From an uncultured virus (IMG/VR IMGVR_UViG_3300018005_000013) (taxonomy: Duplodnaviria; Heunggongvirae; Uroviricota; Caudoviricetes), in IMG/VR virus record IMGVR_UViG_3300018005_000013: DNA of 64,000 bases. The stretch is one strand, 5' to 3'. Under the pieces are notes generated by a model. That model was not told where the DNA came from. It saw nothing but the letters and a program-made list of their open reading frames with translations, and did no database searches. This document shows, in pieces, positions 1 through 64,000 of this stretch; within the stretch, counting starts at the first letter, position 1, and each line of letters opens with the position of its first letter. Position numbers and translations under genes: made by a program.

Positions 1-2874
1 AGCGACGGGGTTCAGGTCCAGCCAGAGCGTGCCCCCGCTCCATGACTCGATCCAGACCGTGATGATGTACCAGCCCGTGATCGGCGGGACGAAGATTCCG
101 CCGTACCCGAGCAGCCACATAGCGGGCTTCTCGTAGAGCAGGACGCCGACGCCCCCGGCGTCGATGGCGGACCACTGGGCGTTCTTGAAGGTGACACCGG
201 GGCCATCATCCAGCGCCGCCCCAGGGAACCAGTCCGCCACGACCTGGGGCGACGTATCCGGCCAAAGGAACGAGGGTAGAGGCGGAATCTCTAGCTTCGG
301 AAGCGCATACTGCTGGTCCGGCGGCACCGGCGGGATCGGCTCAGAGAATCCGGGCTGCCCAGCCGTGACCTCCGCCAGCGTGCCCTTGGTCGTCAGCACC
401 TCCCACTCGGGGGCGTAGGTCCAGGACTGGTCCGTGATGACCATGGGCTTGCGGTTCCACTCCACGCCCCGGTCCGTGTCGTCCTTGAGGACCGTCAGGA
501 GAAGCGCCCGCTGCGGCGCGATGTCGATATAGCGATAGTTCCCCGAAAACTCGACGGCCAGCGCCGGGTAGCGGCTGTTCTTGTGAGCCAGTACATCCCC
601 GACTAGCTCGTCTAGCTGGGCCTGGCCCTGCAGGATGTTGCCCTCGCTCGTTTCGAGCTTGCCGCTGTATGTCGGCGCGTCGCCGGGTGCCTGGGAGAGA
701 TGCTCGGAGTAGGTCCCCGTCTCCGGGCCGCTGTAGGCCACGCCCCCCATCTCGAGGTGCGAGGTGACGTTCAGCGGCGTCTCAGTCAGTTGCAGTGTGT
801 TCAGCCAGTCGCCTTTGAAAATATCGGAGGCGATAGGCAGTGTGCCCGTGGCGTTGTGGATCGCGCCCACGTCGCGCTCCGCCCAGAGCTTGCCCTGCCG
901 GTCCGAGACGAGCGCGCCTTGTAGCCCGGCGGACATGAGGGTGTTGCCCGCATCGTAGAGGCTCTCCCGGCTCGCGTCGAAATACTGGACTGGCCAGTCC
1001 GGCCCGACGAACCCGAAGTCCGTGGTCAGGAGCACGGTCGAGTGCCAGCGGTAGTAGTGGTAAAGGGCTCTCCTTACGTCCATGTCGAGGATTTGGTCCC
1101 AGTCGCTTGGGCTGGCCATGGACTGAACGCTGACAGAGAAGGCCTCGCGGTTCTTCATCATCTCGTGCGGCCCGACCACGTCGAACTCCGTGATGCTCGT
1201 GTGCGCGTTCCAGGTGATGGACCCGGCTTTGACGTAGCCGACGAAGAAGATATTTTCCCGGCCCGGAGCATTGCCGCCAATGGAAATCGGTTTGCCGCCG
1301 TACTCGTCCTCGGACCAGATCACGACCAGCGCGCCGTCCCGGATCGCCTGGCGGTTAGATTCCCCGATGAGGCCTATCTTCGCCTCCCATCCCCCGTTCG
1401 CCCGCGAGCCCGACAGGTCCGAGGAGAAGCTCCACTGCACGAAGGGCGTGTGGATGCCCGCGTTCAGCCGGTCGTAAATGGAAATGTGGCGGTAGGACTG
1501 CTCGTAGACGTTGGTGCCGACGGGATGCACGGTCAGCCGCGTCGTGAAGTGGCCGGTGCCCGTGTAGCTGACGAACCCGGGGATTCGGTCGGTCGAGCCG
1601 GTCGGTGTGCCGCCCTCGAAGGCCCAGTCATATTCAAGGGTGCGCCCAAACAGGTCCTCGGTGTCGCGGGCCGAGTAGTACAGGGTTCCTGTACCGCTGT
1701 CGAGGAAAGCGGCGGCGTGCGTGCCCATGTTGACGAAGGTGCCGAAGGCGCTGTTTTGGCCCATGTACGGGATGTCATAGTCCTTATAAAAGGTCACATT
1801 CATCCCGTTCTGGACGTAGCGTGGGTAGACCGGCCAAATCTCCCAGAAACGCAGGACCGTCAGGTAGAGGTCGTCGGCCCAGGCGATGTGGTTATTCTCC
1901 GCTAGAGACAGGACAGACCCAGAGATTCCGCGGACCCGGACGGTGCCCATGTCGTCCAGCCCTGGGGCTGTCCCGACCGCCAGCGTCATCCCCGACTCCA
2001 CCGAGGTCCCCGCTCCGACGGAGACGTTGTCGAAAGGCACGTCGCGCAGGCCCGCCATGGTCCCGGTCCAGTTCACCTGAGCCCCGAGGGCCGTCGGTGG
2101 CTGGTAGATTGACAAAAAGAGCCTGGACTGGTGCGGGCGCGTCGTTACGATCGCGCGAGCCCCGCCCTCGAGGGCGGGCCGGTCATCGCCCATCCCGACC
2201 GTTCCTAGCGTCACGGAATTGAAAATCCCGTCCAGGCCGCCACCGGACTCGTCCACGGCAGTCGCTCCGAGCAGGTCATTCAGGGGCCAATAGCCGATCA
2301 GGCTGGCCGCTTCGGTCGCCTTGAGCGCGCCCTCGAAGTCGGCGATGATCGTCCCCAGCCCTGCAATCTCCGCGTTCGTCAGCGCCACGCTCCAAAGGGC
2401 GAAATGCTGCAACTGGCCCAGCCAGGCGGCGGACGGACCCGCCAGCGCGCCCAGGTAGGCGGCGTTCAGGGTGCCCGCGCATAGGCCGCCCATGGTCTGC
2501 TCGGCCCCTTGCATCGCGCCGTCGCGCCAGATGCTCACGGTCCCACTAGAGAAGGACCAGCGCAGCACCCAGATCGACCAGCCCGGAATGGAAATCGGGG
2601 TCACGTCGAGGTTGTTCTGGAATCCGCTGCCCTGGTAGACGCCAGAGAACTGGTTGGCCGTGAAGGGCTTGTAGGCCTGGATGTAGTCGCCGCTGTCCAT
2701 GCCGAGATAGAAGCCGATCCGGTTCTGGCCGTCCGTCCAGACGCCCGGGTCGGCGACCTTCTCGGCCAGCAGGGCCGTGCCCTCTCCACCGTTGAACCGA
2801 GCGGCCAGGCCAGGCGAGAATAGGTCAAGGATGGAGGCAGCGCCGTCAAAGAACGGCGCGGTATTGATCGTCAC
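1..2874 (-). CDS. Large tail-tip/baseplate protein with N-terminal LamG/concanavalin-like domain (3' end outside window; absent from ORF track)
   Basis: Hand translation: GTG at 2874 overlaps the upstream TGA; no in-frame stop down to position 1 (at least 958 codons). Begins MTINTAPFFDGAAS and contains LIGYWPLNDLLGATAVDESG. Follows tape measure and Dit-like genes. Confidence 0.8.
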   Translation of the reverse strand, partial: MTINTAPFFDGAASILDLFSPGLAARFNGGEGTALLAEKVADPGVWTDGQNRIGFYLGMDSGDYIQAYKPFTANQFSGVYQGSGFQNNLDVTPISIPGWSIWVLRWSFSSGTVSIWRDGAMQGAEQTMGGLCAGTLNAAYLGALAGPSAAWLGQLQHFALWSVALTNAEIAGLGTIIADFEGALKATEAASLIGYWPLNDLLGATAVDESGGGLDGIFNSVTLGTVGMGDDRPALEGGARAIVTTRPHQSRLFLSIYQPPTALGAQVNWTGTMAGLRDVPFDNVSVGAGTSVESGMTLAVGTAPGLDDMGTVRVRGISGSVLSLAENNHIAWADDLYLTVLRFWEIWPVYPRYVQNGMNVTFYKDYDIPYMGQNSAFGTFVNMGTHAAAFLDSGTGTLYYSARDTEDLFGRTLEYDWAFEGGTPTGSTDRIPGFVSYTGTGHFTTRLTVHPVGTNVYEQSYRHISIYDRLNAGIHTPFVQWSFSSDLSGSRANGGWEAKIGLIGESNRQAIRDGALVVIWSEDEYGGKPISIGGNAPGRENIFFVGYVKAGSITWNAHTSITEFDVVGPHEMMKNREAFSVSVQSMASPSDWDQILDMDVRRALYHYYRWHSTVLLTTDFGFVGPDWPVQYFDASRESLYDAGNTLMSAGLQGALVSDRQGKLWAERDVGAIHNATGTLPIASDIFKGDWLNTLQLTETPLNVTSHLEMGGVAYSGPETGTYSEHLSQAPGDAPTYSGKLETSEGNILQGQAQLDELVGDVLAHKNSRYPALAVEFSGNYRYIDIAPQRALLLTVLKDDTDRGVEWNRKPMVITDQSWTYAPEWEVLTTKGTLAEVTAGQPGFSEPIPPVPPDQQYALPKLEIPPLPSFLWPDTSPQVVADWFPGAALDDGPGVTFKNAQWSAIDAGGVGVLLYEKPAMWLLGYGGIFVPPITGWYIITVWIESWSGGTLWLDLNPVA

Positions 2875-3245
2875 GGGTAAACCCCCATCAGCGGAATCTT
2901 GGAAATGAGGAGAACCACCTTGTTGTAGTAGCCCTCCTCGTAGTGGTCGTACTTAGGCTCCTGCATGACCGCGCCGGAGTAGGTCGCAAAGGCCCAGCCC
3001 CCGGCACCGTAAATGGGCAGGTGCAGGCTGACTGTGCCCGTGCATCCGTACTTCTCGTAGATCGACTGGATGTTTGAAAATCCGGTCCCATCCAGGTAGT
3101 CCCAGTCAAACTCGTACTCGCGGTGCGGCGGAAGGACCGGGTTGCCGAACCCGTCGATGCCCAGTGGCGTGCGTTCCTTCCAGCCGCCCTGGACCGGAGT
3201 GAAAATGTCGATCCCCTGGATTTGGTAGTGGGCTCCGGTCATCAT
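2871..3245 (-). CDS. Distal tail (Dit-like) / minor tail protein
   Basis: 124 aa, directly after tape measure gene; assignment by position only. Confidence 0.55.
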   Translation of the reverse strand: MMTGAHYQIQGIDIFTPVQGGWKERTPLGIDGFGNPVLPPHREYEFDWDYLDGTGFSNIQSIYEKYGCTGTVSLHLPIYGAGGWAFATYSGAVMQEPKYDHYEEGYYNKVVLLISKIPLMGVYP

Positions 3246-6200
3246 TATTTCCTCGCCTTCTGGACCTCGACCATCACGTCGGCAACCCCCTGGAGGGACT
3301 GGTCCACGACCTGGCCCACCAGACCCTCGTCGAGGCCAATCTGGACCGCCACGGACACAGAGGACCGGCCCCCGGCCCCCGGAGCGCCTTGGCCCCCTCG
3401 GCTACCCATGCGCGAGAGCGGGGTGATGTCCACTTGTTCCGGCACCTCCCCGACCCCAATCTTCATGGGCGCGGTGGCAATAAATGACCCGCCCGATTGG
3501 TACCAAGCGGTCGTGTACGGATTCCACTCGCCTTGGCCCTGGCCGACCTGGCTGGACGTGCCCTCGCTGGCCGCACCGGGGATACTCTCGTAGACGCCCT
3601 GGATGATCTTGAGGTACCGCTCCCAGAGGGTCTCCGCCCAGCCGCCGGGTCCGAGCGCGTCCTCTAGCTGCTTGTGGAGGGCGTCCAGTTGGTCGCCGCT
3701 GAGGGTGAGCGCCTGCTTGTTGGTCTTGAACCAGGCGTCCATCTCGTCCTGCTCGGTTTGCTTTAGGTCTGCCAACTGCTTGTCCCGCAACTTGGTCGCC
3801 GCATCTTCTTTCGTCTGCTCGTCCTTCTGTATCAGGGCCAGATCGGTCGCAAGTTGGTTCTGCCGGTCTGTCACGCTTTGGTTATAGGCCTTGAGCGCAT
3901 CCTGCCGCTGCTGGGCGTAAGCCTGTTCTTGCCGGTCGCGGGTGGTCTTGTAGTCTTCCTCGGCCCGCGTCTTGTCGGTGTTGTACTTGTCCTGGATTTG
4001 CCGGATCGAGGCGGCGTCCCGGTTGCGGACTGCTCCCTCGAGGGAGGTCTGGGCGTCCTCCTCCATCCGCTCCATCGTCCGGGCGTGATCCTGGGCGGCC
4101 TGAACCTCCGCGGTGTAGAAGGTCTGGGCCGCCTTCATGGCGTTGTCCTGATAATTCTTTTGCAGGTTCGCCAGGTCCGTGGCTTCCTTGGCTTTCGCGT
4201 CCGACTCGGCCTGGGCGGTGTCCGACTCGATCTGCTTGATCGAGTCCTCGTAGTCCGAGACGATCTTGTCGCTTTCCTTCGCGTGGGCCTCGGTGATCTG
4301 GTTCCACTCGGCGGCGATCTGTGCTCCGACCCCGTTCGTGTGTGCGGCGATGGCCTCGAGGGACTGGGCCGACGTGGTCGCGGTCGCCGTGCTCTGTTCG
4401 CTCGTGCCAACGAGTTCCTTCATGATTGCGCCAAAACTGTTCTCGAAGGCACCGACGAACCCCGGCGCGCTCCACGCCTTGGCAATGTTCTCCGCCCCTT
4501 GCTCCCAGGTCTCCTGCTTGCGCAGGATCATATCGACATTCACGCCGAACGTCATCACCTCGGTGATGAGGGTCAGGAGGCTCCCGACGAGCAGCGCGAC
4601 CCCGGTGTCCACCAGTTTCATCCCCGCCGCCACGCCGTCCAGCATCGTGGTCATCGGGCCGCCCTTGTTTACCAGGGTCCCCCACGGCTCTAGTAGGGCA
4701 CCGACGGCGACACGGGAGTCGTTGGTCTTGTTGGTCATCTCCTCTTGCGCCTTCTCGGCGGGAGTGAGGCTCGCCTCGTAGGCCTTGTAGCGGTCGGTCG
4801 CCGTCTGAACATAGATCGCTTGCGTCGCCAGGCTGGCGTTAGCGGTGTCGAGGGTCTCCCCCTCGTGGATCAGGCCCATCGTGAGGGCCTGGTTGTAAAG
4901 CGTGGCCTCGTCGATCTTGCCCAGGAGCGGTTGCAGCGCGTCCACATTGCCGCTCTTGATCGCGGAGAACAGGGTGTCCATCGCCTGCTTGGCGTCGCCG
5001 CCGGTGGCCTTGGCCAACTTCAGCGATGCCTCTGTGACGGCGTCGATCTGGTCCTTGGTCATGTTCAGGTTGGCACCCTGGAAAAGGGCGGGCGTTTCGA
5101 GTTGGGCAACCTGTGTGGTGGTCGTGCCGGGGACCGCCGAGGCGATGGCCTTGTTCGCGGCCATTCCCTGCGCCGGGGTTCCCATGTTGACGCCCTGCGC
5201 CGCGAGTTGGTTGAGGTTCTGGCTCTCCTGGAAGGTCGCCTTCAGGGAGTCGTCGAAAGCCTTTAGGTCCGCCTGGACCTCTTTGATGACCGCCTGGATC
5301 GCCTTGAAGCCCAGGAGGATCGGGGAGAATCGGCGCAGGAGTTGCGAGATGCCCATGTTAGTGACCCGTTGTATCATCTCGTTGAACCCGCCCGCCGCGT
5401 CGGCCCCCTTATTTAGCTCGTCGCCAACGTCGTGCAACTGGCCCTTGATCTGCTCGGTGCTGGCCCCGAGGTCCAAGCCAGCCTTCGCCGTGCCCTCAAG
5501 CTCCGACTTGAACCTCTCGGTCTCCTTGAAGGGCATGTCCTCCCCGCCGTGCATCTGCTTGTACTTTTCGAGCAGGTCGTCGAGGATGTCGCTGACTTCG
5601 TGCATCACGTCCAGGTACTTGACCGTGCGCTCGCGCAGGTCGTCCTGCATGTCAGCCTTGTCCTCGTCCGACTTGGTCGAGGCCTCAATCTTGGCCGACT
5701 CTTTCTCGTACCCCTCTAGGATTTCGGGGCTGACAGCCAGCCCGGCGGCGTCCGCCTCCTTCTGAAAGGCATCCGTGGCGTCCGCCACGTTCTGTTGCGC
5801 CTCGGTGGTCATCTGGCTGATGCTTGCGCCCGCCCCTTGGGCCGCGGCGTTTAGGTCGTTGGTTGCCTGGGCGAAGGCCAGTTGCTTCTCTTTGCTCGAC
5901 TCCATGCCCTGCGAGGACTGGGCCAGGGCATCCATCTTGTCCTTCGCGGCGGCGAGGGCGGGGGAAACCTGAAGGGCTGCCTGCGCCAGCGCGAGTAGCT
6001 CCTCTTTGCTCTTTCCTGCGCCCATGGCCATCTGGCTCATGTCCTCGGCGGCCTTCTCGAGGGGCACCTGGAACTGAGCAGCCTGCTGGACAACGGCGGC
6101 TCCCTGTTGGAAATCCGCCTGGGTCATCTGTGCCGGTGCGCCTGCCTGGCCCGGCGCACCGCCTGGGGCTACGGCTCCCTGCGCGATCCCGCTCGAGACC

Positions 6201-6340
6201 TTCTTGGCCATGTTCTGGGCGGCGGCGCTCGCTCGCGCCTCGGCGTCGGACATCGTCTTGTCCATAGCCGCGGCGAACTCGCTGGAGTCTAGGCCGAGCT
6301 TGACAGTCAACTCATCAATAGGTTCGGCGGCGTCAGCCAT
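3245..6340 (-). CDS. Tail tape measure protein
   Basis: About 1030 aa, Ala/Gln-rich helical/coiled coil, N-terminal IDELTVKLGLDSS, central hydrophobic segment, C-terminal IGVGEVPEQVDITPL; follows tail chaperones. Confidence 0.9.
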   Translation of the reverse strand: MADAAEPIDELTVKLGLDSSEFAAAMDKTMSDAEARASAAAQNMAKKVSSGIAQGAVAPGGAPGQAGAPAQMTQADFQQGAAVVQQAAQFQVPLEKAAEDMSQMAMGAGKSKEELLALAQAALQVSPALAAAKDKMDALAQSSQGMESSKEKQLAFAQATNDLNAAAQGAGASISQMTTEAQQNVADATDAFQKEADAAGLAVSPEILEGYEKESAKIEASTKSDEDKADMQDDLRERTVKYLDVMHEVSDILDDLLEKYKQMHGGEDMPFKETERFKSELEGTAKAGLDLGASTEQIKGQLHDVGDELNKGADAAGGFNEMIQRVTNMGISQLLRRFSPILLGFKAIQAVIKEVQADLKAFDDSLKATFQESQNLNQLAAQGVNMGTPAQGMAANKAIASAVPGTTTTQVAQLETPALFQGANLNMTKDQIDAVTEASLKLAKATGGDAKQAMDTLFSAIKSGNVDALQPLLGKIDEATLYNQALTMGLIHEGETLDTANASLATQAIYVQTATDRYKAYEASLTPAEKAQEEMTNKTNDSRVAVGALLEPWGTLVNKGGPMTTMLDGVAAGMKLVDTGVALLVGSLLTLITEVMTFGVNVDMILRKQETWEQGAENIAKAWSAPGFVGAFENSFGAIMKELVGTSEQSTATATTSAQSLEAIAAHTNGVGAQIAAEWNQITEAHAKESDKIVSDYEDSIKQIESDTAQAESDAKAKEATDLANLQKNYQDNAMKAAQTFYTAEVQAAQDHARTMERMEEDAQTSLEGAVRNRDAASIRQIQDKYNTDKTRAEEDYKTTRDRQEQAYAQQRQDALKAYNQSVTDRQNQLATDLALIQKDEQTKEDAATKLRDKQLADLKQTEQDEMDAWFKTNKQALTLSGDQLDALHKQLEDALGPGGWAETLWERYLKIIQGVYESIPGAASEGTSSQVGQGQGEWNPYTTAWYQSGGSFIATAPMKIGVGEVPEQVDITPLSRMGSRGGQGAPGAGGRSSVSVAVQIGLDEGLVGQVVDQSLQGVADVMVEVQKARK

Positions 6341-6782
6341 TCGACCACCTTGCACTGGTAATCCCCAGCGCGTGGGCCATCTCGACCAGGTCCGGCAGGC
6401 CGTTCACGGAAAATCCCTCAATCAGCGAGGCGAGTAGGGTCGCCCCGCCGCGGCTGGTGAAGTATGAATGGACGACCGAATAAGGTAGGTGGAAAAGCAG
6501 GGAGGCCAAGCGCAGATTGATTCCCGGGTCGCGCTGGGCGATCTCGGCCATCAGCGTCGAAAGGATGGCGGTCGAGAGCGTGCGCGTCTCCGGTCCACGC
6601 TCGGCAAGGCGCGTGCGGTAGGCGTCCACGACGGCGGGCATCATCGGGCCCAAGAGAACCATGGCCTCGACGGCGTCGTGAATGTTCATGGGCCGGACCT
6701 TCCCGCCCAGCCTCCCTCCGGGAGGCAGGGGGATGCGCTCCGGCTCAGTTTCCGCTTGGGGCTTGCTCCGTGTTTCCGGCAT
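6333..6782 (-). CDS. Putative tail assembly chaperone
   Basis: 149 aa between tail tube and tape measure genes. Confidence 0.5.
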   Translation of the reverse strand: MPETRSKPQAETEPERIPLPPGGRLGGKVRPMNIHDAVEAMVLLGPMMPAVVDAYRTRLAERGPETRTLSTAILSTLMAEIAQRDPGINLRLASLLFHLPYSVVHSYFTSRGGATLLASLIEGFSVNGLPDLVEMAHALGITSARWSNG

Positions 6783-7401
6783 CCGTCACCACCACGCCGA
6801 TGGGGAGCAGGCGCTTGAGCATCCGGGTCTTGATTTCCTTGCCATGGAGTGGCAATTGCATCCAGGCCGGTCGCTCGAGCGGGCGCAGCTTCCCGTGGCC
6901 GTGAGTGTCCCAGTCGTAGGACAGGTCCGAGAGGTTGTGCTGGAACTCGCGGTCAAGCTGCCGGTCCGCGAGCACTTCCTGCAGCAGCCCCAGGGCGTCC
7001 TCGGGCCAGAGGTTGAAAATCTCGTCCGCGGTCCACCCGTAGGCGCTCGCCAACTGGTGTATCCACAGGATTCGCCCTCGTTCGGGGTAGTCCCACGGGA
7101 CGGAACTCTCGCCCTTCTGGAACCTCAGAATGGAAAAACGATCCGGGTCGGGGAGACGGTTGACGGCTCGCACCGCGGAGATGGCCCCCGCGATGTCCTG
7201 CCAGGGAGCCGAGTCGAAAAGCTCCCGGGGTACGGGGATAGTCGAGGCCAGAATGGAAAACAGCGTCTCGCAAACGGCGTCTACCTCCGTGCGCGACGCG
7301 GCTTCCCGCAGTCTCGACTCGGCGCTTTGCAGCGCCAAGTAGCCGCCCAGGCGAGCGCGGGTCAGATCGAACTCGCGCTCGCCGATTCGGACGGTTCTCA
7401 T
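6745..7401 (-). CDS. Putative tail assembly chaperone
   Basis: Start MRTVRIGEREF at 7401; contains HQLASAYGWTADEIFNL resembling chaperone C-terminal extensions; directly after tail tube gene. Confidence 0.55.
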   Translation of the reverse strand: MRTVRIGEREFDLTRARLGGYLALQSAESRLREAASRTEVDAVCETLFSILASTIPVPRELFDSAPWQDIAGAISAVRAVNRLPDPDRFSILRFQKGESSVPWDYPERGRILWIHQLASAYGWTADEIFNLWPEDALGLLQEVLADRQLDREFQHNLSDLSYDWDTHGHGKLRPLERPAWMQLPLHGKEIKTRMLKRLLPIGVVVTDAGNTEQAPSGN

Positions 7402-7409
7402 CGTGCGCT

Positions 7410-8033
7410 TTACGGCACGATGGTGGTGTCGAAGCGGATGACCGTTGCGAACTCCTGCCCCGCGGGCTGGTTCTCGTCCGCCAGTGCCCAGGCGTGGCAG
7501 CCGCTCAGCATCCACTTGTTGCCGGACGGCATCGCAATGGTCCAGGCGTCCACGAACTGCGCCCGGTGAAGCTGAATGACGACGTAATCCGCGGCGACTG
7601 GGTCATAGACCTTCGGCAGGTAAACGTGGTAATACACGTTGTTGTTGATGATGCCGAGGCCCATTTTCTCCCAGAGAGCCGACACCGTGACCGGACTCCC
7701 CTTCATGATCGGGGCGCTGGTCATCAGTGGGAAAAGCGTCGAGAGGGAGAAGGTGAAGGCAAGGTGATCGCGCTTCTGAATGACCGCCTTGTCACCGATC
7801 TTGTCGCATCGGATCGCGTTGACCGTCAGCGTGTCGGCCAGGGAAACGGCCTCGTAGCACGCCAACGAGTGGACCGGGTACGCCGCGCTTCCGCTCAGGC
7901 CCCAGACGAACCCATCGGTGTCCACAAGTTCGGGCGCTTGGTAATCCTGGTAGTAAATCCAGGGCGCGCCCTCGATGTAGATTTCGTCCTGCCCGATGAT
8001 CGTGCCTTGCGGTGTTCCAGTGATGAGAGGCAT
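7410..8033 (-). CDS. Major tail (tube) protein
   Basis: 207 aa beta-rich protein with strong RBS (GGAGGA); position after tail terminator and before chaperones. Confidence 0.7.
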   Translation of the reverse strand: MPLITGTPQGTIIGQDEIYIEGAPWIYYQDYQAPELVDTDGFVWGLSGSAAYPVHSLACYEAVSLADTLTVNAIRCDKIGDKAVIQKRDHLAFTFSLSTLFPLMTSAPIMKGSPVTVSALWEKMGLGIINNNVYYHVYLPKVYDPVAADYVVIQLHRAQFVDAWTIAMPSGNKWMLSGCHAWALADENQPAGQEFATVIRFDTTIVP

Positions 8034-8060
8034 GGACTGTCCTCCTGCTCCGCCGCCTGC

Positions 8061-8465
8061 CTACGCGGGGAATTGGAAATAGGTGCGCTCGGCTCCTCCG
8101 CCGCAGCACCCTCTTTTGCCGGACCTGTTCCAGTTGCGCAGATGCGGCAGGTCCTCGACGCGCACCTGTAGGGTCGCGCCCGGCGGGAAAACGTACTGCT
8201 CGCCCGTCGGCGTGCCGCGCACGATCAGGCGTGCCGGGGTCGCGTTCACGACCGGGACTCGCCCTTTGGCCGAGACCAACTGCTGGGGCCCCGCTGGCGC
8301 TACCGGGTCCGGCTTCACCCCAGCCGCAGGGGTCGCTGCCCTGGGCGGGCCACCGGTCTTCTTGTCAAATGCCGCCTGCGCGGCGGCCTCGCGTGCGCCT
8401 TGCTTGCCCTTGTAAGCCACATGGTCCCGGACAAAGTCGCTTCTGCTGTGGTCGTTGTCGGTCAT
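8061..8465 (-). CDS. Small virion-associated protein with C-terminal GCCGG motif
   Basis: RBS GGAGGAG; shares YVF...V...DLPxL...GCC pattern with 23073..23402. Confidence 0.6.
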   Translation of the reverse strand: MTDNDHSRSDFVRDHVAYKGKQGAREAAAQAAFDKKTGGPPRAATPAAGVKPDPVAPAGPQQLVSAKGRVPVVNATPARLIVRGTPTGEQYVFPPGATLQVRVEDLPHLRNWNRSGKRGCCGGGAERTYFQFPA

Positions 8466-8475
8466 CCTGCTCCTC

Positions 8476-8898
8476 CTACGGGCTGGTCGTCGGGTAGACG
8501 TGCACCTGGAAAAAAGCCTCAGCCCGCCATAGCTTCTCCGTCCAAAGGGCGGCGCTCACAACCGCCGTCCGCATCATGTAGCCTGTCCAGCCGGTCCCCC
8601 GGAAGAAGAAACGATGGTACCGGTTCGCAATGATCCCAGCGATCTCGTCGGCCTCCATGCTCGAGGTCAGTTCCGAGTAGACCCGAATGGAAAAGGTCAA
8701 GGTCATGTGGTCGCAGAGTTCCGGCACCCGGTAGGGAACCTGGCGACCCAGCGCGATGCGGATGGCCGGGTAGGCGAACTGCGTCCCCTGGTACTGGTCC
8801 TCTTTGATCTCGTTCGCGTCCTTCAGTCGGCTCACCAAGGACGAGAAGGCCTTGAGGTCGGCGACGATGTCCGCTTGAATGACCGCGTTAGACAGCAC
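8476..8898 (-). CDS. Tail terminator / tail completion protein (DUF3168-like)
   Basis: 140 aa; YPAIRI and FSIRVYS..A.EIA pattern; position after neck gene. Confidence 0.7.
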   Translation of the reverse strand: MLSNAVIQADIVADLKAFSSLVSRLKDANEIKEDQYQGTQFAYPAIRIALGRQVPYRVPELCDHMTLTFSIRVYSELTSSMEADEIAGIIANRYHRFFFRGTGWTGYMMRTAVVSAALWTEKLWRAEAFFQVHVYPTTSP

Positions 8899-9484
8899 TT
8901 TGCGCCTGCAATCGCAACTGGGCCCAGATCGCGCTCAGGACCAGGCTGCGGAGCTTGGCCTGCCCACCCTCTCGGCTTGGCGTGCCCAGGTCCAGCGAGG
9001 GCCGTAGGAACGGATGCGCCGGGACCCCCGGATGGTGCACGCGAGCGAATAGGAAAGTCTCGCCGTCTGCCGCGTTCGGCAGGAACCCCGCCGGTGCCCC
9101 CGGCCACTTGAAGGCCAGGGCCCGCTTGGCACTCTTGCCCGAAAGGAACCCTGCTTCAATCAGGATCGGGTGCGGGCCACGGGGATCGTGTATCCCCGAG
9201 CCGAACTCCTGCGCCCGGGCGTACTCCACGTTGGTTCCCCACTCGACCACGAATTGAAAATCCGCGACCTCTGCGACCTCGCTCCGATGCACGGACCGGC
9301 TCAGGCGGGTCGTGTCCACCGGTGCCATGCCCCGGGCGATCTGCGCCCCAATGTCCGCCGCCGCCGACAGCCCGATGATGCTGCCCGTCCTCACGGACTG
9401 GATGAAGGCCTCACGGGTCATCCTACGGCTGGCCTTCGGTTCTACGACAGGCACTGGAAATGCCTCACTCGATAATCTCGGCAC
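8888..9484 (-). CDS. HK97 gp10-like neck/tail completion protein
   Basis: Motifs APVDTTRLSRS, TNVEYARAQEFG, HPGVPAHPFLRPSL. Confidence 0.85.
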   Translation of the reverse strand: MPRLSSEAFPVPVVEPKASRRMTREAFIQSVRTGSIIGLSAAADIGAQIARGMAPVDTTRLSRSVHRSEVAEVADFQFVVEWGTNVEYARAQEFGSGIHDPRGPHPILIEAGFLSGKSAKRALAFKWPGAPAGFLPNAADGETFLFARVHHPGVPAHPFLRPSLDLGTPSREGGQAKLRSLVLSAIWAQLRLQAQSAV

Positions 9485-9890
9485 CGGTCTCGCTGCGGGT
9501 GCGCTCGATCCGCCGCACGGCCAACTTCACCAGGCTCCGGCGCTGGAGTGGGTGCGTGGGCGGGTATTGGACCCCGATCACGCGCCACTTGAGCCCGTAG
9601 AACGGATGGCTGATGGGACTCAGGACCTCAACCCGGTCGCCCTCCTCAATAAAGAGCTTCTGGGGCGATGCGCCGTTCATCCTCAGCAAGATGTAGGCGG
9701 TGTTGCCCGTCTCCACGCCTTGCATGAGCATCTGCTCGTTCGGCAGCACGAACTGCATCGCCCCCCACAGAGAGCACTTCGGGAAGGGGTTGGCCGTCCC
9801 AGAGGGCATCGCGCCGCCGACGGCATCGTCGTGCGGATAGGTTATGGTAAAGACCCCGAACAGCGTGTTGAAGGACGCATTTCCGCCCAT
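9465..9890 (-). CDS. Head closure (stopper) protein
   Basis: 141 aa with DAVGG and IEEGDRV motifs; between adaptor and neck genes. Confidence 0.65.
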   Translation of the reverse strand: MGGNASFNTLFGVFTITYPHDDAVGGAMPSGTANPFPKCSLWGAMQFVLPNEQMLMQGVETGNTAYILLRMNGASPQKLFIEEGDRVEVLSPISHPFYGLKWRVIGVQYPPTHPLQRRSLVKLAVRRIERTRSETGAEIIE

Positions 9891-9894
9891 CGGC

Positions 9895-10581
9895 TCACCA
9901 CTTCAGCGGGCGGCGGTGCTTGAGGTGCCGCACCAGCCGGACAATGTAGTTGGAAATTGGCGTCTGCCCAAACACGCTCGGCTGCAGCGGGACCCGCGTC
10001 TCGCTGTACCCAAACATGCCATGCGCTTGCACCCCTGGATCGCCCGGGCCGCCCTCGTTCGCCCCCGGGTCCACGATCTCGTTGAGCGCCACTTGGGCCG
10101 CCAGTGCCAGCGCCAGGTGGAGCGAAGTGTCCAGGGCCGCCGTGCCTGTCGGGAGCCCGGCGTCTACCGTCACCTCTACTTGGTAAAAGGTCCCGGGCGC
10201 GCTGCCGCAGCATCGGCAGAAAAAGGCACTCGTGACGATCACGTCAATCAGGCCCCAGCCCTCGCGGATCATGGCGCAGGCGGGGTTGTCGGAGAGGTCG
10301 CAGCAGCACAGACAGTCCAGCGACTTCGCCACTACCTGCGGAATGGCAATCACGTAGTCATAGGGCAACCGGTAGATTTCCGGGATGTTGTTCCACGTGA
10401 AACTTCCCGTCACCCGCGTCGGCAGCAGGAAGGTTTGAAGGTGCTGCATCATCTCCTGCTCGGCAATCAAGTAGGCCGCGTCCCGCTGCTGCGACGTGCC
10501 GCTATTCACGCAGGTCGGCACGTACCCGAAAAACATCGCGTCGTCCAGGATTACCGGCGAGAGATGGTTGTAAAGGAACAC
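9895..10581 (-). CDS. Head-tail adaptor (connector) protein, Cys-rich
   Basis: VEVTVDAG and FGYSETR motifs; first gene of the head-tail joining block; contains CLCCC and CRCC. Confidence 0.65.
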   Translation of the reverse strand: MFLYNHLSPVILDDAMFFGYVPTCVNSGTSQQRDAAYLIAEQEMMQHLQTFLLPTRVTGSFTWNNIPEIYRLPYDYVIAIPQVVAKSLDCLCCCDLSDNPACAMIREGWGLIDVIVTSAFFCRCCGSAPGTFYQVEVTVDAGLPTGTAALDTSLHLALALAAQVALNEIVDPGANEGGPGDPGVQAHGMFGYSETRVPLQPSVFGQTPISNYIVRLVRHLKHRRPLKW

Positions 10582-10593
10582 GGTCCCTCCGGC

Positions 10594-10899
10594 CTAGTGT
10601 TGGCCAAGCCTTAGAATCTTCTCGGCGGCCTTTAGGTCCTCAGCCGTCCCCTTACGCAGACCGATCCCAGCCGCCTGCTGCTCCACTGCCCGGATCGAGT
10701 TCAGGGCCACGTACCTGAGATACTCGGAGGCGGCCAGGAGCATGAACGGGTCAATGGGCCCTACGAACTGCATCCCACCCACTTGCGCCGTGTTCCCGAC
10801 AAAACGCACCATCAATCTGGCGTCCGTGGTCGCGGGCACATACCTCGCATCGGGCGGAGGCGCGGCTTGACCACCGTTAGGACTCGGTTGCTCGGTCAT
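10594..10899 (-). CDS. Hypothetical protein
   Basis: 101 aa with RBS GGGAGG. Confidence 0.6.
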   Translation of the reverse strand: MTEQPSPNGGQAAPPPDARYVPATTDARLMVRFVGNTAQVGGMQFVGPIDPFMLLAASEYLRYVALNSIRAVEQQAAGIGLRKGTAEDLKAAEKILRLGQH

Positions 10900-11034
10900 G
10901 GCTTACCCTCCCAAATTGTAGGGGTTGCGAGGCTACTTGGTAAGCATAAACGCACCCCCGCCAGGAAAATGCCCCAGAGCGGGTCCTACGTCCCAGCAGG
11001 GGATGCTAGGCCGCGTTTTGCTCGAATCTCGTGC

Positions 11035-11553
11035 CTACCCCCCGGATTTGCCCACGGCGGGGGGTTCCAGGACGTTCAGCCGGGCGAAGGCACCGAAATA
11101 CCGGCTGGCGGCTCGGTTATAGGCCAGGGCCGCCTCCTGCGGGGTCCTGTAGTTGCCGAGGGCGAATTGCTTACCGTGGCAGCATATCTTGGCCCGCCAT
11201 CTCCTGGCCCAGCGGTCGAACCAGACGCCCTTGTACCCGGATACGTTGTCCCGGTGTCGACTCCCGTTCCATTTGTTCTGCGCTGCCGTGCAAATCCGCA
11301 AGTTAGACCGTCGGTTGTCCATGCGATTGCCGTTGATGTGGTCAACCTGCTCACCGGGGCGCGCCCCCATGATGACCCGGTGCATCAGGATGACCCCGCG
11401 CCCATGGACCCGGCTCCCGGACCGGTGCGCCGCGCAAGGGGGCCGGTTGCCACCCAAGGCATGCCACGGGCCCTTGGCCCGGACCAGCGCCTCGTCTGCG
11501 TCGTCGATCAGCGCCGTCATGCCGCCCCTGCCCAGAGGAATGGCAATCGTCAT
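11035..11553 (-). CDS. HNH endonuclease with C-terminal AP2 domain (homing endonuclease-like)
   Basis: MHRVIM..VDHINGNRMDNRRSNLR (HNH) plus SGYKGV..WRAKI..LGNY.T.QEAALAYN (AP2). Confidence 0.95.
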   Translation of the reverse strand: MTIAIPLGRGGMTALIDDADEALVRAKGPWHALGGNRPPCAAHRSGSRVHGRGVILMHRVIMGARPGEQVDHINGNRMDNRRSNLRICTAAQNKWNGSRHRDNVSGYKGVWFDRWARRWRAKICCHGKQFALGNYRTPQEAALAYNRAASRYFGAFARLNVLEPPAVGKSGG

Positions 11554-11557
11554 GGCC

Positions 11558-12475
11558 TCACCAGTATCGGAACTCGTCCCACAGGAGCCTCTGCTGCCAG
11601 CGGCTCTTGAAGGCCATCGAGTTCATCATCAGGTTGAAACCCTGCTTGCCCGCTCCCTTGACGATAGAGCCGCCGACGAAGTGCGTGCCGACCGCCGCCG
11701 GGTCGAACAGGATGCGGCTGCCGCCCTCGCGGACCTTGAAGCAGTAGTCCATGTCCTCATATGTCCCCGCCCCGAAGATCGGGTCCATTCCCCGATAGGC
11801 GTTCCAGAGGGACCGTCGAGTGATAAAGAGGGCTCCCGTCACCGCCGCCATCTCCCGCCGCCGATTGACCCGCGGGTTGTCGGGCGACCAGGAGATGAAG
11901 ACGTGAAATGGGTCGCCGCGGATGTTGAAGGCGATGCCCGCATGTTGGACCTTTCCGGGTGGCCCGTGCGGGCTCTCGCCCGTTGGAAATACCAGCTTGA
12001 CGCCCACGACGCCGATCCCCGGCTCGTCCATGTCCTTGACGACGTGTTGGAGGCTGGCTGGGTCCATGACCACGTCAGCCGTGTACACAAGAATGAGCGG
12101 CGCGGCCCCCTTCGATGCAGCTACGTTCAGCGCCCCGCCGTACCCAATGTTCTTGTCCAGGCGAATGAAAATGTCCTGCGGGCGCATGAGAGCCCGAAAC
12201 CCCTGGGCCTGCTGGGCCGCCGCGATGACCTGGCCGGACGGGTCCGTGAAATCGGGTGTGCCGTTGTCCACGACGACCACCCGATAGGGCTCACCCACGC
12301 CCTGAAACGCAGGCGCGATGGAGGCGTAGGCCTTCTCGGCCAGAATCCACTCGCCGTAGACCGGCATCAGCACGTCCACTAGGTTGCCCCCGCTGGCCCA
12401 CTTGCGGTACGTGTCGCTGACGGGCAGGACGGTGGGTCCGCCCTGCGGGATTCGGTTGCGGCGTCGGTGGCTCAT
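11558..12475 (-). CDS. Glycosyltransferase family 2
   Basis: VDVLMPVY, VVVDNG, NIGYGGALN, AVTGA, YEDMDYC. Confidence 0.92.
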   Translation of the reverse strand: MSHRRRNRIPQGGPTVLPVSDTYRKWASGGNLVDVLMPVYGEWILAEKAYASIAPAFQGVGEPYRVVVVDNGTPDFTDPSGQVIAAAQQAQGFRALMRPQDIFIRLDKNIGYGGALNVAASKGAAPLILVYTADVVMDPASLQHVVKDMDEPGIGVVGVKLVFPTGESPHGPPGKVQHAGIAFNIRGDPFHVFISWSPDNPRVNRRREMAAVTGALFITRRSLWNAYRGMDPIFGAGTYEDMDYCFKVREGGSRILFDPAAVGTHFVGGSIVKGAGKQGFNLMMNSMAFKSRWQQRLLWDEFRYW

Positions 12476-13743
12476 TCTGCCTCCCCCGGAACCCGCATCT
12501 GGGGCTCCTGAATAGGAATGGCGTGCGGGATCGTGACCGGGCGGGCGTCCTGCCGCTCGACGACGGTCGGGACGCCGTTGCGCGCCGTCATGGCCCTCGA
12601 AATCTCATTGTTGAGCAATTCCCCGGCGGCGCTCCATGGCCTGTCTGCGATGTAGGCTTGCGCCCGGTCCAGGATGCCCGCCAGGGCGGGCGTGCCGCGC
12701 ATGCGGTAGACGCGCTCAAGCTGGTCGGCGGCATGCACGGGGTCGATGTAGTGCCGGATCGAGTTGCCCCAGGGGTCCATGTGGTGCCAGCGCACCCGGA
12801 TTGGAAATCCTCGCGTGGCCTTCGCGCTGCCGGGCTCGCAAAGGTGCTCGTGGAGCGAGGTGCAGTCCGTCACCACGATAGGCAGGCGGCTGGCCATGGC
12901 CTCCAGGACGGGCAAGCAGCAGCCCTCGGCTTTCGAGGTCAGAAGAAAAGCGTCGGAGGTGGCATGGAGCAGCCAGAGACGGTCGTGGGCGATTCCGCGC
13001 TCATACTTGAGCATGCTGTCCTGAATGGCAAAGTCTGCGGCCAGGTCGTCCAGGTTCCAGCCGACGAAGGCGTTGACGCGGGTGACGACGCTCCACCGGA
13101 CCTTGATTCCCCGCCCGACCAGAATGGAAATCGCCTCGGCGGCTGCGCTGAGATTCTTGCGCTCCTGGTTGTCGGCAACGGTCAGGACGTGGAACACGTC
13201 ATCGCCAAAGTCCAGCGCCTTGCGCATGGAGGCGCGCTCCTCTGGCCTGGGGGGCCGCCAGGCCTCCATGTCCACGCCGACGCGCAGATGCTCGGCGGTG
13301 ATGCCCGCGTCGCGCAGCGCCCCCTTGCCGAACTCGCTGATGACAAGGCGCGAGGACATACTTGCCACAATCGCCGCCCAACTGCGCCGGACCGGGCCCG
13401 ACTCGACCGGGAAGATTCCGATATAGGGCCAGCGCCCGTTCACTAGCCGGAGCCCCTGCTGATGGTGGGGAATGTCCAGCGCAATGACAATCGCCTCGAT
13501 TGCCTCGTGCTGGCCCTTCTGGCCCAGGGCGTCGAAGTTATTGACCATGGCGCTGACGCCCTGCCAGGCCGCGTTGGGGTCCACCGGGATGATCTGGAAG
13601 GGCCAGGAGTGCTCGGCCCCATCGTAGCCGATGCCCAGGACCGTCAGGTTGCGCCCACGGGCGTGGAGTTCGCTCGAGAGAGCGATGGCGATGTTCAGGT
13701 AGCCGGACCCGTGCAGGTCCAGGTCTGAGACGAGGAGGATCAT
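12472..13743 (-). CDS. Glycosyltransferase family 4 (GT-B)
   Basis: NQERKN and SKAEGCCLPVLEAMA (EX7E); ATGA overlap start at 13743. Confidence 0.9.
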   Translation of the reverse strand: MILLVSDLDLHGSGYLNIAIALSSELHARGRNLTVLGIGYDGAEHSWPFQIIPVDPNAAWQGVSAMVNNFDALGQKGQHEAIEAIVIALDIPHHQQGLRLVNGRWPYIGIFPVESGPVRRSWAAIVASMSSRLVISEFGKGALRDAGITAEHLRVGVDMEAWRPPRPEERASMRKALDFGDDVFHVLTVADNQERKNLSAAAEAISILVGRGIKVRWSVVTRVNAFVGWNLDDLAADFAIQDSMLKYERGIAHDRLWLLHATSDAFLLTSKAEGCCLPVLEAMASRLPIVVTDCTSLHEHLCEPGSAKATRGFPIRVRWHHMDPWGNSIRHYIDPVHAADQLERVYRMRGTPALAGILDRAQAYIADRPWSAAGELLNNEISRAMTARNGVPTVVERQDARPVTIPHAIPIQEPQMRVPGEAE

Positions 13744-14801
13744 GGGTTTGCCTTTCCGTTGGAAATCATGTCTTCCCACTGCGCCGCGATCACGTTCCAG
13801 TCGAACCGGCGGCGGGCCGTCTCCATCATCTTGGCCCGGCTGGCGTCCATGTACTGCCTATCCGTGCTCAGCAACCCGGCCACCCGGCTGGCAAAGGCGG
13901 TGATGTAATCCGTGTTGCCGGGGTGCTTGGGCGCGCCGGGCACGCCCGGAATGATAATCCCGGAGGTGTTGGTCGTGGGTAGGGCCCCGGCCTCGGTCGT
14001 GACCGGCATGGCCCCCGCAACCTGGCACTCTGCCACGCTGATGCAGAAAAGCTCGTCGTACACGCAGGGATAGGGCTGGAGTTCGGCCTCCATCTGCAGC
14101 CGAACGAGTTGCGAGCGAGGCACCAGGCCATAGAAGGTGACGCCGGGCTGGCCCGCCCAGGCCAGGCGGTGCCGCTCGTTGTTGGCGGGGGCGTCCCACA
14201 TGCGGTAGTCGGCGGTGATGCTGAGGGTCGCGTCCGGCACGGTCTGGCGGATGACCTGGTAGGCGGGCAGCAAGAACTCGAGCCCGCGGTCGGGCATGGA
14301 GCAGTAGATCATGCGGTTGCGGACGCGCTCGGGCGGGTTGACATACTCCTGCAAGCGCACGCCCAGGTCGAGCACCGTAATCTTGGCCGCGTCGATGTGA
14401 TAGGTGTCCAGGAAGTATTGCCGGTGGTGCGGCGAGATGCAGACGATCCGGTCTACCAGCCTACCCAGCGCCGGATAATCTCCGATGGTCCACTGGTCGC
14501 AGGACCACCAGATTTTCAGGCCCGAGGTGCGGTGATCGACCATCGGGTTGGGTGCCCGGAAGAGGATGACCGCATCCCGGGGTTCCGGGGCACGGAAATC
14601 CCTGTGATGGTGGTACTCGACGCCGTTGTAAGTGCCAGGCGCTCTCGGGTTGTTGTACACGCGGACGCTGTGGCCGCGCTCCGAGAACGTCTGCATGAGC
14701 GTCATCATCGCCAGTTCCGAGCCGCCCACGCCTCGCTGCTCGATGTCGAGGGGGATGACCTTCAGCGGGCTGCCGTGCGTCCCAATCAGATCAATTTTCA
14801 T
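13740..14801 (-). CDS. Glycosyltransferase family 4 (GT-B)
   Basis: GVGGSE, SMPDRGL, ELFCISVAECQVAG. Confidence 0.9.
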   Translation of the reverse strand: MKIDLIGTHGSPLKVIPLDIEQRGVGGSELAMMTLMQTFSERGHSVRVYNNPRAPGTYNGVEYHHHRDFRAPEPRDAVILFRAPNPMVDHRTSGLKIWWSCDQWTIGDYPALGRLVDRIVCISPHHRQYFLDTYHIDAAKITVLDLGVRLQEYVNPPERVRNRMIYCSMPDRGLEFLLPAYQVIRQTVPDATLSITADYRMWDAPANNERHRLAWAGQPGVTFYGLVPRSQLVRLQMEAELQPYPCVYDELFCISVAECQVAGAMPVTTEAGALPTTNTSGIIIPGVPGAPKHPGNTDYITAFASRVAGLLSTDRQYMDASRAKMMETARRRFDWNVIAAQWEDMISNGKANP

Positions 14802-16095
14802 CTGTGACCGCCTTCACGAGTTTCTCCGCCATGTAGTCGATGGCCTCCGCCGGGATTCCCGGCCAGACCCCCAGCCAGAAGGTGTCGCGCAGGATGCGAG
14901 AGGTATTCGGGAGCGGGCCGATGGACCGGACGACCCGGTGCTCAAGGGCCGGGTGCGCCCGCATGTCGCCCGCGAACAGCATGCGGGTGTCGATGTTGGC
15001 CGCCTGGAGCCGCTGGATCACCAGCGCCCGGGGTGGCGCTCCCGGTCCGAGGGTGATTGGAAATCCGAACCACGAGGGCGCGCTGAGTTCCGTGGCCCTG
15101 GGCAAGATGACGCGCTCATTGGCCGAGACGCTCTGTAGGTGCCCGAAAAGCCTGGCAAAGTTCATGCGCCGGGCGGTGCGGAATTGCTCGACCTTCTCCA
15201 TTTGGCCCAGGCCGATGGCGGCCTGCATCTCCGTCGCCTTGAGATTGTAGCCGAGTCGGCTATATACGTACTTGTGGTCAAATCCGGGCGGCAGAAGTGG
15301 AAAAGCCTGGTCGAACCGCTTGCCGCACGTGTCCGCGGCCCCGGGTTCGCACCAGCAGTCGCGCCCCCAGTCGCGCAGACTCAGGGCCACCTTCGTAAGG
15401 ACGGGCCTGTCCAGGAGCAGGGCCCCGCCCTCGCCGGTGGTAATCTGGTGGGCAGGGTAGAAGCTCTGCGTGGCAAAGTCGCCAAAGCTGCCCGTGCGCT
15501 GACCCGCGTGCTGACTGCCCAGGGCGTCGCAGTTGTCCTCGACAATCGCAATCCCGCTGCCCGCCAGCTTCTTGACGATCTCTTTCACGGGCCAGGGATT
15601 GCCGAGGGTATGGGCGAGCACGATCGCGCGAGTATTTTTGCTCACGGCGCTGAGTATTTCGTCGGCTGTGGGGACATAGGTGCTAAGCTCGACGTCGATG
15701 AAGACGGGCGTCGCGCCCATCTGAATGATCGGTGCGACCGTGGTTGGAAATCCGCAGGCGGAGGTGACGACCTCGTCACCGGGCTGAAAGGGTTTGACCG
15801 AATGGATCGTCGCCAGGGCGAGCAGGTTGGCGCTCGAGCCGGAGTTGACCAGCAGCGCGGTCCTCTTGCCAACGTAGCGGGCCAGTCCGGTCTCGAAGGC
15901 CCGCGTGTACCGGCCCCCAGCCAGGCTGCCGTCCAGGATCGCCCCGCTAAGGCAGAAGGCGTCGAGGCGGCTCAGGAGCTTCCCGGTCGTAGGGATCGGT
16001 CTGCCCGGCGTCCAGGTCTCCCGCTCCCAGTGGCGGACGATGATCTCCGCCATCAGGAGTTGGTCCCTCGTCTTCTCTTGCTCCCTCGTCGTCAT
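14791..16095 (-). CDS. rfbH: CDP-4-keto-6-deoxyglucose 3-dehydrase (E1; RfbH/DdhC family, PMP- and Fe-S-dependent)
   Basis: VNSGSSANL, EDNCDALGS, SFYPAHQITTGEGG (His in place of the PLP Lys), RDWGRDCWCEPG..DTC, FDHKYVYS..GYNLK. Confidence 0.92.
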   Translation of the reverse strand: MTTREQEKTRDQLLMAEIIVRHWERETWTPGRPIPTTGKLLSRLDAFCLSGAILDGSLAGGRYTRAFETGLARYVGKRTALLVNSGSSANLLALATIHSVKPFQPGDEVVTSACGFPTTVAPIIQMGATPVFIDVELSTYVPTADEILSAVSKNTRAIVLAHTLGNPWPVKEIVKKLAGSGIAIVEDNCDALGSQHAGQRTGSFGDFATQSFYPAHQITTGEGGALLLDRPVLTKVALSLRDWGRDCWCEPGAADTCGKRFDQAFPLLPPGFDHKYVYSRLGYNLKATEMQAAIGLGQMEKVEQFRTARRMNFARLFGHLQSVSANERVILPRATELSAPSWFGFPITLGPGAPPRALVIQRLQAANIDTRMLFAGDMRAHPALEHRVVRSIGPLPNTSRILRDTFWLGVWPGIPAEAIDYMAEKLVKAVTDEN

Positions 16096-16435
16096 CTTCC
16101 ACTCCCTCTTCCACCAGCGCCGCCGCTTCCTCGAGAGATTCCGCGAAGTCCGCATCGGCCAGCGCCGCCGCCACAAAGTCCTCCTTGAGCGGCGAAATGA
16201 AAATAATGTCCGGGTCGTCCCGCTCGCCGCGCAGCCGCTCCAGTTCCAGGTAGGTGTCCTTTGGCTCCTGGCCCACTGTGACAACCGGGACCGTGTCCTC
16301 GAGCGCCCACCAGTCCGACACGCGCTTCCAGTCGGGCCGCGCAAAAATGACCAGGTGCGCCGACCCGTCCACCAGGTCCGCCGCGGCGCTCAAACTCAGG
16401 CCGTCTGCCGCGCCGTCGCGCAGAACGAGTATCAC
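15947..16435 (-). CDS. Hypothetical acidic protein
   Basis: GTGA overlap with upstream gene; 3' end overlaps rfbH-like gene by about 150 nt. Confidence 0.5.
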   Translation of the reverse strand: MILVLRDGAADGLSLSAAADLVDGSAHLVIFARPDWKRVSDWWALEDTVPVVTVGQEPKDTYLELERLRGERDDPDIIFISPLKEDFVAAALADADFAESLEEAAALVEEGVEDDDEGAREDEGPTPDGGDHRPPLGAGDLDAGQTDPYDREAPEPPRRLLP

Positions 16436-16935
16436 CCGCCCCCCTTGTAAGGACCCCAGTCAAATGGAAATGTGTTCGGCGGCACGCGGATAATCTCGCT
16501 GGGGTCGTGCACCAGGTCCGGGCAATTGACGATGGTCGCATGGTCATCCGTTAGGGTCACTGGGAGCCGGAATCCGTTCCAGATGCCCGGAGGAATGGTC
16601 ACGGCGCGGTACCACTCCCCCTGCGACCGCAGGCGAATCTTCCCGCTCTTGAAGCCCGTCCCATCAGCCCTGGCGAAGCGCGAGTCGTAGAGGCCCAGGT
16701 CCACGGCCCCGGAAACGCAGACGTAGCGCAGGGTCATGCGCTTGTGGAGATGCCAGGCCTTGACGTAGTCGCGGTAGACGTTGCTGGCGTAGACCTCGCC
16801 GATGACCAACGGGCCGCCCATCTCGGGTGCACCCAGTAGTTGCACCCAACCGCGGTCGTCGTCGATCCAGGGCAGGTCCCAGACCATGACACCTGGCATG
16901 CCCAGAGCATCCGCGAGATAAAGGGTCGCTTTCAC
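16432..16935 (-). CDS. NDP-4-keto-6-deoxyhexose 3,5-epimerase (RmlC-like cupin)
   Basis: DDRGW, VKAWHLH, IPPGIWNGF. Confidence 0.85.
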   Translation of the reverse strand: MKATLYLADALGMPGVMVWDLPWIDDDRGWVQLLGAPEMGGPLVIGEVYASNVYRDYVKAWHLHKRMTLRYVCVSGAVDLGLYDSRFARADGTGFKSGKIRLRSQGEWYRAVTIPPGIWNGFRLPVTLTDDHATIVNCPDLVHDPSEIIRVPPNTFPFDWGPYKGGG

Positions 16936-17960
16936 GCTTCCTCCTCATCCTGCCCCAGGTAGGTCCGCATCCAACCTACCGTGCTCTCGAGGCCCTCTTT
17001 CAGCCCAACCACCGGGGACCAGCCCGAATCCTCGCGGAACCGACTGGAGTTCAAGCGCAGAATCCGGGTCTCGTCCCGCGCCTCGTTCAGGATCGTGGGG
17101 TCCAACACCTCGCCGCCCGGAATGAGTCTCTGGAGGGAGCGCACAACGTCCAGAACCCGGTGCGTCTGCCCGTTGGAAATCGTATAGGTGGAACCCACGA
17201 GCGACCCCGCCAGCATCTTCGAGGCCAGGGTCGAATAGGCGCAGGCGATGTCCGCCGCGTAGTTCCACTCCCGGACGTACTCCCCGTCGCTGCGGATGAC
17301 CGGACGCCTGCCCAGCATCAGGGAGCGGATCGTGCCCGGAATCAGCCGGTCCCAACTCACATCCCCCGGCCCGTAGACGTTGCCGCAGCGGGTCACAGAA
17401 ACGGGGACGCCGTATCTCTCCGCGTAGGTCTGGGCGAGGAGGTCCCCCGCTGCCTTGCTGGCGTCGTAGGGATGGCGCGGGCGCAGGGGCGTCTCATCCG
17501 TCGCCTCCACGTCTCCCCAGTCACCGTAGACCTTGTCCGTCGAGGCAATGATAATCGCACTCGGCAGACGAGTGATCCGGCAGGCCTCGAGCACATTGGC
17601 CGTCCCGAGAGCGTTGGCGCGGAAGGCCTGCAGCGGCGCGATCATGCACTCCCCGACCTGGGCCATGGCAGCCAGGTGGACTACCAGGTCGGGCCGCGCC
17701 TCTGCGACCACCCGCATCACGTCGTCGAAACTGGTCACGTCGGCGTGGATCGTCCGCTCCGCGAACCTTGGAATCCCGTGCGCCGTGTATGGCGTGGAGG
17801 GGTCGCCCTCGAAATCGACGGCGAATACCGTGCAGCCGCCAAGGATCAGGGCCTCGCAGACGCTCAGGCCGATGAACCCAGTGCCGCCCAGAACCAGGGC
17901 GCGCACGTCCCCGAACTGTGGCCAGTCGATTGAAAACTCGGCCAGCTTCTCCTCGGGCAA
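16932..17960 (-). CDS. NDP-glucose 4,6-dehydratase (RfbG-like extended SDR)
   Basis: GGTGFIG, HLAAMAQV, STDKVYG, PYDASK, RCGNVYGPGD; probable TTG start at 17960. Confidence 0.88.
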   Translation of the reverse strand: MPEEKLAEFSIDWPQFGDVRALVLGGTGFIGLSVCEALILGGCTVFAVDFEGDPSTPYTAHGIPRFAERTIHADVTSFDDVMRVVAEARPDLVVHLAAMAQVGECMIAPLQAFRANALGTANVLEACRITRLPSAIIIASTDKVYGDWGDVEATDETPLRPRHPYDASKAAGDLLAQTYAERYGVPVSVTRCGNVYGPGDVSWDRLIPGTIRSLMLGRRPVIRSDGEYVREWNYAADIACAYSTLASKMLAGSLVGSTYTISNGQTHRVLDVVRSLQRLIPGGEVLDPTILNEARDETRILRLNSSRFREDSGWSPVVGLKEGLESTVGWMRTYLGQDEEEA

Positions 17961-17961
17961 C

Positions 17962-18675
17962 CTAGTCCCGTTTGCCTGCAAAGCGCCTCCAAGGCGGCGG
18001 ATCGGGGGCGGCGTTGGCCGCCTCGAGGTCCCGCCATGTGTCCACGCATTGGAAATACCCGAAATGCGGGAAGGCCGCAAGTCGGCCTTGCTCCGCCAGG
18101 GCTGGCAGCACGTCCCGCTCTAGCACGCAGGCGTCCCCGGGGATCAGTTCCATGATTTCCTGTTCCATCACGTAGAAGCCGATGTTGACCCAGGTGGAAA
18201 TGATGTCCGCCTTCTCGCCGAAGGACCGCACCAGGCCATCCGCTAGATGCAGGACCCCGAAACGCGAGGTCTGCGGGTGGGCGGTAAGCGTGACCACAAC
18301 CCCGTGTTCCTTGACCATGCGCCGGTGGTGCTCAAGTAGCGCGGCGTAGTTCACGTCAGCCAGCCCGTCGGCGTAGGTAGCCATGAACGTCCACGGTAGG
18401 AGCGCCGACGCCCGCTTGAGCCGACCGCCCGTCTGGGTCTCCTCCCCCGTGTCCAGCACGTGGATTCCGGCCCTGCCCACGAGGGCGGCGACCATCTCCA
18501 ACTTCATGTACCCTGCCAGAACCTCTGCGTCGCAATAGCCCTGGTCACAGTAGGCATCAATCACATGCTCGACCAGGCTCTTGCCCTTCACCGGGACGAG
18601 AGGCTTGGGAAGTTTGCCCTGGGTCTCATCCATAAGCCGGGTGCCCTTGCCGCCCGCCAGGATCGCCACCTTCAT
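17962..18675 (-). CDS. Sugar-1-phosphate nucleotidyltransferase (glucose-1-phosphate cytidylyltransferase, RfbF-like)
   Basis: ILAGGKGTRL, PKPLV, DTGEETQTGGRLKR, TYADGLAD, H.GYFQCVDT.RD. Confidence 0.9.
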   Translation of the reverse strand: MKVAILAGGKGTRLMDETQGKLPKPLVPVKGKSLVEHVIDAYCDQGYCDAEVLAGYMKLEMVAALVGRAGIHVLDTGEETQTGGRLKRASALLPWTFMATYADGLADVNYAALLEHHRRMVKEHGVVVTLTAHPQTSRFGVLHLADGLVRSFGEKADIISTWVNIGFYVMEQEIMELIPGDACVLERDVLPALAEQGRLAAFPHFGYFQCVDTWRDLEAANAAPDPPPWRRFAGKRD

Positions 18676-19094
18676 CTCCATGGCTTCTCTCCGGTGGTCA
18701 TGTGCCTGCCGAAGCCTGTGTCGTGCAAGGAGGCGTGGTAGGCCCAGCACACGAGGAGTTGCTCGTTCGTGCCGGGGTCCTCGAGTCGCGCCTCCGACGG
18801 TCCGACGAGCACCGCCGGACTGCCGCAGGTGCAGGCGGCGAACCAGTGGCCGCGGCCCGTGTGCTTCTTGTCGTCGTTATACAGCGGGTCCAGGTAGATG
18901 AAGTGTTCGCCGTGGTAGTCCGCGGCCCGAACGCTCACCCACTGCCCGGCCTGGACGCTCATCATCTGGGCGGGTGCCACGAAGTACAGGCGCTCCTGCT
19001 TCTCGACGCGCTCCCCCGTCTCTAAGATCGCCCACTTCGGGTCGCCGCGGCGCTTGATAGTGGTAATCCTGGTTCCCTCGAAAGGGTTGCTCAT
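18672..19094 (-). CDS. Hypothetical protein (Cys/His-containing)
   Basis: 140 aa, coupled by ATGA overlaps on both sides. Confidence 0.65.
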   Translation of the reverse strand: MSNPFEGTRITTIKRRGDPKWAILETGERVEKQERLYFVAPAQMMSVQAGQWVSVRAADYHGEHFIYLDPLYNDDKKHTGRGHWFAACTCGSPAVLVGPSEARLEDPGTNEQLLVCWAYHASLHDTGFGRHMTTGEKPWR

Positions 19095-20023
19095 GACTCC
19101 GCCTTGGGCACGAGGCCCGCCGTCTCAAGGATGAATTGGGCCCGGGCGTCCCAGGTGTGCGGCTCGACGGCCGCGCGCGCCCGCCTAGCCAGGGCGTCCA
19201 CCCGATCCGGGTTCTGCGCCAGGGCGACGGCCTTGGCAATCCCCTCGTCCATGGAGGAGAATCCCTCGTAGTGCTCGCCCTCCTTGAAGAACTCGCCCAG
19301 GTCGGGCACGCGGGAGAGCAGCGGCGCGCAGCCGAAGGCCATAAGCTCAAAGGCGCGGGCGTTCAGGTCTTGGGAGGCGGCCCAATCCAGCCCGACCCTC
19401 GTCTGGTGGTAAATGGCGCGAGCTTCCGCGTAGCACGGGCCCGTCGTCTGGATGACCCGCAGGCCCTTGCCGCGCAGGTTCTCCACCAGGCGCGTGCGCT
19501 TGTTATACATCAGCCCGATGCAGGCCGCGTCGTTGGCGCGCTCAGCGGCGGGGACGGGAGAGAACGAGTGCCAGATCGGGTCATAGGCATAGGGCAGATA
19601 GATGTCCTTGCCCGCCATGTAGTGCCTTTGCATGTTGAAAAAGAGGTCGGCTCTCTGGCGCTGGGGAGTGTAGTCCGTCACGTGGGGGTCCGTCGCCACG
19701 ACTGCGTAGAGGCCCGAGGGGCGGCCCTCCGTCTGCATCTGCGCGTTCACCTCGAGCCAAAGGTCGGGCTTCCAGGGCTTGCTCGCCTCGGCCAGGCCGT
19801 AGGAGATGAAGGGCGGCAGGGAGAGCGGGAAGTCGGGCCGATAGACATACCGGGCCGGGATCGTCATGCCGTGCATCCATGGAATCCACTCGCCCGTGTA
19901 CGGGCCGAATGTCCAGAGTTCCACGTCGTCCCGCCGCCGCAGGGCGTCGAGGATGTACCGGCCCATGGCCACCGGATAATAGATCATGGTGAAGGCAATC
20001 TTGATCTTGGCCTTGCGGGTCAC
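19091..20023 (-). CDS. Glycosyltransferase, CgeB-like (GT-B)
   Basis: YLPYAYDP, DLNARAFELMAFG, HTWDARA; GTG start with GGAGG RBS. Confidence 0.85.
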   Translation of the reverse strand: MTRKAKIKIAFTMIYYPVAMGRYILDALRRRDDVELWTFGPYTGEWIPWMHGMTIPARYVYRPDFPLSLPPFISYGLAEASKPWKPDLWLEVNAQMQTEGRPSGLYAVVATDPHVTDYTPQRQRADLFFNMQRHYMAGKDIYLPYAYDPIWHSFSPVPAAERANDAACIGLMYNKRTRLVENLRGKGLRVIQTTGPCYAEARAIYHQTRVGLDWAASQDLNARAFELMAFGCAPLLSRVPDLGEFFKEGEHYEGFSSMDEGIAKAVALAQNPDRVDALARRARAAVEPHTWDARAQFILETAGLVPKAES

Positions 20024-20715
20024 GGCACCTCCGGTTTGTTGACCAGGCCATGCTTTAGGGCAAAGAGCGCCTTCATGCGGACGCACCGGTCGAAACGCTC
20101 CTTGTCGTAGGGCGAGGTTCGGCCCGGCTGCGGGTGATCGACGGGGATGGTGGGCAGGGCGACGAATGGAAATCCCATCTGCCGGGCCCGGTAGCCCAAG
20201 TCCACATCCTCAAAGCCCGCGGGGGTGAAGTTCTCGTCGAATCCGCAGAGAGCATCCCAGGTCCCCCGCCGGAAGGCCAGCAGGAAGCCGTCCGGGTAGG
20301 GCACAACCAGGTCCCCAAAGATGTTCCAGCCAGAGGGGGCGTCGTTCACGTGCTTGCAGACGACGGCGCTCGGCTGGTGGGCCAGCGCGTCCGAAATCGG
20401 GCCGATGAAATCGCCGCGGACGACCACGTCGTCGGATAGGAGAATGATAATCTCGCCTTGCGCCAGCGCCGCCCCCGCGTTCATTCCGCCCGCGAAGCCG
20501 CGGTTTTCCGGGAGCGCGAGGGGCCGGATCAGGGCGTCAAATGCCGGGTCCGACAGGATCAGGGCGAGGGCCAGCCCGTACCCGCTGTCGCGGACCCCGT
20601 TCAGGACCGGGAGAATCTCCGCCTCATATCCGCGGGTCCATTGGTTCAGTTCCTTCATCCGCTGCTGGAACCGCTCGGCACTCGTGTAGGTCAGGAGGAC
20701 AATGGTCGCTTTCAC
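20020..20715 (-). CDS. Glycosyltransferase family 2
   Basis: NRGFAGGMNAGA, LLSDDV, GFDENF..GFEDVDL. Confidence 0.9.
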   Translation of the reverse strand: MKATIVLLTYTSAERFQQRMKELNQWTRGYEAEILPVLNGVRDSGYGLALALILSDPAFDALIRPLALPENRGFAGGMNAGAALAQGEIIILLSDDVVVRGDFIGPISDALAHQPSAVVCKHVNDAPSGWNIFGDLVVPYPDGFLLAFRRGTWDALCGFDENFTPAGFEDVDLGYRARQMGFPFVALPTIPVDHPQPGRTSPYDKERFDRCVRMKALFALKHGLVNKPEVP

Positions 20716-21554
20716 CGTCCCTCCCGGACCATCTTGGCCAGCGCCTCCGCCGGATTGGTAATCGGCAGACGCAGGCTCCTCGCCTTGCCGACAGCGAGCG
20801 CAGACCGCAGGGGCCTGGGCACCCGCGGCTTGCCGACGTTTAGCACCTCGGGAAGGCCGAGCCCGTAGGCGGCAGCGATCTGCGCGACCCAGGCTCGGCC
20901 CAGCAGCGCCGGGTAGCCAGCGTAATGGAGGACGCCGACCGCGGGCGGGCTCAGGTGGGCCAGCATGGAGAGTCCGAAGGCAAAGTCGGGGATGTAGGTC
21001 GGCTGCTTGTAGACATTCTGGTGCACCCGGAACGGCTCGCGGGCGCGCATGAGGCGGACCGCCGACTGGACGAAATCCTCTTTGCCGGGGAGGATCGTCG
21101 GCCCAAAGAGATCGAGGGTGCGCACAATCAGGGTCGGCCCACGGCCCAGGATCGCCGCGGTCTCGCCCCCTAGCTTCGACAATGAGTAGAAATTGACCGG
21201 GTTATAACCGTCGTCCGTCTCCTTGTAGTATCGGCACCCCAGCAGTGCCCAGTCGCCGCCGTGGTACACGAAGCCGGTGGAAATATGAATCAGGAGGCCA
21301 GTGAAAGATCGGCGCAGCACCCCTGGCACGCGGACGTTGGCCCGGATGACCGCCTCGCGGTTGGCCGGGTCCTCTGCGGCGTCCACCCGGGTCCAGGCGG
21401 CGCAGTTGATAATCACATCCGGTTTGATCTCGGCGACGGCCCGGCCCACGGCTTCCGGGTCGGCGCAGTCGCATCGCAGGGCCGCCGTCCCGGGCTCGTG
21501 CTCCACGAGCCAGGACCCCAGCCTCCCCCTTGCACCGGCGACGGCGATCCTCAT
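20712..21554 (-). CDS. NDP-4-keto-sugar reductase (RmlD-like)
   Basis: GARGRLG, INCAAWTRVDAAE, HISTGFVY, PVNFYSLSKLGGE, QPTYIPD. Confidence 0.88.
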   Translation of the reverse strand: MRIAVAGARGRLGSWLVEHEPGTAALRCDCADPEAVGRAVAEIKPDVIINCAAWTRVDAAEDPANREAVIRANVRVPGVLRRSFTGLLIHISTGFVYHGGDWALLGCRYYKETDDGYNPVNFYSLSKLGGETAAILGRGPTLIVRTLDLFGPTILPGKEDFVQSAVRLMRAREPFRVHQNVYKQPTYIPDFAFGLSMLAHLSPPAVGVLHYAGYPALLGRAWVAQIAAAYGLGLPEVLNVGKPRVPRPLRSALAVGKARSLRLPITNPAEALAKMVREGR

Positions 21555-21558
21555 GGTC

Positions 21559-22503
21559 TCACTTGGGAATCCCGTCCGTGACCTCGAGGGTGCGCAGGGC
21601 CGGTGTATCCACGGGCTGGATGGCTTCTCCCGCGGGCGCGATAGAGGTGCGCAGATGGTACTGGTGGTAGCCGTGGATTCCCGGAGGCATGATGTCCACG
21701 TATCCGTGGCGGGCCCGGTAGTCGAGCAGGTAGAAGTCGATGCTGGCGTGGCCGAGCATCTCCGGCATGTCGGACCAGATCGGGTCCTCCCGGGTCGTCG
21801 CCCCAACGAACCACCAGGGGAAGTACATGACGCACTTCCAATGGGAGTTGTGCTGGTTGGCCAGGCACTCGCCATGCGTCTCGTAGGTCGGCATCTTCTC
21901 GACGGCGCGAACGTCGGAGTGCCAGTCGGTCGAGTCCAGCCCGACCTGGCACGCGGCGTCGAAGAATCCGCAGCGCAGGATGGAAAACTTGGGGCGGCCC
22001 GCCCAGTCCGGGCAAGGCTTGCGGTCTATGGTGTAAATGCTGGACCGGTCTGCCGGGAAGACTAGGGACCGCACCAGGTAGGCGCAGGCGTCCTGGGTGA
22101 GCATAAGCTCAGGCTGCATGGCGGCGACATACTTGCCCTGAGCCTCGGCCAACAGCGCCTTCAGACCGCGGCTTGGATCGGCGCAGAACCCCTGGCGCTG
22201 AAGTTTGAAAAAACGCACACGCAAGTACGGTTCGAATCGGCGACAGGGCTCACTCAGGTCCATCTCGTCGCCCATCTGCGCGACCAGGACCTCGATGGCG
22301 CGGAAGTCCTGGCGGGCAAGGCACTCTAGCGAACGCAGGATTTGGGCGCGCCGGTAGTTGTTGGCGGCGAACATAACGGAGAGCGTTATGGGCAGGGAGT
22401 CGTCGCGGGGTTGCAAGTCGTCCAGCCGCAGTTTCGGCTCAATCCCGCTCCATGGGTCCGGGTCCCTGGGCTTGAAGGCGAGGAACTGCGGCATCGGATA
22501 CAT
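21559..22503 (-). CDS. Divergent GT-A fold (family 2-like) glycosyltransferase
   Basis: LSVMFAANN..ILRSLECLARQDF..IEVLV; AQGKYVAAMQPE (QPE at the DxD position); YHQYH. Confidence 0.65.
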   Translation of the reverse strand: MYPMPQFLAFKPRDPDPWSGIEPKLRLDDLQPRDDSLPITLSVMFAANNYRRAQILRSLECLARQDFRAIEVLVAQMGDEMDLSEPCRRFEPYLRVRFFKLQRQGFCADPSRGLKALLAEAQGKYVAAMQPELMLTQDACAYLVRSLVFPADRSSIYTIDRKPCPDWAGRPKFSILRCGFFDAACQVGLDSTDWHSDVRAVEKMPTYETHGECLANQHNSHWKCVMYFPWWFVGATTREDPIWSDMPEMLGHASIDFYLLDYRARHGYVDIMPPGIHGYHQYHLRTSIAPAGEAIQPVDTPALRTLEVTDGIPK

Positions 22504-22504
22504 T

Positions 22505-23080
22505 CTACCTCCCCGTGTCGTCGAAAATCTGCTGGACCCGGTCTGAGCGCGGCGTGTCAGGATCGGGCTCGCTGTCGAAGTTCCATCCCTGTTTCCCGTG
22601 CATGGCCCTCTGCCAGTCGTTCTCGTCGAGCGGCCCGTGGGGGCTGACGCGGGGGCCCATCCAACGCCAGGAGGGTATGCGTGCCAGGGGCGGCGGCCTT
22701 CCGCCTCCGGTCCAGCAGGCCAGGATTGTCCCGGCAAGCTGCGTGGCGTTCATGGCACGCGGGTCGAACCCCTCGGCGAACGCGATGGCCTCTAGCTCCT
22801 CGCGGGCCATTGCCAGAAGAAGGCGTAGCGTCCCGTCCTGCGTCAGCCGGGCTCTCCGTTGGTAGGCGTCACCAATAACCGGCACAACAGCGGGCGGCGT
22901 CTCGTCCCGCTCTGCCCACTGGTCAAAAATGGCCTGACGCAGGGCCGCATTGACAAGCCCCTTGGGGTTGATCCCCTCGGTAATGGCAATCGCCTCAAGT
23001 TCGGCACGGCTTAGGCTGTCCAGGAGCGGGGCGCGGGTGTTCTCCGGCGGCGCAGGCTTGCGACGCGCTGACTTAGGCAT
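22505..23080 (-). CDS. Protein with two Rho-N/HeH-like helical repeats
   Basis: LSRAELEAIAITEGINP..NAALRQAI and MAREELEAIAFAEGFDP..ATQLAGTI. Confidence 0.6.
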   Translation of the reverse strand: MPKSARRKPAPPENTRAPLLDSLSRAELEAIAITEGINPKGLVNAALRQAIFDQWAERDETPPAVVPVIGDAYQRRARLTQDGTLRLLLAMAREELEAIAFAEGFDPRAMNATQLAGTILACWTGGGRPPPLARIPSWRWMGPRVSPHGPLDENDWQRAMHGKQGWNFDSEPDPDTPRSDRVQQIFDDTGR

Positions 23081-23402
23081 ATCTTGGTCCCCTCTGGATT
23101 GGTCCGTTCCACCGATCCACGTCCGCCTGGCTGGCGACGGTGATGATGCCCTTCTTTTTGTGGTTGCAGCAGCCGCCCTCTTTGGCTTGCAGGCAAGGCA
23201 GGTCGCGGAGTTCAACCCAGCACATGGAGAGGTGGGCCCGGACACTAAAGACATAGTCGCCGCGTGTCCGGTCAGGCCGGGGGCAGGAGACGAGCACCTG
23301 CATTTCTTGATAATACTTGACGGCGATCTGGCCAACGGCGTTCCGAACGGGCTGTGGGTCGGGCATCTGCGCTCCGCGAGGCCAGGGGTGGCGTCGGTAC
23401 AA
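23073..23402 (-). CDS. Small protein downstream of MCP with GGCC motif
   Basis: RBS AAGGGAG before TTG; similar to 8061..8465. Confidence 0.6.
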   Translation of the reverse strand: MYRRHPWPRGAQMPDPQPVRNAVGQIAVKYYQEMQVLVSCPRPDRTRGDYVFSVRAHLSMCWVELRDLPCLQAKEGGCCNHKKKGIITVASQADVDRWNGPIQRGPRYA

Positions 23403-23437
23403 TTGTCTCCCTTTTCGATTGATAATGCAAGTGGACC

Positions 23438-23475
23438 AAAAAAGAGGGCGGGGAGGCTTTTCATGCCTCCCCGCC
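23438..23475 (-). terminator. Rho-independent terminator after major capsid gene
   Basis: GGCGGGGAGGC-ATGAAAA-GCCTCCCCGCC (11 bp stem) followed by CTCTTTTTT on the minus strand. Confidence 0.88.
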
Positions 23476-23518
23476 GCTTCGGGGCTCGTCTTCCGATGAG
23501 GGGGATCAGATCACCCCG

Positions 23519-24709
23519 TTACCCGATGACCGGGCAGGTCGTGATGATCGAGCCCGTGAAGTACCCGTCGTAGCGGCTCTGGGCGCAGCAATGCTTCACG
23601 ACCAGAGCGGTCTTGGCCCACACCTCGAAAGCGATTGCGGTGCATCCAGGGACCAAGTCCTGAAGGGCGAGCGGAATCTGCGTGATCTTGAAGACCAGGG
23701 GCACGCCGTTGTGGTTCATGCGGAGGCCGAAGAGGTCCGTCACGAAGCCGTTGCCGCCCGCGGGGGTGCGGTCGAAGTTGCGGTCCGACACGACGCCCAG
23801 CCGTCCGATTCCGGTGTTCACGAACCCGCCGAAGTTGAAGCCGGGGGTGATCCGGTCGCCGGTGTTATACGTGATGAGTTGCGATCCGTTGTAACCCAGG
23901 GCGAAGTAGGCCATCATAAGTTCCTGAATGGCCTGCGGATGGCCGAAGATCGTGGTCGGCTTGGCGCAGGACGCGGCCAGGAAGCGGTCGAAGGTCTGCG
24001 CGGTGAAGGACGACCCGGAGCTTGTGCCAGAGGCATAGTTGCAGCAGGACGGATCGACCAAAGCCTCAAGGCCGGAGAACTCCAGAGGATTGACAGAGGC
24101 GTCCCCTTGGATCAGGAGCCGGTCCCACCCGTTCATGACGAGCGTCATGGCCAGGCGGATTTCCTTTTCCTTGAGGTCGGCGACGTATTCCTGCTGGAAC
24201 GATCCGACGGCGGAACCACCGGGGAGTCCCTCTCCTGCAGGGGCGGGGCCTACCAGCCGATTGATGCCGTTCCAATTGGCTGCGGCAATCGCCGCCGAGT
24301 GCATGATCTCAGAGACGGAGAGGTTCTTTTTCGCCCCGATGTTCTTGAGGGTGACGGTTGTGGGCATGCCGTCGTGGGCGTATTCCTCAGGGCAGTTCCC
24401 GTCCGCGAAGGAGATGTAGCTCGAGCCGGACGTGAAGGCTAGGGCGTTCAACTCCCGCCACGTGTGCTGGTAGAGCGCCGTGGTTTCCTCGGGGATCGCC
24501 TGCCACGCCGAAAGTTCCTCGCACATGGCGATGATTTCGGTCGTGTCAAGCGGGGTCGGGTACTGGCCCGCGAAGTCCGGCGGAGTCGCGTAAGGAACGG
24601 GACTCTGCAGGGGGTCATCGGCGCGGGAAACGAAAGCCGGGCCGCCGCCTTGACCAAGATTCAGAACCTTCTCGCCCGGTTCGAGGGCTGCAGCGATTTC
24701 AGCGCCCAT
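23519..24709 (-). CDS. Major capsid protein
   Basis: 396 aa, GGAGG RBS, follows protease/scaffold and precedes a terminator; LIQGD..NPLEFSGL motif typical of HK97-fold capsids. Confidence 0.88.
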   Translation of the reverse strand: MGAEIAAALEPGEKVLNLGQGGGPAFVSRADDPLQSPVPYATPPDFAGQYPTPLDTTEIIAMCEELSAWQAIPEETTALYQHTWRELNALAFTSGSSYISFADGNCPEEYAHDGMPTTVTLKNIGAKKNLSVSEIMHSAAIAAANWNGINRLVGPAPAGEGLPGGSAVGSFQQEYVADLKEKEIRLAMTLVMNGWDRLLIQGDASVNPLEFSGLEALVDPSCCNYASGTSSGSSFTAQTFDRFLAASCAKPTTIFGHPQAIQELMMAYFALGYNGSQLITYNTGDRITPGFNFGGFVNTGIGRLGVVSDRNFDRTPAGGNGFVTDLFGLRMNHNGVPLVFKITQIPLALQDLVPGCTAIAFEVWAKTALVVKHCCAQSRYDGYFTGSIITTCPVIG

Positions 24710-24774
24710 GGTAATTCCTCCAAAGCAAAAAGATGGCACCGCGCTTGACATCCCCCGTGACAGGGGATACGCGC

Positions 24775-26886
24775 TTAGCCCTCGTTGATTCCTACGCTCC
24801 GGCGGGCGATGTCCCGGATGGACACCTTACCCGTGGCGGATCGGGTCACGGACGCGGGGCTGACCGGCGCGACACGCACCGCTCGCCTCACGGGAGGCTG
24901 CGGCTTGGTCGGGCCCGGGACACTCCGCTTCTCTAGCTGGTTCACGCGATTGACCAGAGGAGCGACTACCTCGGTCAATTTTTCGACCGCATCTGTCAGG
25001 GCGGCGATACTGCCCGCCGTCGGTGCTGGCTCTCCAACCTCGGGGGCCTCGGGCACCGGCCCCGCGTTGATCCCCAGGGCAATCGCATCGCCCAGGGCGT
25101 TCATCGCGGGCTGAATGGACATGAGTTTCTCCTGCACGCTCGCCCCCGGTGTCGCTAGGGCAGCGTCGTAGGCGTCCTGCAAGGCGTCGCAGGCCTCGTC
25201 GAGCACATGCTCCTCGTCGTCGCCTACTTCCTGGCGGCTCACGACGGGCACGGGTGCGACCCTCTTCTCTAGCAGGGCGCGCACAGCGGTGAGGGTTTCC
25301 AGATTGACCACGTCCAGCCGATCACGGAACTGGCTCAGCGCCTTGGTAATTAGGTTCTCGCGCTCGGCTTCGGGGCGCGTCGCCGCGTTCTGAATCACCG
25401 CGGCCAGGACACCCCATCCGTCGAGCATCGGGTTCTTGCTCAGAGCCGCCTCGGCTTCGTCCAGCGTCACTCCAAAGGCGGCGCGTTCCTGCGCCTGGGC
25501 CGCAGTGACTTCCCGCTGGCCCTCCGCCTCCTTCGCGGCAGCGTCGGCCTTTTCCTTCTTTTTCTTGGCCGCTTCCTCGGGTGTGTCCTCGTGGTACATA
25601 TCGCGCTTGGCAATGGCCGCAGCCGCAGGCTCCATCACGGCGTCGGCCTCGTCCATGACCTTTTTGCGGGCGGCTTCCGCCGCAGCCTCGGCCCTGGCTT
25701 CCTTGTCCGACTTGCCGTCACCCTTTTTGGTCACGGCTTCCTCGGCCTCGTCCATCACCTTTTTGCGGGCTGCCTGCGCCGCGGCTTCCGCCTTGGCGAC
25801 ACGAGCCGCATGGCTGGCGTCCGGCTCGCCCTCGATCTTCTCGCCGTCCTGGCGGACCACGACCGCGCCGGGGGCAACGCCCTCGGCAGCGCGCTCGGTC
25901 AGCGCACCGCTGCGCTTTTCCAGGTCCTTGGCGAGTTCCTCGCCGACGATGCTCGCGGCATCTTCCACTCGAGTGGTCATGGCTCGCTCCTCCAGCTTGA
26001 TCTCAGTATCCGGGTAGGCGGGCCTCCGGGTCAAGGCCAAATGGACTAGCTGCCCTTCCCGGTAGCTCTTGTTCCCTACCCCCTCGTCGCACTGCGGACA
26101 CCGGTCGAGCAGGCTCTTGCGGGTAAAAATGCCCGATCCGGGGTGGTTGTGCGCCCAGTCGATGAAAGCAATGGAAATCCTGACCCGGTTGCCCGGCGTC
26201 TGGTTTTGCTCGATGTCCCGCTTTACGGCCTCGTAGGAAGCCTTGCCGAGCGGGGTCTCGGCGAAGGTGCCGCGGGCCTTGAAAACGTCGCCGTCCACCC
26301 AAATCTGATCCGCCGTCCCGGCCACCCCGGCCCCTTCCAGGTCCAGGTAGTGGGAAACGGACAGGTAGGGCAGGCCGCCGTTCCAGGCGCGGCTCCTGAA
26401 AGGCTCGGGGGCTTCCTCGCCGCGTTCGATCCGCTTCACAAAGTCGCGGAACAGCGTGACCGTCATGTTGTCACCGTACAGGTCCCGCTTGGTCCCGCTG
26501 GCCGTGGCGTACCAGCGCCGCTGGTGCGTCTGGGGGTCCTGCGCGACGCGGGTGATGTACATATCGGTCGTGCGCATCGGCATGTGGTAGGTGCCCGGAT
26601 TGATAATCGCCTCCCCTACGCTCATACGGCCCTCCGGTCGTGGGGAAAATATGTTACAGATTCCGTCCGGTTCAACCTCGCGCCTCCAAAGGGCGCACTG
26701 GTCCTTCTCGAACTGGACACAGGCCTCGCACTTGCGTCCGGGAACGCCACCCATGGGGTCGTAGTCTGCGCGCCCCCAAGCGGCGGCGGGTACCGGCGGG
26801 GTTGTCTCCTGGCGTTTGAGTTCATCCCCCGTCGTGTGGCTGCTGCGTGCCTCCTTGCCCCCCGCGCTCGGCTGGTCCGGCATCAT
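24775..26886 (-). CDS. Prohead protease fused to C-terminal scaffold
   Basis: YATASGTKRDLYGD..H..SIAF..HLALTRRPAYPDT (HK97/assemblin-like protease pattern), then an Ala/Glu/Lys coiled coil; directly upstream of MCP. Confidence 0.82.
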   Translation of the reverse strand: MMPDQPSAGGKEARSSHTTGDELKRQETTPPVPAAAWGRADYDPMGGVPGRKCEACVQFEKDQCALWRREVEPDGICNIFSPRPEGRMSVGEAIINPGTYHMPMRTTDMYITRVAQDPQTHQRRWYATASGTKRDLYGDNMTVTLFRDFVKRIERGEEAPEPFRSRAWNGGLPYLSVSHYLDLEGAGVAGTADQIWVDGDVFKARGTFAETPLGKASYEAVKRDIEQNQTPGNRVRISIAFIDWAHNHPGSGIFTRKSLLDRCPQCDEGVGNKSYREGQLVHLALTRRPAYPDTEIKLEERAMTTRVEDAASIVGEELAKDLEKRSGALTERAAEGVAPGAVVVRQDGEKIEGEPDASHAARVAKAEAAAQAARKKVMDEAEEAVTKKGDGKSDKEARAEAAAEAARKKVMDEADAVMEPAAAAIAKRDMYHEDTPEEAAKKKKEKADAAAKEAEGQREVTAAQAQERAAFGVTLDEAEAALSKNPMLDGWGVLAAVIQNAATRPEAERENLITKALSQFRDRLDVVNLETLTAVRALLEKRVAPVPVVSRQEVGDDEEHVLDEACDALQDAYDAALATPGASVQEKLMSIQPAMNALGDAIALGINAGPVPEAPEVGEPAPTAGSIAALTDAVEKLTEVVAPLVNRVNQLEKRSVPGPTKPQPPVRRAVRVAPVSPASVTRSATGKVSIRDIARRSVGINEG
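25637..25793 (-). repeat. Tandem duplication in scaffold (AEAAAxAARKKVMDEA x2)
   Basis: Two near-identical DNA copies TCGGCCTCGTCCAT.ACCTTTTTGCGGG about 100 bp apart. Confidence 0.85.
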
Positions 26887-26890
26887 CTCG

Positions 26891-28669
26891 TCACTTACCG
26901 CCAAACTTCTGGACGTGGTACGCGATGGAATCTTTCAGATTCGTGCTCATGCGGATCGGCCCCGCCGAGTCCTTGGGAAATGCTTTGGCCCCAACCGCCT
27001 CGCCGAGGACATCCTGCCAGGCGTGTTGCTCGAGGACGTGGCGGGCCGCCAACTCGCTGCCGCCTTCCTCGGCCTCGCTGTGCGGACCCTTAGCCATTTG
27101 TTCGCTCACAACGTCCTGTAGGTTGCGCAGGCCCTTCAGGGTGTGGGACTTGGCAAGATCACGGGCCCAGGCCTCGTAGGACTTGTCGTCCAGCTTGGTC
27201 ACGTCGCCATTCCAGGCGGGTTTGACGCCCAACTGCTTCGCCGCCTCTTCCTGCGTGGGGCCACCCATTACGTCAGCAATGGGCTTCGGCATCAGGAGCG
27301 TCTGGGCGGCAATCTTTCGCCCATGGCCCTCTAGCGTGGTCGGGTGCCCCGCAGCGATCGCGCGCAGGCCCCCACCGCCCGGTGCGCTTCCACCAACCTC
27401 TCCGGGTCGGCCCGTATGGCCTATGTTACCGCTTCCGGGTCCGCCGCGGGCGATCAGGGTCGGCACGGACCAGACCCCGATGCTACGCTGGGTCGCATGG
27501 GCCAGGCGCGTCCGTCCCGGGCCGCCCGTCGGTTTCCAATAGGGCCTCTCGAACTCCACGTCATAGCCGTGGTCCTTGGCGACATCCCGGATCGCCTGGG
27601 TTTTGTCCTCGGCCATCCAGTTGTGTAGTGTGACAACCGTCCTGCCGCTCTCGGTCCTGGCGCTGACCCGATTGCCGAGGCCGAACACGTCGAGTTGCTG
27701 GTTCACCTTGAACTTGGCGTCGTGGATGTCCGCATGCGGCTCCTGACCGGGCGGGAGGCTCGTAACCGTGCCGACCCGGCCCTCTCGCCTGCCCTGCTCG
27801 AAGGCTAGTTTGTTGCCCGTCGGGGCCGGGGCCTCTTTCGCGCCCTCAGCCACGGCATTGTCGAAGGCTGCGCGGGCTTTGCCCTTGTCGCCCGTCTCCT
27901 GCAGGACACGGCGCGCCTCCGCCATGGCCCTGCCGTATCGCAGGCCCTCGGGCGTGCCCTCGCGGTGCATTTTCAGGGCCCTATTCGCCCCGTTCCCGCC
28001 GCCCCCTCCGGGTGCGCTACCGCCGACCTCGCCCGGTCGGCCTGCGTGGCCAATGTTCCCACTGCCGGGGCCGCCGCGGGCAACTCGCGCCGCCTCAAAT
28101 ACGGACAGGGCTTGGCTCGGGTGCAAACGCCCCGGTGCGAACATAGTCCCGGGTTCCTTCTTCGGCTTCCGGGCGGCGCGCTCGACCGCCAGGCTTTTTG
28201 CCTCGAGGGCCGCCATGTTGTTTCTATGAATCCCCTCGTGCACGGCCATCTGCGCGTTGCGCAGGTTGTCGGGGTAGCTGTCCAGGTTCCCGCTCTGCTG
28301 TTCGTCTAGCAGCAGGACCTTCGACTCGGGGGCCTTGTTTGGCTTGCCCTCTTTGGAAAAGTAAGTCTTGGCCTCTTCGGTCCATCGGTCAGAGAGCATA
28401 CGTGCCCGGCCCTCGTTCTTCTCGAGCAGGCTCAGACGCCAATTTTCCCTGGGAGAATTTCGCAGGTAAACGTGCCAGAGTTTGCCCTCCGGCGCGGTTC
28501 GATTCCCAGGGGCCTCTCCGCCCCCGCCGCCGGGGGCCGATCCACCGGCCTCGCCAGGCCGACCCGCGTGCGCGAAGTCGCCCGACCCAGGGCCGCCTCG
28601 CGTCAAGAGAGAAGCAGAGGCGTCCAGCACTACCAGCGCCGCGTGCAGTTCCCGGTTGCGGTCCATCAT
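26891..28669 (-). CDS. Putative capsid-internal polyprotein with 3 RGG-GSG-H-GRPG tags
   Basis: 592 aa; three copies of the tag separate unrelated segments. Confidence 0.8.
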   Translation of the reverse strand: MMDRNRELHAALVVLDASASLLTRGGPGSGDFAHAGRPGEAGGSAPGGGGGEAPGNRTAPEGKLWHVYLRNSPRENWRLSLLEKNEGRARMLSDRWTEEAKTYFSKEGKPNKAPESKVLLLDEQQSGNLDSYPDNLRNAQMAVHEGIHRNNMAALEAKSLAVERAARKPKKEPGTMFAPGRLHPSQALSVFEAARVARGGPGSGNIGHAGRPGEVGGSAPGGGGGNGANRALKMHREGTPEGLRYGRAMAEARRVLQETGDKGKARAAFDNAVAEGAKEAPAPTGNKLAFEQGRREGRVGTVTSLPPGQEPHADIHDAKFKVNQQLDVFGLGNRVSARTESGRTVVTLHNWMAEDKTQAIRDVAKDHGYDVEFERPYWKPTGGPGRTRLAHATQRSIGVWSVPTLIARGGPGSGNIGHTGRPGEVGGSAPGGGGLRAIAAGHPTTLEGHGRKIAAQTLLMPKPIADVMGGPTQEEAAKQLGVKPAWNGDVTKLDDKSYEAWARDLAKSHTLKGLRNLQDVVSEQMAKGPHSEAEEGGSELAARHVLEQHAWQDVLGEAVGAKAFPKDSAGPIRMSTNLKDSIAYHVQKFGGK

Positions 28670-29850
28670 TTTCCGCCTCCCCCGGTCGCCTTGACAATCG
28701 CCTTGACGTGGAGGGACTTGCTCGCCTTAGCCAGGTTCTCCTCTTCCTGAGGACGGCCCCAGTGGGTCAGAGCCGCCGCCTCAGGGTGGGTCGCCTCGTC
28801 CGCCTTGACCTCGTCAAGGGTGGCGTACTTGCCAGCGTAGCCCTTGGGCAGCCATAGATCGTTGATCTCGGCGGTCCGGTCGTGCCAGTTGGAATCCTCG
28901 AGGCCAAGCATAAAGGCCTGGTCAACTCGGTTTACGTCGTGGCCCAGGCTGCCCGCAATCAGATGGCCTGCGCTCGTCCACACGGCGCTGGCCTTCTCGC
29001 CCTTCACGGCCCCGAGGGCATCCCCAAATGGGTCGGCACTCCTGGGTTCATTCCCAAGACCCAACTTGCCCGCGTTGGCGCTGGCTTCTTCCGCTGTCGT
29101 GGGTAGCGGGACCTTACCGGGTGCCGTACCCTCTTCCTTGAGCCACTCACCGATGCGGCTTGCCCTTTCCATCGCATCGGGCGTCCCGATTTCTTGGTAG
29201 GCCTTCTGGTAGGCCATCATCTGTTCCTGGCCGCCCCAGCCTGACCATCGGGATGTCGCCATGCCCACGTTGGCGTTCTCGAGGTACTGCTTGCCCTCGG
29301 GGGTGCTCGTCTGCTCTTTGACGTAGTCGGGAACGAAATGGCTACTGTCCGCCTTGATCGCGTCCATAGCCTTGGCCTGGTCGGGGGCCAGTTCCGACGC
29401 GAATCCCTTCGGAGCCGTGGCGGCCTTCCCGCCCTCGCCCTCGCCCTCCGCGGGCAGGCCGGGCTTCTCCGGCGACAACCCCTTCACCTCGACGGGCTCC
29501 TGGTCCGGCGGAAGGACCTTGTTGAAGGCCTTGATGCCCTCGGCGTAATCCTCTTTGCTCCAGGAGGTGCGTCCGCCCGCCTTCATGCTCGCGTTGGCCG
29601 CGTCTCCCATAGCCGCGTGGGCTGTCTCGTAGGTCCGGGGCATGCCGCCCTTGGGAGCCGTCCCGCCCTTGCCGCCCGATCCTCCGCCGCCCCCGCCAGG
29701 CGCGCTTCCGCCGCGCTGGCCGGGCCGCCCGGCATGGCCGGTATTGCCCGATCCGGCACCGCCGCGCAGAATGAAAAAAGACCGTTCCAGAATCTCGCGC
29801 GCCCCTTGCACGACCTTTGGGTCGTTGGAAGCGATCAGGTCCTTCGGCAT
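28666..29850 (-). CDS. Putative capsid-internal protein with 1 tag
   Basis: 394 aa; ILRGGAGSGNTGHAGRPGQRGGSAPG near the N-terminus. Confidence 0.8.
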   Translation of the reverse strand: MPKDLIASNDPKVVQGAREILERSFFILRGGAGSGNTGHAGRPGQRGGSAPGGGGGGSGGKGGTAPKGGMPRTYETAHAAMGDAANASMKAGGRTSWSKEDYAEGIKAFNKVLPPDQEPVEVKGLSPEKPGLPAEGEGEGGKAATAPKGFASELAPDQAKAMDAIKADSSHFVPDYVKEQTSTPEGKQYLENANVGMATSRWSGWGGQEQMMAYQKAYQEIGTPDAMERASRIGEWLKEEGTAPGKVPLPTTAEEASANAGKLGLGNEPRSADPFGDALGAVKGEKASAVWTSAGHLIAGSLGHDVNRVDQAFMLGLEDSNWHDRTAEINDLWLPKGYAGKYATLDEVKADEATHPEAAALTHWGRPQEEENLAKASKSLHVKAIVKATGGGGK

Positions 29851-29857
29851 GCTGGCC

Positions 29858-31378
29858 TCACGGAACTGGCAGTGTGGTGAACTCGATCCCGCGGTAGCGG
29901 ACCTCGTCCGGCGCGAGGCGAATAGAGGTCGAGGCGAATACGCCCCGGCTGACCTCGCGGGGGTACCATTTCATGCTCCCGCGCCTGCGCACGAGGATCG
30001 ACCGGACGAAGGTCGGACCGTCCGGGGTCTGCACGTAGCCGCGGAAGATCATTTCCTCGGAGCGGTTCGGATTCCGCCGAGCCTCCCAGCCCTTCTCCAA
30101 CATCTGGTCAACGGCCTCGTGGTATTCTCGGGAGACCGCCCGACGCCGGAGGATGGACCCGTAGGTCCGCTCCTGCGGGGGCATGGCCCGCCAAACATCG
30201 CTGCCGATGTACGCAGGCCGGATGGCCTCGGCGGTCGCCAGGCCGCGCTTGGTAATCTGCACGTCGTTGAGCCCCTCTTGCTCACGGGCAATCCGGCGGA
30301 TGAGGATTTCGCCCGGGTCGGCCCGGACAACCTCGGCCAGCGACTTGACTTCGGCGACCCAGTCCTCGGGGATCGCCTTCATCAAGCCGAGCGCCTTGGC
30401 TCGCTTGATAATGTGACGGATCGTCGCGGCGCGGTTCTTGGCGCGGCCAATGGCCTTGATCGCGTCGTGGAGGTCCTTCTCGCTCTCAATCGGGTACCCG
30501 CCGCCGGGCATCGCCTTGCCTTCCTTGGCGAGTTTCTCGCGCAGCGGGTCGGAGAACTCCTTGCGCTCCACCATGGATCGGGCTTCCTCCGGCCCCCACG
30601 GTCGGGGCAGAAGATTCTCGAGGTTCAGCCGCTTGGCCGCCTCGGTGATGTTGGCAATGTGAGCCTTGCGGTCCTTGACGCGGCCCAGCGCGGCGAGGGC
30701 GTTCTTGAGACCCTGCTCGTCCAGGATCGGCTTGCCTTCCTCATACTGGACCGCCTGCGTGTTGCCCTGGGTGGCCAGCTTCTCGCGGTCGCCCGCGGCC
30801 ACGCCCCCGCCCTTCACCTTGTCCTCCATGGTTCCCGTAATCGAGGGCGAGCCCTGCACCGGCGCAGCCGCAACCACGGACTTGGTCTCGAACTCGCCTT
30901 CCTTGGACCCCTCGGGCGCTCCGCCCCAATCCTCGGGTAGGAGCTTCTCGAGGCCGAGAGCCTTGGCCCTCGACTTGATGTGGGTTTTGACGGCGTCCGG
31001 GTTCTTGGCGCGCCCGAACGCGCTGACCGCGTTCTCGAGGTCGTGCTGGTTCTCGATGGGGTACTCGCCGCCGGGCATAGCCTTGCCCGACTTAGCGAGT
31101 TCGGCCCGACGCTTGTCGGAGAACTCCTTGCGTTCCACCAGGTCAACGGTGATCGCGGGTTCGTCCACGGGCTTTTCCCTCCTGACCCACGCGCCGCCCT
31201 TGGCCTTGCGGTACTTGCCCTTCACCGCGGCCCATGCTACCTTGGCGGCGCAGGCGTCCTTTGCATCGTTGTCGCCCTCGCCCTTACAGGTGTCGCCGTA
31301 GGCCGCCAGAAAAGCGGCCTTCCAGATGGCGGCAGCGTGCCCCTTCAATACAGCAGGCGCGGTCACACTTCCGGGCAT
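29858..31378 (-). CDS. ChaB-like domain plus three ~70-aa repeats (DUF6582-like); head-associated protein
   Basis: HAAAIWKAAF..AAKVAWAAVKGKYRK..W (ChaB); repeats GKAMPGG.YPIE...DL..A..A.GRAKN...HI..RAKALGL...PEDW. Confidence 0.78.
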   Translation of the reverse strand: MPGSVTAPAVLKGHAAAIWKAAFLAAYGDTCKGEGDNDAKDACAAKVAWAAVKGKYRKAKGGAWVRREKPVDEPAITVDLVERKEFSDKRRAELAKSGKAMPGGEYPIENQHDLENAVSAFGRAKNPDAVKTHIKSRAKALGLEKLLPEDWGGAPEGSKEGEFETKSVVAAAPVQGSPSITGTMEDKVKGGGVAAGDREKLATQGNTQAVQYEEGKPILDEQGLKNALAALGRVKDRKAHIANITEAAKRLNLENLLPRPWGPEEARSMVERKEFSDPLREKLAKEGKAMPGGGYPIESEKDLHDAIKAIGRAKNRAATIRHIIKRAKALGLMKAIPEDWVAEVKSLAEVVRADPGEILIRRIAREQEGLNDVQITKRGLATAEAIRPAYIGSDVWRAMPPQERTYGSILRRRAVSREYHEAVDQMLEKGWEARRNPNRSEEMIFRGYVQTPDGPTFVRSILVRRRGSMKWYPREVSRGVFASTSIRLAPDEVRYRGIEFTTLPVP

Positions 31379-31456
31379 AGCGACCTCCGGTCAGCCTGAA
31401 TCATAGGCTCCCCGCGATTGAAAATATAGCGCAAACGCACCTAGCCCGAATCCGCC

Positions 31457-31732
31457 CTAGAAAACGACAGATGGGTCCTCCACCGCCAGGGCCGGGGCGG
31501 GTTGAGCCACGAGAATCAGGCCCAAATCGGCCATGGCGGCCTGGGCCGCGTCCCAGTCGGGATCGGCCTGGTACCGGGACGGGTCCGCCCGCAGGGCCCT
31601 GCCAGCCATGTACAAGCCGTTCAGGAGCTTGACAGCCTCCGGGTTTTCGCCTGCCCAGACGCCGCCCGATAGAGTGAAAATCTCGCCGCTCTGGGGGTCC
31701 CTCAGCTTATAGGCATGTTCTGGCGTAGCCAT
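31457..31732 (-). CDS. Hypothetical protein following the metallopeptidase gene
   Basis: Start MATPEH with GGAAAGGA RBS; 91 aa. Confidence 0.6.
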   Translation of the reverse strand: MATPEHAYKLRDPQSGEIFTLSGGVWAGENPEAVKLLNGLYMAGRALRADPSRYQADPDWDAAQAAMADLGLILVAQPAPALAVEDPSVVF

Positions 31733-34035
31733 TCCGTGTCCTTTCCGATGTAACCCGTGGCGTTCAGGACGGTGAAGTCGAACCACTTGCGGTCGTCCCT
31801 GGCGAAAGAGGCCGGGTCCCGATAGAGGCGCTGCAATCCCATGGAGTAGACCTCGCTCTGGTAGGCCCTGGGGATCGAGTTGCCATAGAGCTTGCCAGCG
31901 TACTCGTCGATCTTGAAGGCGTCGCGGTACCCCTCCTCGTAGGGCTTATACGGCGGGCAGGGGTACTTGGAGAGGGCGGTCCCTTGCGCCCGCTCGAGCA
32001 GGAGCGCCCGAGTGGCGTCATGGATTCCGGCGTTTTCCTCCTCCAAACTGTGGCCCATCTCGTGCACAAAGGTCTGCGTGTCGGTCTGCTCGGGCAGGTA
32101 GATTCCGGGTTGCCGGTCCGAGCCGGGGTTTAGCTGGTTGAAGCCGCGGAAGCTCTCCTCGTCGCCCGCCAATTCCCTGTAGCACGGGACGGGGTCCGCC
32201 AGAGTAACATCCGGCGACGTGATCTTGCGCAGGTATGCCTCGGCCCCCTGCATGCTCTCCCGGCTCATGGGATCGAGGGCGCGAGGCCCGCCGGGGTCGC
32301 CCTCTTTCATGGAAATGTCGTCGTTCCCGCCACCCAGGCCCGCCATGTGCTCCTCGAGGACCTGGGACTGGATCGTAGCGCAGGCGCGCCCCGCGTCCTT
32401 GCAAGCGATAAGGTCGGTGGTGTACTGGTCGATCACCGGAGACCACTTCTCCATGTAGGCGACCTCTTCGGGCGTTCGCTCGCGGCCATTGGAGGCAATG
32501 ATAATGTCCTGCATCTTCTGCCGCGCCCCCTCGTCGCTGAGGGCGAAGGCCGTAGCGTTGGCCCTGCCGTAGGCCTCGCTGAGAGCCTGCTGAGAACCCT
32601 TGACCCGCGGGTCGTCCTGCATCGCCTGGACCATGGCGTCGGTCTCGGGCTTCATGGCCTCAATCCGGGCGTCCACGACCTGGCCAATGGCGTGCATCTG
32701 CGCCCTATCCACGCTGTCGCGGAAAGGCTGGGTGTCCGTCGGGTCGGTCCCCAGAGTGTTGTCCACCACGCGGGCGTATGCCATTGGCATGACTGTGACC
32801 ATGTGGTCGGACTTGGGCATCTCCTCTTCGACAATGGTCGGCTCGCGGTCGTAGTAGGAAACGAGGTCGCCGTTCGGTAGCGGCGCGCTCTTGGGCAGGC
32901 CAATGTCCGTCGCCTCCTGGCGCATGAGGCCCACGGCCTCCTGGATGCCCCTGGCCGAGTTCGTCATGTCCTGGGGCGTCCGGTCTACATAGCCGAGGTT
33001 GTCTTGTAGGACGGCCAGGCGGCTCATGGTGCCTCGGAAAGCGGCCTGCCTCTGGGGATTATCGACGAGGCCCTGGCCCCTCATGGAGGCGAACTGATCC
33101 TCGGCCATATCGCGGTAGCCGCCGATCAACTGGACCATCCGCTGCTTGCCGAGTTCCCAGTGGTCCGCAACGTGCGTCTGGTCGTCCTTGTTATAGATTC
33201 CGTCCAGGTACCGCTTGCACGACGCCACCTCTTTGTCGTTCGCGGCCTTGGCCAGGTGCACCTCGCGGGCCTGCTCCTGTTTGAGAATCTTGACCCGCTT
33301 GTCCCCCATGGCCTGCTCGCGGTCCGATGCGCCGCCCCCGCCGGGCATGGAGCCGCCGCGCAGGCCGGGCCGCCCGGCGTGGCCAATGTTGCCGCTGCCC
33401 TGGCCCCCACGCTCCTCGAGGTAAGCCTTCTCGACGAGCGGCGTTTGGAAATAGACCCGCGGGCCCTTCTCGAGGAAGGCCGCATAGTCGTTGAAATGCC
33501 GCATGTTGCGGTCGTCGCCCGCGACGATGTAGCCCTCTTTCGCGTTCACATAGTAGCTCCCCCAGCGCGTCATCGTGGCGGACTCTGTGTAGCTTCCGGC
33601 GGAAAAGACCTCCTCGTCGCGTCGCACGCTGTACTGTGGCTTGCCCTCCCACGGGTCCGCCGGGCGCGTCACCTCGCCGGGCTTGGCCTGGGAGGCATCG
33701 CCGAGGCGCGTGTCCCAACGCTCGCCTCGGAGCATCTGGTAGGTCAACTCCACGGCATCCTTTTTGGAAATCTCGTTGTACCGGGAGGGCGACCAGACCA
33801 TGATGTCGCTGATGGCCCTCTTGGTCAGCCGGACCCGCTTGGCCTCGCCGCCCCCGGGCTCGCTGCCTCCGACCTCGCCCGGTCGGCCCGCGTGGCCAAT
33901 GTCCCCAGACCCCTCGCCTCCCCGTTTGATAATCCGGGGATCGAGGCGCGTCCGGTCGTCGGTCAGCGTCTTGATCCAGTCGGCATTGTCGAGGTCGGGG
34001 CGATCCGGGTCGTTCAACTTCATCCGGTAGGTCAT
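31702..34035 (-). CDS. Tagged (2x) head protein with C-terminal HExxH zincin metallopeptidase
   Basis: FVHEMGHSLE ... YAGKLY ... SEVYSMG; two tags. Confidence 0.8.
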   Translation of the reverse strand: MTYRMKLNDPDRPDLDNADWIKTLTDDRTRLDPRIIKRGGEGSGDIGHAGRPGEVGGSEPGGGEAKRVRLTKRAISDIMVWSPSRYNEISKKDAVELTYQMLRGERWDTRLGDASQAKPGEVTRPADPWEGKPQYSVRRDEEVFSAGSYTESATMTRWGSYYVNAKEGYIVAGDDRNMRHFNDYAAFLEKGPRVYFQTPLVEKAYLEERGGQGSGNIGHAGRPGLRGGSMPGGGGASDREQAMGDKRVKILKQEQAREVHLAKAANDKEVASCKRYLDGIYNKDDQTHVADHWELGKQRMVQLIGGYRDMAEDQFASMRGQGLVDNPQRQAAFRGTMSRLAVLQDNLGYVDRTPQDMTNSARGIQEAVGLMRQEATDIGLPKSAPLPNGDLVSYYDREPTIVEEEMPKSDHMVTVMPMAYARVVDNTLGTDPTDTQPFRDSVDRAQMHAIGQVVDARIEAMKPETDAMVQAMQDDPRVKGSQQALSEAYGRANATAFALSDEGARQKMQDIIIASNGRERTPEEVAYMEKWSPVIDQYTTDLIACKDAGRACATIQSQVLEEHMAGLGGGNDDISMKEGDPGGPRALDPMSRESMQGAEAYLRKITSPDVTLADPVPCYRELAGDEESFRGFNQLNPGSDRQPGIYLPEQTDTQTFVHEMGHSLEEENAGIHDATRALLLERAQGTALSKYPCPPYKPYEEGYRDAFKIDEYAGKLYGNSIPRAYQSEVYSMGLQRLYRDPASFARDDRKWFDFTVLNATGYIGKDTEWLRQNMPIS

Positions 34036-35585
34036 GTCGCCGCCTCGCGCCCGCCGGGGGTATAGCCCGGGGCGAAGAAGTCACCAAGATTCGACATGGC
34101 CCGGGCGGGCAGATCGCCCTTGTTGAGCACAATGACCTCGCCCTCGGGCAGGCACCCGAAGCCGGTCGCACAGGTCGAGAGCAGGTGGGTGACGGGTACC
34201 TTGGCTTCCAGCACGACTCCCTTGCCCTCGTCAGCGAACTCCCAGGCGGTCTGTGGATTCAGCGACCAACTCTCTGCGGCGTTCTGGTCCGTCAGCCTCA
34301 CATCGACCCTTTCCCCCCTTTGCACGGCGGCGTACAAATCCTTGGGGACAGAGTCGGACAGGACCCCGCGGTAGACCGTGACATCTTGCACGCCCGCGAG
34401 CGCGTATAGGTTCTGGGTGTCGGAGTACATCTTCCCGAGCATGTCGTGCACGGCACCCTCAACGTCCGGCACAGTGAGCCGGGCCACGTCTGGGCCGAGG
34501 GCCGGGGCGAGGTCCATCTTTTGGTTGACCTGGCCCGTCATCCACTGCGAGAACGTGCTACCCGCCTCGTCGGGCCTACTCGGAGCCCCCGGTGCCGTCA
34601 CCCGGCTGGCCGCCTCATCCAGCTTCGCCGACTGCCAGGGCGACATGGGCGCATCGAACTCGCGGGAGATTTGCTCCTGAATACTGAGGGCCCGCATGTC
34701 TGTGTCATTCGATGTCTGGGCCCAGTTCTCGACCAGGTGATCGGCCACAATCTCCGAGGCCGTGTCGCCGCGCGCAAACTCCTCTCGATAGTCGGGGTAC
34801 TCGGAGAGCTTCGGATTGGTGACGGCCCAGGCTAGGTTGCGCACGATCTGGGCCTTTAGTGCGCCGCGCACGTCCGAGTGGCCCAAATAAGGTGTGATTG
34901 GGTTCTCGCCGACTTTCCAGGTCAGCCCGGCAACCGCGTCCGTCCGCTGGGCCCCGAGGTCATCCGGCAGACTCAAGAGGACAGACCGAATCGGCCTCAT
35001 GCCCTTGCTAAACTCGGCGACGGCACCTTCGTGGGTGGTCGGCATCCCGGTCCCCGGCGCACTGCCCCCAACCTCGCCGGGTCTGCCTGCGTGCTCGAAG
35101 TTCCCCGAGCCCTCGCCGCCCCGCTCGACCAGCTTCTTGAGTTCGCCCAGCGGCGGCAACTGGTCATCTCCGCCATCGCTGGCCGCATAGGCGTAGGCGC
35201 GGAAGTCCGCTTCCTTCATCCGCCCAATGGAAATCACCCAGTCGTGCGCCTTCTGGACAAGCTCCAACTGCTGTTCCCAGACCTGCGGATCGACGAAGGC
35301 GCGGTGGTTCAGGAGGTAGACATAGGCGTTCGTGAGGTGTTTGGGAATGTCGAGCAGGCTGGCGTTGGCCACGTCATCATGGATCACGCGGAGCCGCTGC
35401 TCGATCTCGCGCTGGAATCCCCGCGTCATATCCAGACTGACCTGCTTGGTCGGGTCGCCACGCCCCCCCTCTGGGTCGCCAGTCACGCTGCGGCGCATGA
35501 TCCGACCCGCATGCCGGAGGGCAACGGGCTCGGGGCCGAGGCCAGCGACGATGCGCCGTAGGATTGGGGTGACGCGCCGGTTCAT
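34032..35585 (-). CDS. Tagged (1x) head protein with C-terminal ADP-ribosyltransferase domain
   Basis: VYRGV / ESWSLNP / EGEVIV form the R-S-ExE triad. Confidence 0.8.
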   Translation of the reverse strand: MNRRVTPILRRIVAGLGPEPVALRHAGRIMRRSVTGDPEGGRGDPTKQVSLDMTRGFQREIEQRLRVIHDDVANASLLDIPKHLTNAYVYLLNHRAFVDPQVWEQQLELVQKAHDWVISIGRMKEADFRAYAYAASDGGDDQLPPLGELKKLVERGGEGSGNFEHAGRPGEVGGSAPGTGMPTTHEGAVAEFSKGMRPIRSVLLSLPDDLGAQRTDAVAGLTWKVGENPITPYLGHSDVRGALKAQIVRNLAWAVTNPKLSEYPDYREEFARGDTASEIVADHLVENWAQTSNDTDMRALSIQEQISREFDAPMSPWQSAKLDEAASRVTAPGAPSRPDEAGSTFSQWMTGQVNQKMDLAPALGPDVARLTVPDVEGAVHDMLGKMYSDTQNLYALAGVQDVTVYRGVLSDSVPKDLYAAVQRGERVDVRLTDQNAAESWSLNPQTAWEFADEGKGVVLEAKVPVTHLLSTCATGFGCLPEGEVIVLNKGDLPARAMSNLGDFFAPGYTPGGREAAT

Positions 35586-36457
35586 GTCATTGCCGCCGCC
35601 GGGGGCAGTCCCGGTCGGCCCCCCCATACGTTCCGCAAAGCCACCAACTGAGATTCTGTCATCGGCAGGTCCGATGTCATCCAGTTCAGGGCGCTCTTGG
35701 CCGTGTTCACGTCTCCGCCCGCATAGGTCTGCCCGGGCGGCGGAATGGTAATCCGCGCCACCGCGTCCATCGTGCTTTGCCAGGCAACCAGGAGATCAAT
35801 CGCTCCCTCCTTGCCCGGAACGATCACCTCGTCCCCGGTGAATTGCCAGACCGCCGGGTCGTTGCCGGAGGGCGGGAGGTAGTAGGCTGGGTAGGTGGAG
35901 GGGTCTGGGCAGGCCGCCACGACCTGGGCCCAGGTCAGTTGTCCGCCGATTGCTGTGTACACCGCGAGGCAAAGCGGGAACTGTTCCATCCAGAGCAGCA
36001 TCGCGGGCGCGTACTCGCGCACGAATGACAATCGCGTGTACGGCATGACCGGCAGCAGCTTGGCCAGGAGTTCCGTGGTCTCTTGGTAGTGGTCGGCGAG
36101 CATGGTCTTGTCGAAAAAGTGGGTGATCTTGTGCTGCGCCCACTCGGTCCACGACTTCCAGAATTGCTCGATGTCGTTTACGGCGAACTGGACGGCGGGC
36201 GTGAGGAAGCTCTCGAACTTGTCCACTTGCGCCTTGGGGGCGACGTTCGGATCGTCCCACAGGTACCCGGCGCGGTAGCTCGTCCCCGCTGCAACCATTC
36301 CCGCCAGGTGCACGGGAAACTTTGCGTTGGGAAGGTAGTCTCCCTGGCAGACCTTGACCATGCCGAAGTCGCAGCCGTTCTGCTTGAGCGTCTGCCAGTT
36401 GCAGGCCTCGTCGTTTACGTCCGTCCCAAGGACCTTGATTGCGCTGCCCGTCTCCAT
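35582..36457 (-). CDS. GH25-family muramidase (lysozyme)
   Basis: GTDV..FGMVKVCQG..GYLW..NDIE..WQFT..IDL; catalytic D, DxE, D retained. Confidence 0.85.
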   Translation of the reverse strand: METGSAIKVLGTDVNDEACNWQTLKQNGCDFGMVKVCQGDYLPNAKFPVHLAGMVAAGTSYRAGYLWDDPNVAPKAQVDKFESFLTPAVQFAVNDIEQFWKSWTEWAQHKITHFFDKTMLADHYQETTELLAKLLPVMPYTRLSFVREYAPAMLLWMEQFPLCLAVYTAIGGQLTWAQVVAACPDPSTYPAYYLPPSGNDPAVWQFTGDEVIVPGKEGAIDLLVAWQSTMDAVARITIPPPGQTYAGGDVNTAKSALNWMTSDLPMTESQLVALRNVWGGRPGLPPAAAMT

Positions 36458-36460
36458 GGC

Positions 36461-36949
36461 TCAGACCTTGCGTGCCTTATGCGTCCGCAGGCTGCCGGGC
36501 GGTGGGGGCGTCGGCTTGGCGGGCCGCTTCTCCTCCTGAACCTTGTGGGTTTCCAGGCTGTCTGGCAGGGGCGGTTTGCCCGCCTCCGGCGGCGCTGGCG
36601 GCTGGGCCGCGGGCGCAACCTCCGGCGCTGGCTCTTTCGGCTTTGCCTCCGGCGCGGGCTCCGGCCCGGGCTCCGGCCCGGGCTCCTGCTGCGCCCCAGG
36701 CTGCTTCTCTGGCTTTTCCGGCGCGGACAACGGAGGCGGCGGGGTACCGGGTGCGGTCGGGCCTCCCCCCGGTCCCGATCCGCCTGCATTGCCGCGGTAG
36801 AAGACGACGACCATGCTGTCGGCGTCCGTGGGGATGTCGGGCAGGTCCGGGAACCCGGCCAGGCTTACGTCGCTTTCCTTGGCCTTGGCCTCGGCATGTG
36901 CCTTGCCGAGCTTGGCCAGGTCATCCGTTGAGAACGGTGTCGTAGGCAT
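36461..36949 (-). CDS. Pro/Glu-rich low-complexity protein
   Basis: PGPEPGPEP repeats; RGNAGGSGPGG may be a degenerate tag. Confidence 0.6.
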   Translation of the reverse strand: MPTTPFSTDDLAKLGKAHAEAKAKESDVSLAGFPDLPDIPTDADSMVVVFYRGNAGGSGPGGGPTAPGTPPPPLSAPEKPEKQPGAQQEPGPEPGPEPAPEAKPKEPAPEVAPAAQPPAPPEAGKPPLPDSLETHKVQEEKRPAKPTPPPPGSLRTHKARKV

Positions 36950-39425
36950 TTGGGCCTTCCTTCTCGAGAACTCCAACGCCGACGGGGTACTCGTGAAGCG
37001 AGTGCCCGGCCCCGATGGATTTGAAAAAGCTAGACATGGTCGTGGCCGCCTGGGCGTGGGCGTTAGCCTCGCCCCCCCACTGCGGCACGCAAACAGATCG
37101 TAGGACGGAGTGCTGGCTACCGTCCTTGAACCACTGCCAACCCTTCATCTGCCCGGTCTTTTCCCCGCACGTCACGAGGGCCTGCTCGATGGTGCTGCGC
37201 TCGACCGGCGTGACCGGTTTGTCGAATTGAAAATCCGTGGCGACGCTGTCCGTGCCGCGCCCTTTGGTTCCGATGAACAGGGCCGCGTCCTCACCGGCGT
37301 CCTTGGCTGTCTGGGCGCAGAGCTTGAGCGCGTCGCCGTCGCCCTTATAGCTGACGATCCATGTGGGCTCATGCCCCCCCATGTAGCCACCGACCCCCGC
37401 TTGGACGCTGACCTCGCTTACGTTGGGCAGAGCGGACAGCTTGGCGGAAAATACGTTCATCCCGGCGACAATCTGCTGCTCGCTCACGCCCGGCCGCGCG
37501 TTGGTAATTCCGAGCCGCGTCTCGCCTTGCTCGGGCGGACCCACCTGCGGCGCTGGCTTCTGCGGGGCTGGCGCGGCGGTGGCGCTCACATCCTCCCCCC
37601 CGCTCTTTACGGGGGCCGTGCCGCCGGTCCCCGCTCCCGAGCCTCCCCTCGAGCCGGGGCGTCCCACGTGCCCGCTGTTGCCCGACCCGACCCCTCCCCG
37701 GACCACGAGCGACTTCTGCGCCAGGTTGGGACTCAATGTGGCGTGCAGCCTACGCAGATCGGCGAACGAGGATTCGGAGTCCCGCGGGCCGCCGGATGTG
37801 GATTCCTTGCTGCGCCACTCATTGCCCTGGCTGTCCGTGTAGTGGGCCCGCCAACCGCCGCTCTCGTCGTGCTGCAAGGACTGGCTTCCGGCGTCGCGCA
37901 GGTGCCAATTGGGACTCTGCGCGATGATCTTGCCGCTGTGGTCCACGATCTGCGCGAACCGGGTGCCGTTGGGATCGAGCCCCTTGACCTGTTCCACCAG
38001 GCCCGCGCCGTCCTCTGCGACTTTCCCCCGCGTCCACTCCACGGCGTTCGTAAGCTCGCCGCTCTTGGTCAGCAGCAACCACCGTCCCGCCTTAGAAGCC
38101 GCGAGCGTGTCCGGGCCCCCGCCGATGAAGTTGGCGGGCATCGCCAGCCCCTTCTCCGGCGTGGTCCCGACCTGCTCGAACTTGTCCAGCACCGACGGGT
38201 CGGCCCACGTCGGGCCGCTCATGTCATGGAAATCTCCCGTCCTCATGTTGGCGGCGATCTCGTTCAGGCCCTTGGGGAGGTTGGTCATAATATGGCTGGG
38301 CGTGGTTTTGTCCACGCCCGTGTACTCCTTGTCCGCCTCGACCGCCTTGTCCATCATCTGTTGGGCGTGGTCAAGCGCCTTGTTCACCTCGACCTTTGCT
38401 TCCGGGCCACCGCGGGCAAGCTCGCCCGCTTGGAAGAGGTCACGCTGCGCCCACGTCTTGTAGTGCTCCGCCGGGCGCTCGTGGCTGTACTTGTCGGGTT
38501 CGCGCGTCTCAAACTTGCCCGACCCTTCGCCTGGCGCGGAACCCCCCTGCTCGCCAGGGCGACCGGCATGCTCAAAGTCGCCACTGCCCTCGCCGCCACG
38601 CTCGGTAATCGGCGCGATCACCTCTGGGTGCGTATAGAACTCCTCCGAGGTAGCGCCGAGGACAGAGTGCGCCTTCACGTCGGCAATGGTCGAGACGTGC
38701 CCGTCAACCGGGCAGAGGACCTGCTTGCCGACCAGGGTCGTCCTGGACCGCTCATCGGAACTGCGCGCGAATCGGACCGTGTGCCCGCAGGTCAGCTTGG
38801 CATCCTCGACGACGCGATAGTCGGAGGGGAAACCGCCTCTGGCCGCCTCTCCGGCACCGCCGCCCGACGCAGACCCGCCTTGCTCCCCTGGGCGACCGGC
38901 ATGGCTGAAATCCCCAGAGCCGACTCCCCCGCGGCGAATAAGGCCCTTCTGCTGCCAGGGTTGTGTCTCGAGGAGATTCTGGCCCGGCTCAGGCAGAGGG
39001 CGCACGGGCACGCGATACTGCTCCCAGGCCACGAGTTGGGCTGCCTCTTGCACGACTTCCGGCGAGATGACATAGCCCCACTGGTCTCGCGCCAGCGTCC
39101 CGTCGAGTTTGGCCTGGCGCGCCCACTCGAGCGCGAAGTCTATGTCGATCAGCCCGTTGCCGACCAGGTTCAGGATGTCGCCCGCCTCGCGGATGCGCGC
39201 ATCCTCGACGGGGATGTCTTCCCCGCGCTCATGCAGGCGCTCGCGCAGAAGCGAGGCCAGGGCGTTCAGGTCAAGAATCTCGTCGTGCTCGACGGGCGGG
39301 ATCGCCACGCCCTCCTGGCCGGGCACTGTCACCGGCGCGGGCTGGGTCGGCGTCACAGTCACGCGGCGAAGCACGCCGGACAGGGCCAGACCGTCCGCCC
39401 GAGTGGTAATCTTCTTGTCGTTCAT
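36921..39425 (-). CDS. Putative capsid-internal polyprotein with 3 tags
   Basis: 834 aa; tags follow IRR, TER and VVR. Confidence 0.8.
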   Translation of the reverse strand: MNDKKITTRADGLALSGVLRRVTVTPTQPAPVTVPGQEGVAIPPVEHDEILDLNALASLLRERLHERGEDIPVEDARIREAGDILNLVGNGLIDIDFALEWARQAKLDGTLARDQWGYVISPEVVQEAAQLVAWEQYRVPVRPLPEPGQNLLETQPWQQKGLIRRGGVGSGDFSHAGRPGEQGGSASGGGAGEAARGGFPSDYRVVEDAKLTCGHTVRFARSSDERSRTTLVGKQVLCPVDGHVSTIADVKAHSVLGATSEEFYTHPEVIAPITERGGEGSGDFEHAGRPGEQGGSAPGEGSGKFETREPDKYSHERPAEHYKTWAQRDLFQAGELARGGPEAKVEVNKALDHAQQMMDKAVEADKEYTGVDKTTPSHIMTNLPKGLNEIAANMRTGDFHDMSGPTWADPSVLDKFEQVGTTPEKGLAMPANFIGGGPDTLAASKAGRWLLLTKSGELTNAVEWTRGKVAEDGAGLVEQVKGLDPNGTRFAQIVDHSGKIIAQSPNWHLRDAGSQSLQHDESGGWRAHYTDSQGNEWRSKESTSGGPRDSESSFADLRRLHATLSPNLAQKSLVVRGGVGSGNSGHVGRPGSRGGSGAGTGGTAPVKSGGEDVSATAAPAPQKPAPQVGPPEQGETRLGITNARPGVSEQQIVAGMNVFSAKLSALPNVSEVSVQAGVGGYMGGHEPTWIVSYKGDGDALKLCAQTAKDAGEDAALFIGTKGRGTDSVATDFQFDKPVTPVERSTIEQALVTCGEKTGQMKGWQWFKDGSQHSVLRSVCVPQWGGEANAHAQAATTMSSFFKSIGAGHSLHEYPVGVGVLEKEGPNAYDTVLNG

Positions 39426-39429
39426 GGCG

Positions 39430-42351
39430 CTAACCTCCTCCGCCGCTGAGCCGAGCCTTGGCGTCCTTCAGGACGCTCTCCGCCTTGCTTAGAGCGTGCA
39501 CCTTTTCCCCGAAATAGTCGAGGTAGTCCGCATAGGTCTTGCCTTCGGCGGCCATCCCCGCATGCGGGTGCGGAATCGCCTCGAACGCAGGGCGATTCTG
39601 ACCGACCAGGTCTTGGATATTCTTCCTGGCCGCATCTATGTGTTCGCCCAAGGCCCTGGCCGCCGCCTCGTGCCGGGCCTCTGCCGCCGCCACCTTGACC
39701 GGGTCGATCAGGCCCGCATCGCCCGTCTTCTCCACGCAATCGGTCCCGACCATGAAATGCTTGCCGTCTGCCGACTCGATCAGGCAGTGGTTGGTAATCG
39801 CCGTCCCGCAGTAAGCGCAGGAGTAGGGCCCGCCGTAGTCCACACGCGGCATCGACTGCATCCCCAGCGCCCAGGCCGTCGGGTTGGTCCCCATCGTGCT
39901 AGGGCTCGGGGCGACCCACATCTCCCTGAATCGGTAGGGGGCCTTGCCCAGGCCCGCGGCCTCGAACCGGTGAACCTTGCCGGAGGCGGCTGCCTTCTCC
40001 GTCTCTTTGGCTACCGATGTCACTCCCATCCCGGATGGCGCACTCCCGCCCTGCTCGCCGGGCCGCCCAGGGTGCCCAAAATCGCCCGACCCCTCGCCGC
40101 CACGCTCGACGGCATAGGTGAAAATCCGCTCCTCGAGCGTGCCCACGATCGCGCGCTGGACCGTGCCGTTCTTGGCGGCCCACTCGAGCGCCGCCCTGTA
40201 GTAGCGCATAGCCTCGGGCAGAAGGTCGTCCGATAGGTCCGCCGCAATCTGCTCCGGCCCCTCGTCTGTAGGAATGGTAATCGGGGGCGGCCCCTGAGTG
40301 GGGAACTCGACGCCAGCCGGTGGTACGGCGGTGAAGACGATCTTTCCGTGGCCGAGGCGCTGGCAGGTGAAGCGCGCCTTGGCTGCAATCTCGACCTGGC
40401 CCTCCGTCTCCGTATCCGCGAAAGCGCCGACCGCATCGCCTTCGAGGTGCGCGGCGACGGACTTGAGTAGGGCGTCGAAGGCCGCGCCGTCCCGCTCCTC
40501 GAGGTCGGCCTTCGCCACCCGGCCATAGGGAATGGAAATCCGGCCCTCCTTCCACTCCTGGAAAATCTTGAGGATGTCGCTGGGCCGGTGCGCGAAGTGG
40601 CCCATCTCGTCGATGCGCGTGTTCGCGTCATGGCCTACTAGGCGCGCTGCCATGGCGGGCTTCATGCCCATCCGCTCGAGCGCCGCGAGGACGTTCTGGT
40701 GGCCGACCGTGCCCTGCTGGTTGGCCTTGCCGAAGAGGGCCTGCATATCCTCGGGCGTGTACTTGCCCGCCTTGATCGCATCCGTGGCCATGGCGACGCG
40801 CTGGTTCTGCTCCCGCTCCGACTTGAGCCGGTGCTCGATCTGGCGCGCCTCGTCAAATCCCTCCTCGGGCGTTGAATGGAAATCGGTGCGCATGCCCTCG
40901 TGCTCGAGGGCCACCTTGCCAGCATTGTGGTACTTCCCGTGCACGACCTTGTAACCGCGGAAGTTCTCGCGGTCATCGCCGGTGCCGGGCAGGCTTCCGC
41001 CCTGCTCGCCCGGGCGGCCCGCGTGCTCAAAATCCCCAGAGCCCTCGCCGCCGCGGACAATCTCGGCGCTCGAGGTGCCCGTGCCGACGATCCCGCCCAA
41101 CGGTGTCGGGTACTCGCCCGCAAAGTCGGAGGCGGGCTGCGCGCCAGAGCCCTCGGCCTCTTGGCGCTTCACAGCAGCGGTCCCCGCCCCTAGTTTTTGG
41201 CGGAAGTCCGCAATGGTCGCACGGACGCGGGCCGGGTCCCGGGCGACCACGGCGAGATTCAACTGGCGGGCAGCCTCCGTCACCGGGTCCCGCAACGGCC
41301 CCAGCGCCTCGAACTTGCGCCCGATCTCGTTGGCCAGAGCGAGGTCCGGGTCGCCAGGTTCCAACTTGGGCAGGGCGCGAGCCAGGCGCACATCCATGTC
41401 GTGCTCTAGCCTGCCAATTTTTTCCTCCGGGTACTGCGGCGCGCCGTAGCGCATGAAACTCTCGTCCTGGTTCTGGGCAACCTCCCGGAAAACATCGCCC
41501 GTGCCCTCCAGCGCCAGACCGTAGTCGCGGTTGGCGACCTGCTTGGGGAGCTTCTCGATCTGGGAGTCCTGGTAGCGATAGAGGTCTAACCCGGACATCT
41601 GGCCGCCCAGGCCGGGGGCGCTGCCGCCCACCTCCCCCGGTCGGCCCGCGTGGCCCACGTCGCCCGAACCCGGACCGCCGCCTTGCACGAGGGAGCCCGG
41701 CTCGCGGGTCCACGGCAGGAGTATGTCCGATTTGACATCATAGTCGCTGCGCGTAATCGACCACCCGTAGACCCAGACCTTGAAGGGGAGCCCAAATCTC
41801 GGGAAACCGTCCGGCTGGCGAGTGTAACCCAGGGTGATGTGAGGGGTGTAAGACCTGGCGTCACAGAAGTCCCCGAGAATCAGTCCGGTCGAGATGGCCC
41901 GATTGATAATCTCCGACTGCAGGCGGAGAAGCGCCGGTGTGGCCACCAGGTCGAGGACGATGGCCCCGAGTGGCGGGTGCGCGCCGGGCGCGGGCGAGAA
42001 GTACCTGTAACCGCGCACCTCGAGCGAGAACGGGACCGGCATGAGCAGGTCCTTTTGCAGAGCGCCCATCTGCTCGTCGCTGCAATCGGGGAAGTAGGCC
42101 AGGGTGACGTGGAAGGTGTCCACGTCCTGCGGGTCGAAGGGCTGCCCGGCCAACTTGGCGCGCACGGCCACGAGGCGCTGGCACTCGGCCACGCGGGCCA
42201 CCGTCTGGGTGATCGGGTCGCCCTGGTCAAGCAGTTGGCGTCCCACGGCCTCTCGGTAGCGACTCAGGAAGGCGCAAGCATAGGCGGAGCGATCTGGCTC
42301 GCGCTCCGCCGCCCGATTGATTATCCGCTCTGCCCACAGGGGTCGATCCAC
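39430..42351 (-). CDS. Polyprotein: N-terminal 2H phosphoesterase, 3 tags, C-terminal Cys/His (Zn) domain
   Basis: Two HxT motifs (FHVTLAY, PHITLGY); C-terminal CAYCGTAITNH..VGTDCV. Confidence 0.82.
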   Translation of the reverse strand: MDRPLWAERIINRAAEREPDRSAYACAFLSRYREAVGRQLLDQGDPITQTVARVAECQRLVAVRAKLAGQPFDPQDVDTFHVTLAYFPDCSDEQMGALQKDLLMPVPFSLEVRGYRYFSPAPGAHPPLGAIVLDLVATPALLRLQSEIINRAISTGLILGDFCDARSYTPHITLGYTRQPDGFPRFGLPFKVWVYGWSITRSDYDVKSDILLPWTREPGSLVQGGGPGSGDVGHAGRPGEVGGSAPGLGGQMSGLDLYRYQDSQIEKLPKQVANRDYGLALEGTGDVFREVAQNQDESFMRYGAPQYPEEKIGRLEHDMDVRLARALPKLEPGDPDLALANEIGRKFEALGPLRDPVTEAARQLNLAVVARDPARVRATIADFRQKLGAGTAAVKRQEAEGSGAQPASDFAGEYPTPLGGIVGTGTSSAEIVRGGEGSGDFEHAGRPGEQGGSLPGTGDDRENFRGYKVVHGKYHNAGKVALEHEGMRTDFHSTPEEGFDEARQIEHRLKSEREQNQRVAMATDAIKAGKYTPEDMQALFGKANQQGTVGHQNVLAALERMGMKPAMAARLVGHDANTRIDEMGHFAHRPSDILKIFQEWKEGRISIPYGRVAKADLEERDGAAFDALLKSVAAHLEGDAVGAFADTETEGQVEIAAKARFTCQRLGHGKIVFTAVPPAGVEFPTQGPPPITIPTDEGPEQIAADLSDDLLPEAMRYYRAALEWAAKNGTVQRAIVGTLEERIFTYAVERGGEGSGDFGHPGRPGEQGGSAPSGMGVTSVAKETEKAAASGKVHRFEAAGLGKAPYRFREMWVAPSPSTMGTNPTAWALGMQSMPRVDYGGPYSCAYCGTAITNHCLIESADGKHFMVGTDCVEKTGDAGLIDPVKVAAAEARHEAAARALGEHIDAARKNIQDLVGQNRPAFEAIPHPHAGMAAEGKTYADYLDYFGEKVHALSKAESVLKDAKARLSGGGG

Positions 42352-42358
42352 GTCTACC

Positions 42359-42655
42359 TCATTCGAGCTTCTCGTACCCCCACTTGGTTCGCCAGCCCAG
42401 TGCGGCCAGGTGCGCGACGAAGCTCATGGCAATTCCGGTGATAAGCTCGCTCACGACCGGCATGTACGCCGGAGCGATCCAGTTCTGGCGGAACAGGAAA
42501 GCCAGCGCGAAGTACACCCAACAGCCGGTGCAGAAGTCGCACTCGGCCATCTCGCGCAGGAACGCACTCCGGCTCCAGATGCGGGTCGTTGGCCCGCTCG
42601 TTTGCCAGACCCAGATGAGCAGCCGCCCCACGACCCCGAAAACGATCAGGCTCAT
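42359..42655 (-). CDS. Small membrane protein with CxxC (DUF1360-like)
   Basis: Three hydrophobic segments; ECDFCTGCWV. Confidence 0.6.
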   Translation of the reverse strand: MSLIVFGVVGRLLIWVWQTSGPTTRIWSRSAFLREMAECDFCTGCWVYFALAFLFRQNWIAPAYMPVVSELITGIAMSFVAHLAALGWRTKWGYEKLE

Positions 42656-43125
42656 CTCACGAGTAGCCAGACCATGTTCAGGCCCTCGGGCGTGTAGCCT
42701 GCGTTGCGAACGAAGGCCAGCCGCCACCCGTCGGCCAGGTAGCCCGCCAGGTAGGCGTCCGCCTGGAAGCCGGTCACGGTTGGCCCCGCCCCAAAGGACG
42801 AGACGGATCGGCTGACGTGCTTGGCTTCCGTGAGACCCGCGCCCTTTTTGCTACGCCCGAAGACCCACAGGACGCTGATGCCCTGCTGCGTCAGGCCGAG
42901 GGTCTGGAAGTCCATCAGCCCCCAGCCCTCCCGGAACCGCGCGGTTACGAGCGCGTCGGCCTCGGCCCCGGAGACCTTGTCCGTTCCCGGCTGCGCTATG
43001 GCGGCTAGGGTGCGAACGGTGTGGTGAACCTCAATCACGTGACTCGCGGGCAACCCGGTCTCTGCGGCCTTGCCCTTCGGCTCCGCCTTCGGCGGCGCTT
43101 CCTGTCCTACCACTTTCTCAGTCAT
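42652..43125 (-). CDS. Hypothetical protein with internal duplication
   Basis: SGAEADAL..EGWGL..VLWVFGR and TGFQADAYL..DGWRL..MVWLLVR. Confidence 0.7.
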   Translation of the reverse strand: MTEKVVGQEAPPKAEPKGKAAETGLPASHVIEVHHTVRTLAAIAQPGTDKVSGAEADALVTARFREGWGLMDFQTLGLTQQGISVLWVFGRSKKGAGLTEAKHVSRSVSSFGAGPTVTGFQADAYLAGYLADGWRLAFVRNAGYTPEGLNMVWLLVR

Positions 43126-43357
43126 GCTTTCCTCCCGTGTTCCCTGCCTCCCATCCCTCGAGGCGAACTAGGTCATCGAACCCGCAGGAGCACCGCAGCG
43201 GCGCTTTGGTAATCCCGCCCGGCCCGATCATCCCGCTCCGCACCGCGTACACTGCGCCGCAGAGGCAGGTCAGCGTTGCCCTCCGGTCCGTGCCCTTGAA
43301 TGTCACGCCGCGCCAGGACCCGGCCCGGTAGGTTCGACTTTCCACGAAGACCCTCAC
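43118..43357 (-). CDS. Small Cys-containing (CxC/CxC) protein
   Basis: TCLCG..RCSCG, 79 aa. Confidence 0.55.
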   Translation of the reverse strand: MRVFVESRTYRAGSWRGVTFKGTDRRATLTCLCGAVYAVRSGMIGPGGITKAPLRCSCGFDDLVRLEGWEAGNTGGKHD

Positions 43358-43359
43358 GG

Positions 43360-45783
43360 CTACCGCCCATTCCAGGGCTTGTAGTCGCCGGTCCCCACCT
43401 TCTCTAGCAACTCCTGCTCGTTGAAAATCAGGTCGCAGTGACAGACGTTCGGATGCGCGGGCGGCGCGGGCGCGGGCTCAAAGACGGTGTCGAACAGGTA
43501 GTCCATGGTCACGAACCCCAGGTCCTCGTTCCCCGCGCAGATGTCGCACGGGTGAATGTTGCCCGCCGCCGTGACGCCACGCGAGCCGCGATGCACCCAT
43601 GCCTTCTGCTTCAGGCCCGACTTCTGGAACTGCTCGAGCCGCCCGGCGCACTCGGCCCGGGCGATCTCGGTATTGACAATCGAGTTGGTCCGCGCCTCCG
43701 TCATCTCCGTCAGGCCCTCGCGGATGAGCTTGATCGCGTCGTCTACGTAGCCTTCCTGGTTCAGGACGGTCTCGGCGCTGGCCCCGTCGCGCAGGGCTTG
43801 CGCGATGTCGGGGCTCGAGAGGCCCTGCCTCACACCCGCAACCACAACGCGGCGGATGAAGGTCTTGGTCGCATCGTCCACCCAGCGGACCAACTGGGCG
43901 GCCTTCTCGTCCAGGAGCGCGAGGGTCGCCTTGTTGCGCAAGGTGAATGAAAATCCGGTCATGGCGTAACTGTCCCGCTGGCCCGCCTCGTACAGGGACT
44001 TCACGAGCCGCTCGCCCGCGTCCACGGCTCCGGCTGCGAAGGCGGCGCGCATGATCGCCGTGATCGCCTCCTTGTCGGCGGACGTGGCCGTCTGCCACCA
44101 GGGATCGGCGGCCAGGTGCTTGTCGATCTCGCCTTGGAGGTCCTGTTCCTCGTCGCGCACGACCAGGTTCTCGATGCTGGCTGGGTCCTCGAAATCGAGG
44201 GCGATCATTTGAGGCAGCCAGTAGTCGTCAATCTCCGCGTCCGTTAGTTCCCCGAAGGTCCGGGCGACGCTCGGGACCATGGTCTTGGTCACGGCCCGCA
44301 CCAGCCTTCGCAACCGCGGCTCCTCTGCGCCCAGGATCACCCGCTCGAGGGCGGGTTTGATAATCAGGGAGAGTTGGGCCCTGAGTTCGTCCGAGGTCTT
44401 CATGCCCAGCACGGCTCGGGCGGCCATGAAGGGCGTGGGCCCTCCGCGCCCGCCGCTCGTGGCGGGCACCCCGCCAAAGGCCGGGTTGCCTTGCTCGGCT
44501 GGCGTGCCGGGCTTGCCCCCGGAGGTTCCGCTCGCGCCCGGCGCACCAGGCAGGCCGGGAGGCGGAGGTGGCGGGACCGGCACGTCCTCTGGGTCGATTT
44601 CCACCTTGAGTACGCCGGAGGCGACCAACTCGGATCGGAGTTCCTGTGGGCTCATCATCCCGGCATCTTTCGCTCCGGTGAGCCCCTGGACGTAGGCGAG
44701 CATGGCCCGGCCCTTGGCGAGGGTCGCATCCTCGTCGTCAATTTTCCACTCGAACTTGAGGTCCTCGCCAATGATGTTGTCCATGGCGTTTTCGATCTTC
44801 GCACGGACGAAGGCCTGGCCGGACCGGCGCGAGACGCGCTCTTGTCGGATCACCCCCGCCAGGCTGCCCCTTCCGCCCGTGTCGCCCAGGCCAATGTCGG
44901 AGAGCGTCATGCCATAGGCCGCCCCGAGAATCTGGGCGTACTTGGTCGTGACTTTGTCGTACATCATGTCAATTGGGGGGCGGTTGAAGGGAATCCACGC
45001 GGCGGCCTTGGAGTGCTGGTAAAGGACCGGGACCTTGAATCCGTCCGTGCCCATGAAAAGAGCCTTGGCACCGGCGATCCACTCCTCGGCGTCCTGCTCG
45101 CTCATGTCAATCAGGTCGAGGATGCCCGCCTCCGGCGTGTCGAGCAGCAGGTTGGCGTAGTACCGGTCGCCGCGGAAAAGCATCTCGATGGCCAGGTAGG
45201 CCTTCTCGGGCGGGGCCATGCCCCAACCGCGCCGCTCGAGTTCCGGGCGCGGGGTCATGTACATCCGCTGAATGGAGTAGTCGGGGAAGTTGACAATGCG
45301 CGTGGGCATCATCTTCACGCGCTGCTGGACGGGATTGTCGGCGTCACCGGTCGGCATGAGGGTGCCGCCGTCGATGTGCTCGATCCACATGACGCGCCCG
45401 TTCGGCTTGTCGCCCTCGCGGCCCACCTCGAAGGCCCCACCGAAGGGCAGGTCAAGTGTGTCCTGCAGGCAGAGTTCCATGAACGTGTCGAAATCGCCGT
45501 CGGCGTCGCGCAGGACCGCCTTGACGCGGTCGATCTCTTTGCGGGTAGCCTGCGTCTTATCCGTGGCGTCCTTGGCAACGATGTCCCAGGGGGTCGAGAG
45601 CACCATCTGGATCAGGGTGTCGCGGTAGATCATGCAGAGGGCTTGGTTGCGCACGAAGGCGCGCCAGCGTTCGGCCATGAGCCAACCCGGATGCCCCCAG
45701 TAGGGGACGATCCGGTTCAGGTACGTCGGCAGATGGATTGCCCTGGAGTCGTCAGTCGGGTTCGAGGCTGTTTTGCCTGCCAT
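43360..45783 (-). CDS. Portal protein fused to MuF/SPP1 gp7-like head morphogenesis domain
   Basis: Portal region (HIDGGT, GWGMAPPE, PEAGIL) after terL; Pro/Gly linker; C-terminal RTNSIVNTEIARA..KAWV..CDIC..PPAHPNVCHC. Confidence 0.88.
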   Translation of the reverse strand: MAGKTASNPTDDSRAIHLPTYLNRIVPYWGHPGWLMAERWRAFVRNQALCMIYRDTLIQMVLSTPWDIVAKDATDKTQATRKEIDRVKAVLRDADGDFDTFMELCLQDTLDLPFGGAFEVGREGDKPNGRVMWIEHIDGGTLMPTGDADNPVQQRVKMMPTRIVNFPDYSIQRMYMTPRPELERRGWGMAPPEKAYLAIEMLFRGDRYYANLLLDTPEAGILDLIDMSEQDAEEWIAGAKALFMGTDGFKVPVLYQHSKAAAWIPFNRPPIDMMYDKVTTKYAQILGAAYGMTLSDIGLGDTGGRGSLAGVIRQERVSRRSGQAFVRAKIENAMDNIIGEDLKFEWKIDDEDATLAKGRAMLAYVQGLTGAKDAGMMSPQELRSELVASGVLKVEIDPEDVPVPPPPPPGLPGAPGASGTSGGKPGTPAEQGNPAFGGVPATSGGRGGPTPFMAARAVLGMKTSDELRAQLSLIIKPALERVILGAEEPRLRRLVRAVTKTMVPSVARTFGELTDAEIDDYWLPQMIALDFEDPASIENLVVRDEEQDLQGEIDKHLAADPWWQTATSADKEAITAIMRAAFAAGAVDAGERLVKSLYEAGQRDSYAMTGFSFTLRNKATLALLDEKAAQLVRWVDDATKTFIRRVVVAGVRQGLSSPDIAQALRDGASAETVLNQEGYVDDAIKLIREGLTEMTEARTNSIVNTEIARAECAGRLEQFQKSGLKQKAWVHRGSRGVTAAGNIHPCDICAGNEDLGFVTMDYLFDTVFEPAPAPPAHPNVCHCDLIFNEQELLEKVGTGDYKPWNGR

Positions 45784-45957
45784 AGGATGTCTCCGGGAAA
45801 TCACAGGCGCGCGAAGCTGGCCGCATCCTGCCTACGCGCCGCTCGAGTGCCGCCCGCCAGCCCTGTGATCGGTCGGCGCGGCCTGAAATGACGGGACGGG
45901 CTTCCCGCAAGATGAGCGTACCCGGTCAAGCGCGATTGATAAAGCATGTTCGGACCC

Positions 45958-47556
45958 CTAGCCCTTTGGCTTCGGGCCGGAAATAGCCTTGAACTTCATG
46001 CGGGACCACTTGGGCTGGCCCGTCTCGATGTTGTAGCTCCCGTCTGCGCTGTCCACCTGGTCGTCGTGCCGACCGTGGTCGAACTCGGCCAATTCGGCCA
46101 TAAAAGGTTTGTTCCAGGCCGCTCGGAGCAGGAAGACGTTGCCCGCGTTCACCTGGGCCGCCAGGGGCATGGCCCGTACCCGCTTGTCGCCGCTGGGCAG
46201 GTCCCCGTCCACGTCGTATCCCTGCATGAGCGAGATGTAGTCGCCCACCTGCGCCTTGCCCGCCTGGCCGCCCTCCTGCTCGATCCGCAGGCGAACGCGC
46301 CGACCGTCCTCCTCGGCGGTCAACTTGATCGTTGCGCGCACGCCCTCGGGCGAGGCGCGCAGGCGCACAAGGTCGAGGATGTAGCTCTTGCCCTCGTGCA
46401 ACACCAGGAGCGTCCCCACTGTCCAGTCCGGGTCCGACTTGATCGTCTTCGCTTCCGTCCCAGCCAGGTCCCAGTAGCGCGTCCCCTTCTTGACCTCGAG
46501 CAGGCGCGGGCCCTTGCCCGGCTCCTCCGGCGGTTCCACTTCGGCCACTTCCGCCGGGACTGCGTCCACGATCTGCAACCGGGCGATGTTGAAAATGTCG
46601 CCGGTCGCCGCAATCGGGTGCTGCTGGTATTCGGCGTTCCACACAAAGGGACTGGCTTTTTCGCGCAAGTCGAGCAAAAAAGCCTTCGAGAATCGCTTCG
46701 GGGCCAAAGGCGCTTCGATCTCGCGCCCGAGCAAATCCCCTTCTTCCGCCAGCGCCGGGTAGCGCAGGACCGTCCACTCGCCGCCTTCCTCGACCGTTCC
46801 CTCTGCCTTGAGAATCCGTCCCGCCAGGTCGTCCAGGTGCCAGCGGGTCATCATGAAGATGACCGCGCCGTTCTCCCACATGCGGGTGCGGAAGGTGCCG
46901 TCGTACCAGGCCCAGGCTCCCTCGCGCATCACCTCCGACTGGGCGTCCGCCCAACTCTCGAACGGGTCGTCGATGATCCCGAGCCCGAACCCGTGCCCGG
47001 TGATCGGGCCGCCGAGGCCCACGGCCAGGGTGTAGCCCTTGTGGCCAAGAATCCCCCAGTCCGTCACCCGCCAGTTGCCCTCGTCTTTGTTGATGTGCGG
47101 GAAGATTCCGTGGTAGGCGTCCGACTCCATGATCGACCGTGCCCGCCGACTGTTGTCGTAGGCCCGGGAGGCGGCGTAGGAAATCAGTGCGACTGGTAGG
47201 TCGGGGTTGTGCGCCAGCCAAAAAGGCGGCGTGCGAATAGAGACGAGTTCCGTCTTGCCGTGCTGGGGCGGCGCGAACACCATGAGCTTGCGGATCGCTC
47301 GGCTGCCGTCGTCCCTGGGGATAATGACCTGCTCGAGCGCGGAGGCCAGGTGCCGATGGAACTCCTCCGTCTTGTAGCTGGGATAGGTGTATTCCGTGAA
47401 CGCAATCAGGGACCGCCGGGCGACGCGCAGCTTCTCTGCCAGGACCGGATCGTCCGGCTCGGGCGGGTCCAGTATCGGCACCGAGTCGTGGGCCCAGGTT
47501 CCGCGCCAGTCCTCGACAGGCGTGCGTAGTCGGAAGGCCGGATCGCGCCGAGGCAC
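45958..47556 (-). CDS. terL: Terminase large subunit
   Basis: Walker A PPQHGKT, Walker B GIIDDP, MTRWH.DDL, nuclease YWDLA and HDDQVDS. Confidence 0.96.
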   Translation of the reverse strand: MPRRDPAFRLRTPVEDWRGTWAHDSVPILDPPEPDDPVLAEKLRVARRSLIAFTEYTYPSYKTEEFHRHLASALEQVIIPRDDGSRAIRKLMVFAPPQHGKTELVSIRTPPFWLAHNPDLPVALISYAASRAYDNSRRARSIMESDAYHGIFPHINKDEGNWRVTDWGILGHKGYTLAVGLGGPITGHGFGLGIIDDPFESWADAQSEVMREGAWAWYDGTFRTRMWENGAVIFMMTRWHLDDLAGRILKAEGTVEEGGEWTVLRYPALAEEGDLLGREIEAPLAPKRFSKAFLLDLREKASPFVWNAEYQQHPIAATGDIFNIARLQIVDAVPAEVAEVEPPEEPGKGPRLLEVKKGTRYWDLAGTEAKTIKSDPDWTVGTLLVLHEGKSYILDLVRLRASPEGVRATIKLTAEEDGRRVRLRIEQEGGQAGKAQVGDYISLMQGYDVDGDLPSGDKRVRAMPLAAQVNAGNVFLLRAAWNKPFMAELAEFDHGRHDDQVDSADGSYNIETGQPKWSRMKFKAISGPKPKG

Positions 47557-47692
47557 TGCTCATCCCCCAAAAAGCTCGCCGCAAAACCAGCAGTACCCCA
47601 GGCCGAGACCGGTCGGGTTCGCATGCGAGACGTATGCGTGTTTGTTGAAAAAGCACAGAACGCGCAGAAGACGCAACCGCGTCCACCAGGGC

Positions 47693-48655
47693 TTATTCTC
47701 GAGTGGCATCTATGCTCCCTACCTGCCGAATCCCGGCGGCCTGAGCGGTCGCCACGGGGAATACGGACCGAATCTCGCGGGCCAGCGCGGCGCGATCTGC
47801 CGGGCTGGGGATAAAACGCAGCATGAGTTGCTGGAGCCAGACCGTGAACTCGAGCACTTGGTTGATCGGGACGGCCTGGCGGTTTGCAAAGGACCACTTG
47901 CGCTCGGTCTCACTGAGCCGCCGGATGAGTTCGGTGTTGTCGCGGAACTCCTCCCATAGGCGCTTTTGAATATAAACGGGGTCCAGGGCGGCCCGCAGCA
48001 GGCGCAGCCCGGCGGCCACCTCGGAGTGCTGGGCCTCGAGGATGCCCGCCTCGATCATGTTGGCGGCCTGCATGCACTCCCCCGCCACAACGGTCGGGTC
48101 ATTCACTTGCATCTGCTCCATGATCTGGTCCGTGCGCGTGGCGGCAATGGCAAGTTCTTCGGATAGGTTGAGCAGCGAGGGCGTGGCGACGATCCGGTTG
48201 AACGCGGCGGAAATCTGGGCCGAGATCATGTACTTGCCCGACTTGATCGCGGTGGGCGTCGCGCCGTGCATCCTACAGACCCCGAATCCCAGGATCGCTC
48301 GGTTCTTGCAGCGGCGCGGGTAGCCGCACACAGGGCAGTGGGTAGCGGGGTCGCCTCGCTTGTAGCGGTAATCGCAGTTGTTGGCCGGGTTGCGGCAAAC
48401 CTTCCTGCGGGCCTTGCATCGCTCGAGGTCATTGGCTGCGGGCTGGTCCTGGAAATCGGACACCAGGGTAGACTCGGCTCCCGGCGTCAGGACGGGCGGG
48501 ATCGGCGTGGCCACGACCGTCGCGGGCTGTTGCCCAGGGCCGGGGTGTTGCGCGACCTGGACAACGGCGCGGCGAGTCGGCCTGCGGTTAGGCGGCAGCG
48601 ACTTAGCTGACGAGCGCGTGGTAGATTTTCGCTTCTGAGCTTTTCGTCCCGGCAT
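47693..48655 (-). CDS. Putative terminase small subunit (Cys-rich N-terminus)
   Basis: Immediately upstream of terL; CKNRA....CRMHGA motif followed by a helical region. Confidence 0.65.
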   Translation of the reverse strand: MPGRKAQKRKSTTRSSAKSLPPNRRPTRRAVVQVAQHPGPGQQPATVVATPIPPVLTPGAESTLVSDFQDQPAANDLERCKARRKVCRNPANNCDYRYKRGDPATHCPVCGYPRRCKNRAILGFGVCRMHGATPTAIKSGKYMISAQISAAFNRIVATPSLLNLSEELAIAATRTDQIMEQMQVNDPTVVAGECMQAANMIEAGILEAQHSEVAAGLRLLRAALDPVYIQKRLWEEFRDNTELIRRLSETERKWSFANRQAVPINQVLEFTVWLQQLMLRFIPSPADRAALAREIRSVFPVATAQAAGIRQVGSIDATRE

Positions 48656-48788
48656 GCGCCGCGGGCAGTGGGAGTCTAGGCGCTCCCCGCCACGGGTACC
48701 GGATACGGTCACGCAGGCCGCAGGCGTTGGGTCGCCCTCGGCTTCTCTCCCAGGCCGAATGATAATCCAGTCCGGCTGGATATGCTAG

Positions 48789-48858
48789 TGGAGCGGGTGG
48801 AGGGATTCGGACCCTCGTCTCCGGCCTGGCAGGCCGGACATTCGCCTTGAGCACCCGC
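48789..48858 (-). tRNA. tRNA-Gly(GCC), atypical (short D region, altered T loop), with encoded CCA
   Basis: GCGGGTG/CACCCGC acceptor + U + CCA; anticodon arm CCGGC-CTGCCAG-GCCGG; T arm GAGGG-TCCGAAT-CCCTC; 70 nt. Confidence 0.78.
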
Positions 48859-49073
48859 CGGGGCAGGAGCAGGGGCGCTCGGGAAATTTGGCCAACCGGG
48901 TACCCCCGACGGTTTTAGGGAACCCTGGACACGCCCCTGCATGTGCCGGGGATATAGGGTCGCCACGCCAGGACTGGGCGGCCACACGGCATGGAGCCGA
49001 ATTTCGTCCCCTGTGCGCGCAACCTTCGCTTTACAGAATAGGCCGACTTGATTGAAAAAGCAAGCACGGCCGA

Positions 49074-49334
49074 CTAGGCAGGTTCCGGCGGTTTCGTAGC
49101 GTCCATCTCGGTATGCCAGGCGGCGTGCCGCTCGCAGACCGTGCGGAAGTCCTGCTCGGTCTCCTCCTTGAGTTGCCAGAGTTTCGTGGGGCAGTCGGGG
49201 CGCGGGCACTTCCAGGAAAGCGTGGCAGCACCCGGCGTCCACAGGCTGGGCTCTGAATGATAAACTCCCGCTTCGCCCAGGCGCGAGCGGCGGCGGTCCT
49301 CGTCGAGGCTGGCTTCGGTCAAATGGTCGGGCAT
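49074..49334 (-). CDS. Hypothetical Cys-containing protein
   Basis: 86 aa, GGAGG RBS, CPRPDC. Confidence 0.55.
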   Translation of the reverse strand: MPDHLTEASLDEDRRRSRLGEAGVYHSEPSLWTPGAATLSWKCPRPDCPTKLWQLKEETEQDFRTVCERHAAWHTEMDATKPPEPA

Positions 49335-49337
49335 GGA

Positions 49338-49541
49338 TCAAACCTCCGGTGGGTAGCGGCGGCGCAGCCGGGCCAGGCGGGCCAGACTGCTCGGGCGCAC
49401 GCCATGGTAGACGCGCGTGAGTGGGCGCGGGGGCCCGCTGCGGCTGGCCGTCTCTTGGAACACGGCCACCGTGGCCGCCTTCCGGGAGATGACCGTCACC
49501 CAGCGGTGCGGCCAGGAGAAGGAGTAGATTTCGGCGCTCAT
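49338..49541 (-). CDS. Small basic hypothetical protein
   Basis: ATGA-coupled; ends SLARLARLRRR. Confidence 0.55.
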   Translation of the reverse strand: MSAEIYSFSWPHRWVTVISRKAATVAVFQETASRSGPPRPLTRVYHGVRPSSLARLARLRRRYPPEV

Positions 49542-49738
49542 GCCGAGGCCCTCGCCAGGCGCGCCAGCCGCGCCTCGCTGGTGTACCAGATGTGCCGGTA
49601 GGCCCGGATCGGACGGCGACCGCGCCGCAGGTCCATAACCTCGACGTTGGAAAAGCCGACGATTCCGTCCCGGTCGCTGAGCTTCTCGATGGTCACGCGG
49701 ACGCGCCGCGTCCCCAGGGTGAACTCGTAGGACCCCAT
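49538..49738 (-). CDS. Small basic hypothetical protein
   Basis: RBS GGCGGAG; ends ARLARLARA. Confidence 0.55.
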   Translation of the reverse strand: MGSYEFTLGTRRVRVTIEKLSDRDGIVGFSNVEVMDLRRGRRPIRAYRHIWYTSEARLARLARASA

Positions 49739-49748
49739 GGCTCCGCCT

Positions 49749-49850
49749 TTAGCGGTGCGCGATCATCGCGCCGATCCCGATGACCGCGACCACCCAGAAA
49801 ATCCCGATCCCGGCGACGACGTTCCAGTTGATGGCGATAAAGTCGTACAT
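49749..49850 (-). CDS. 33-aa single-pass membrane peptide
   Basis: AGGAGG RBS; MYDFIAINWNVVAGIGIFWVVAVIGIGAMIAHR. Confidence 0.6.
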   Translation of the reverse strand: MYDFIAINWNVVAGIGIFWVVAVIGIGAMIAHR

Positions 49851-49858
49851 AGCGCCTC

Positions 49859-50128
49859 CTAGTTGGGCGGCCCGTAGGTCGGCTGCAGTCCCTCGACGGT
49901 CAGGGCTGCCACATCCGCCAGGCCAGCGACGAAGCTCACCGGCCCGTACAGCACGCCGTCGATCCGAGTGACCCATCCCTCGTCCAGGCCCTCGAGGTAG
50001 AACTCGACTGGAAGGTCGAGCCCCTCGGCCCGGATCGCGGCGATCACGTCCTCGCGGCTGATTGCCCGGTCCCAGACCCAATCGTCGTTCTCGACGTGTC
50101 CGAGCGCGAAAGTCGGTTGCTCTGGCAT
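49859..50128 (-). CDS. Acidic hypothetical protein
   Basis: AAGGAGG RBS, downstream of the promoter at 50224..50252. Confidence 0.7.
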   Translation of the reverse strand: MPEQPTFALGHVENDDWVWDRAISREDVIAAIRAEGLDLPVEFYLEGLDEGWVTRIDGVLYGPVSFVAGLADVAALTVEGLQPTYGPPN

Positions 50129-50222
50129 CTCGCCTCCTTTGGGCCTTAGCCCATCCTGCGCGTCCCCGAGGTCAGCGGCCTCGCCGCCTCGGGGGCCTTT
50201 CAGCGTGGGTCAAGACTGTGGT

Positions 50223-50252
50223 AAGTGTACCACATCCGGTACACTTTGTCAA
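50223..50252 (-). promoter_or_regulatory. Sigma70-type promoter with overlapping palindromic operator
   Basis: TTGACA-17 bp-TACACT with extended TG; inverted repeat AAGTGTACC-N6-GGTACACTT (50223..50246). Confidence 0.85.
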
Positions 50253-50530
50253 GGGGTGCGGATCGGGGCCTTCCAGTCCTTGGGAATTGCCCACTCGCCG
50301 GTGTCGTGCCCGGCCTCGAGCCAGGCCAGCAGGCGCAGGGCCCGGTCCCGGCGCAAGTAGTGGGGGCCCTGGTAGGAGACATAGATGACGCCGACATAGG
50401 CCCCGGCGGGGAAGGCGTTGACGAGGTAGAACCGCTTGAGGCCCCCGTGGTCCATGATTCCCCGGGCCTCAAGGGCCTTCAGACGGTTGAAAATCCGGTC
50501 GGCAATCTCGGCCAGTTTCAGGGCGGCCAT
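50249..50530 (-). CDS. Hypothetical protein
   Basis: 93 aa, fits the minus-strand gene tiling. Confidence 0.6.
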   Translation of the reverse strand: MAALKLAEIADRIFNRLKALEARGIMDHGGLKRFYLVNAFPAGAYVGVIYVSYQGPHYLRRDRALRLLAWLEAGHDTGEWAIPKDWKAPIRTP

Positions 50531-50533
50531 GGC

Positions 50534-50926
50534 CTAGTCGATCCTTGAGCGGGCATCCGCCTCGATCCCATGCGCGTTCAGCACGGCGGCGAAGGCCTGC
50601 GCGTGCGCAGGCTTGCGCTCAAGCGATTGGTTGTACTCGTCGATCCAGATGGTTGTCCCGCCCTCGTACCCGTTCAGCCGGGCCCCGAGGAATCGGGTGG
50701 CGAACTTGGCGGCGCGGCAGTTGGCCGGGTGGATCGTCACCCAGGCGAACCCGCATGGGCCGTCCTCGAGGATGCCCGTGAACGTCGAAATCTGGCCGCC
50801 GCCGACAACCGTCGCCTGGGCCCGAAAGGGCTGGGGCTGAGCGGCCTTACCGGCGCGCTGGCCTGCGAGCTTGGCCTCGTTGAAAATCTCTGCAAGTTGC
50901 TGGGGGGTGAACTTGGGCAGCGGCAT
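50534..50926 (-). CDS. Hypothetical phage protein (DGPCGFAWV motif)
   Basis: AAGGAGG RBS, directly downstream of the promoter at 50952..50980. Confidence 0.75.
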   Translation of the reverse strand: MPLPKFTPQQLAEIFNEAKLAGQRAGKAAQPQPFRAQATVVGGGQISTFTGILEDGPCGFAWVTIHPANCRAAKFATRFLGARLNGYEGGTTIWIDEYNQSLERKPAHAQAFAAVLNAHGIEADARSRID

Positions 50927-50951
50927 TGTATCCTCCTTTGCGACTGTCCAA

Positions 50952-50980
50952 AGTATACCGCATGCGGAAGGGTTTGTCAA
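50952..50980 (-). promoter_or_regulatory. Sigma70-type promoter
   Basis: TTGACA-17 bp-TATACT. Confidence 0.85.
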
Positions 50981-51237
50981 GCCCTATATGAAGGGGGCCG
51001 GTGCCGGGCCTCGTGGGCCTCGCGGGCTGCCTGGTAGGCGTTGGGGAAAAGCAGGGTGAAAATGACGAGGGCCGTCAGGGCAGCCAGGACGGGGACGGCC
51101 AGGACAGGGGCAAGGATGATCCACCAGGAGACCTGGATCGCGCCGAGCAGGCGCAGGCCGCCAAAGGCCACCGTCTCAATCAGGCCGACGATCACCTCGC
51201 GGCGGAACAGGATGCCGGGCTGGGCGAACTTGTGCAT
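50977..51237 (-). CDS. Small membrane protein
   Basis: LRLLGAIQVSWWIILAP; resembles 60564..60779. Confidence 0.55.
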   Translation of the reverse strand: MHKFAQPGILFRREVIVGLIETVAFGGLRLLGAIQVSWWIILAPVLAVPVLAALTALVIFTLLFPNAYQAAREAHEARHRPPSYRA

Positions 51238-51449
51238 GCGCCTCCTGAGCAAGTCGGGGCGGCAAGGCAGCGGGCTTTTGCCGATTCAGTCGCATCCCCT
51301 GAAGCCTCACTCCAAACAGATCGCCCGTCGCCTGTGGATTTGCCGCCCCGCCTAGTGGCGCGGCCCGGAGTCGCACCGGGATGGGCCGGGTTATGGGCCC
51401 GGCTGGGGGCTGACCCTCCGCGCTACGTAGTAGTCACTTCCTTGCAACC

Positions 51450-51830
51450 TTATGTTGCTAGGCCTGGCCGAGGTTTGAGGCGGTCCACGAACTCACGGAA
51501 CATCGGAAGCTGCCCTTGCGCCTCGACCTCGAGCAGTTCGACCAGGTGGCCGGTGTTCGCGTCCTTGACCTCCATGACAACCCGCACCAGCCCCGACACC
51601 CTGAGCGCGTAGACCCGCCCGCAGATCGCGGCCAACATAATCGGAGGCCCGTCGAGCGGGCTGGGCGGATCGGAATGTCGCGACCTTGAAAAAAGGACGG
51701 CTAGGTCGGCCCGCGTCATGGGCCCCTGCTTCTCGAGCGCGTAAAGGACGCGCTCCATCTGGTGCAGAGCCTTGCCGCTGGCCACGTGTTCGCGGTACGC
51801 TGTGAGCGAGGTGTACGTTGGTCCGGTCAC
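51450..51830 (-). CDS. Putative winged-helix DNA-binding protein
   Basis: RVLYALEKQGPMTRADLA..AICGRVYALR.SGLV. Confidence 0.65.
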   Translation of the reverse strand: MTGPTYTSLTAYREHVASGKALHQMERVLYALEKQGPMTRADLAVLFSRSRHSDPPSPLDGPPIMLAAICGRVYALRVSGLVRVVMEVKDANTGHLVELLEVEAQGQLPMFREFVDRLKPRPGLAT

Positions 51831-51927
51831 AATACCCCCAACCCAGAGGGCCGGACGTTATGGCGACGCCCGGCCCCCACCCCAGAAGGAGAATACGAGA
51901 GCATTGTATCCCGTCCTTTCCCGGCGG

Positions 51928-52386
51928 TCAAGTGAGCGACCGATTGGCAATCGGCGAATCCGTCGTCGCCTCGGGCGCGCTCGCGGGCGCGGAGGGGATC
52001 GGCTCGGCCACAACCTGCGCGACCCGCTTGGCTTTTGGCACGGGCGGCGGCGCGGGCGCGGCCTGAACCTCGACGGGTTTCTTTGCTTCCCGGTCGGCGA
52101 TCCTCTGCTTGGCGGCCTCGGCGTAGATCGTCCTGGGCTCATCGGGCCCGAGGTACCCCAGAAAATCGTCACTGTCCTCCGCGCTGAAAAGCGTCTCACC
52201 TGGGACATAGCCGATGACCGCAAAGTCCTCGCCCGGGTGCAGCAGCGCCGCCTCGCCAGGCAGGAATTGCACCAAGACCAGGCACGTGACCCGGATCAGA
52301 TCGACCGGCTCCTTCGGCTTTGCTCCGGGTGCGGCGCTGGCAGCGAACAGTTCACCGGCGGGTAGAATGGAAATGGCCTTTGGCAT
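51928..52386 (-). CDS. Hypothetical protein
   Basis: 152 aa, GAGGA RBS. Confidence 0.6.
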   Translation of the reverse strand: MPKAISILPAGELFAASAAPGAKPKEPVDLIRVTCLVLVQFLPGEAALLHPGEDFAVIGYVPGETLFSAEDSDDFLGYLGPDEPRTIYAEAAKQRIADREAKKPVEVQAAPAPPPVPKAKRVAQVVAEPIPSAPASAPEATTDSPIANRSLT

Positions 52387-52397
52387 GATTCCTCACC

Positions 52398-53096
52398 CTA
52401 GCCTAGCCTGGTTGTCCAGGCCGTCTTGTCGAGCAGCGGCTTGGCCCCTTTTGCCTCCACGTCCTCGGGGTGCGCCGCGGCCATGCGCTGGGCCCACGTG
52501 CGCACAATGAGTAGCCAGCGAATCGCCTCCTGCTGCTCAGCCCGCTGGCGCAAGCGGTCCTCAAGTTCAAGGCGTTGGTCCTCGATCCGGTGCTCCATGA
52601 GACGGATTGTCTGGCGCGCCGACCGCAGGTCTCTGCGCCGTCCAGACAGGTCGTGGCGGAGGCGGAACACCGCGCTCGCGGCCAGGCGGTACCGGCGGAG
52701 GACGTGCATCAGGTTGCCGACCGGATTGGTAATCGGCTCGCGGTAGGCCGTGGCGTCGGCGAGAATCTCGGAGACGTGCGCCAGGCAGGCCAGCGCGTCG
52801 GCCTCGCTCAGCCAACCCCAGTCCTTGGGCTTCTGGTTGTACACGCATAGGAGCAGCGCCACCGCTAGATTCCTGGCCACACCCAGCGGCACCGCGCCCA
52901 GCGGCACGCTCACGCCCTCGCCGCTCGAGGGGTCCGGCCCCATTACGCTCATCTTGGCGTCGAAGACCGCGTGCATCTCGACGGCCAGGCCGTAGGGCAT
53001 GCGGACCGTATCCACCACGAATCCGGCGTGTCCGGGCCCGACCACCTTGTACTGGACTACCGTCCGATTGATAATCTCGTCCGGGTCACTGGACAT
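52398..53096 (-). CDS. Hypothetical protein with coiled coil
   Basis: Start MSSDPD by gene tiling. Confidence 0.55.
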   Translation of the reverse strand: MSSDPDEIINRTVVQYKVVGPGHAGFVVDTVRMPYGLAVEMHAVFDAKMSVMGPDPSSGEGVSVPLGAVPLGVARNLAVALLLCVYNQKPKDWGWLSEADALACLAHVSEILADATAYREPITNPVGNLMHVLRRYRLAASAVFRLRHDLSGRRRDLRSARQTIRLMEHRIEDQRLELEDRLRQRAEQQEAIRWLLIVRTWAQRMAAAHPEDVEAKGAKPLLDKTAWTTRLG

Positions 53097-53556
53097 AGGC
53101 CTGCTCCACGCCCGCTGTGCCGGTCGCGCTGAAGGTCGGGTACATCCGGTCGCCGACGTAGCCTCGCGCCGCGCCCAGCAGGCCGCGCTCCGGCTCGGTG
53201 AGGTAGAAGCGGTGCTCCGCCACAACCGCACCGATCACGCCCAGGAGGCCCCTGATGAGGACCTCGCAGGAGTTGGGGGCGCTGGCGTACCGCACCTTCC
53301 AGACCTCTTCGTTCTGGTCGCGCCGCCGCCTGATCCATTCCTTCACGAAGTTCGCCTCCGCCTGGTGGAGGCGCAGGGCCACCTTGGCCTGCTTGCGCCA
53401 ATGGAAATAGGCTTCACCAGTGAGCGGCTGGCCGCTCGGGTCGTGCGGCTCGTCGTTCCCCAGTTGCATCTCGATGTCCGCTGTCTCCTCGCGCAGGTGG
53501 CGGAGGCGATCCTCTGCCTGAGGCAGGTCCTCGGGATGGACGAAGGTGTAGGGCAT
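53086..53556 (-). CDS. Hypothetical protein
   Basis: Start MPYTFV, AGGAG RBS, TAATG overlap. Confidence 0.6.
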   Translation of the reverse strand: MPYTFVHPEDLPQAEDRLRHLREETADIEMQLGNDEPHDPSGQPLTGEAYFHWRKQAKVALRLHQAEANFVKEWIRRRRDQNEEVWKVRYASAPNSCEVLIRGLLGVIGAVVAEHRFYLTEPERGLLGAARGYVGDRMYPTFSATGTAGVEQAYVQ

Positions 53557-53810
53557 TAGTTGACTCCTGTGGCCAGGCCGACCACGGCCCCGATTGCCGT
53601 CCCCATGATCCAGGCCACCACATGCGGCGCGTCGAAGTGCAGAACGGTCATGGCGATAGACAGGACGCTTGAGACGCCGATGAGCGCCGCAATGAAAAAG
53701 AGGCGGGCGTAACCGCGCAGGTCGCGCCGGGCGTTGGCCGCCTCGCGGGTGTATACGACGGCCAGCGCCTCCCAAAGGATGCAGAGAATCAGGACGTAGG
53801 GCCAGGACAA
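53556..53810 (-). CDS. Small three-TM membrane protein
   Basis: 84 aa, almost entirely hydrophobic. Confidence 0.6.
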   Translation of the reverse strand: MSWPYVLILCILWEALAVVYTREAANARRDLRGYARLFFIAALIGVSSVLSIAMTVLHFDAPHVVAWIMGTAIGAVVGLATGVN

Positions 53811-53990
53811 CTCAAAGCTCCCAGGAGAGACCCAGGAGGCGGAGGGGCCCGATGCCGATGGAAAAATCGCCCCAGCCCTCGTCTAGGTCGAGGATCAAAC
53901 CCACGAGCCAGTTGTCCGCCTCCCAGGTCAAGACATTCAGGTCCACGCGCCAGTCACCAGGCCAGAACGCGAAGTGAAACATTTTGCCTC

Positions 53991-54674
53991 CTAGATGTGC
54001 GCCCAGTCGGGCAAGGCAACCAAACGCCCGCAGGTCTTGAGCGGGTGAGCCAGCAGGGGTTGCGTCCCAGCCAGCCGTCGGTAGAAGCGCAGTTTTTGCG
54101 CGACGGTCTCCGGCCCCCAGCCGTAGTGGAGCAGGCAGTAGGGCGGGTCGATCCGGGCGCAGTCCTTGGGCGCTGGCACATTCCCGAAGCAAAGCTGGTG
54201 CTCGTTCCCGTCATAGGGTTCGACCGGCCAGTTCGCCCTCCATGCCCACAGGCTCCGCTGTCGGGAAACATCCGGGAACCATAGAGAGTCACCCCACAGA
54301 GTCAGGCGCGGCACAAGCAGGACCGGCTGCTCTAGGTTGGAAATTACGATCCGGGCGTCCACGCGCAGACTAAAGTTCGGCACGCAGTCGATGTCCTCGC
54401 TCACGATCCAGTCCGCATCCTCGTCCCTGGCCCAGCCAAGCAGCGCCGCAAGGACCTCGCCGGGCGGGCTGAACCACCCTTGCGATCCGGGCAGATGGAC
54501 GCGCAGGTTGCAGACCGGCATGGCGACGTTCTCGTAGCACATGCCCCGCGCCACCGTCAGGTCCTCGCACCCGCAGTCGGCAATGATAATCTTGTCGGCC
54601 CAGGCGTAGCACCGGCAGAAGCGGTCGATCCGCGCCTCTTCGTTGCGCGCGGCCGCCAGGACGACGATCTTCAT
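53991..54674 (-). CDS. Glycosyltransferase family 2-like (early region)
   Basis: ARNEEARIDRF..ADKIIIADCGCED.T, EDIDC, LLHYG. Confidence 0.8.
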   Translation of the reverse strand: MKIVVLAAARNEEARIDRFCRCYAWADKIIIADCGCEDLTVARGMCYENVAMPVCNLRVHLPGSQGWFSPPGEVLAALLGWARDEDADWIVSEDIDCVPNFSLRVDARIVISNLEQPVLLVPRLTLWGDSLWFPDVSRQRSLWAWRANWPVEPYDGNEHQLCFGNVPAPKDCARIDPPYCLLHYGWGPETVAQKLRFYRRLAGTQPLLAHPLKTCGRLVALPDWAHI

Positions 54675-55252
54675 GCCTTGGCCTCCATCTCGTGCAGATA
54701 CGCCGCGGAAATCATCACCGACATGCAGGCCATACACCAGCCGAAGGCGCGCAGGTGGCCCTCCACCTCGGCGGTCGACTCGAGCCCCTGGAGGCGCATC
54801 GTCATCGACAGGGCGGACATGACCATGTCGGCAACGGCATCGTCGGCCCGCTCGCGTCCGCCAAACTTCCGGTTGAGCAGTTCCCGCCCGGCCATGAGAT
54901 AGTCGGATGCTTGCATGTAGTTTAGGTCCGGCACGGGCAGGTCCAGCGGCGGCTCCGGCGGCCTGTCCGGCGCACGGTCGCCGGGCACTCTCTCCATCTC
55001 CCGGATATACCCCAGGGTGATCCCGATGGCCGTGGCGGCGCTAAATTGCAGCAGGTCCCGCATCTTCTCCTCGACCTGGTCGGGCGAGCCCTTCTCGTGC
55101 CAAATAGCCATGGCGATGGCCACGGAGGCTAGGTCCGTGACGGCCCGCGCCCCCTCCGAATCCCCGCCGAACTTAGCCACGAGTACCTCGCGCCCGGGCC
55201 GCAGGTAGTCGGCGGCCTGCGAAATGGTCAGGTTGGGAATGGGTAGGCTCAC
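54671..55252 (-). CDS. Hypothetical protein made of two tandem ~90-aa repeats
   Basis: LPIPNLTISQAADYLRPGREVLVAKFGG and LPVPDLNYMQASDYLMAGRELLNRKFGG. Confidence 0.7.
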   Translation of the reverse strand: MSLPIPNLTISQAADYLRPGREVLVAKFGGDSEGARAVTDLASVAIAMAIWHEKGSPDQVEEKMRDLLQFSAATAIGITLGYIREMERVPGDRAPDRPPEPPLDLPVPDLNYMQASDYLMAGRELLNRKFGGRERADDAVADMVMSALSMTMRLQGLESTAEVEGHLRAFGWCMACMSVMISAAYLHEMEAKA

Positions 55253-55460
55253 TCGGCGGCTCCTAGCCTGGGCGCAAGCACCCGGATGCCGTACTCGATG
55301 ATCTCGCGGTTGCAGATGCGCACAGCCTCGCGGTAGGCCTCGAGTTCGCTCCTGCAAATCTTGGAATCGCGGCCAGGCCTCCAGGGGCCGTCGCCCATGG
55401 CGATCCAGACGTACCAGCGGTGATCCCCGCGCTGCTGAATACATACGCGGTTGTCCGCGC

Positions 55461-55733
55461 TCACGGCGTTGGCGTCGCATCGGGCTCGGGGATGATCGTC
55501 CCGCCCGTCATGGACAGGATTGGCCCCTCGGGCCCGTTCATATCCCAGGAGCGGTAGCAGTTGATCCCGCGGGTGCCGCCAAATCCGCTCGTGTCCATCA
55601 CGCAGTACCCGGTGATCTGGTACCGGCTGCCATCTGGCCCGACGACAAGGTAGTGCTGCGGCGTGTAGGTCGGCGCGCAGGCGGCCAGCCCAAGAATGAA
55701 AATCGCGGCGGCGAGCAAAAGTCGCAGTTTCAT
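55461..55733 (-). CDS. Lipoprotein
   Basis: MKLRLLLAAAIFILGLAAC signal with lipobox LAAC. Confidence 0.75.
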   Translation of the reverse strand: MKLRLLLAAAIFILGLAACAPTYTPQHYLVVGPDGSRYQITGYCVMDTSGFGGTRGINCYRSWDMNGPEGPILSMTGGTIIPEPDATPTP

Positions 55734-56287
55734 GGCATCACTCCAGCAAGCATCTCAGAAGCAACCGGGTAGAAGTTCCAGCAGTCCACGCCCACGTCGA
55801 CTCGCATCCCCCGCATCTTCCCGGGCGGAAGGTTGGCGTCGCCGCTGGCCTCGCACACGCCGACGGTCCCGTGGCTGTGGCCGTGCAGGTGCCAGGCCCC
55901 GTAGTGGCTCTGTTCCCAGGAGAGCATGGGGTAGTGGCAAAGCACAATCTTGCCCATGTTCGGGTCTGGGACCCGCAGGATCGGGGGCGCGATTACCACC
56001 GGATGGCCGTTGACAGTGTGCATGGCGCGCCCGATCCAGTGCCGGTCGTGGCCGCCAGGAATGAGGATCACATGGCCGTTCAGGCGGCGGAAGTAGGCCT
56101 CCGCGGCGTCCGGCCCGCTCAGCGTGAAGTCGCCCAGGCAGTACACGGTGTCCTTGTCGCTCACGCGGTCGTTCCAGCGATTGATAATGGCCTCGTCCAT
56201 CTCCTCGAGCGAGGCGAAGGGGCGCGTCACGTACTGTATGATCCGACTGTGGCCCAGGTGCTCGTCGGCGGTATAAAAGACGCTCAT
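55730..56287 (-). CDS. Calcineurin-like metallophosphoesterase
   Basis: ADEHLGH, LGDF, GGHD, CHYP, HGHSH. Confidence 0.92.
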   Translation of the reverse strand: MSVFYTADEHLGHSRIIQYVTRPFASLEEMDEAIINRWNDRVSDKDTVYCLGDFTLSGPDAAEAYFRRLNGHVILIPGGHDRHWIGRAMHTVNGHPVVIAPPILRVPDPNMGKIVLCHYPMLSWEQSHYGAWHLHGHSHGTVGVCEASGDANLPPGKMRGMRVDVGVDCWNFYPVASEMLAGVMP

Positions 56288-57327
56288 AGGAGCCTCACGG
56301 GCGCGGCGGCGATCCGCTCGCGGGCCAATTCGAGGTACTCGGCCTTGAGGTCCAACCCGACGAAGGCGCGCCCGAGCTTCTGGGCCACGACCCCCGTTGT
56401 CCCGCTGCCACAGAACGGGTCGAGCACTAGCGCGGGCACGGCCTCGCCGCAAGAGCACTGGCAGGTTGGCTGCCAGCCGACGGTCCGCACCTCGTCTACC
56501 ATGCCCTCGGGCCCGGAGACGTGGCCGTCCGTCCGGCCCGTCTTCTCTCGCGTCGCCCGGCGTTGGGCCTCTACATCGCGGGTCGGGTGCTTGGTCCGCT
56601 CGAGGACGCGCTCCCACGGGCTGCCACAGCGCGGGCAGTTCCCGCGGTCGCTCGTGCCCGCCAGGATACAGGGTTCGACGAGCTTCTCCGGGAATGTGGC
56701 GAAGTGAGCGCCATGGTAGGGCTGCGTGACGATGGCCCAGACATCCCGTAGGTTACGCCCGGTCGCGGTAATCCGCGTGTTCGCCTCGCCGCGCAGACTC
56801 TCCGCGTCGTTCCTCGAGGCATCGACCCTGCCGCGAGGCCCGCGGGTGTAGCCTTTGGCTGCTCGAGCAAGCATGTCCTCCGTGTTGGGTTCCTTCACGG
56901 CTTCGGCATCGTAGAAGTATCGGTCGGACTTTGAAAAAAGGAAGACCTGCTCATGCGCCCGGGTGGGGCGGTCCGTCACGGGCTCTGGCATGCCATTCGG
57001 CTTGGCCCAGATGATTTCGGCTCGCAGATGCCACCCATAGCTCTGTAGGGCGAAGGCCACGCGCCAGGGCATGCCCATCAATTCCTTGTCGGCGTAGCAG
57101 TCGCCCAGATTGAGCCAGAGTGTGCCATCCGGGCGCAGGGCTCGGCGCGCCTGGCGGAAGGCCAGGACGAGGTCCTCGGCGTACTCCCCAGCCGTTTCCT
57201 CGAGGCCGATTCCCTTTTCGCCCAGGCCGTAGTCGCGCAAGTTCCAAAATGGCGGCGAAGTGATAATAGCCTGAACCATATTATCGGCGATAGGAATAGC
57301 GCGGGCGTCGGCGAGGATCAGGCTCAT
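56284..57327 (-). CDS. DNA amino-methyltransferase (N4-C/N6-A, beta class)
   Basis: TSPPF catalytic motif, IIWAKPN, HFATFP, LDPFCGSGTT; no adjacent restriction gene seen. Confidence 0.94.
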   Translation of the reverse strand: MSLILADARAIPIADNMVQAIITSPPFWNLRDYGLGEKGIGLEETAGEYAEDLVLAFRQARRALRPDGTLWLNLGDCYADKELMGMPWRVAFALQSYGWHLRAEIIWAKPNGMPEPVTDRPTRAHEQVFLFSKSDRYFYDAEAVKEPNTEDMLARAAKGYTRGPRGRVDASRNDAESLRGEANTRITATGRNLRDVWAIVTQPYHGAHFATFPEKLVEPCILAGTSDRGNCPRCGSPWERVLERTKHPTRDVEAQRRATREKTGRTDGHVSGPEGMVDEVRTVGWQPTCQCSCGEAVPALVLDPFCGSGTTGVVAQKLGRAFVGLDLKAEYLELARERIAAAPVRLL

Positions 57328-57746
57328 GCCATCGCCGCATTTGCGAGGACATCTCGCTCGAGCCGCTCGGGGTCGTCGCACAGGGACAGATTGGGCTCGA
57401 CCTCGCAAATCCAGGTCAGGCAGCCGTCGGGCCCGCACTCGCCGCCGAGTTCCGGCTTGGGTCCGGCTTGTCGGTACTCCCTGCCGCACATGCAGCAGCG
57501 GCTCAGGCCCTTGGCCGTGCTCTCCCGCAGGTCGCGCAGGTTGCGAGCGACGCGCAGGACGCCGCCGAATGGAAAACAGGTCGCGTTCCAGAGGATAAAG
57601 CCGCAGTCATCGTCGGACAGGTCGGGCTTGCGGAGGATGCGGCGAACGAGGTCGTAGGTGGTCAGGCCAGAGGGCGCTGGCTTGGCTGCGCGCTCCCGCA
57701 GCAGTTGGGCCTTGTGCTCGTCGGAGAGGTCGGGGGCGTCGCTCAT
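57324..57746 (-). CDS. Hypothetical Cys-rich protein
   Basis: 140 aa, ATGA-coupled to the methyltransferase gene. Confidence 0.6.
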   Translation of the reverse strand: MSDAPDLSDEHKAQLLRERAAKPAPSGLTTYDLVRRILRKPDLSDDDCGFILWNATCFPFGGVLRVARNLRDLRESTAKGLSRCCMCGREYRQAGPKPELGGECGPDGCLTWICEVEPNLSLCDDPERLERDVLANAAMA

Positions 57747-57824
57747 GGTCCACCTTTACGTCAAGCAATCGGGCTGTGGCTTTCCACAACCCGCCTTGTG
57801 GCTACTGGGCTTGCCACACGGCCA

Positions 57825-57860
57825 ATTATACCATGTCGGGCCCTGGCCGACAGGTGTCGG
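57825..57860 (-). promoter_or_regulatory. Extended -10 promoter with repeated CCGACA sites
   Basis: TGGTATAAT at 57825..57833; CCGACA-CC-TGTCGG palindrome at 57847..57860 plus a third half-site at 57834..57839. Confidence 0.65.
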
Positions 57861-58087
57861 AGGCCTTCGCTTATTCCAGTCCGCGCCCCGAAAGTGGGGC
57901 AAGGCCGCCGCTATTCTACTTTGGGGCCCGAAAGTGGAATAGGCTCGTATCAGATTCTAGTATCACAACCGGAACTTGATCCGAAACGCGCAGCAGGGCA
58001 GCGGGCAGACCCACAGGCAACGGGCGACGTGCTGGTCCCAGTAGGCTCCGACCCACAGGTCGTACCAGGCGAAGCGGAAGGTGACGC

Positions 58088-58384
58088 TCAGGATGTGGGG
58101 CATGAGCGCGCTCGCACGAGCTTGAACATAGCATCGACGTCGGGCTCGTCCCGGCACCACAGTTTCAGGAGCGGGTGATCGGGCGAGACCTTGGCTGCCA
58201 GCGCCTCGGGTCCCTCCTCGCGGTAGAGCCGATAGGCGTCCACTTCCTGCGGGAAACCGGCAGCCAGGCGGCTCAGGTTCTCCGCGTCCGCCGACCGGAT
58301 CGTGGCGAAGAGGTTGTGGAAAAAGTACCCGCTTCGCCCGTACATATTCTCGAGGAACCGGTCGTACCCGTTCGTCTCAGGCAT
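58088..58384 (-). CDS. Hypothetical protein
   Basis: 98 aa, GAGGGG RBS. Confidence 0.6.
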   Translation of the reverse strand: MPETNGYDRFLENMYGRSGYFFHNLFATIRSADAENLSRLAAGFPQEVDAYRLYREEGPEALAAKVSPDHPLLKLWCRDEPDVDAMFKLVRARSCPTS

Positions 58385-58400
58385 GGCTCACCCCTCTCAT

Positions 58401-58673
58401 TCAGATCGTGGGACTTAGCGGGCGACGCTCCCAAAGCTCCCGCTCGATGGCCGTGGCGACATCCCCTTTGGCCCTATCGGTTTGGCACAGGTCGCACAGC
58501 GGATAGAAGATGAATCTCTGCTTGCCCTGGGGAGCACCCCACTCGTGCTTGTCGGTGCACATGACGCCAAAGGATCGCGTCGGCCTGTCGCAAAGGATGC
58601 ACGGGGCCTCGATCTCGCCGTTGGTCCGCGCCCGCATCGCCTCGTGCAGTTGCGCAAGTTGATCCTCCGTCAC
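58401..58673 (-). CDS. Putative zinc-finger protein
   Basis: CILC..CDLC. Confidence 0.6.
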   Translation of the reverse strand: MTEDQLAQLHEAMRARTNGEIEAPCILCDRPTRSFGVMCTDKHEWGAPQGKQRFIFYPLCDLCQTDRAKGDVATAIERELWERRPLSPTI

Positions 58674-58676
58674 CCC

Positions 58677-59111
58677 TCACTCTCCATGGTTCAGGACGAG
58701 CACGGCGCGCAGGAAAAGGATGAACGCCCGCGCATCTGCCAGACTGGGCCTGGGCCGGAAGGGCGTGCCCCGGCACCACTTCTGGCGCGTGACCTTGAAA
58801 ATCGGGCAGCGGTGGCACGGGTTCTTGGCACCCCTTTGCCAGTAGGTGTAGCAGAGCGGGCAGTTCCGCCCTGCCTGAACGACGACCTTGTCCTCCTTGA
58901 GCAAGCGCAGGATCACGCGCCACTTACGGATCGACTCGCGGATGGCCGGGTTAGGGATACGGGGCGGCCACATGCCCGCCACCTGGATCGTGTAGCTACC
59001 ATGTAGCCACGGCTGGCCCGCGGGGGCGTAGTGATAGATCGGAATGAAAATCAGGCGCTCGGCGCGCGATCGGCGGGTGGGTCGGTCCGAGCCGAAGGTC
59101 CTGGGGCTCAT
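58677..59111 (-). CDS. Basic Cys-rich hypothetical protein
   Basis: CPLC..CHRCP; ATGA overlap start. Confidence 0.5.
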   Translation of the reverse strand: MSPRTFGSDRPTRRSRAERLIFIPIYHYAPAGQPWLHGSYTIQVAGMWPPRIPNPAIRESIRKWRVILRLLKEDKVVVQAGRNCPLCYTYWQRGAKNPCHRCPIFKVTRQKWCRGTPFRPRPSLADARAFILFLRAVLVLNHGE

Positions 59112-59749
59112 GCCAACTCCCCCGGAGACTGCATCTGGGGCTCCGGTTCGTGGTCGGGCGTGCAATGCAGGCAGTAGTCCGCCAACAGGTTGCCCTGAAG
59201 ACCAGAGGCGGGCTCCTGGGCCGCGGCATAGAAGTCCGCAATCGGACGGTACTGCTCGCATTTCGCGCACCACCGGTCTAGCCGCTGGGGCGGGTACTGC
59301 CCGCCGACCCGCAGGATTCCGCCCGGCCCTTTGAAAATGAGGCCCGGCTCCCAATTCCCTGCGACCACTGTCTCGATGAGGTCGTACTGGACGAAGGACG
59401 CGCCAACACTGTAGCTCGAGGTGGTCGGAACGCCCATGATGACATAGCGGCCCTGGGGCAGGACCCGGCGCAGCAGTTTCTTGGCCGCGTCCCGGCTCAA
59501 GGGCTGGCCGTCCGCGTCCGCGGCCAGCTTGGGGACGAGCAGCCGGACGGGCATGGCACCGGCCTTGCAAATCTTGCTCAGCCGCTCGCGGGACCTGGCC
59601 TTGTATTCTAGGCTCACGAGAGGGCGACAGGCGGGGCAGAACTTGGAGCCGCCGTGCGGCAGGTAGAGCGCCTGGCAGCGTTGGCAGTGGACCCTGACCG
59701 TGCACCGGCGCACGGCTCTCGCCTCGAGGGGCGGGGCCGTAGTCACCAT
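59108..59749 (-). CDS. Protein with two zinc-ribbon-like motifs
   Basis: CQRC..CPAC and CAKC..CLHC. Confidence 0.6.
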   Translation of the reverse strand: MVTTAPPLEARAVRRCTVRVHCQRCQALYLPHGGSKFCPACRPLVSLEYKARSRERLSKICKAGAMPVRLLVPKLAADADGQPLSRDAAKKLLRRVLPQGRYVIMGVPTTSSYSVGASFVQYDLIETVVAGNWEPGLIFKGPGGILRVGGQYPPQRLDRWCAKCEQYRPIADFYAAAQEPASGLQGNLLADYCLHCTPDHEPEPQMQSPGELA

Positions 59750-60192
59750 TCGCTTCCGGCCAGCTTGTGCAGGTAGTCCATGGCCTCCGCCAGAGTCGGG
59801 AAGACGATGTCGGCGGCCTCGAGTACGAAGGCGTGCCAGTGCACGCTCGGGTTCTCCATCACGACGATTGTGTGCTTGCGCAGCATGTGCGCCCAGGCCA
59901 ACTCCATCATGCAGCCAATGCTCACGCCCTTGGCCTCGCGCAGGTCCACGAGGACCACGTCCGCCAGGCCCACCATCCAGGCGTCGCGCTCCACAATGGC
60001 GTGGTTGGTAGAGACGGGGTTGCCGTAGCCGTGCGCCTTGAACTCCGTCTCCGTGCGCAGGTAGCCCTTGCCGGTCATCGGGTGCAGTATCTCGAAGTCC
60101 GCGCCGAGCATCCTGACGATGCCGTCGATGTAGGACACGACCTGCTCCCCCGTGAGCCCCGAAATCGGATGCGCCGTGTACAGTTTGAGCAC
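59743..60192 (-). CDS. Nucleoside 2-deoxyribosyltransferase / nucleotide N-glycosidase-like protein
   Basis: LYTAHPI..RD....ADVVLV..SIGCMMELAWA. Confidence 0.82.
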   Translation of the reverse strand: MLKLYTAHPISGLTGEQVVSYIDGIVRMLGADFEILHPMTGKGYLRTETEFKAHGYGNPVSTNHAIVERDAWMVGLADVVLVDLREAKGVSIGCMMELAWAHMLRKHTIVVMENPSVHWHAFVLEAADIVFPTLAEAMDYLHKLAGSEW

Positions 60193-60563
60193 GTTTGCCT
60201 CCCTATCAGGCCGATCCCAGGACCACGCCAAGAGCCCACGCGACGGCCCCGACAATGGCCACGGTGAAAAGCAGTGTGAGCACGATCACCAGGCAGCCGC
60301 GGCCATTATCGTCCGCCGCCATGGAAATGGGGCCGAACAGCATGAGCGCGGCGACGAGTCCCAGGACGATCCAGGCAACGGTGTGGGCAATCACCGCTTC
60401 CTCTCCTTCCGGCGCTTGTGGGCACATCGGAAACACTCGCGCTCCCGTATCTCGCCGCCTACGATCACGACCCCGTGCGGGCGCACAACCGGCTTGCACC
60501 CGCGCCCGGGGCAGCCCTTGCGCGTGTGGTAAATGGCCACGTTGGTCAGCATGTTGGCCAGCT

Positions 60564-60779
60564 TCATTCGTCGCGCTCCCGGAAAAAGAACGTCCCAAGA
60601 ATAAGTAGGCCCAGCAACCATAAGCAGACCAGCGCGGCGGGCAGCCAGATGGGAGTGAAAATCCAGAACCAGGACCAGTGCACGATGCCGAGTACCTTGG
60701 CTAGGACCAGAGCAAGCTGGATGCAGAACCAGCATCCGCCCAGCGGGCCGGAGTCGATGACAGCCTCGTCGGGCATCAT
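60564..60779 (-). CDS. Small membrane protein
   Basis: LAKVLGIVHWSWFWIFTPIW. Confidence 0.65.
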   Translation of the reverse strand: MMPDEAVIDSGPLGGCWFCIQLALVLAKVLGIVHWSWFWIFTPIWLPAALVCLWLLGLLILGTFFFRERDE

Positions 60780-61393
60780 CCCTGCCTCGCTTGCTCAGCC
60801 GCGCCCATCAGGTCCTTCGGGGCCAACTGCGCTCCGGTCTTCGGGTCTTGCCACCACGGCGGCGGCCCGTGGAGCGGGAAGATGTCCGCGCCCTTGGAGA
60901 CGATATTGAGGACCTCAAGCAGGCCGGTGGCGAGCTTGTCGTCTACGTAGGTGTGAGTCCGCGCAAGCTCGTGGAGCGTCAGCCGGGCCGACTCAAGCCG
61001 GGCGTCGAGGTTGACCACCTCGTCCTCGAGCGCCGCGTTGTTCGCCAGGGCCTTGTGCTCCCGCTCCTGCGCCTCGGTCAGTCGCAGGGCCAGCGTGCCC
61101 ATCCAGCGTTCCCTGCCCTCGAGTTCCAGGTGCGCCTTGCCGATGCGATCCAGAAGCGCCTTGTTGTCGGCCATGAGCGCCTCGGCTCGGCCTTTCCAGT
61201 CGTTGCCGCGCTCCATCGCCGCGGTGAAGTTCGCCCTGAGAACCTCCATCCCCGCCGCGGCTCGCTCGAGGGCGGCGACCCTCTCGCGCATGGCGGACCC
61301 CATCCACTGGCCAATGTGGTCGGAGAGTTTCCGGCTACCGGGGTCGGCCAGCATTGCGTCCAAGTCGGGTCGAGTGTCCGTGTCCGATCCCAT
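60776..61393 (-). CDS. Coiled-coil hypothetical protein
   Basis: 205 aa, GGGAGG RBS. Confidence 0.65.
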   Translation of the reverse strand: MGSDTDTRPDLDAMLADPGSRKLSDHIGQWMGSAMRERVAALERAAAGMEVLRANFTAAMERGNDWKGRAEALMADNKALLDRIGKAHLELEGRERWMGTLALRLTEAQEREHKALANNAALEDEVVNLDARLESARLTLHELARTHTYVDDKLATGLLEVLNIVSKGADIFPLHGPPPWWQDPKTGAQLAPKDLMGAAEQARQG

Positions 61394-61403
61394 GCTGCCT
61401 CCC

Positions 61404-61634
61404 TTAGTCGCCGCCGCAGGTGCTCGCGGGCAGCGGTATGCTCGGCCTCATGGCCCACCAGGTTTGCGCGGCGTCACGCAGCAGCCTTGCACAGTCGGGG
61501 CACACGTCCAGGTTGTCCGTGGTCCAGCCGTCCTGAAGGTACCAGAGAATGTCGCGGTCCGTGAGTTCCATCGCGTCCGGTTCCCCCTTGGGGTAGCCCT
61601 TGCCGCAGCGGTCGCAGACCTTTTGGGTTGCCAT
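61404..61634 (-). CDS. Small zinc-finger protein
   Basis: CDRC..CPDC. Confidence 0.65.
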   Translation of the reverse strand: MATQKVCDRCGKGYPKGEPDAMELTDRDILWYLQDGWTTDNLDVCPDCARLLRDAAQTWWAMRPSIPLPASTCGGD

Positions 61635-61644
61635 GGCCGTCTGC

Positions 61645-62034
61645 CTACTCGGGCCTGGCCTGGCCGCCGAGGCGGTAGTAGGCCACGTCGCTCACGTCTA
61701 GGTCATACATGTGCACCGGCGGCTGCGTGGCGTAGAGCATCGCGTCGCTTTCGAGCATCTCGGCGGCGCGTCGGTGCTCCGTCATCTTCCCGTAGGCCTC
61801 CTGCATCCGGTTGTACGCCGCGGGATCGCCGTAGTTGACCACCAGGTCCGTGCGCTTGCCGCCTGTCACCTCGAACTCACGAAACTCGACCCGGGCCGTG
61901 TCCTTGAGACGGCTGACGGCCCCGGCGTACTCGCCCTGATAGAAGGCGATCCGATCCCGGTGGTACTGGGCCTCCGCCTTGGCAGCAGCGGCGATCTGGC
62001 CAGCGGTGAATCGAAAGACGTGCTTGTCCCTCAT
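61645..62034 (-). CDS. Hypothetical protein
   Basis: Start MRDKHV, GGGAGG RBS, ATGA overlap. Confidence 0.65.
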   Translation of the reverse strand: MRDKHVFRFTAGQIAAAAKAEAQYHRDRIAFYQGEYAGAVSRLKDTARVEFREFEVTGGKRTDLVVNYGDPAAYNRMQEAYGKMTEHRRAAEMLESDAMLYATQPPVHMYDLDVSDVAYYRLGGQARPE

Positions 62035-62259
62035 TTCCCCTCCCTGTCTTTGACAACCTGGTAGGTCGTGCGCGGGTCTTCTTCCTCGGGCCGCAAGAAT
62101 CGGATGGCGGGCAGCATAGCAGCGTAGAGGCGGGCCAGCCGCCAGATTGTGAGCGGTGCCCTCCACCACGGCCCCATCCGGTCCAGGCGCACCAGGAAGG
62201 TCGGCCTGGGCGGCAGGGCCGCGTCCGTTCCGTCCCCAAGGTTGAAAATGGGCATCAGG

Positions 62260-62658
62260 TCAACTCCCCTTGGCTGGCCAAGTTCCTTGCTGGCATCGGT
62301 CCGCGCCCGCGAACTTGCCCCAGACCACGTGCTTGAACTCGATCCGCGTCACCCTCGCCTCGGGGCCGCACCGGTTTGCCCTGCCGAACATGGCCACGAA
62401 GCCCCCCGGCGTCATCCCAGGGAATCCCTCGCGGATGCACTCATCGCGGTCAATCCCCGCCAGCGTGACTTGCCGGGCGCTCACGACCTCAATCTCGCCG
62501 AGGATGCGCTGGCGGTCGCCCTTCTTGAGACCCATGCCCTTCTCGACGGCGATGAGGTGGTCGCCCGGCTTGAGTAATTTCCACCCGAGCCGCCGGGTCA
62601 CGTCCTTCGACCCGTCCAGGAATTGCCGCGTGGTCATGCTAAAGGCGATGCGTCGCAT
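62260..62658 (-). CDS. ASCH (PUA-like) domain protein
   Basis: IAFS...FLDGSKDVTRR..LKPGD..REGF..VTRIEF. Confidence 0.82.
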   Translation of the reverse strand: MRRIAFSMTTRQFLDGSKDVTRRLGWKLLKPGDHLIAVEKGMGLKKGDRQRILGEIEVVSARQVTLAGIDRDECIREGFPGMTPGGFVAMFGRANRCGPEARVTRIEFKHVVWGKFAGADRCQQGTWPAKGS

Positions 62659-62857
62659 CAGGGGGCGTCCGGGCCGCTGGTGTTCACGTCCACGAGCAGG
62701 ACCATGCCGACAATGAGCATCACGCCGAGCAGGATCACCCCGAACAGCGGCAGGTCCGTCAGGTAAAGTTGCCAGAGCCCGTAGATCACCCCGCCCAGTA
62801 GCACCGCCAGCGGGACGGAAACCAGCGTCCATCCGATCAGGTGCCGCCATCGTCTGC

Positions 62858-63070
62858 TCATTCTGCCTTCTCCAATTCGCGCCCGTCGTCCGCGTGGGCG
62901 CACCCGTCGCACAGGGGCTCGAGATAGGTCTGCATCGCCGACCGGGTGAATGAAAACCAGTGCTCCCGGCAATTCTCGGGCGTCAGCGGGACACCGCACT
63001 TGTGGCAGTTGTGCCCCGCAACCGGCGGCACGTCCTCGACCCCAAACAGGAAGTTTCGTGCATGGTCCAA
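62858..63070 (-). CDS. Small zinc-finger protein
   Basis: CHKC..CDGC. Confidence 0.55.
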   Translation of the reverse strand: MDHARNFLFGVEDVPPVAGHNCHKCGVPLTPENCREHWFSFTRSAMQTYLEPLCDGCAHADDGRELEKAE

Positions 63071-63094
63071 TTATCTCACCTGTTTCGGCCCAGG

Positions 63095-63571
63095 CTACTG
63101 CGCGGGACGCCAGACGTACCGACCCCGCCGGTAGCGCGGGCGCAGCCCAGCCGCCCAGCGCCGGGCCTCCCGCACGATCCAGACCCGGTTGCGTGCCAGC
63201 CAGTTCCGGGCTCGGGTGTAATCTGTCCGCGCCCTCCGATCTTGCCCCCACCAGCTTTCGGCGCAGGCATGCGCGTGGTCCACGTCGGACATACACAGGT
63301 CCGCCACGAGCGCCGGAGCCAGGTCTACCGCGATCTTTCGCCAGCGGGCGATGGGAAAGGCGAAGATGCTGGTCTTGTGCTCGACCATGCCCTCCCCGTT
63401 GCGCTTGAGCGTGACCCGGGCCGTGGCCAGGCCAAAGTGCTCGGCCACGACCATATGCAGGCCCTCGTGCACGCGGGCGCAGCGGTTGCAGTGGCATGCG
63501 CCCACGCCGTAGCCCGCCTCGCTCCAAAGCAGGCGTGACCTATAGCGGGGGTTGTGCCGATGCGCCTTCAC
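63095..63571 (-). CDS. Basic hypothetical protein
   Basis: 158 aa, GAGGAG RBS. Confidence 0.5.
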   Translation of the reverse strand: MKAHRHNPRYRSRLLWSEAGYGVGACHCNRCARVHEGLHMVVAEHFGLATARVTLKRNGEGMVEHKTSIFAFPIARWRKIAVDLAPALVADLCMSDVDHAHACAESWWGQDRRARTDYTRARNWLARNRVWIVREARRWAAGLRPRYRRGRYVWRPAQ

Positions 63572-63878
63572 TCGTATGCGGCTCCTCGCCGCCCGGCAAG
63601 TGGATCGAGTCCCAGACCATCAGTGCCAGGTTGGCGATGTCTACAGCCTCTTTCCGCATGATGTCCTCGCGGCCATAGGCTGCTCCCGCCGCGAGTTCGC
63701 CCACGTGGCGGATAAGAGTCCAGGCGAGGAACACGGGCGACCAAATCCGCCAGTCGCCGCGGTCGTCCTTGTGCGCCTCTATGGCGGCGATCATCTCGTG
63801 CTCGAAGGGGGCCAGGCTACGGGCCACCCAATTCTCTGGAAGTTCCCGATAGGCCGGTTTCGCTGTTTCAGGCATCAC
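63540..63878 (-). CDS. MazG-like (all-alpha NTP pyrophosphohydrolase fold) protein
   Basis: HVGELA..RKEAVDIANLALMV (ExxD). Confidence 0.6.
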   Translation of the reverse strand: MMPETAKPAYRELPENWVARSLAPFEHEMIAAIEAHKDDRGDWRIWSPVFLAWTLIRHVGELAAGAAYGREDIMRKEAVDIANLALMVWDSIHLPGGEEPHTSEGASAQPPL

Positions 63879-64000
63879 GCCTCCTCTTGAATGATAATCA
63901 TTCGCGCCTCGAATGAGGCAGCGGTATGACCGCCTGCCCCAATTATCCCACCGCCTTCGTTCCCGGTTCCTCCGGGTCCCAGCCCTCGAGCTTGATCCAG

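Follow-up and report, generated by a model that had tools for sequence, protein, structure and literature searches.

A one-strand, evenly spread array of the word TGRHAAT in an uncultured tailed phage and two relatives

Results

The 64,000-nucleotide stretch of DNA analysed here (the window) carries the degenerate word TGRHAAT 108 times on the + strand and 8 times on the − strand, as counted on both strands. The word is very probably an oriented DNA-level mark placed on one strand, at about one copy per 0.6 kb, evenly spread and with no copies closer than ~100 bp. What is selected is the nucleotide sequence itself rather than codons or peptides, and the polarity of the word is set by the genome, not by transcription.

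Distribution of the word in the window

The array of 108 copies covers positions 816..63898 of the + strand, with the first copy starting at 816 and the last at 63892. Both strands together hold 116 copies, compared with 15.98 ± 3.52 (largest value 23) in 100 dinucleotide-preserving shuffles. All genes called in the window lie on the − strand, on which the word reads ATTDYCA. The + strand copies start at 816, 1281, 1479, 2220, 2589, 2900, 3075, 3200, 3475, 4149, 4480, 6108, 6356, 6850, 7014, 7627, 7939, 8074, 9255, 9455, 9951, 10344, 11541, 11984, 12166, 12802, 13125, 13485, 13760, 13952, 15058, 15438, 15745, 16198, 16465, 17174, 17549, 18050, 18195, 19061, 19234, 20167, 20445, 20756, 21278, 21407, 22984, 23308, 23420, 24709, 25344, 25608, 26172, 26601, 28692, 30250, 30406, 30652, 31419, 31675, 32310, 32499, 33446, 33765, 33927, 35228, 35746, 36026, 37228, 37502, 38227, 39404, 39792, 40119, 40275, 40533, 40877, 41904, 42427, 43207, 43422, 43674, 43948, 44358, 45291, 46590, 48450, 48760, 50488, 50881, 51057, 51945, 52368, 52727, 53069, 53402, 54338, 54584, 55697, 56182, 57261, 58796, 59045, 59332, 60322, 60656, 62243 and 63892.

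Split by variant, the counts on the + and − strands were 33/2 for TGGAAAT, 24/3 for TGAAAAT, 19/0 for TGATAAT, 16/1 for TGGTAAT, 11/2 for TGGCAAT and 5/0 for TGACAAT. A preceding sequence-only reading of the window had arrived by manual tally at about 100 copies, and its variant counts agree with ours (about 15 for TGGTAAT); for TGGAAAT it had listed 32 forward copies, missing the one at 9455, and a single reverse copy where there are two, at 44597 and 62577. The flanks that it described, T or AA before the word and C after it, were recovered as well, the preceding base being T in 54 and A in 36 of the 108 copies, the second base upstream A in 57 and the following base C in 65. On the gene strand, the extended consensus comprises ~10 bases, 5'-G-ATT-N-Y-CA-W-T-3'.

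The strand polarity noted by that reading also holds. The eight reverse-orientation copies (14512..62583 on the − strand, with + strand starts at 14512, 14794, 22809, 27969, 35842, 44597, 55992 and 62577) are not comparable in number to the forward ones and lie at chance level (5.9 ± 2.2 expected), and the extended form GATTNYCAW is carried by none of them.

Copy density is even along the window, and the test of spacing regularity suggested beforehand revealed the copies to be more evenly spaced than chance, with none of the 107 gaps shorter than 100 bp (16.7 expected) and a smallest gap of 112 bp. The same analysis was applied to two relatives, G1 (G001, 96 kb, estimated 79% complete) and G2 (G002, about 102–103 kb, estimated 92% complete). 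In G1, 3 of 143 gaps are below 100 bp where 19.9 were expected; in G2, the smallest gap is 186 bp if only ATTTYCA is considered, and with the broad pattern close copies are not avoided (11 of 104 gaps below 100 bp, 10.1 expected).

The word-poorest stretch, 26608..30256, contains a single copy (28692) in 3.6 kb and spans the genes at 26891–28669 and 28666–29850, neither of which has an orthologue in G1 or G2. Copy density is 1.99 per kb for window genes that a relative shares and 0.90 per kb for those that are not shared (binomial p 0.008).

Selection on the nucleotide sequence

The sequence-only reading had named codon bias and Ile-containing dipeptides as the explanation that would speak against its claim, under which the enrichment should disappear upon synonymous shuffling. 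It was found to persist: 98 copies lie in genes, compared with 24.7 ± 4.1 (maximum 35) in 300 synonymous shuffles within 76 crude gene calls. With an earlier set of 60 genes, 85 copies were observed, compared with 19.5 ± 3.7 upon synonymous shuffling and 10.9 ± 3.2 upon codon permutation. Recoding the proteins with the codon usage found outside the copies yielded 16.9 ± 3.8 for the 98 observed, and a first-order codon-pair model predicted 25.5 copies in frame 0, where 75 are present. The word is enriched in each of the three reading frames, as had been proposed, with 75/14/9 copies in frames 0/1/2 compared with 20.4/4.8/0.2 after shuffling, and the codon contexts cited for this, ISI, DFQ and VFP, are present as described; in G1, frame 2 contains 23 copies where 0.7 were expected. 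Before DYC followed by A, the isoleucine codon is ATT in 75 of 93 cases (81%), compared with 24–36% elsewhere.

It is very improbable that the word is a non-functional by-product of codon usage, dipeptides or a strand-specific mutation bias such as wobble C-to-T. Frame 0 does predominate among the in-gene copies, and there the two T's on the wobble positions of ATT and AWT are synonymous C-to-T variants of preferred codons. However, the excess survives synonymous shuffling, codon permutation and the codon-pair model, includes frames 1 and 2, and is also present where the word is antisense to genes, and the copies are spaced more evenly than chance. Moreover, at 38 of the 65 window copies that lie in aligned orthologues, G1 differs at 1–7 of the 7 positions, and at two or more positions in 34.

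At 19 of these 65 copies, a copy occupies the same alignment column in G1 (0.12 expected by chance), and identity at the shared positions is 95% over −1..+9, compared with 66% in the flanks. Some copies hold their position between relatives and others turn over.

Polarity in the relatives

The window comes from an uncultured phage of ~100 kb. Both relatives carry the same word, which answers the question about relatives raised at the outset: GATTDYCA occurs 102:1 (forward:reverse) in G1 and 68:8 in G2, and the broad pattern has 144 copies in G1 and 105 in G2. The flanks are common to the three lineages, with G at −1 in 60–65%, A or T at +7 in 84–89% and T at +8 in ~50% of copies. The wider terminase clade is without the word. 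Reverse copies are depleted in G1 (7 compared with 22.1 ± 3.8 expected), and not depleted in the window (10 compared with 8.7) or in G2 (25 compared with 26.2).

The large terminase gene (45958..47556, − strand; Pfam Terminase_6N and 6C; phrog_38, 2e-84), with 80% identity to the terminase of G1 and 56% to that of G2, served as the orientation reference. The consensus 5'-GATTNYCAWT-3' reads on the strand running from the terminase to the portal, head and tail genes, and no polarity switch was found along the 96 kb of G1 or the 102 kb of G2.

Minus-strand genes of the two relatives, several of the opposite-strand genes being backed by Pfam or PHROG matches, separate genome direction from transcription. 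In those of G1, the word stands in genome + orientation 15 times (5.0 ± 1.9 expected) and in gene sense not once; in those of G2, it stands in genome + orientation 17 times, at 15 distinct places (8.2 ± 2.1 expected), and in gene sense twice. Since the word keeps its genome strand in opposite-strand gene blocks, readings at the level of RNA or translation are rejected, including the CRISPR anti-tag; the earlier proposal of an oriented site under DNA- or RNA-level selection is thus upheld for DNA and not for RNA. A signal read on the transcript (antitermination or processivity, as the sequence-only reading had suggested, an RNase site, a translation signal or a type III CRISPR anti-tag) is scarcely credible: although the word is always mRNA-sense in the window alone, it is missing from the mRNA of the minus-strand genes of G1 and G2, no hairpin or special fold was found at the copies, and an anti-tag would, by reasoning, shield only an adjoining protospacer, so that one copy per 600 bases would cover few.

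Discussion

Proposed programmed one-strand interruption

The DNA-level options of the sequence-only reading, a Chi- or KOPS-like signal, a role in packaging or ejection, and a modification or cutting target, are left standing, and that reading as a whole is partly supported. We rank interruption sites first, a Chi-like signal second and other polar docking signals lower. By analogy with nicked phage genomes, and tentatively, with less than even confidence, we read each copy as the putative target of a strand-specific enzyme that would interrupt one strand there, either by a programmed nick or because discontinuous strand synthesis starts or stops at that fixed point. The single orientation would come from an enzyme acting during a one-way DNA transaction, either packaging or rolling-circle copying, and copies would keep at least 100 bp apart, since a pair of nearby cuts in one strand frees a short piece and leaves a gap.

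DNA-level selection, genome polarity, mutual avoidance and the depletion of reverse copies in G1 are in favour of such sites, as are the shared extended consensus of the three lineages and the copies kept in place in G1. Published precedents are the nicks at WACTRTGAC (PMC11780129) and the GCCCA interruptions of HRPV-3 (PMC3384331); together with the nick word of phage T5 these are the closest models, all with sites far sparser than here. For WACTRTGAC, the word of the Pseudomonas phages tf and Rembedalsseter, 13 nicks per 45 kb, all on one strand, were demonstrated by native sequencing; 88% of the copies lie in coding sequence, 0.7 are expected by chance, the word is kept in 61 phages, and the motifs cluster toward one side of the genome (PMC11780129). 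Both there and here, a degenerate word of ~9 bases is found on one strand, mostly in coding sequence, enriched and family-wide (PMC11780129, PMC3517423). As with nick motifs, the word is on one strand independent of gene direction and is enriched and conserved among related phages; unlike them, it occurs in more than a hundred copies in the window and in each relative, is evenly spread and avoids neighbours within 100 bp.

Older nick-motif cases are T5 and phiKMV-like phages (cited in PMC3384331), and known phage nick words occur in 3–15 copies per genome. Against these stand 108–170 copies here, with no known advantage of cutting that often. Further points against interruption sites are the missing avoidance with the broad pattern in G2, the expected level of reverse copies in the window and G2, and the even density, in contrast to the one-sided clustering reported for the motifs of the tf group (PMC11780129). 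An HNH-AP2 gene (11035–11553) has no orthologue in G1 or G2, and no conserved nuclease could be linked to the word; the same applies to the ChaB, Rho-N, wHTH and terminase proteins in this analysis. No primase was found in a Pfam scan of 74 proteins of G1 (79% complete) and 59 of G2 (92% complete) or in two PHROG scans, one with 26 G1 proteins and one with 55 from the window, G1 and G2, and no polymerase in the scanned parts of G1 and G2, which weakens the version with fixed start points and, for genomes of this completeness, speaks against primase-recognition sites of a phage replisome. The DNA is present in 12 public runs, as assembled contigs, which do not show molecule ends.

In HRPV-3, a haloarchaeal pleomorphic virus, single-strand interruptions occur at 27 GCCCA sites of the genome (PMC3384331). 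There, polarity tracks transcription switches, the interruptions are short single-stranded stretches, and motifs may adjoin, whereas the word described here ignores transcription and avoids close neighbours (PMC3384331).

A wider version of the interruption reading, which we hold to be rather unlikely, is that the word is the visible part of a hitherto undescribed genome-wide strand code, in which a phage-encoded enzyme, specific for both sequence and strand, would act at intervals of about 600 bases over a 100-kb genome, with ~100 bp as the least distance between sites. If this were true, one strand in the virion would consist of short segments in series, or would bear dense one-way loading or stop points. 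The chromosome of a tailed phage would then be organised in a new way, and a new asymmetric specificity for nicking or docking could be drawn from it.

Possible Chi-like signal

It is conceivable, but on balance unlikely, that the word is a Chi-like signal, recognised on the 3'-ended strand once this is unwound. The reader would be a RecBCD/AddAB/AdnAB-type helicase-nuclease of the host (or phage), which would enter at a free end arising from packaging, rolling-circle copying or injection; recognition would halt degradation and start recombination. A short asymmetric site of 7–10 bases, enriched, inside genes and in one orientation irrespective of their direction, is consistent with this, and a headful phage, whose ends may lie anywhere, would be well served by coverage that is even, dense and one-way. 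The terminase is of the T4-like Terminase_6 class, a type often tied to headful packaging, and the early regions are lambdoid-looking, with Cro/CI-type HTH proteins, an Erf-like annealing protein and a DnaC-like loader.

Chi-abundant lambdoids comprise E. coli phage LLS, Pseudomonas phage MD8 and about 60 others; LLS has 23 Chi, 20 of them in active orientation (one per 1.86 kb), and MD8 has 32 in one orientation and 0 in the other, Chi being its most frequent octamer (PMC12315714). These phages resemble ours in having a short asymmetric over-represented word on the terminase-to-head strand, whatever the gene direction, and the geometry is that of LLS and MD8, on the top strand with the terminase at left (PMC12315714). 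They differ in that theirs is the known Chi of the host, present at one per 1.3–1.9 kb and clustered close to the right end, and both Chi sequences printed in that source are G/C-rich, whereas the word here is AT-rich, leaves its central base free and is spread evenly (PMC12315714). Chi-rich lambdoids are described there as mostly without a recombination module (PMC12315714), whereas G1 and G2 encode the Erf-like protein (6.9e-30 and 1.2e-15), in G1 along with an SSB, in a region that the window does not span. A Chi-like role also gives no reason for the avoidance of neighbours within 100 bp or for the loss of reverse copies in G1, and a complete chromosome labelled Acidobacteriaceae (G003), which is not known to be the host, showed no replichore polarity of the word, with 109 copies forward and 131 reverse over 20 sampled stretches of 20 kb each. 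Other Chi sequences known to us are likewise G/C-rich.

Other possible polar or asymmetric signals

Polar docking or orienting sites, either as a KOPS-like signal for a packaging or other phage motor or as head-to-tail sites for a coat protein, are improbable. The single orientation without a switch in either relative, the even spacing with an exclusion zone of ~100 bp, as a bulky bound complex would give, and one extended consensus across three lineages would fit. However, we know of no sequence-guided terminase translocation, no FtsK/SpoIIIE-type protein was found in Pfam and PHROG scans of the window, G1 and G2, and words of the KOPS/SRS type switch at the origin and at the terminus or dif.

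The stoperators of Cluster A mycobacteriophages (L5 gp71 sites) are likewise many asymmetric copies distributed genome-wide, but their orientation follows transcription in each genome arm, of which the word is independent. In phage T7, all EcoP15I sites have one orientation, allowing escape from type III restriction. The asymmetric site on one strand is a common feature, but such escape needs only the loss of one orientation, whereas here the orientation that is kept shows a 4- to 6-fold enrichment and the other is depleted only in G1.

A role of the word as an asymmetric modification target, for example for one-strand methylation by a phage N6/N4 methyltransferase, or for another base modification, as a self mark, is quite improbable. 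A PF01555 methyltransferase is encoded at 56284–57327 (1.4e-44); G1 has at least two enzymes of this family and G2 at least three, and a large sugar-nucleotide/glycosyltransferase cluster is kept in all three; this cluster is as well explained, we infer, by virion glycosylation. The enrichment, single orientation and even spacing are not explained by a target role, and no hydroxymethylase or other base-modification pathway was recognised among the scanned proteins.

Significance

Over-represented one-way words offer rare access to processes that extend over an entire chromosome, and those described in phages are, to our knowledge, of two kinds, Chi and the nick motifs. The present clade is the densest and most evenly spaced case that we could find in comparison with published ones, and no paper on the word came up in a literature search. 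The phage pays for the word with rare codons and altered amino acids at over 100 places, and thus the benefit must be real. If nicked, the sites would form a dense nick array, the first for tailed phages; a Chi-like function would make the word the first AT-rich Chi in a GC-rich host, and docking would make it a new polar docking system. Any of these outcomes would also lead to an enzyme whose asymmetric specificity is new.

The related word TGRGAAT

Six copies of TGRGAAT (ATTCYCA on the gene strand) lie within 21564..55240 on the + strand, starting at 21564, 33282, 35342, 46809, 50281 and 55234. Their membership of the window array is doubtful, ATTCYCA not being enriched in the window (ATTCCCA 4 compared with 2.0 expected, ATTCTCA 2 compared with 1.4). 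In G1, ATTCTCA occurs 21 times, compared with 9.8 expected.

Enrichment and Sequence of the Word

Counting TGRHAAT (ATTDYCA when read on the gene strand) revealed 108 copies on the + strand of the window and 8 on the − strand; both strands together hold 116 copies, compared with 15.98 ± 3.52, and at most 23, in 100 dinucleotide-preserving shuffles. The hand tallies of the sequence-only reading proved nearly exact, TGGAAAT occurring 33 instead of 32 times and in two reverse copies instead of one. An unbiased comparison of k-mer counts with synonymous shuffles ranked ATTTCCA, TTTCCA and TTTTCA highest. The core rule is ATT-N-Y-CA, which the flanks lengthen to G-ATT-N-Y-CA-W-T, and GATTNYCAWT was found 36 times in forward orientation in the window (5.5 expected) and never in reverse. 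On the gene strand of the window, CTCGAG (76 vs. 33.0) and GGAACTC (14 vs. 2.6) likewise exceeded their counts in synonymous shuffles.

The window has a G+C content of 65.5% over 64 kb, and all 76 called genes lie on its − strand, as determined by a GC3-based ORF analysis and a crude gene caller of our own. Inside genes, 98 copies were counted against 24.7 ± 4.1 (maximum 35) in 300 synonymous shuffles within genes; the enrichment thus outlasts synonymous-codon shuffling, under which its disappearance would have refuted the sequence-only reading. A smaller set of 60 genes gave 85 copies, compared with 19.5 ± 3.7 upon synonymous shuffling and 10.9 ± 3.2 upon codon permutation. Recoding of the same proteins with the codon usage found outside the copies yielded 16.9 ± 3.8, and 75 copies in frame 0 stand against a first-order codon-pair expectation of 25.5. 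Since the excess persists in the synonymous, recoding and codon-pair tests, codon usage was rejected as the source of the word, and a codon or mutation artefact is considered highly improbable. The copies are distributed over the three frames as 75/14/9 (20.4/4.8/0.2 in shuffled genes), frame 0 being the cheapest spelling, as it takes a single rare codon (for Ile), a preferred NYC codon and a codon with A in first position. Ahead of DYC and A, Ile is encoded by ATT in 75 of 93 cases (81%), compared with 24–36% in three partial or null contexts.

Relatives Carrying the Word

Relatives were found among viral contigs by a terminase search, and two records carrying the word, G1 (96,396 bp; terminase 80% identical) and G2 (102,736 bp; terminase 56% identical), were taken whole. 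GATTDYCA occurs 102 times forward and once in reverse in G1, and 68 and 8 times in G2, with 0–1 occurrences of the reversed pattern as a control; for ATTDYCA, the forward-to-reverse ratios are 144:6 and 105:21. The preferred spellings are ATTTCCA > ATTTTCA > ATTATCA in the window, ATTATCA (49) and ATTGTCA (36), plus ATTCTCA (21 vs. 9.8 expected), in G1, and ATTTCCA (44) in G2. The flanks are alike in all three, with a preceding G in 60–65%, a following A or T in 84–89% and then T in about 50%, which argues for one kind of reader.

In the wider terminase clade, covering 73 loci, no comparable AT-rich polar word was seen outside the window, G1 and G2. A further relative, L121 (48% G+C; terminase 56% identical), carries TGGAAAW, the word of the window in opposite orientation to the genes, 29 times in gene sense over positions 1–17714 (15.2 ± 2.7 in shuffled sequence), its complement occurring 4 times. 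It was not counted as the same system in reverse, the excess not exceeding that of the top chance words of 7-mer scans. The more distant terminase relative L173 showed a polar repeat of a different kind, with short tandem runs of the heptamer CGAGGGG at 4108–4135, 11941–11954 and 13799–13819, and GAGGGG 27 times forward and 0 times in reverse in 20 kb.

Polarity with Respect to Genome and Transcription

Both relatives contain blocks of genes on the opposite strand, at approximately 4.1–7 and 10.3–21.3 kb in G1 and approximately 1–17.5 and 91.8–98.2 kb in G2. Several of these genes are backed by Pfam or PHROG matches, among them a nucleotidyltransferase, a GIY-YIG-type homing endonuclease, LuxR-type regulators, two DNA methyltransferases and a DnaC-like loader. 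In the opposite-strand genes of G1, the word was found 15 times in genome orientation (5.0 ± 1.9 expected; maximum 11 of 300 shuffles) and 0 times in gene sense. The corresponding values for G2 were 17 (8.2 ± 2.1 expected; maximum 14) and 2, where the 17 counts represent 15 distinct places, as two fall in gene overlaps. In these genes, the word is spelt as Leu-Glu-Ile, Met-Glu-Ile, Phe-Asp-Asn and similar. It is also present in DNA outside the gene calls, at 9:1, 14:0 and 13:4, and no polarity switch was seen along the whole G1 or G2 contig.

The polarity therefore follows genome direction and not transcription, and the signal is a property of the DNA strand, of neither transcript nor protein. 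Of the oriented DNA- or RNA-level signal proposed earlier, the DNA level stands, whereas antitermination and the CRISPR anti-tag idea fall together with RNase and translation readings, because in opposite-strand genes the word stays in genome orientation; for the anti-tag idea, lack of coverage counts as well. Any RNA-level signal is regarded as highly improbable.

Conservation and Turnover of Copies

Window and G1 were compared over 34 aligned orthologue pairs (38.5 kb; mean amino-acid identity 57%). A G1 copy occupies the same column for 19 of 65 window copies (0.12 by chance), and a G2 copy for 6 of 74. Where the 19 copies coincide, 95% of bases are identical over positions −1 to +9, compared with 66% in the flanks; over all aligned orthologues, the wobble base of conserved residues is identical in 55%. 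At the remaining window copies, the G1 sequence differs at one to seven of the seven positions or the copy sits opposite a gap; thus, copies come and go at a maintained density. In window genes, the density is 1.99 copies per kb where a relative shares the gene and 0.90 where none does (p 0.008), a trend that is weaker and non-significant in G1 and G2.

Spacing of Copies

None of the 107 gaps in the window is below 100 bp (16.7 expected for random placement; smallest gap 112 bp), and only 3 of 143 are in G1 (19.9 expected). With the broad pattern, the avoidance is absent from G2 (11 of 104 vs. 10.1), whereas the 60 copies of its own enriched spelling, ATTTYCA, have a smallest gap of 186 bp. 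The test of spacing regularity suggested in the sequence-only reading showed spacing more even than chance, the coefficient of variation of the gaps being 0.79, 0.88 and 0.78 in the window, G1 and G2, compared with 0.98–0.99 ± 0.07–0.09 in simulations. In the window and G2, though not in G1, the largest gaps tend to be shorter than expected at random. By our arithmetic, even the roughly 17 copies that the window would contain without selection should include about five lying within 100 bp of another copy; as none was seen, the avoidance of close neighbours looks active and not like a mere want of benefit. The distance of reverse copies to the nearest forward copy did not depart from chance. 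G1 is depleted of reverse copies (7 vs. 22.1 ± 3.8 expected), which is not the case for the window and G2.

Candidate Mechanisms

No paper on the word was found by searching the published literature. Two published classes fit its anatomy, namely nick-associated words and Chi-abundant phages. In the excerpted text of PMC11780129, the Rembedalsseter word WACTRTGAC is linked to 13 nicks on one strand, has 88% of its copies in coding sequence, is enriched over an expectation of 0.7 and is kept in 61 phages; the word described here is likewise one-stranded, but about ten times as numerous as in known cases. Excerpts of PMC3384331 give 27 GCCCA-linked interruptions for the HRPV-3 genome. For the Chi class, excerpts of PMC12315714 report 23 Chi in phage LLS, 20 of them in active orientation, and 32 in one orientation and 0 in the other in phage MD8, in both on the terminase-to-head strand, which is also the strand of the present word.

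A strand interruption at the word, either a nick or a fixed start point, is tentatively ranked first, on account of the avoidance, the depletion of reverse copies in G1, the AT-rich, degenerate word and its phyletic spread. If two close cuts in one strand are harmful, close neighbours should be actively avoided. The word is AT-rich and partly degenerate, as known nick words are, and to our knowledge no known Chi resembles it. That it is common to phages at 43–57% protein identity and missing from their sister clades fits a reader encoded by the phage. Against this reading, a break at the word was never seen, copies are tenfold more numerous than in known cases, a conserved nuclease could not be assigned to it, and the reverse copies of G2 and the window are not depleted.

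A Chi-like signal, ranked second, is possible but doubtful. It explains enrichment and polarity well, and also the even coverage, as a headful phage has ends anywhere, but leaves the mutual avoidance unexplained. Moreover, the Erf-like protein of G1 and G2 runs counter to the rule, given in PMC12315714, that such phages mostly have no recombination module. That the copies are polar docking or motor-orienting sites is unlikely in our estimate, and that they are asymmetric modification targets more so.

Search for Reader and Host

No hairpins were found beside the copies, and the folding energies of the flanks equalled those of controls in both strands. The phage proteins scanned include an SSB, the Erf-like annealing protein, the DnaC-like loader, Cro/CI-type regulators and several N6/N4 methyltransferases; neither a polymerase nor a primase was found among them, and replication apparently depends on the replisome of the host.

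A search of genome contigs gave no prophage relative of the terminase. Relatives of the DegT-like gene are just 43–51% identical and scattered over many phyla. Screening 301 genomes of one phylum for the IS110-type transposase of G2 gave no match, and for the LytR-type protein of G2 a screen of 301 genomes from a second phylum gave matches in 46, with identities of only 31–39%. In a complete chromosome labelled Acidobacteriaceae (20 stretches of 20 kb), polarity of the word was rejected, with 109 forward and 131 reverse copies and no replichore pattern.

DNA of the phage occurs only in peat and wetland metagenome runs, 12 in all and each as assembled contigs, no RNA run being listed among those carrying it. 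These contigs differ from the window at 51 single letters; 0 of the 40 listed differences fall in a copy, where about 0.5 was expected. Of the contig-piece ends listed, 7 of 63 lie within 35 bp of a copy (about 8 expected; counted by hand on assembled contigs).

Gene Content of the Window and Relatives

The window is a tailed phage, with a large terminase (45958–47556), a portal (43360–45804), a probable major capsid gene, tail genes and a DNA methyltransferase; megablast of positions 20000–32000 against GenBank phages gave no match. Between the head and tail genes lies a long sugar-nucleotide pathway and glycosyltransferase cluster (11558–22503, −), comprising a nucleotidyltransferase, epimerase/dehydratases, an RmlD-like reductase, a DegT-type aminotransferase and GT1, GT2 and GT4 transferases. 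Orthologues of most of its genes are present in G1 and G2, and its likely purpose is virion glycosylation. An HNH endonuclease with a fused AP2 DNA-binding domain (11035–11553, −), without orthologue in G1 and G2, is probably a homing endonuclease. The gene after the portal encodes a 973-aa protein (39430–42351, −) in which a LigT/2′-5′ RNA ligase-like phosphoesterase domain was matched with a borderline score. Proteins encoded in this region of the relatives are larger still, one ORF in G2 reaching 2906 aa. All of them are probably multi-domain proteins of the virion that are injected.

The window encodes tRNA-Gly(GCC) (48790–48859, −) and tRNA-Met(CAT) (51355–51424, −). G1 encodes an 85-nt tRNA-Ile(GAT) (stretch L001:2102–2186, +), which reads ATC and ATT and might offset the extra ATT codons imposed by the word.

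The product of the G1 gene for GDP-mannose 4,6-dehydratase (stretch L008:1775–4057, +; 760 aa) aligns with the enzyme in two parts, on either side of a LAGLIDADG domain, suggestive of an intein; the orthologue in G2 (333 aa) has no interruption. The G2 contig carries the IS110-family transposase gene at L016:16632–17543 (+; Pfam Transposase_20; phrog_4285, 3.2e-44). Its ORF with the terminase match (L006:8705–11275, +) encodes 856 aa, the N-terminus being about 430 aa longer than that of the 532-aa window protein.
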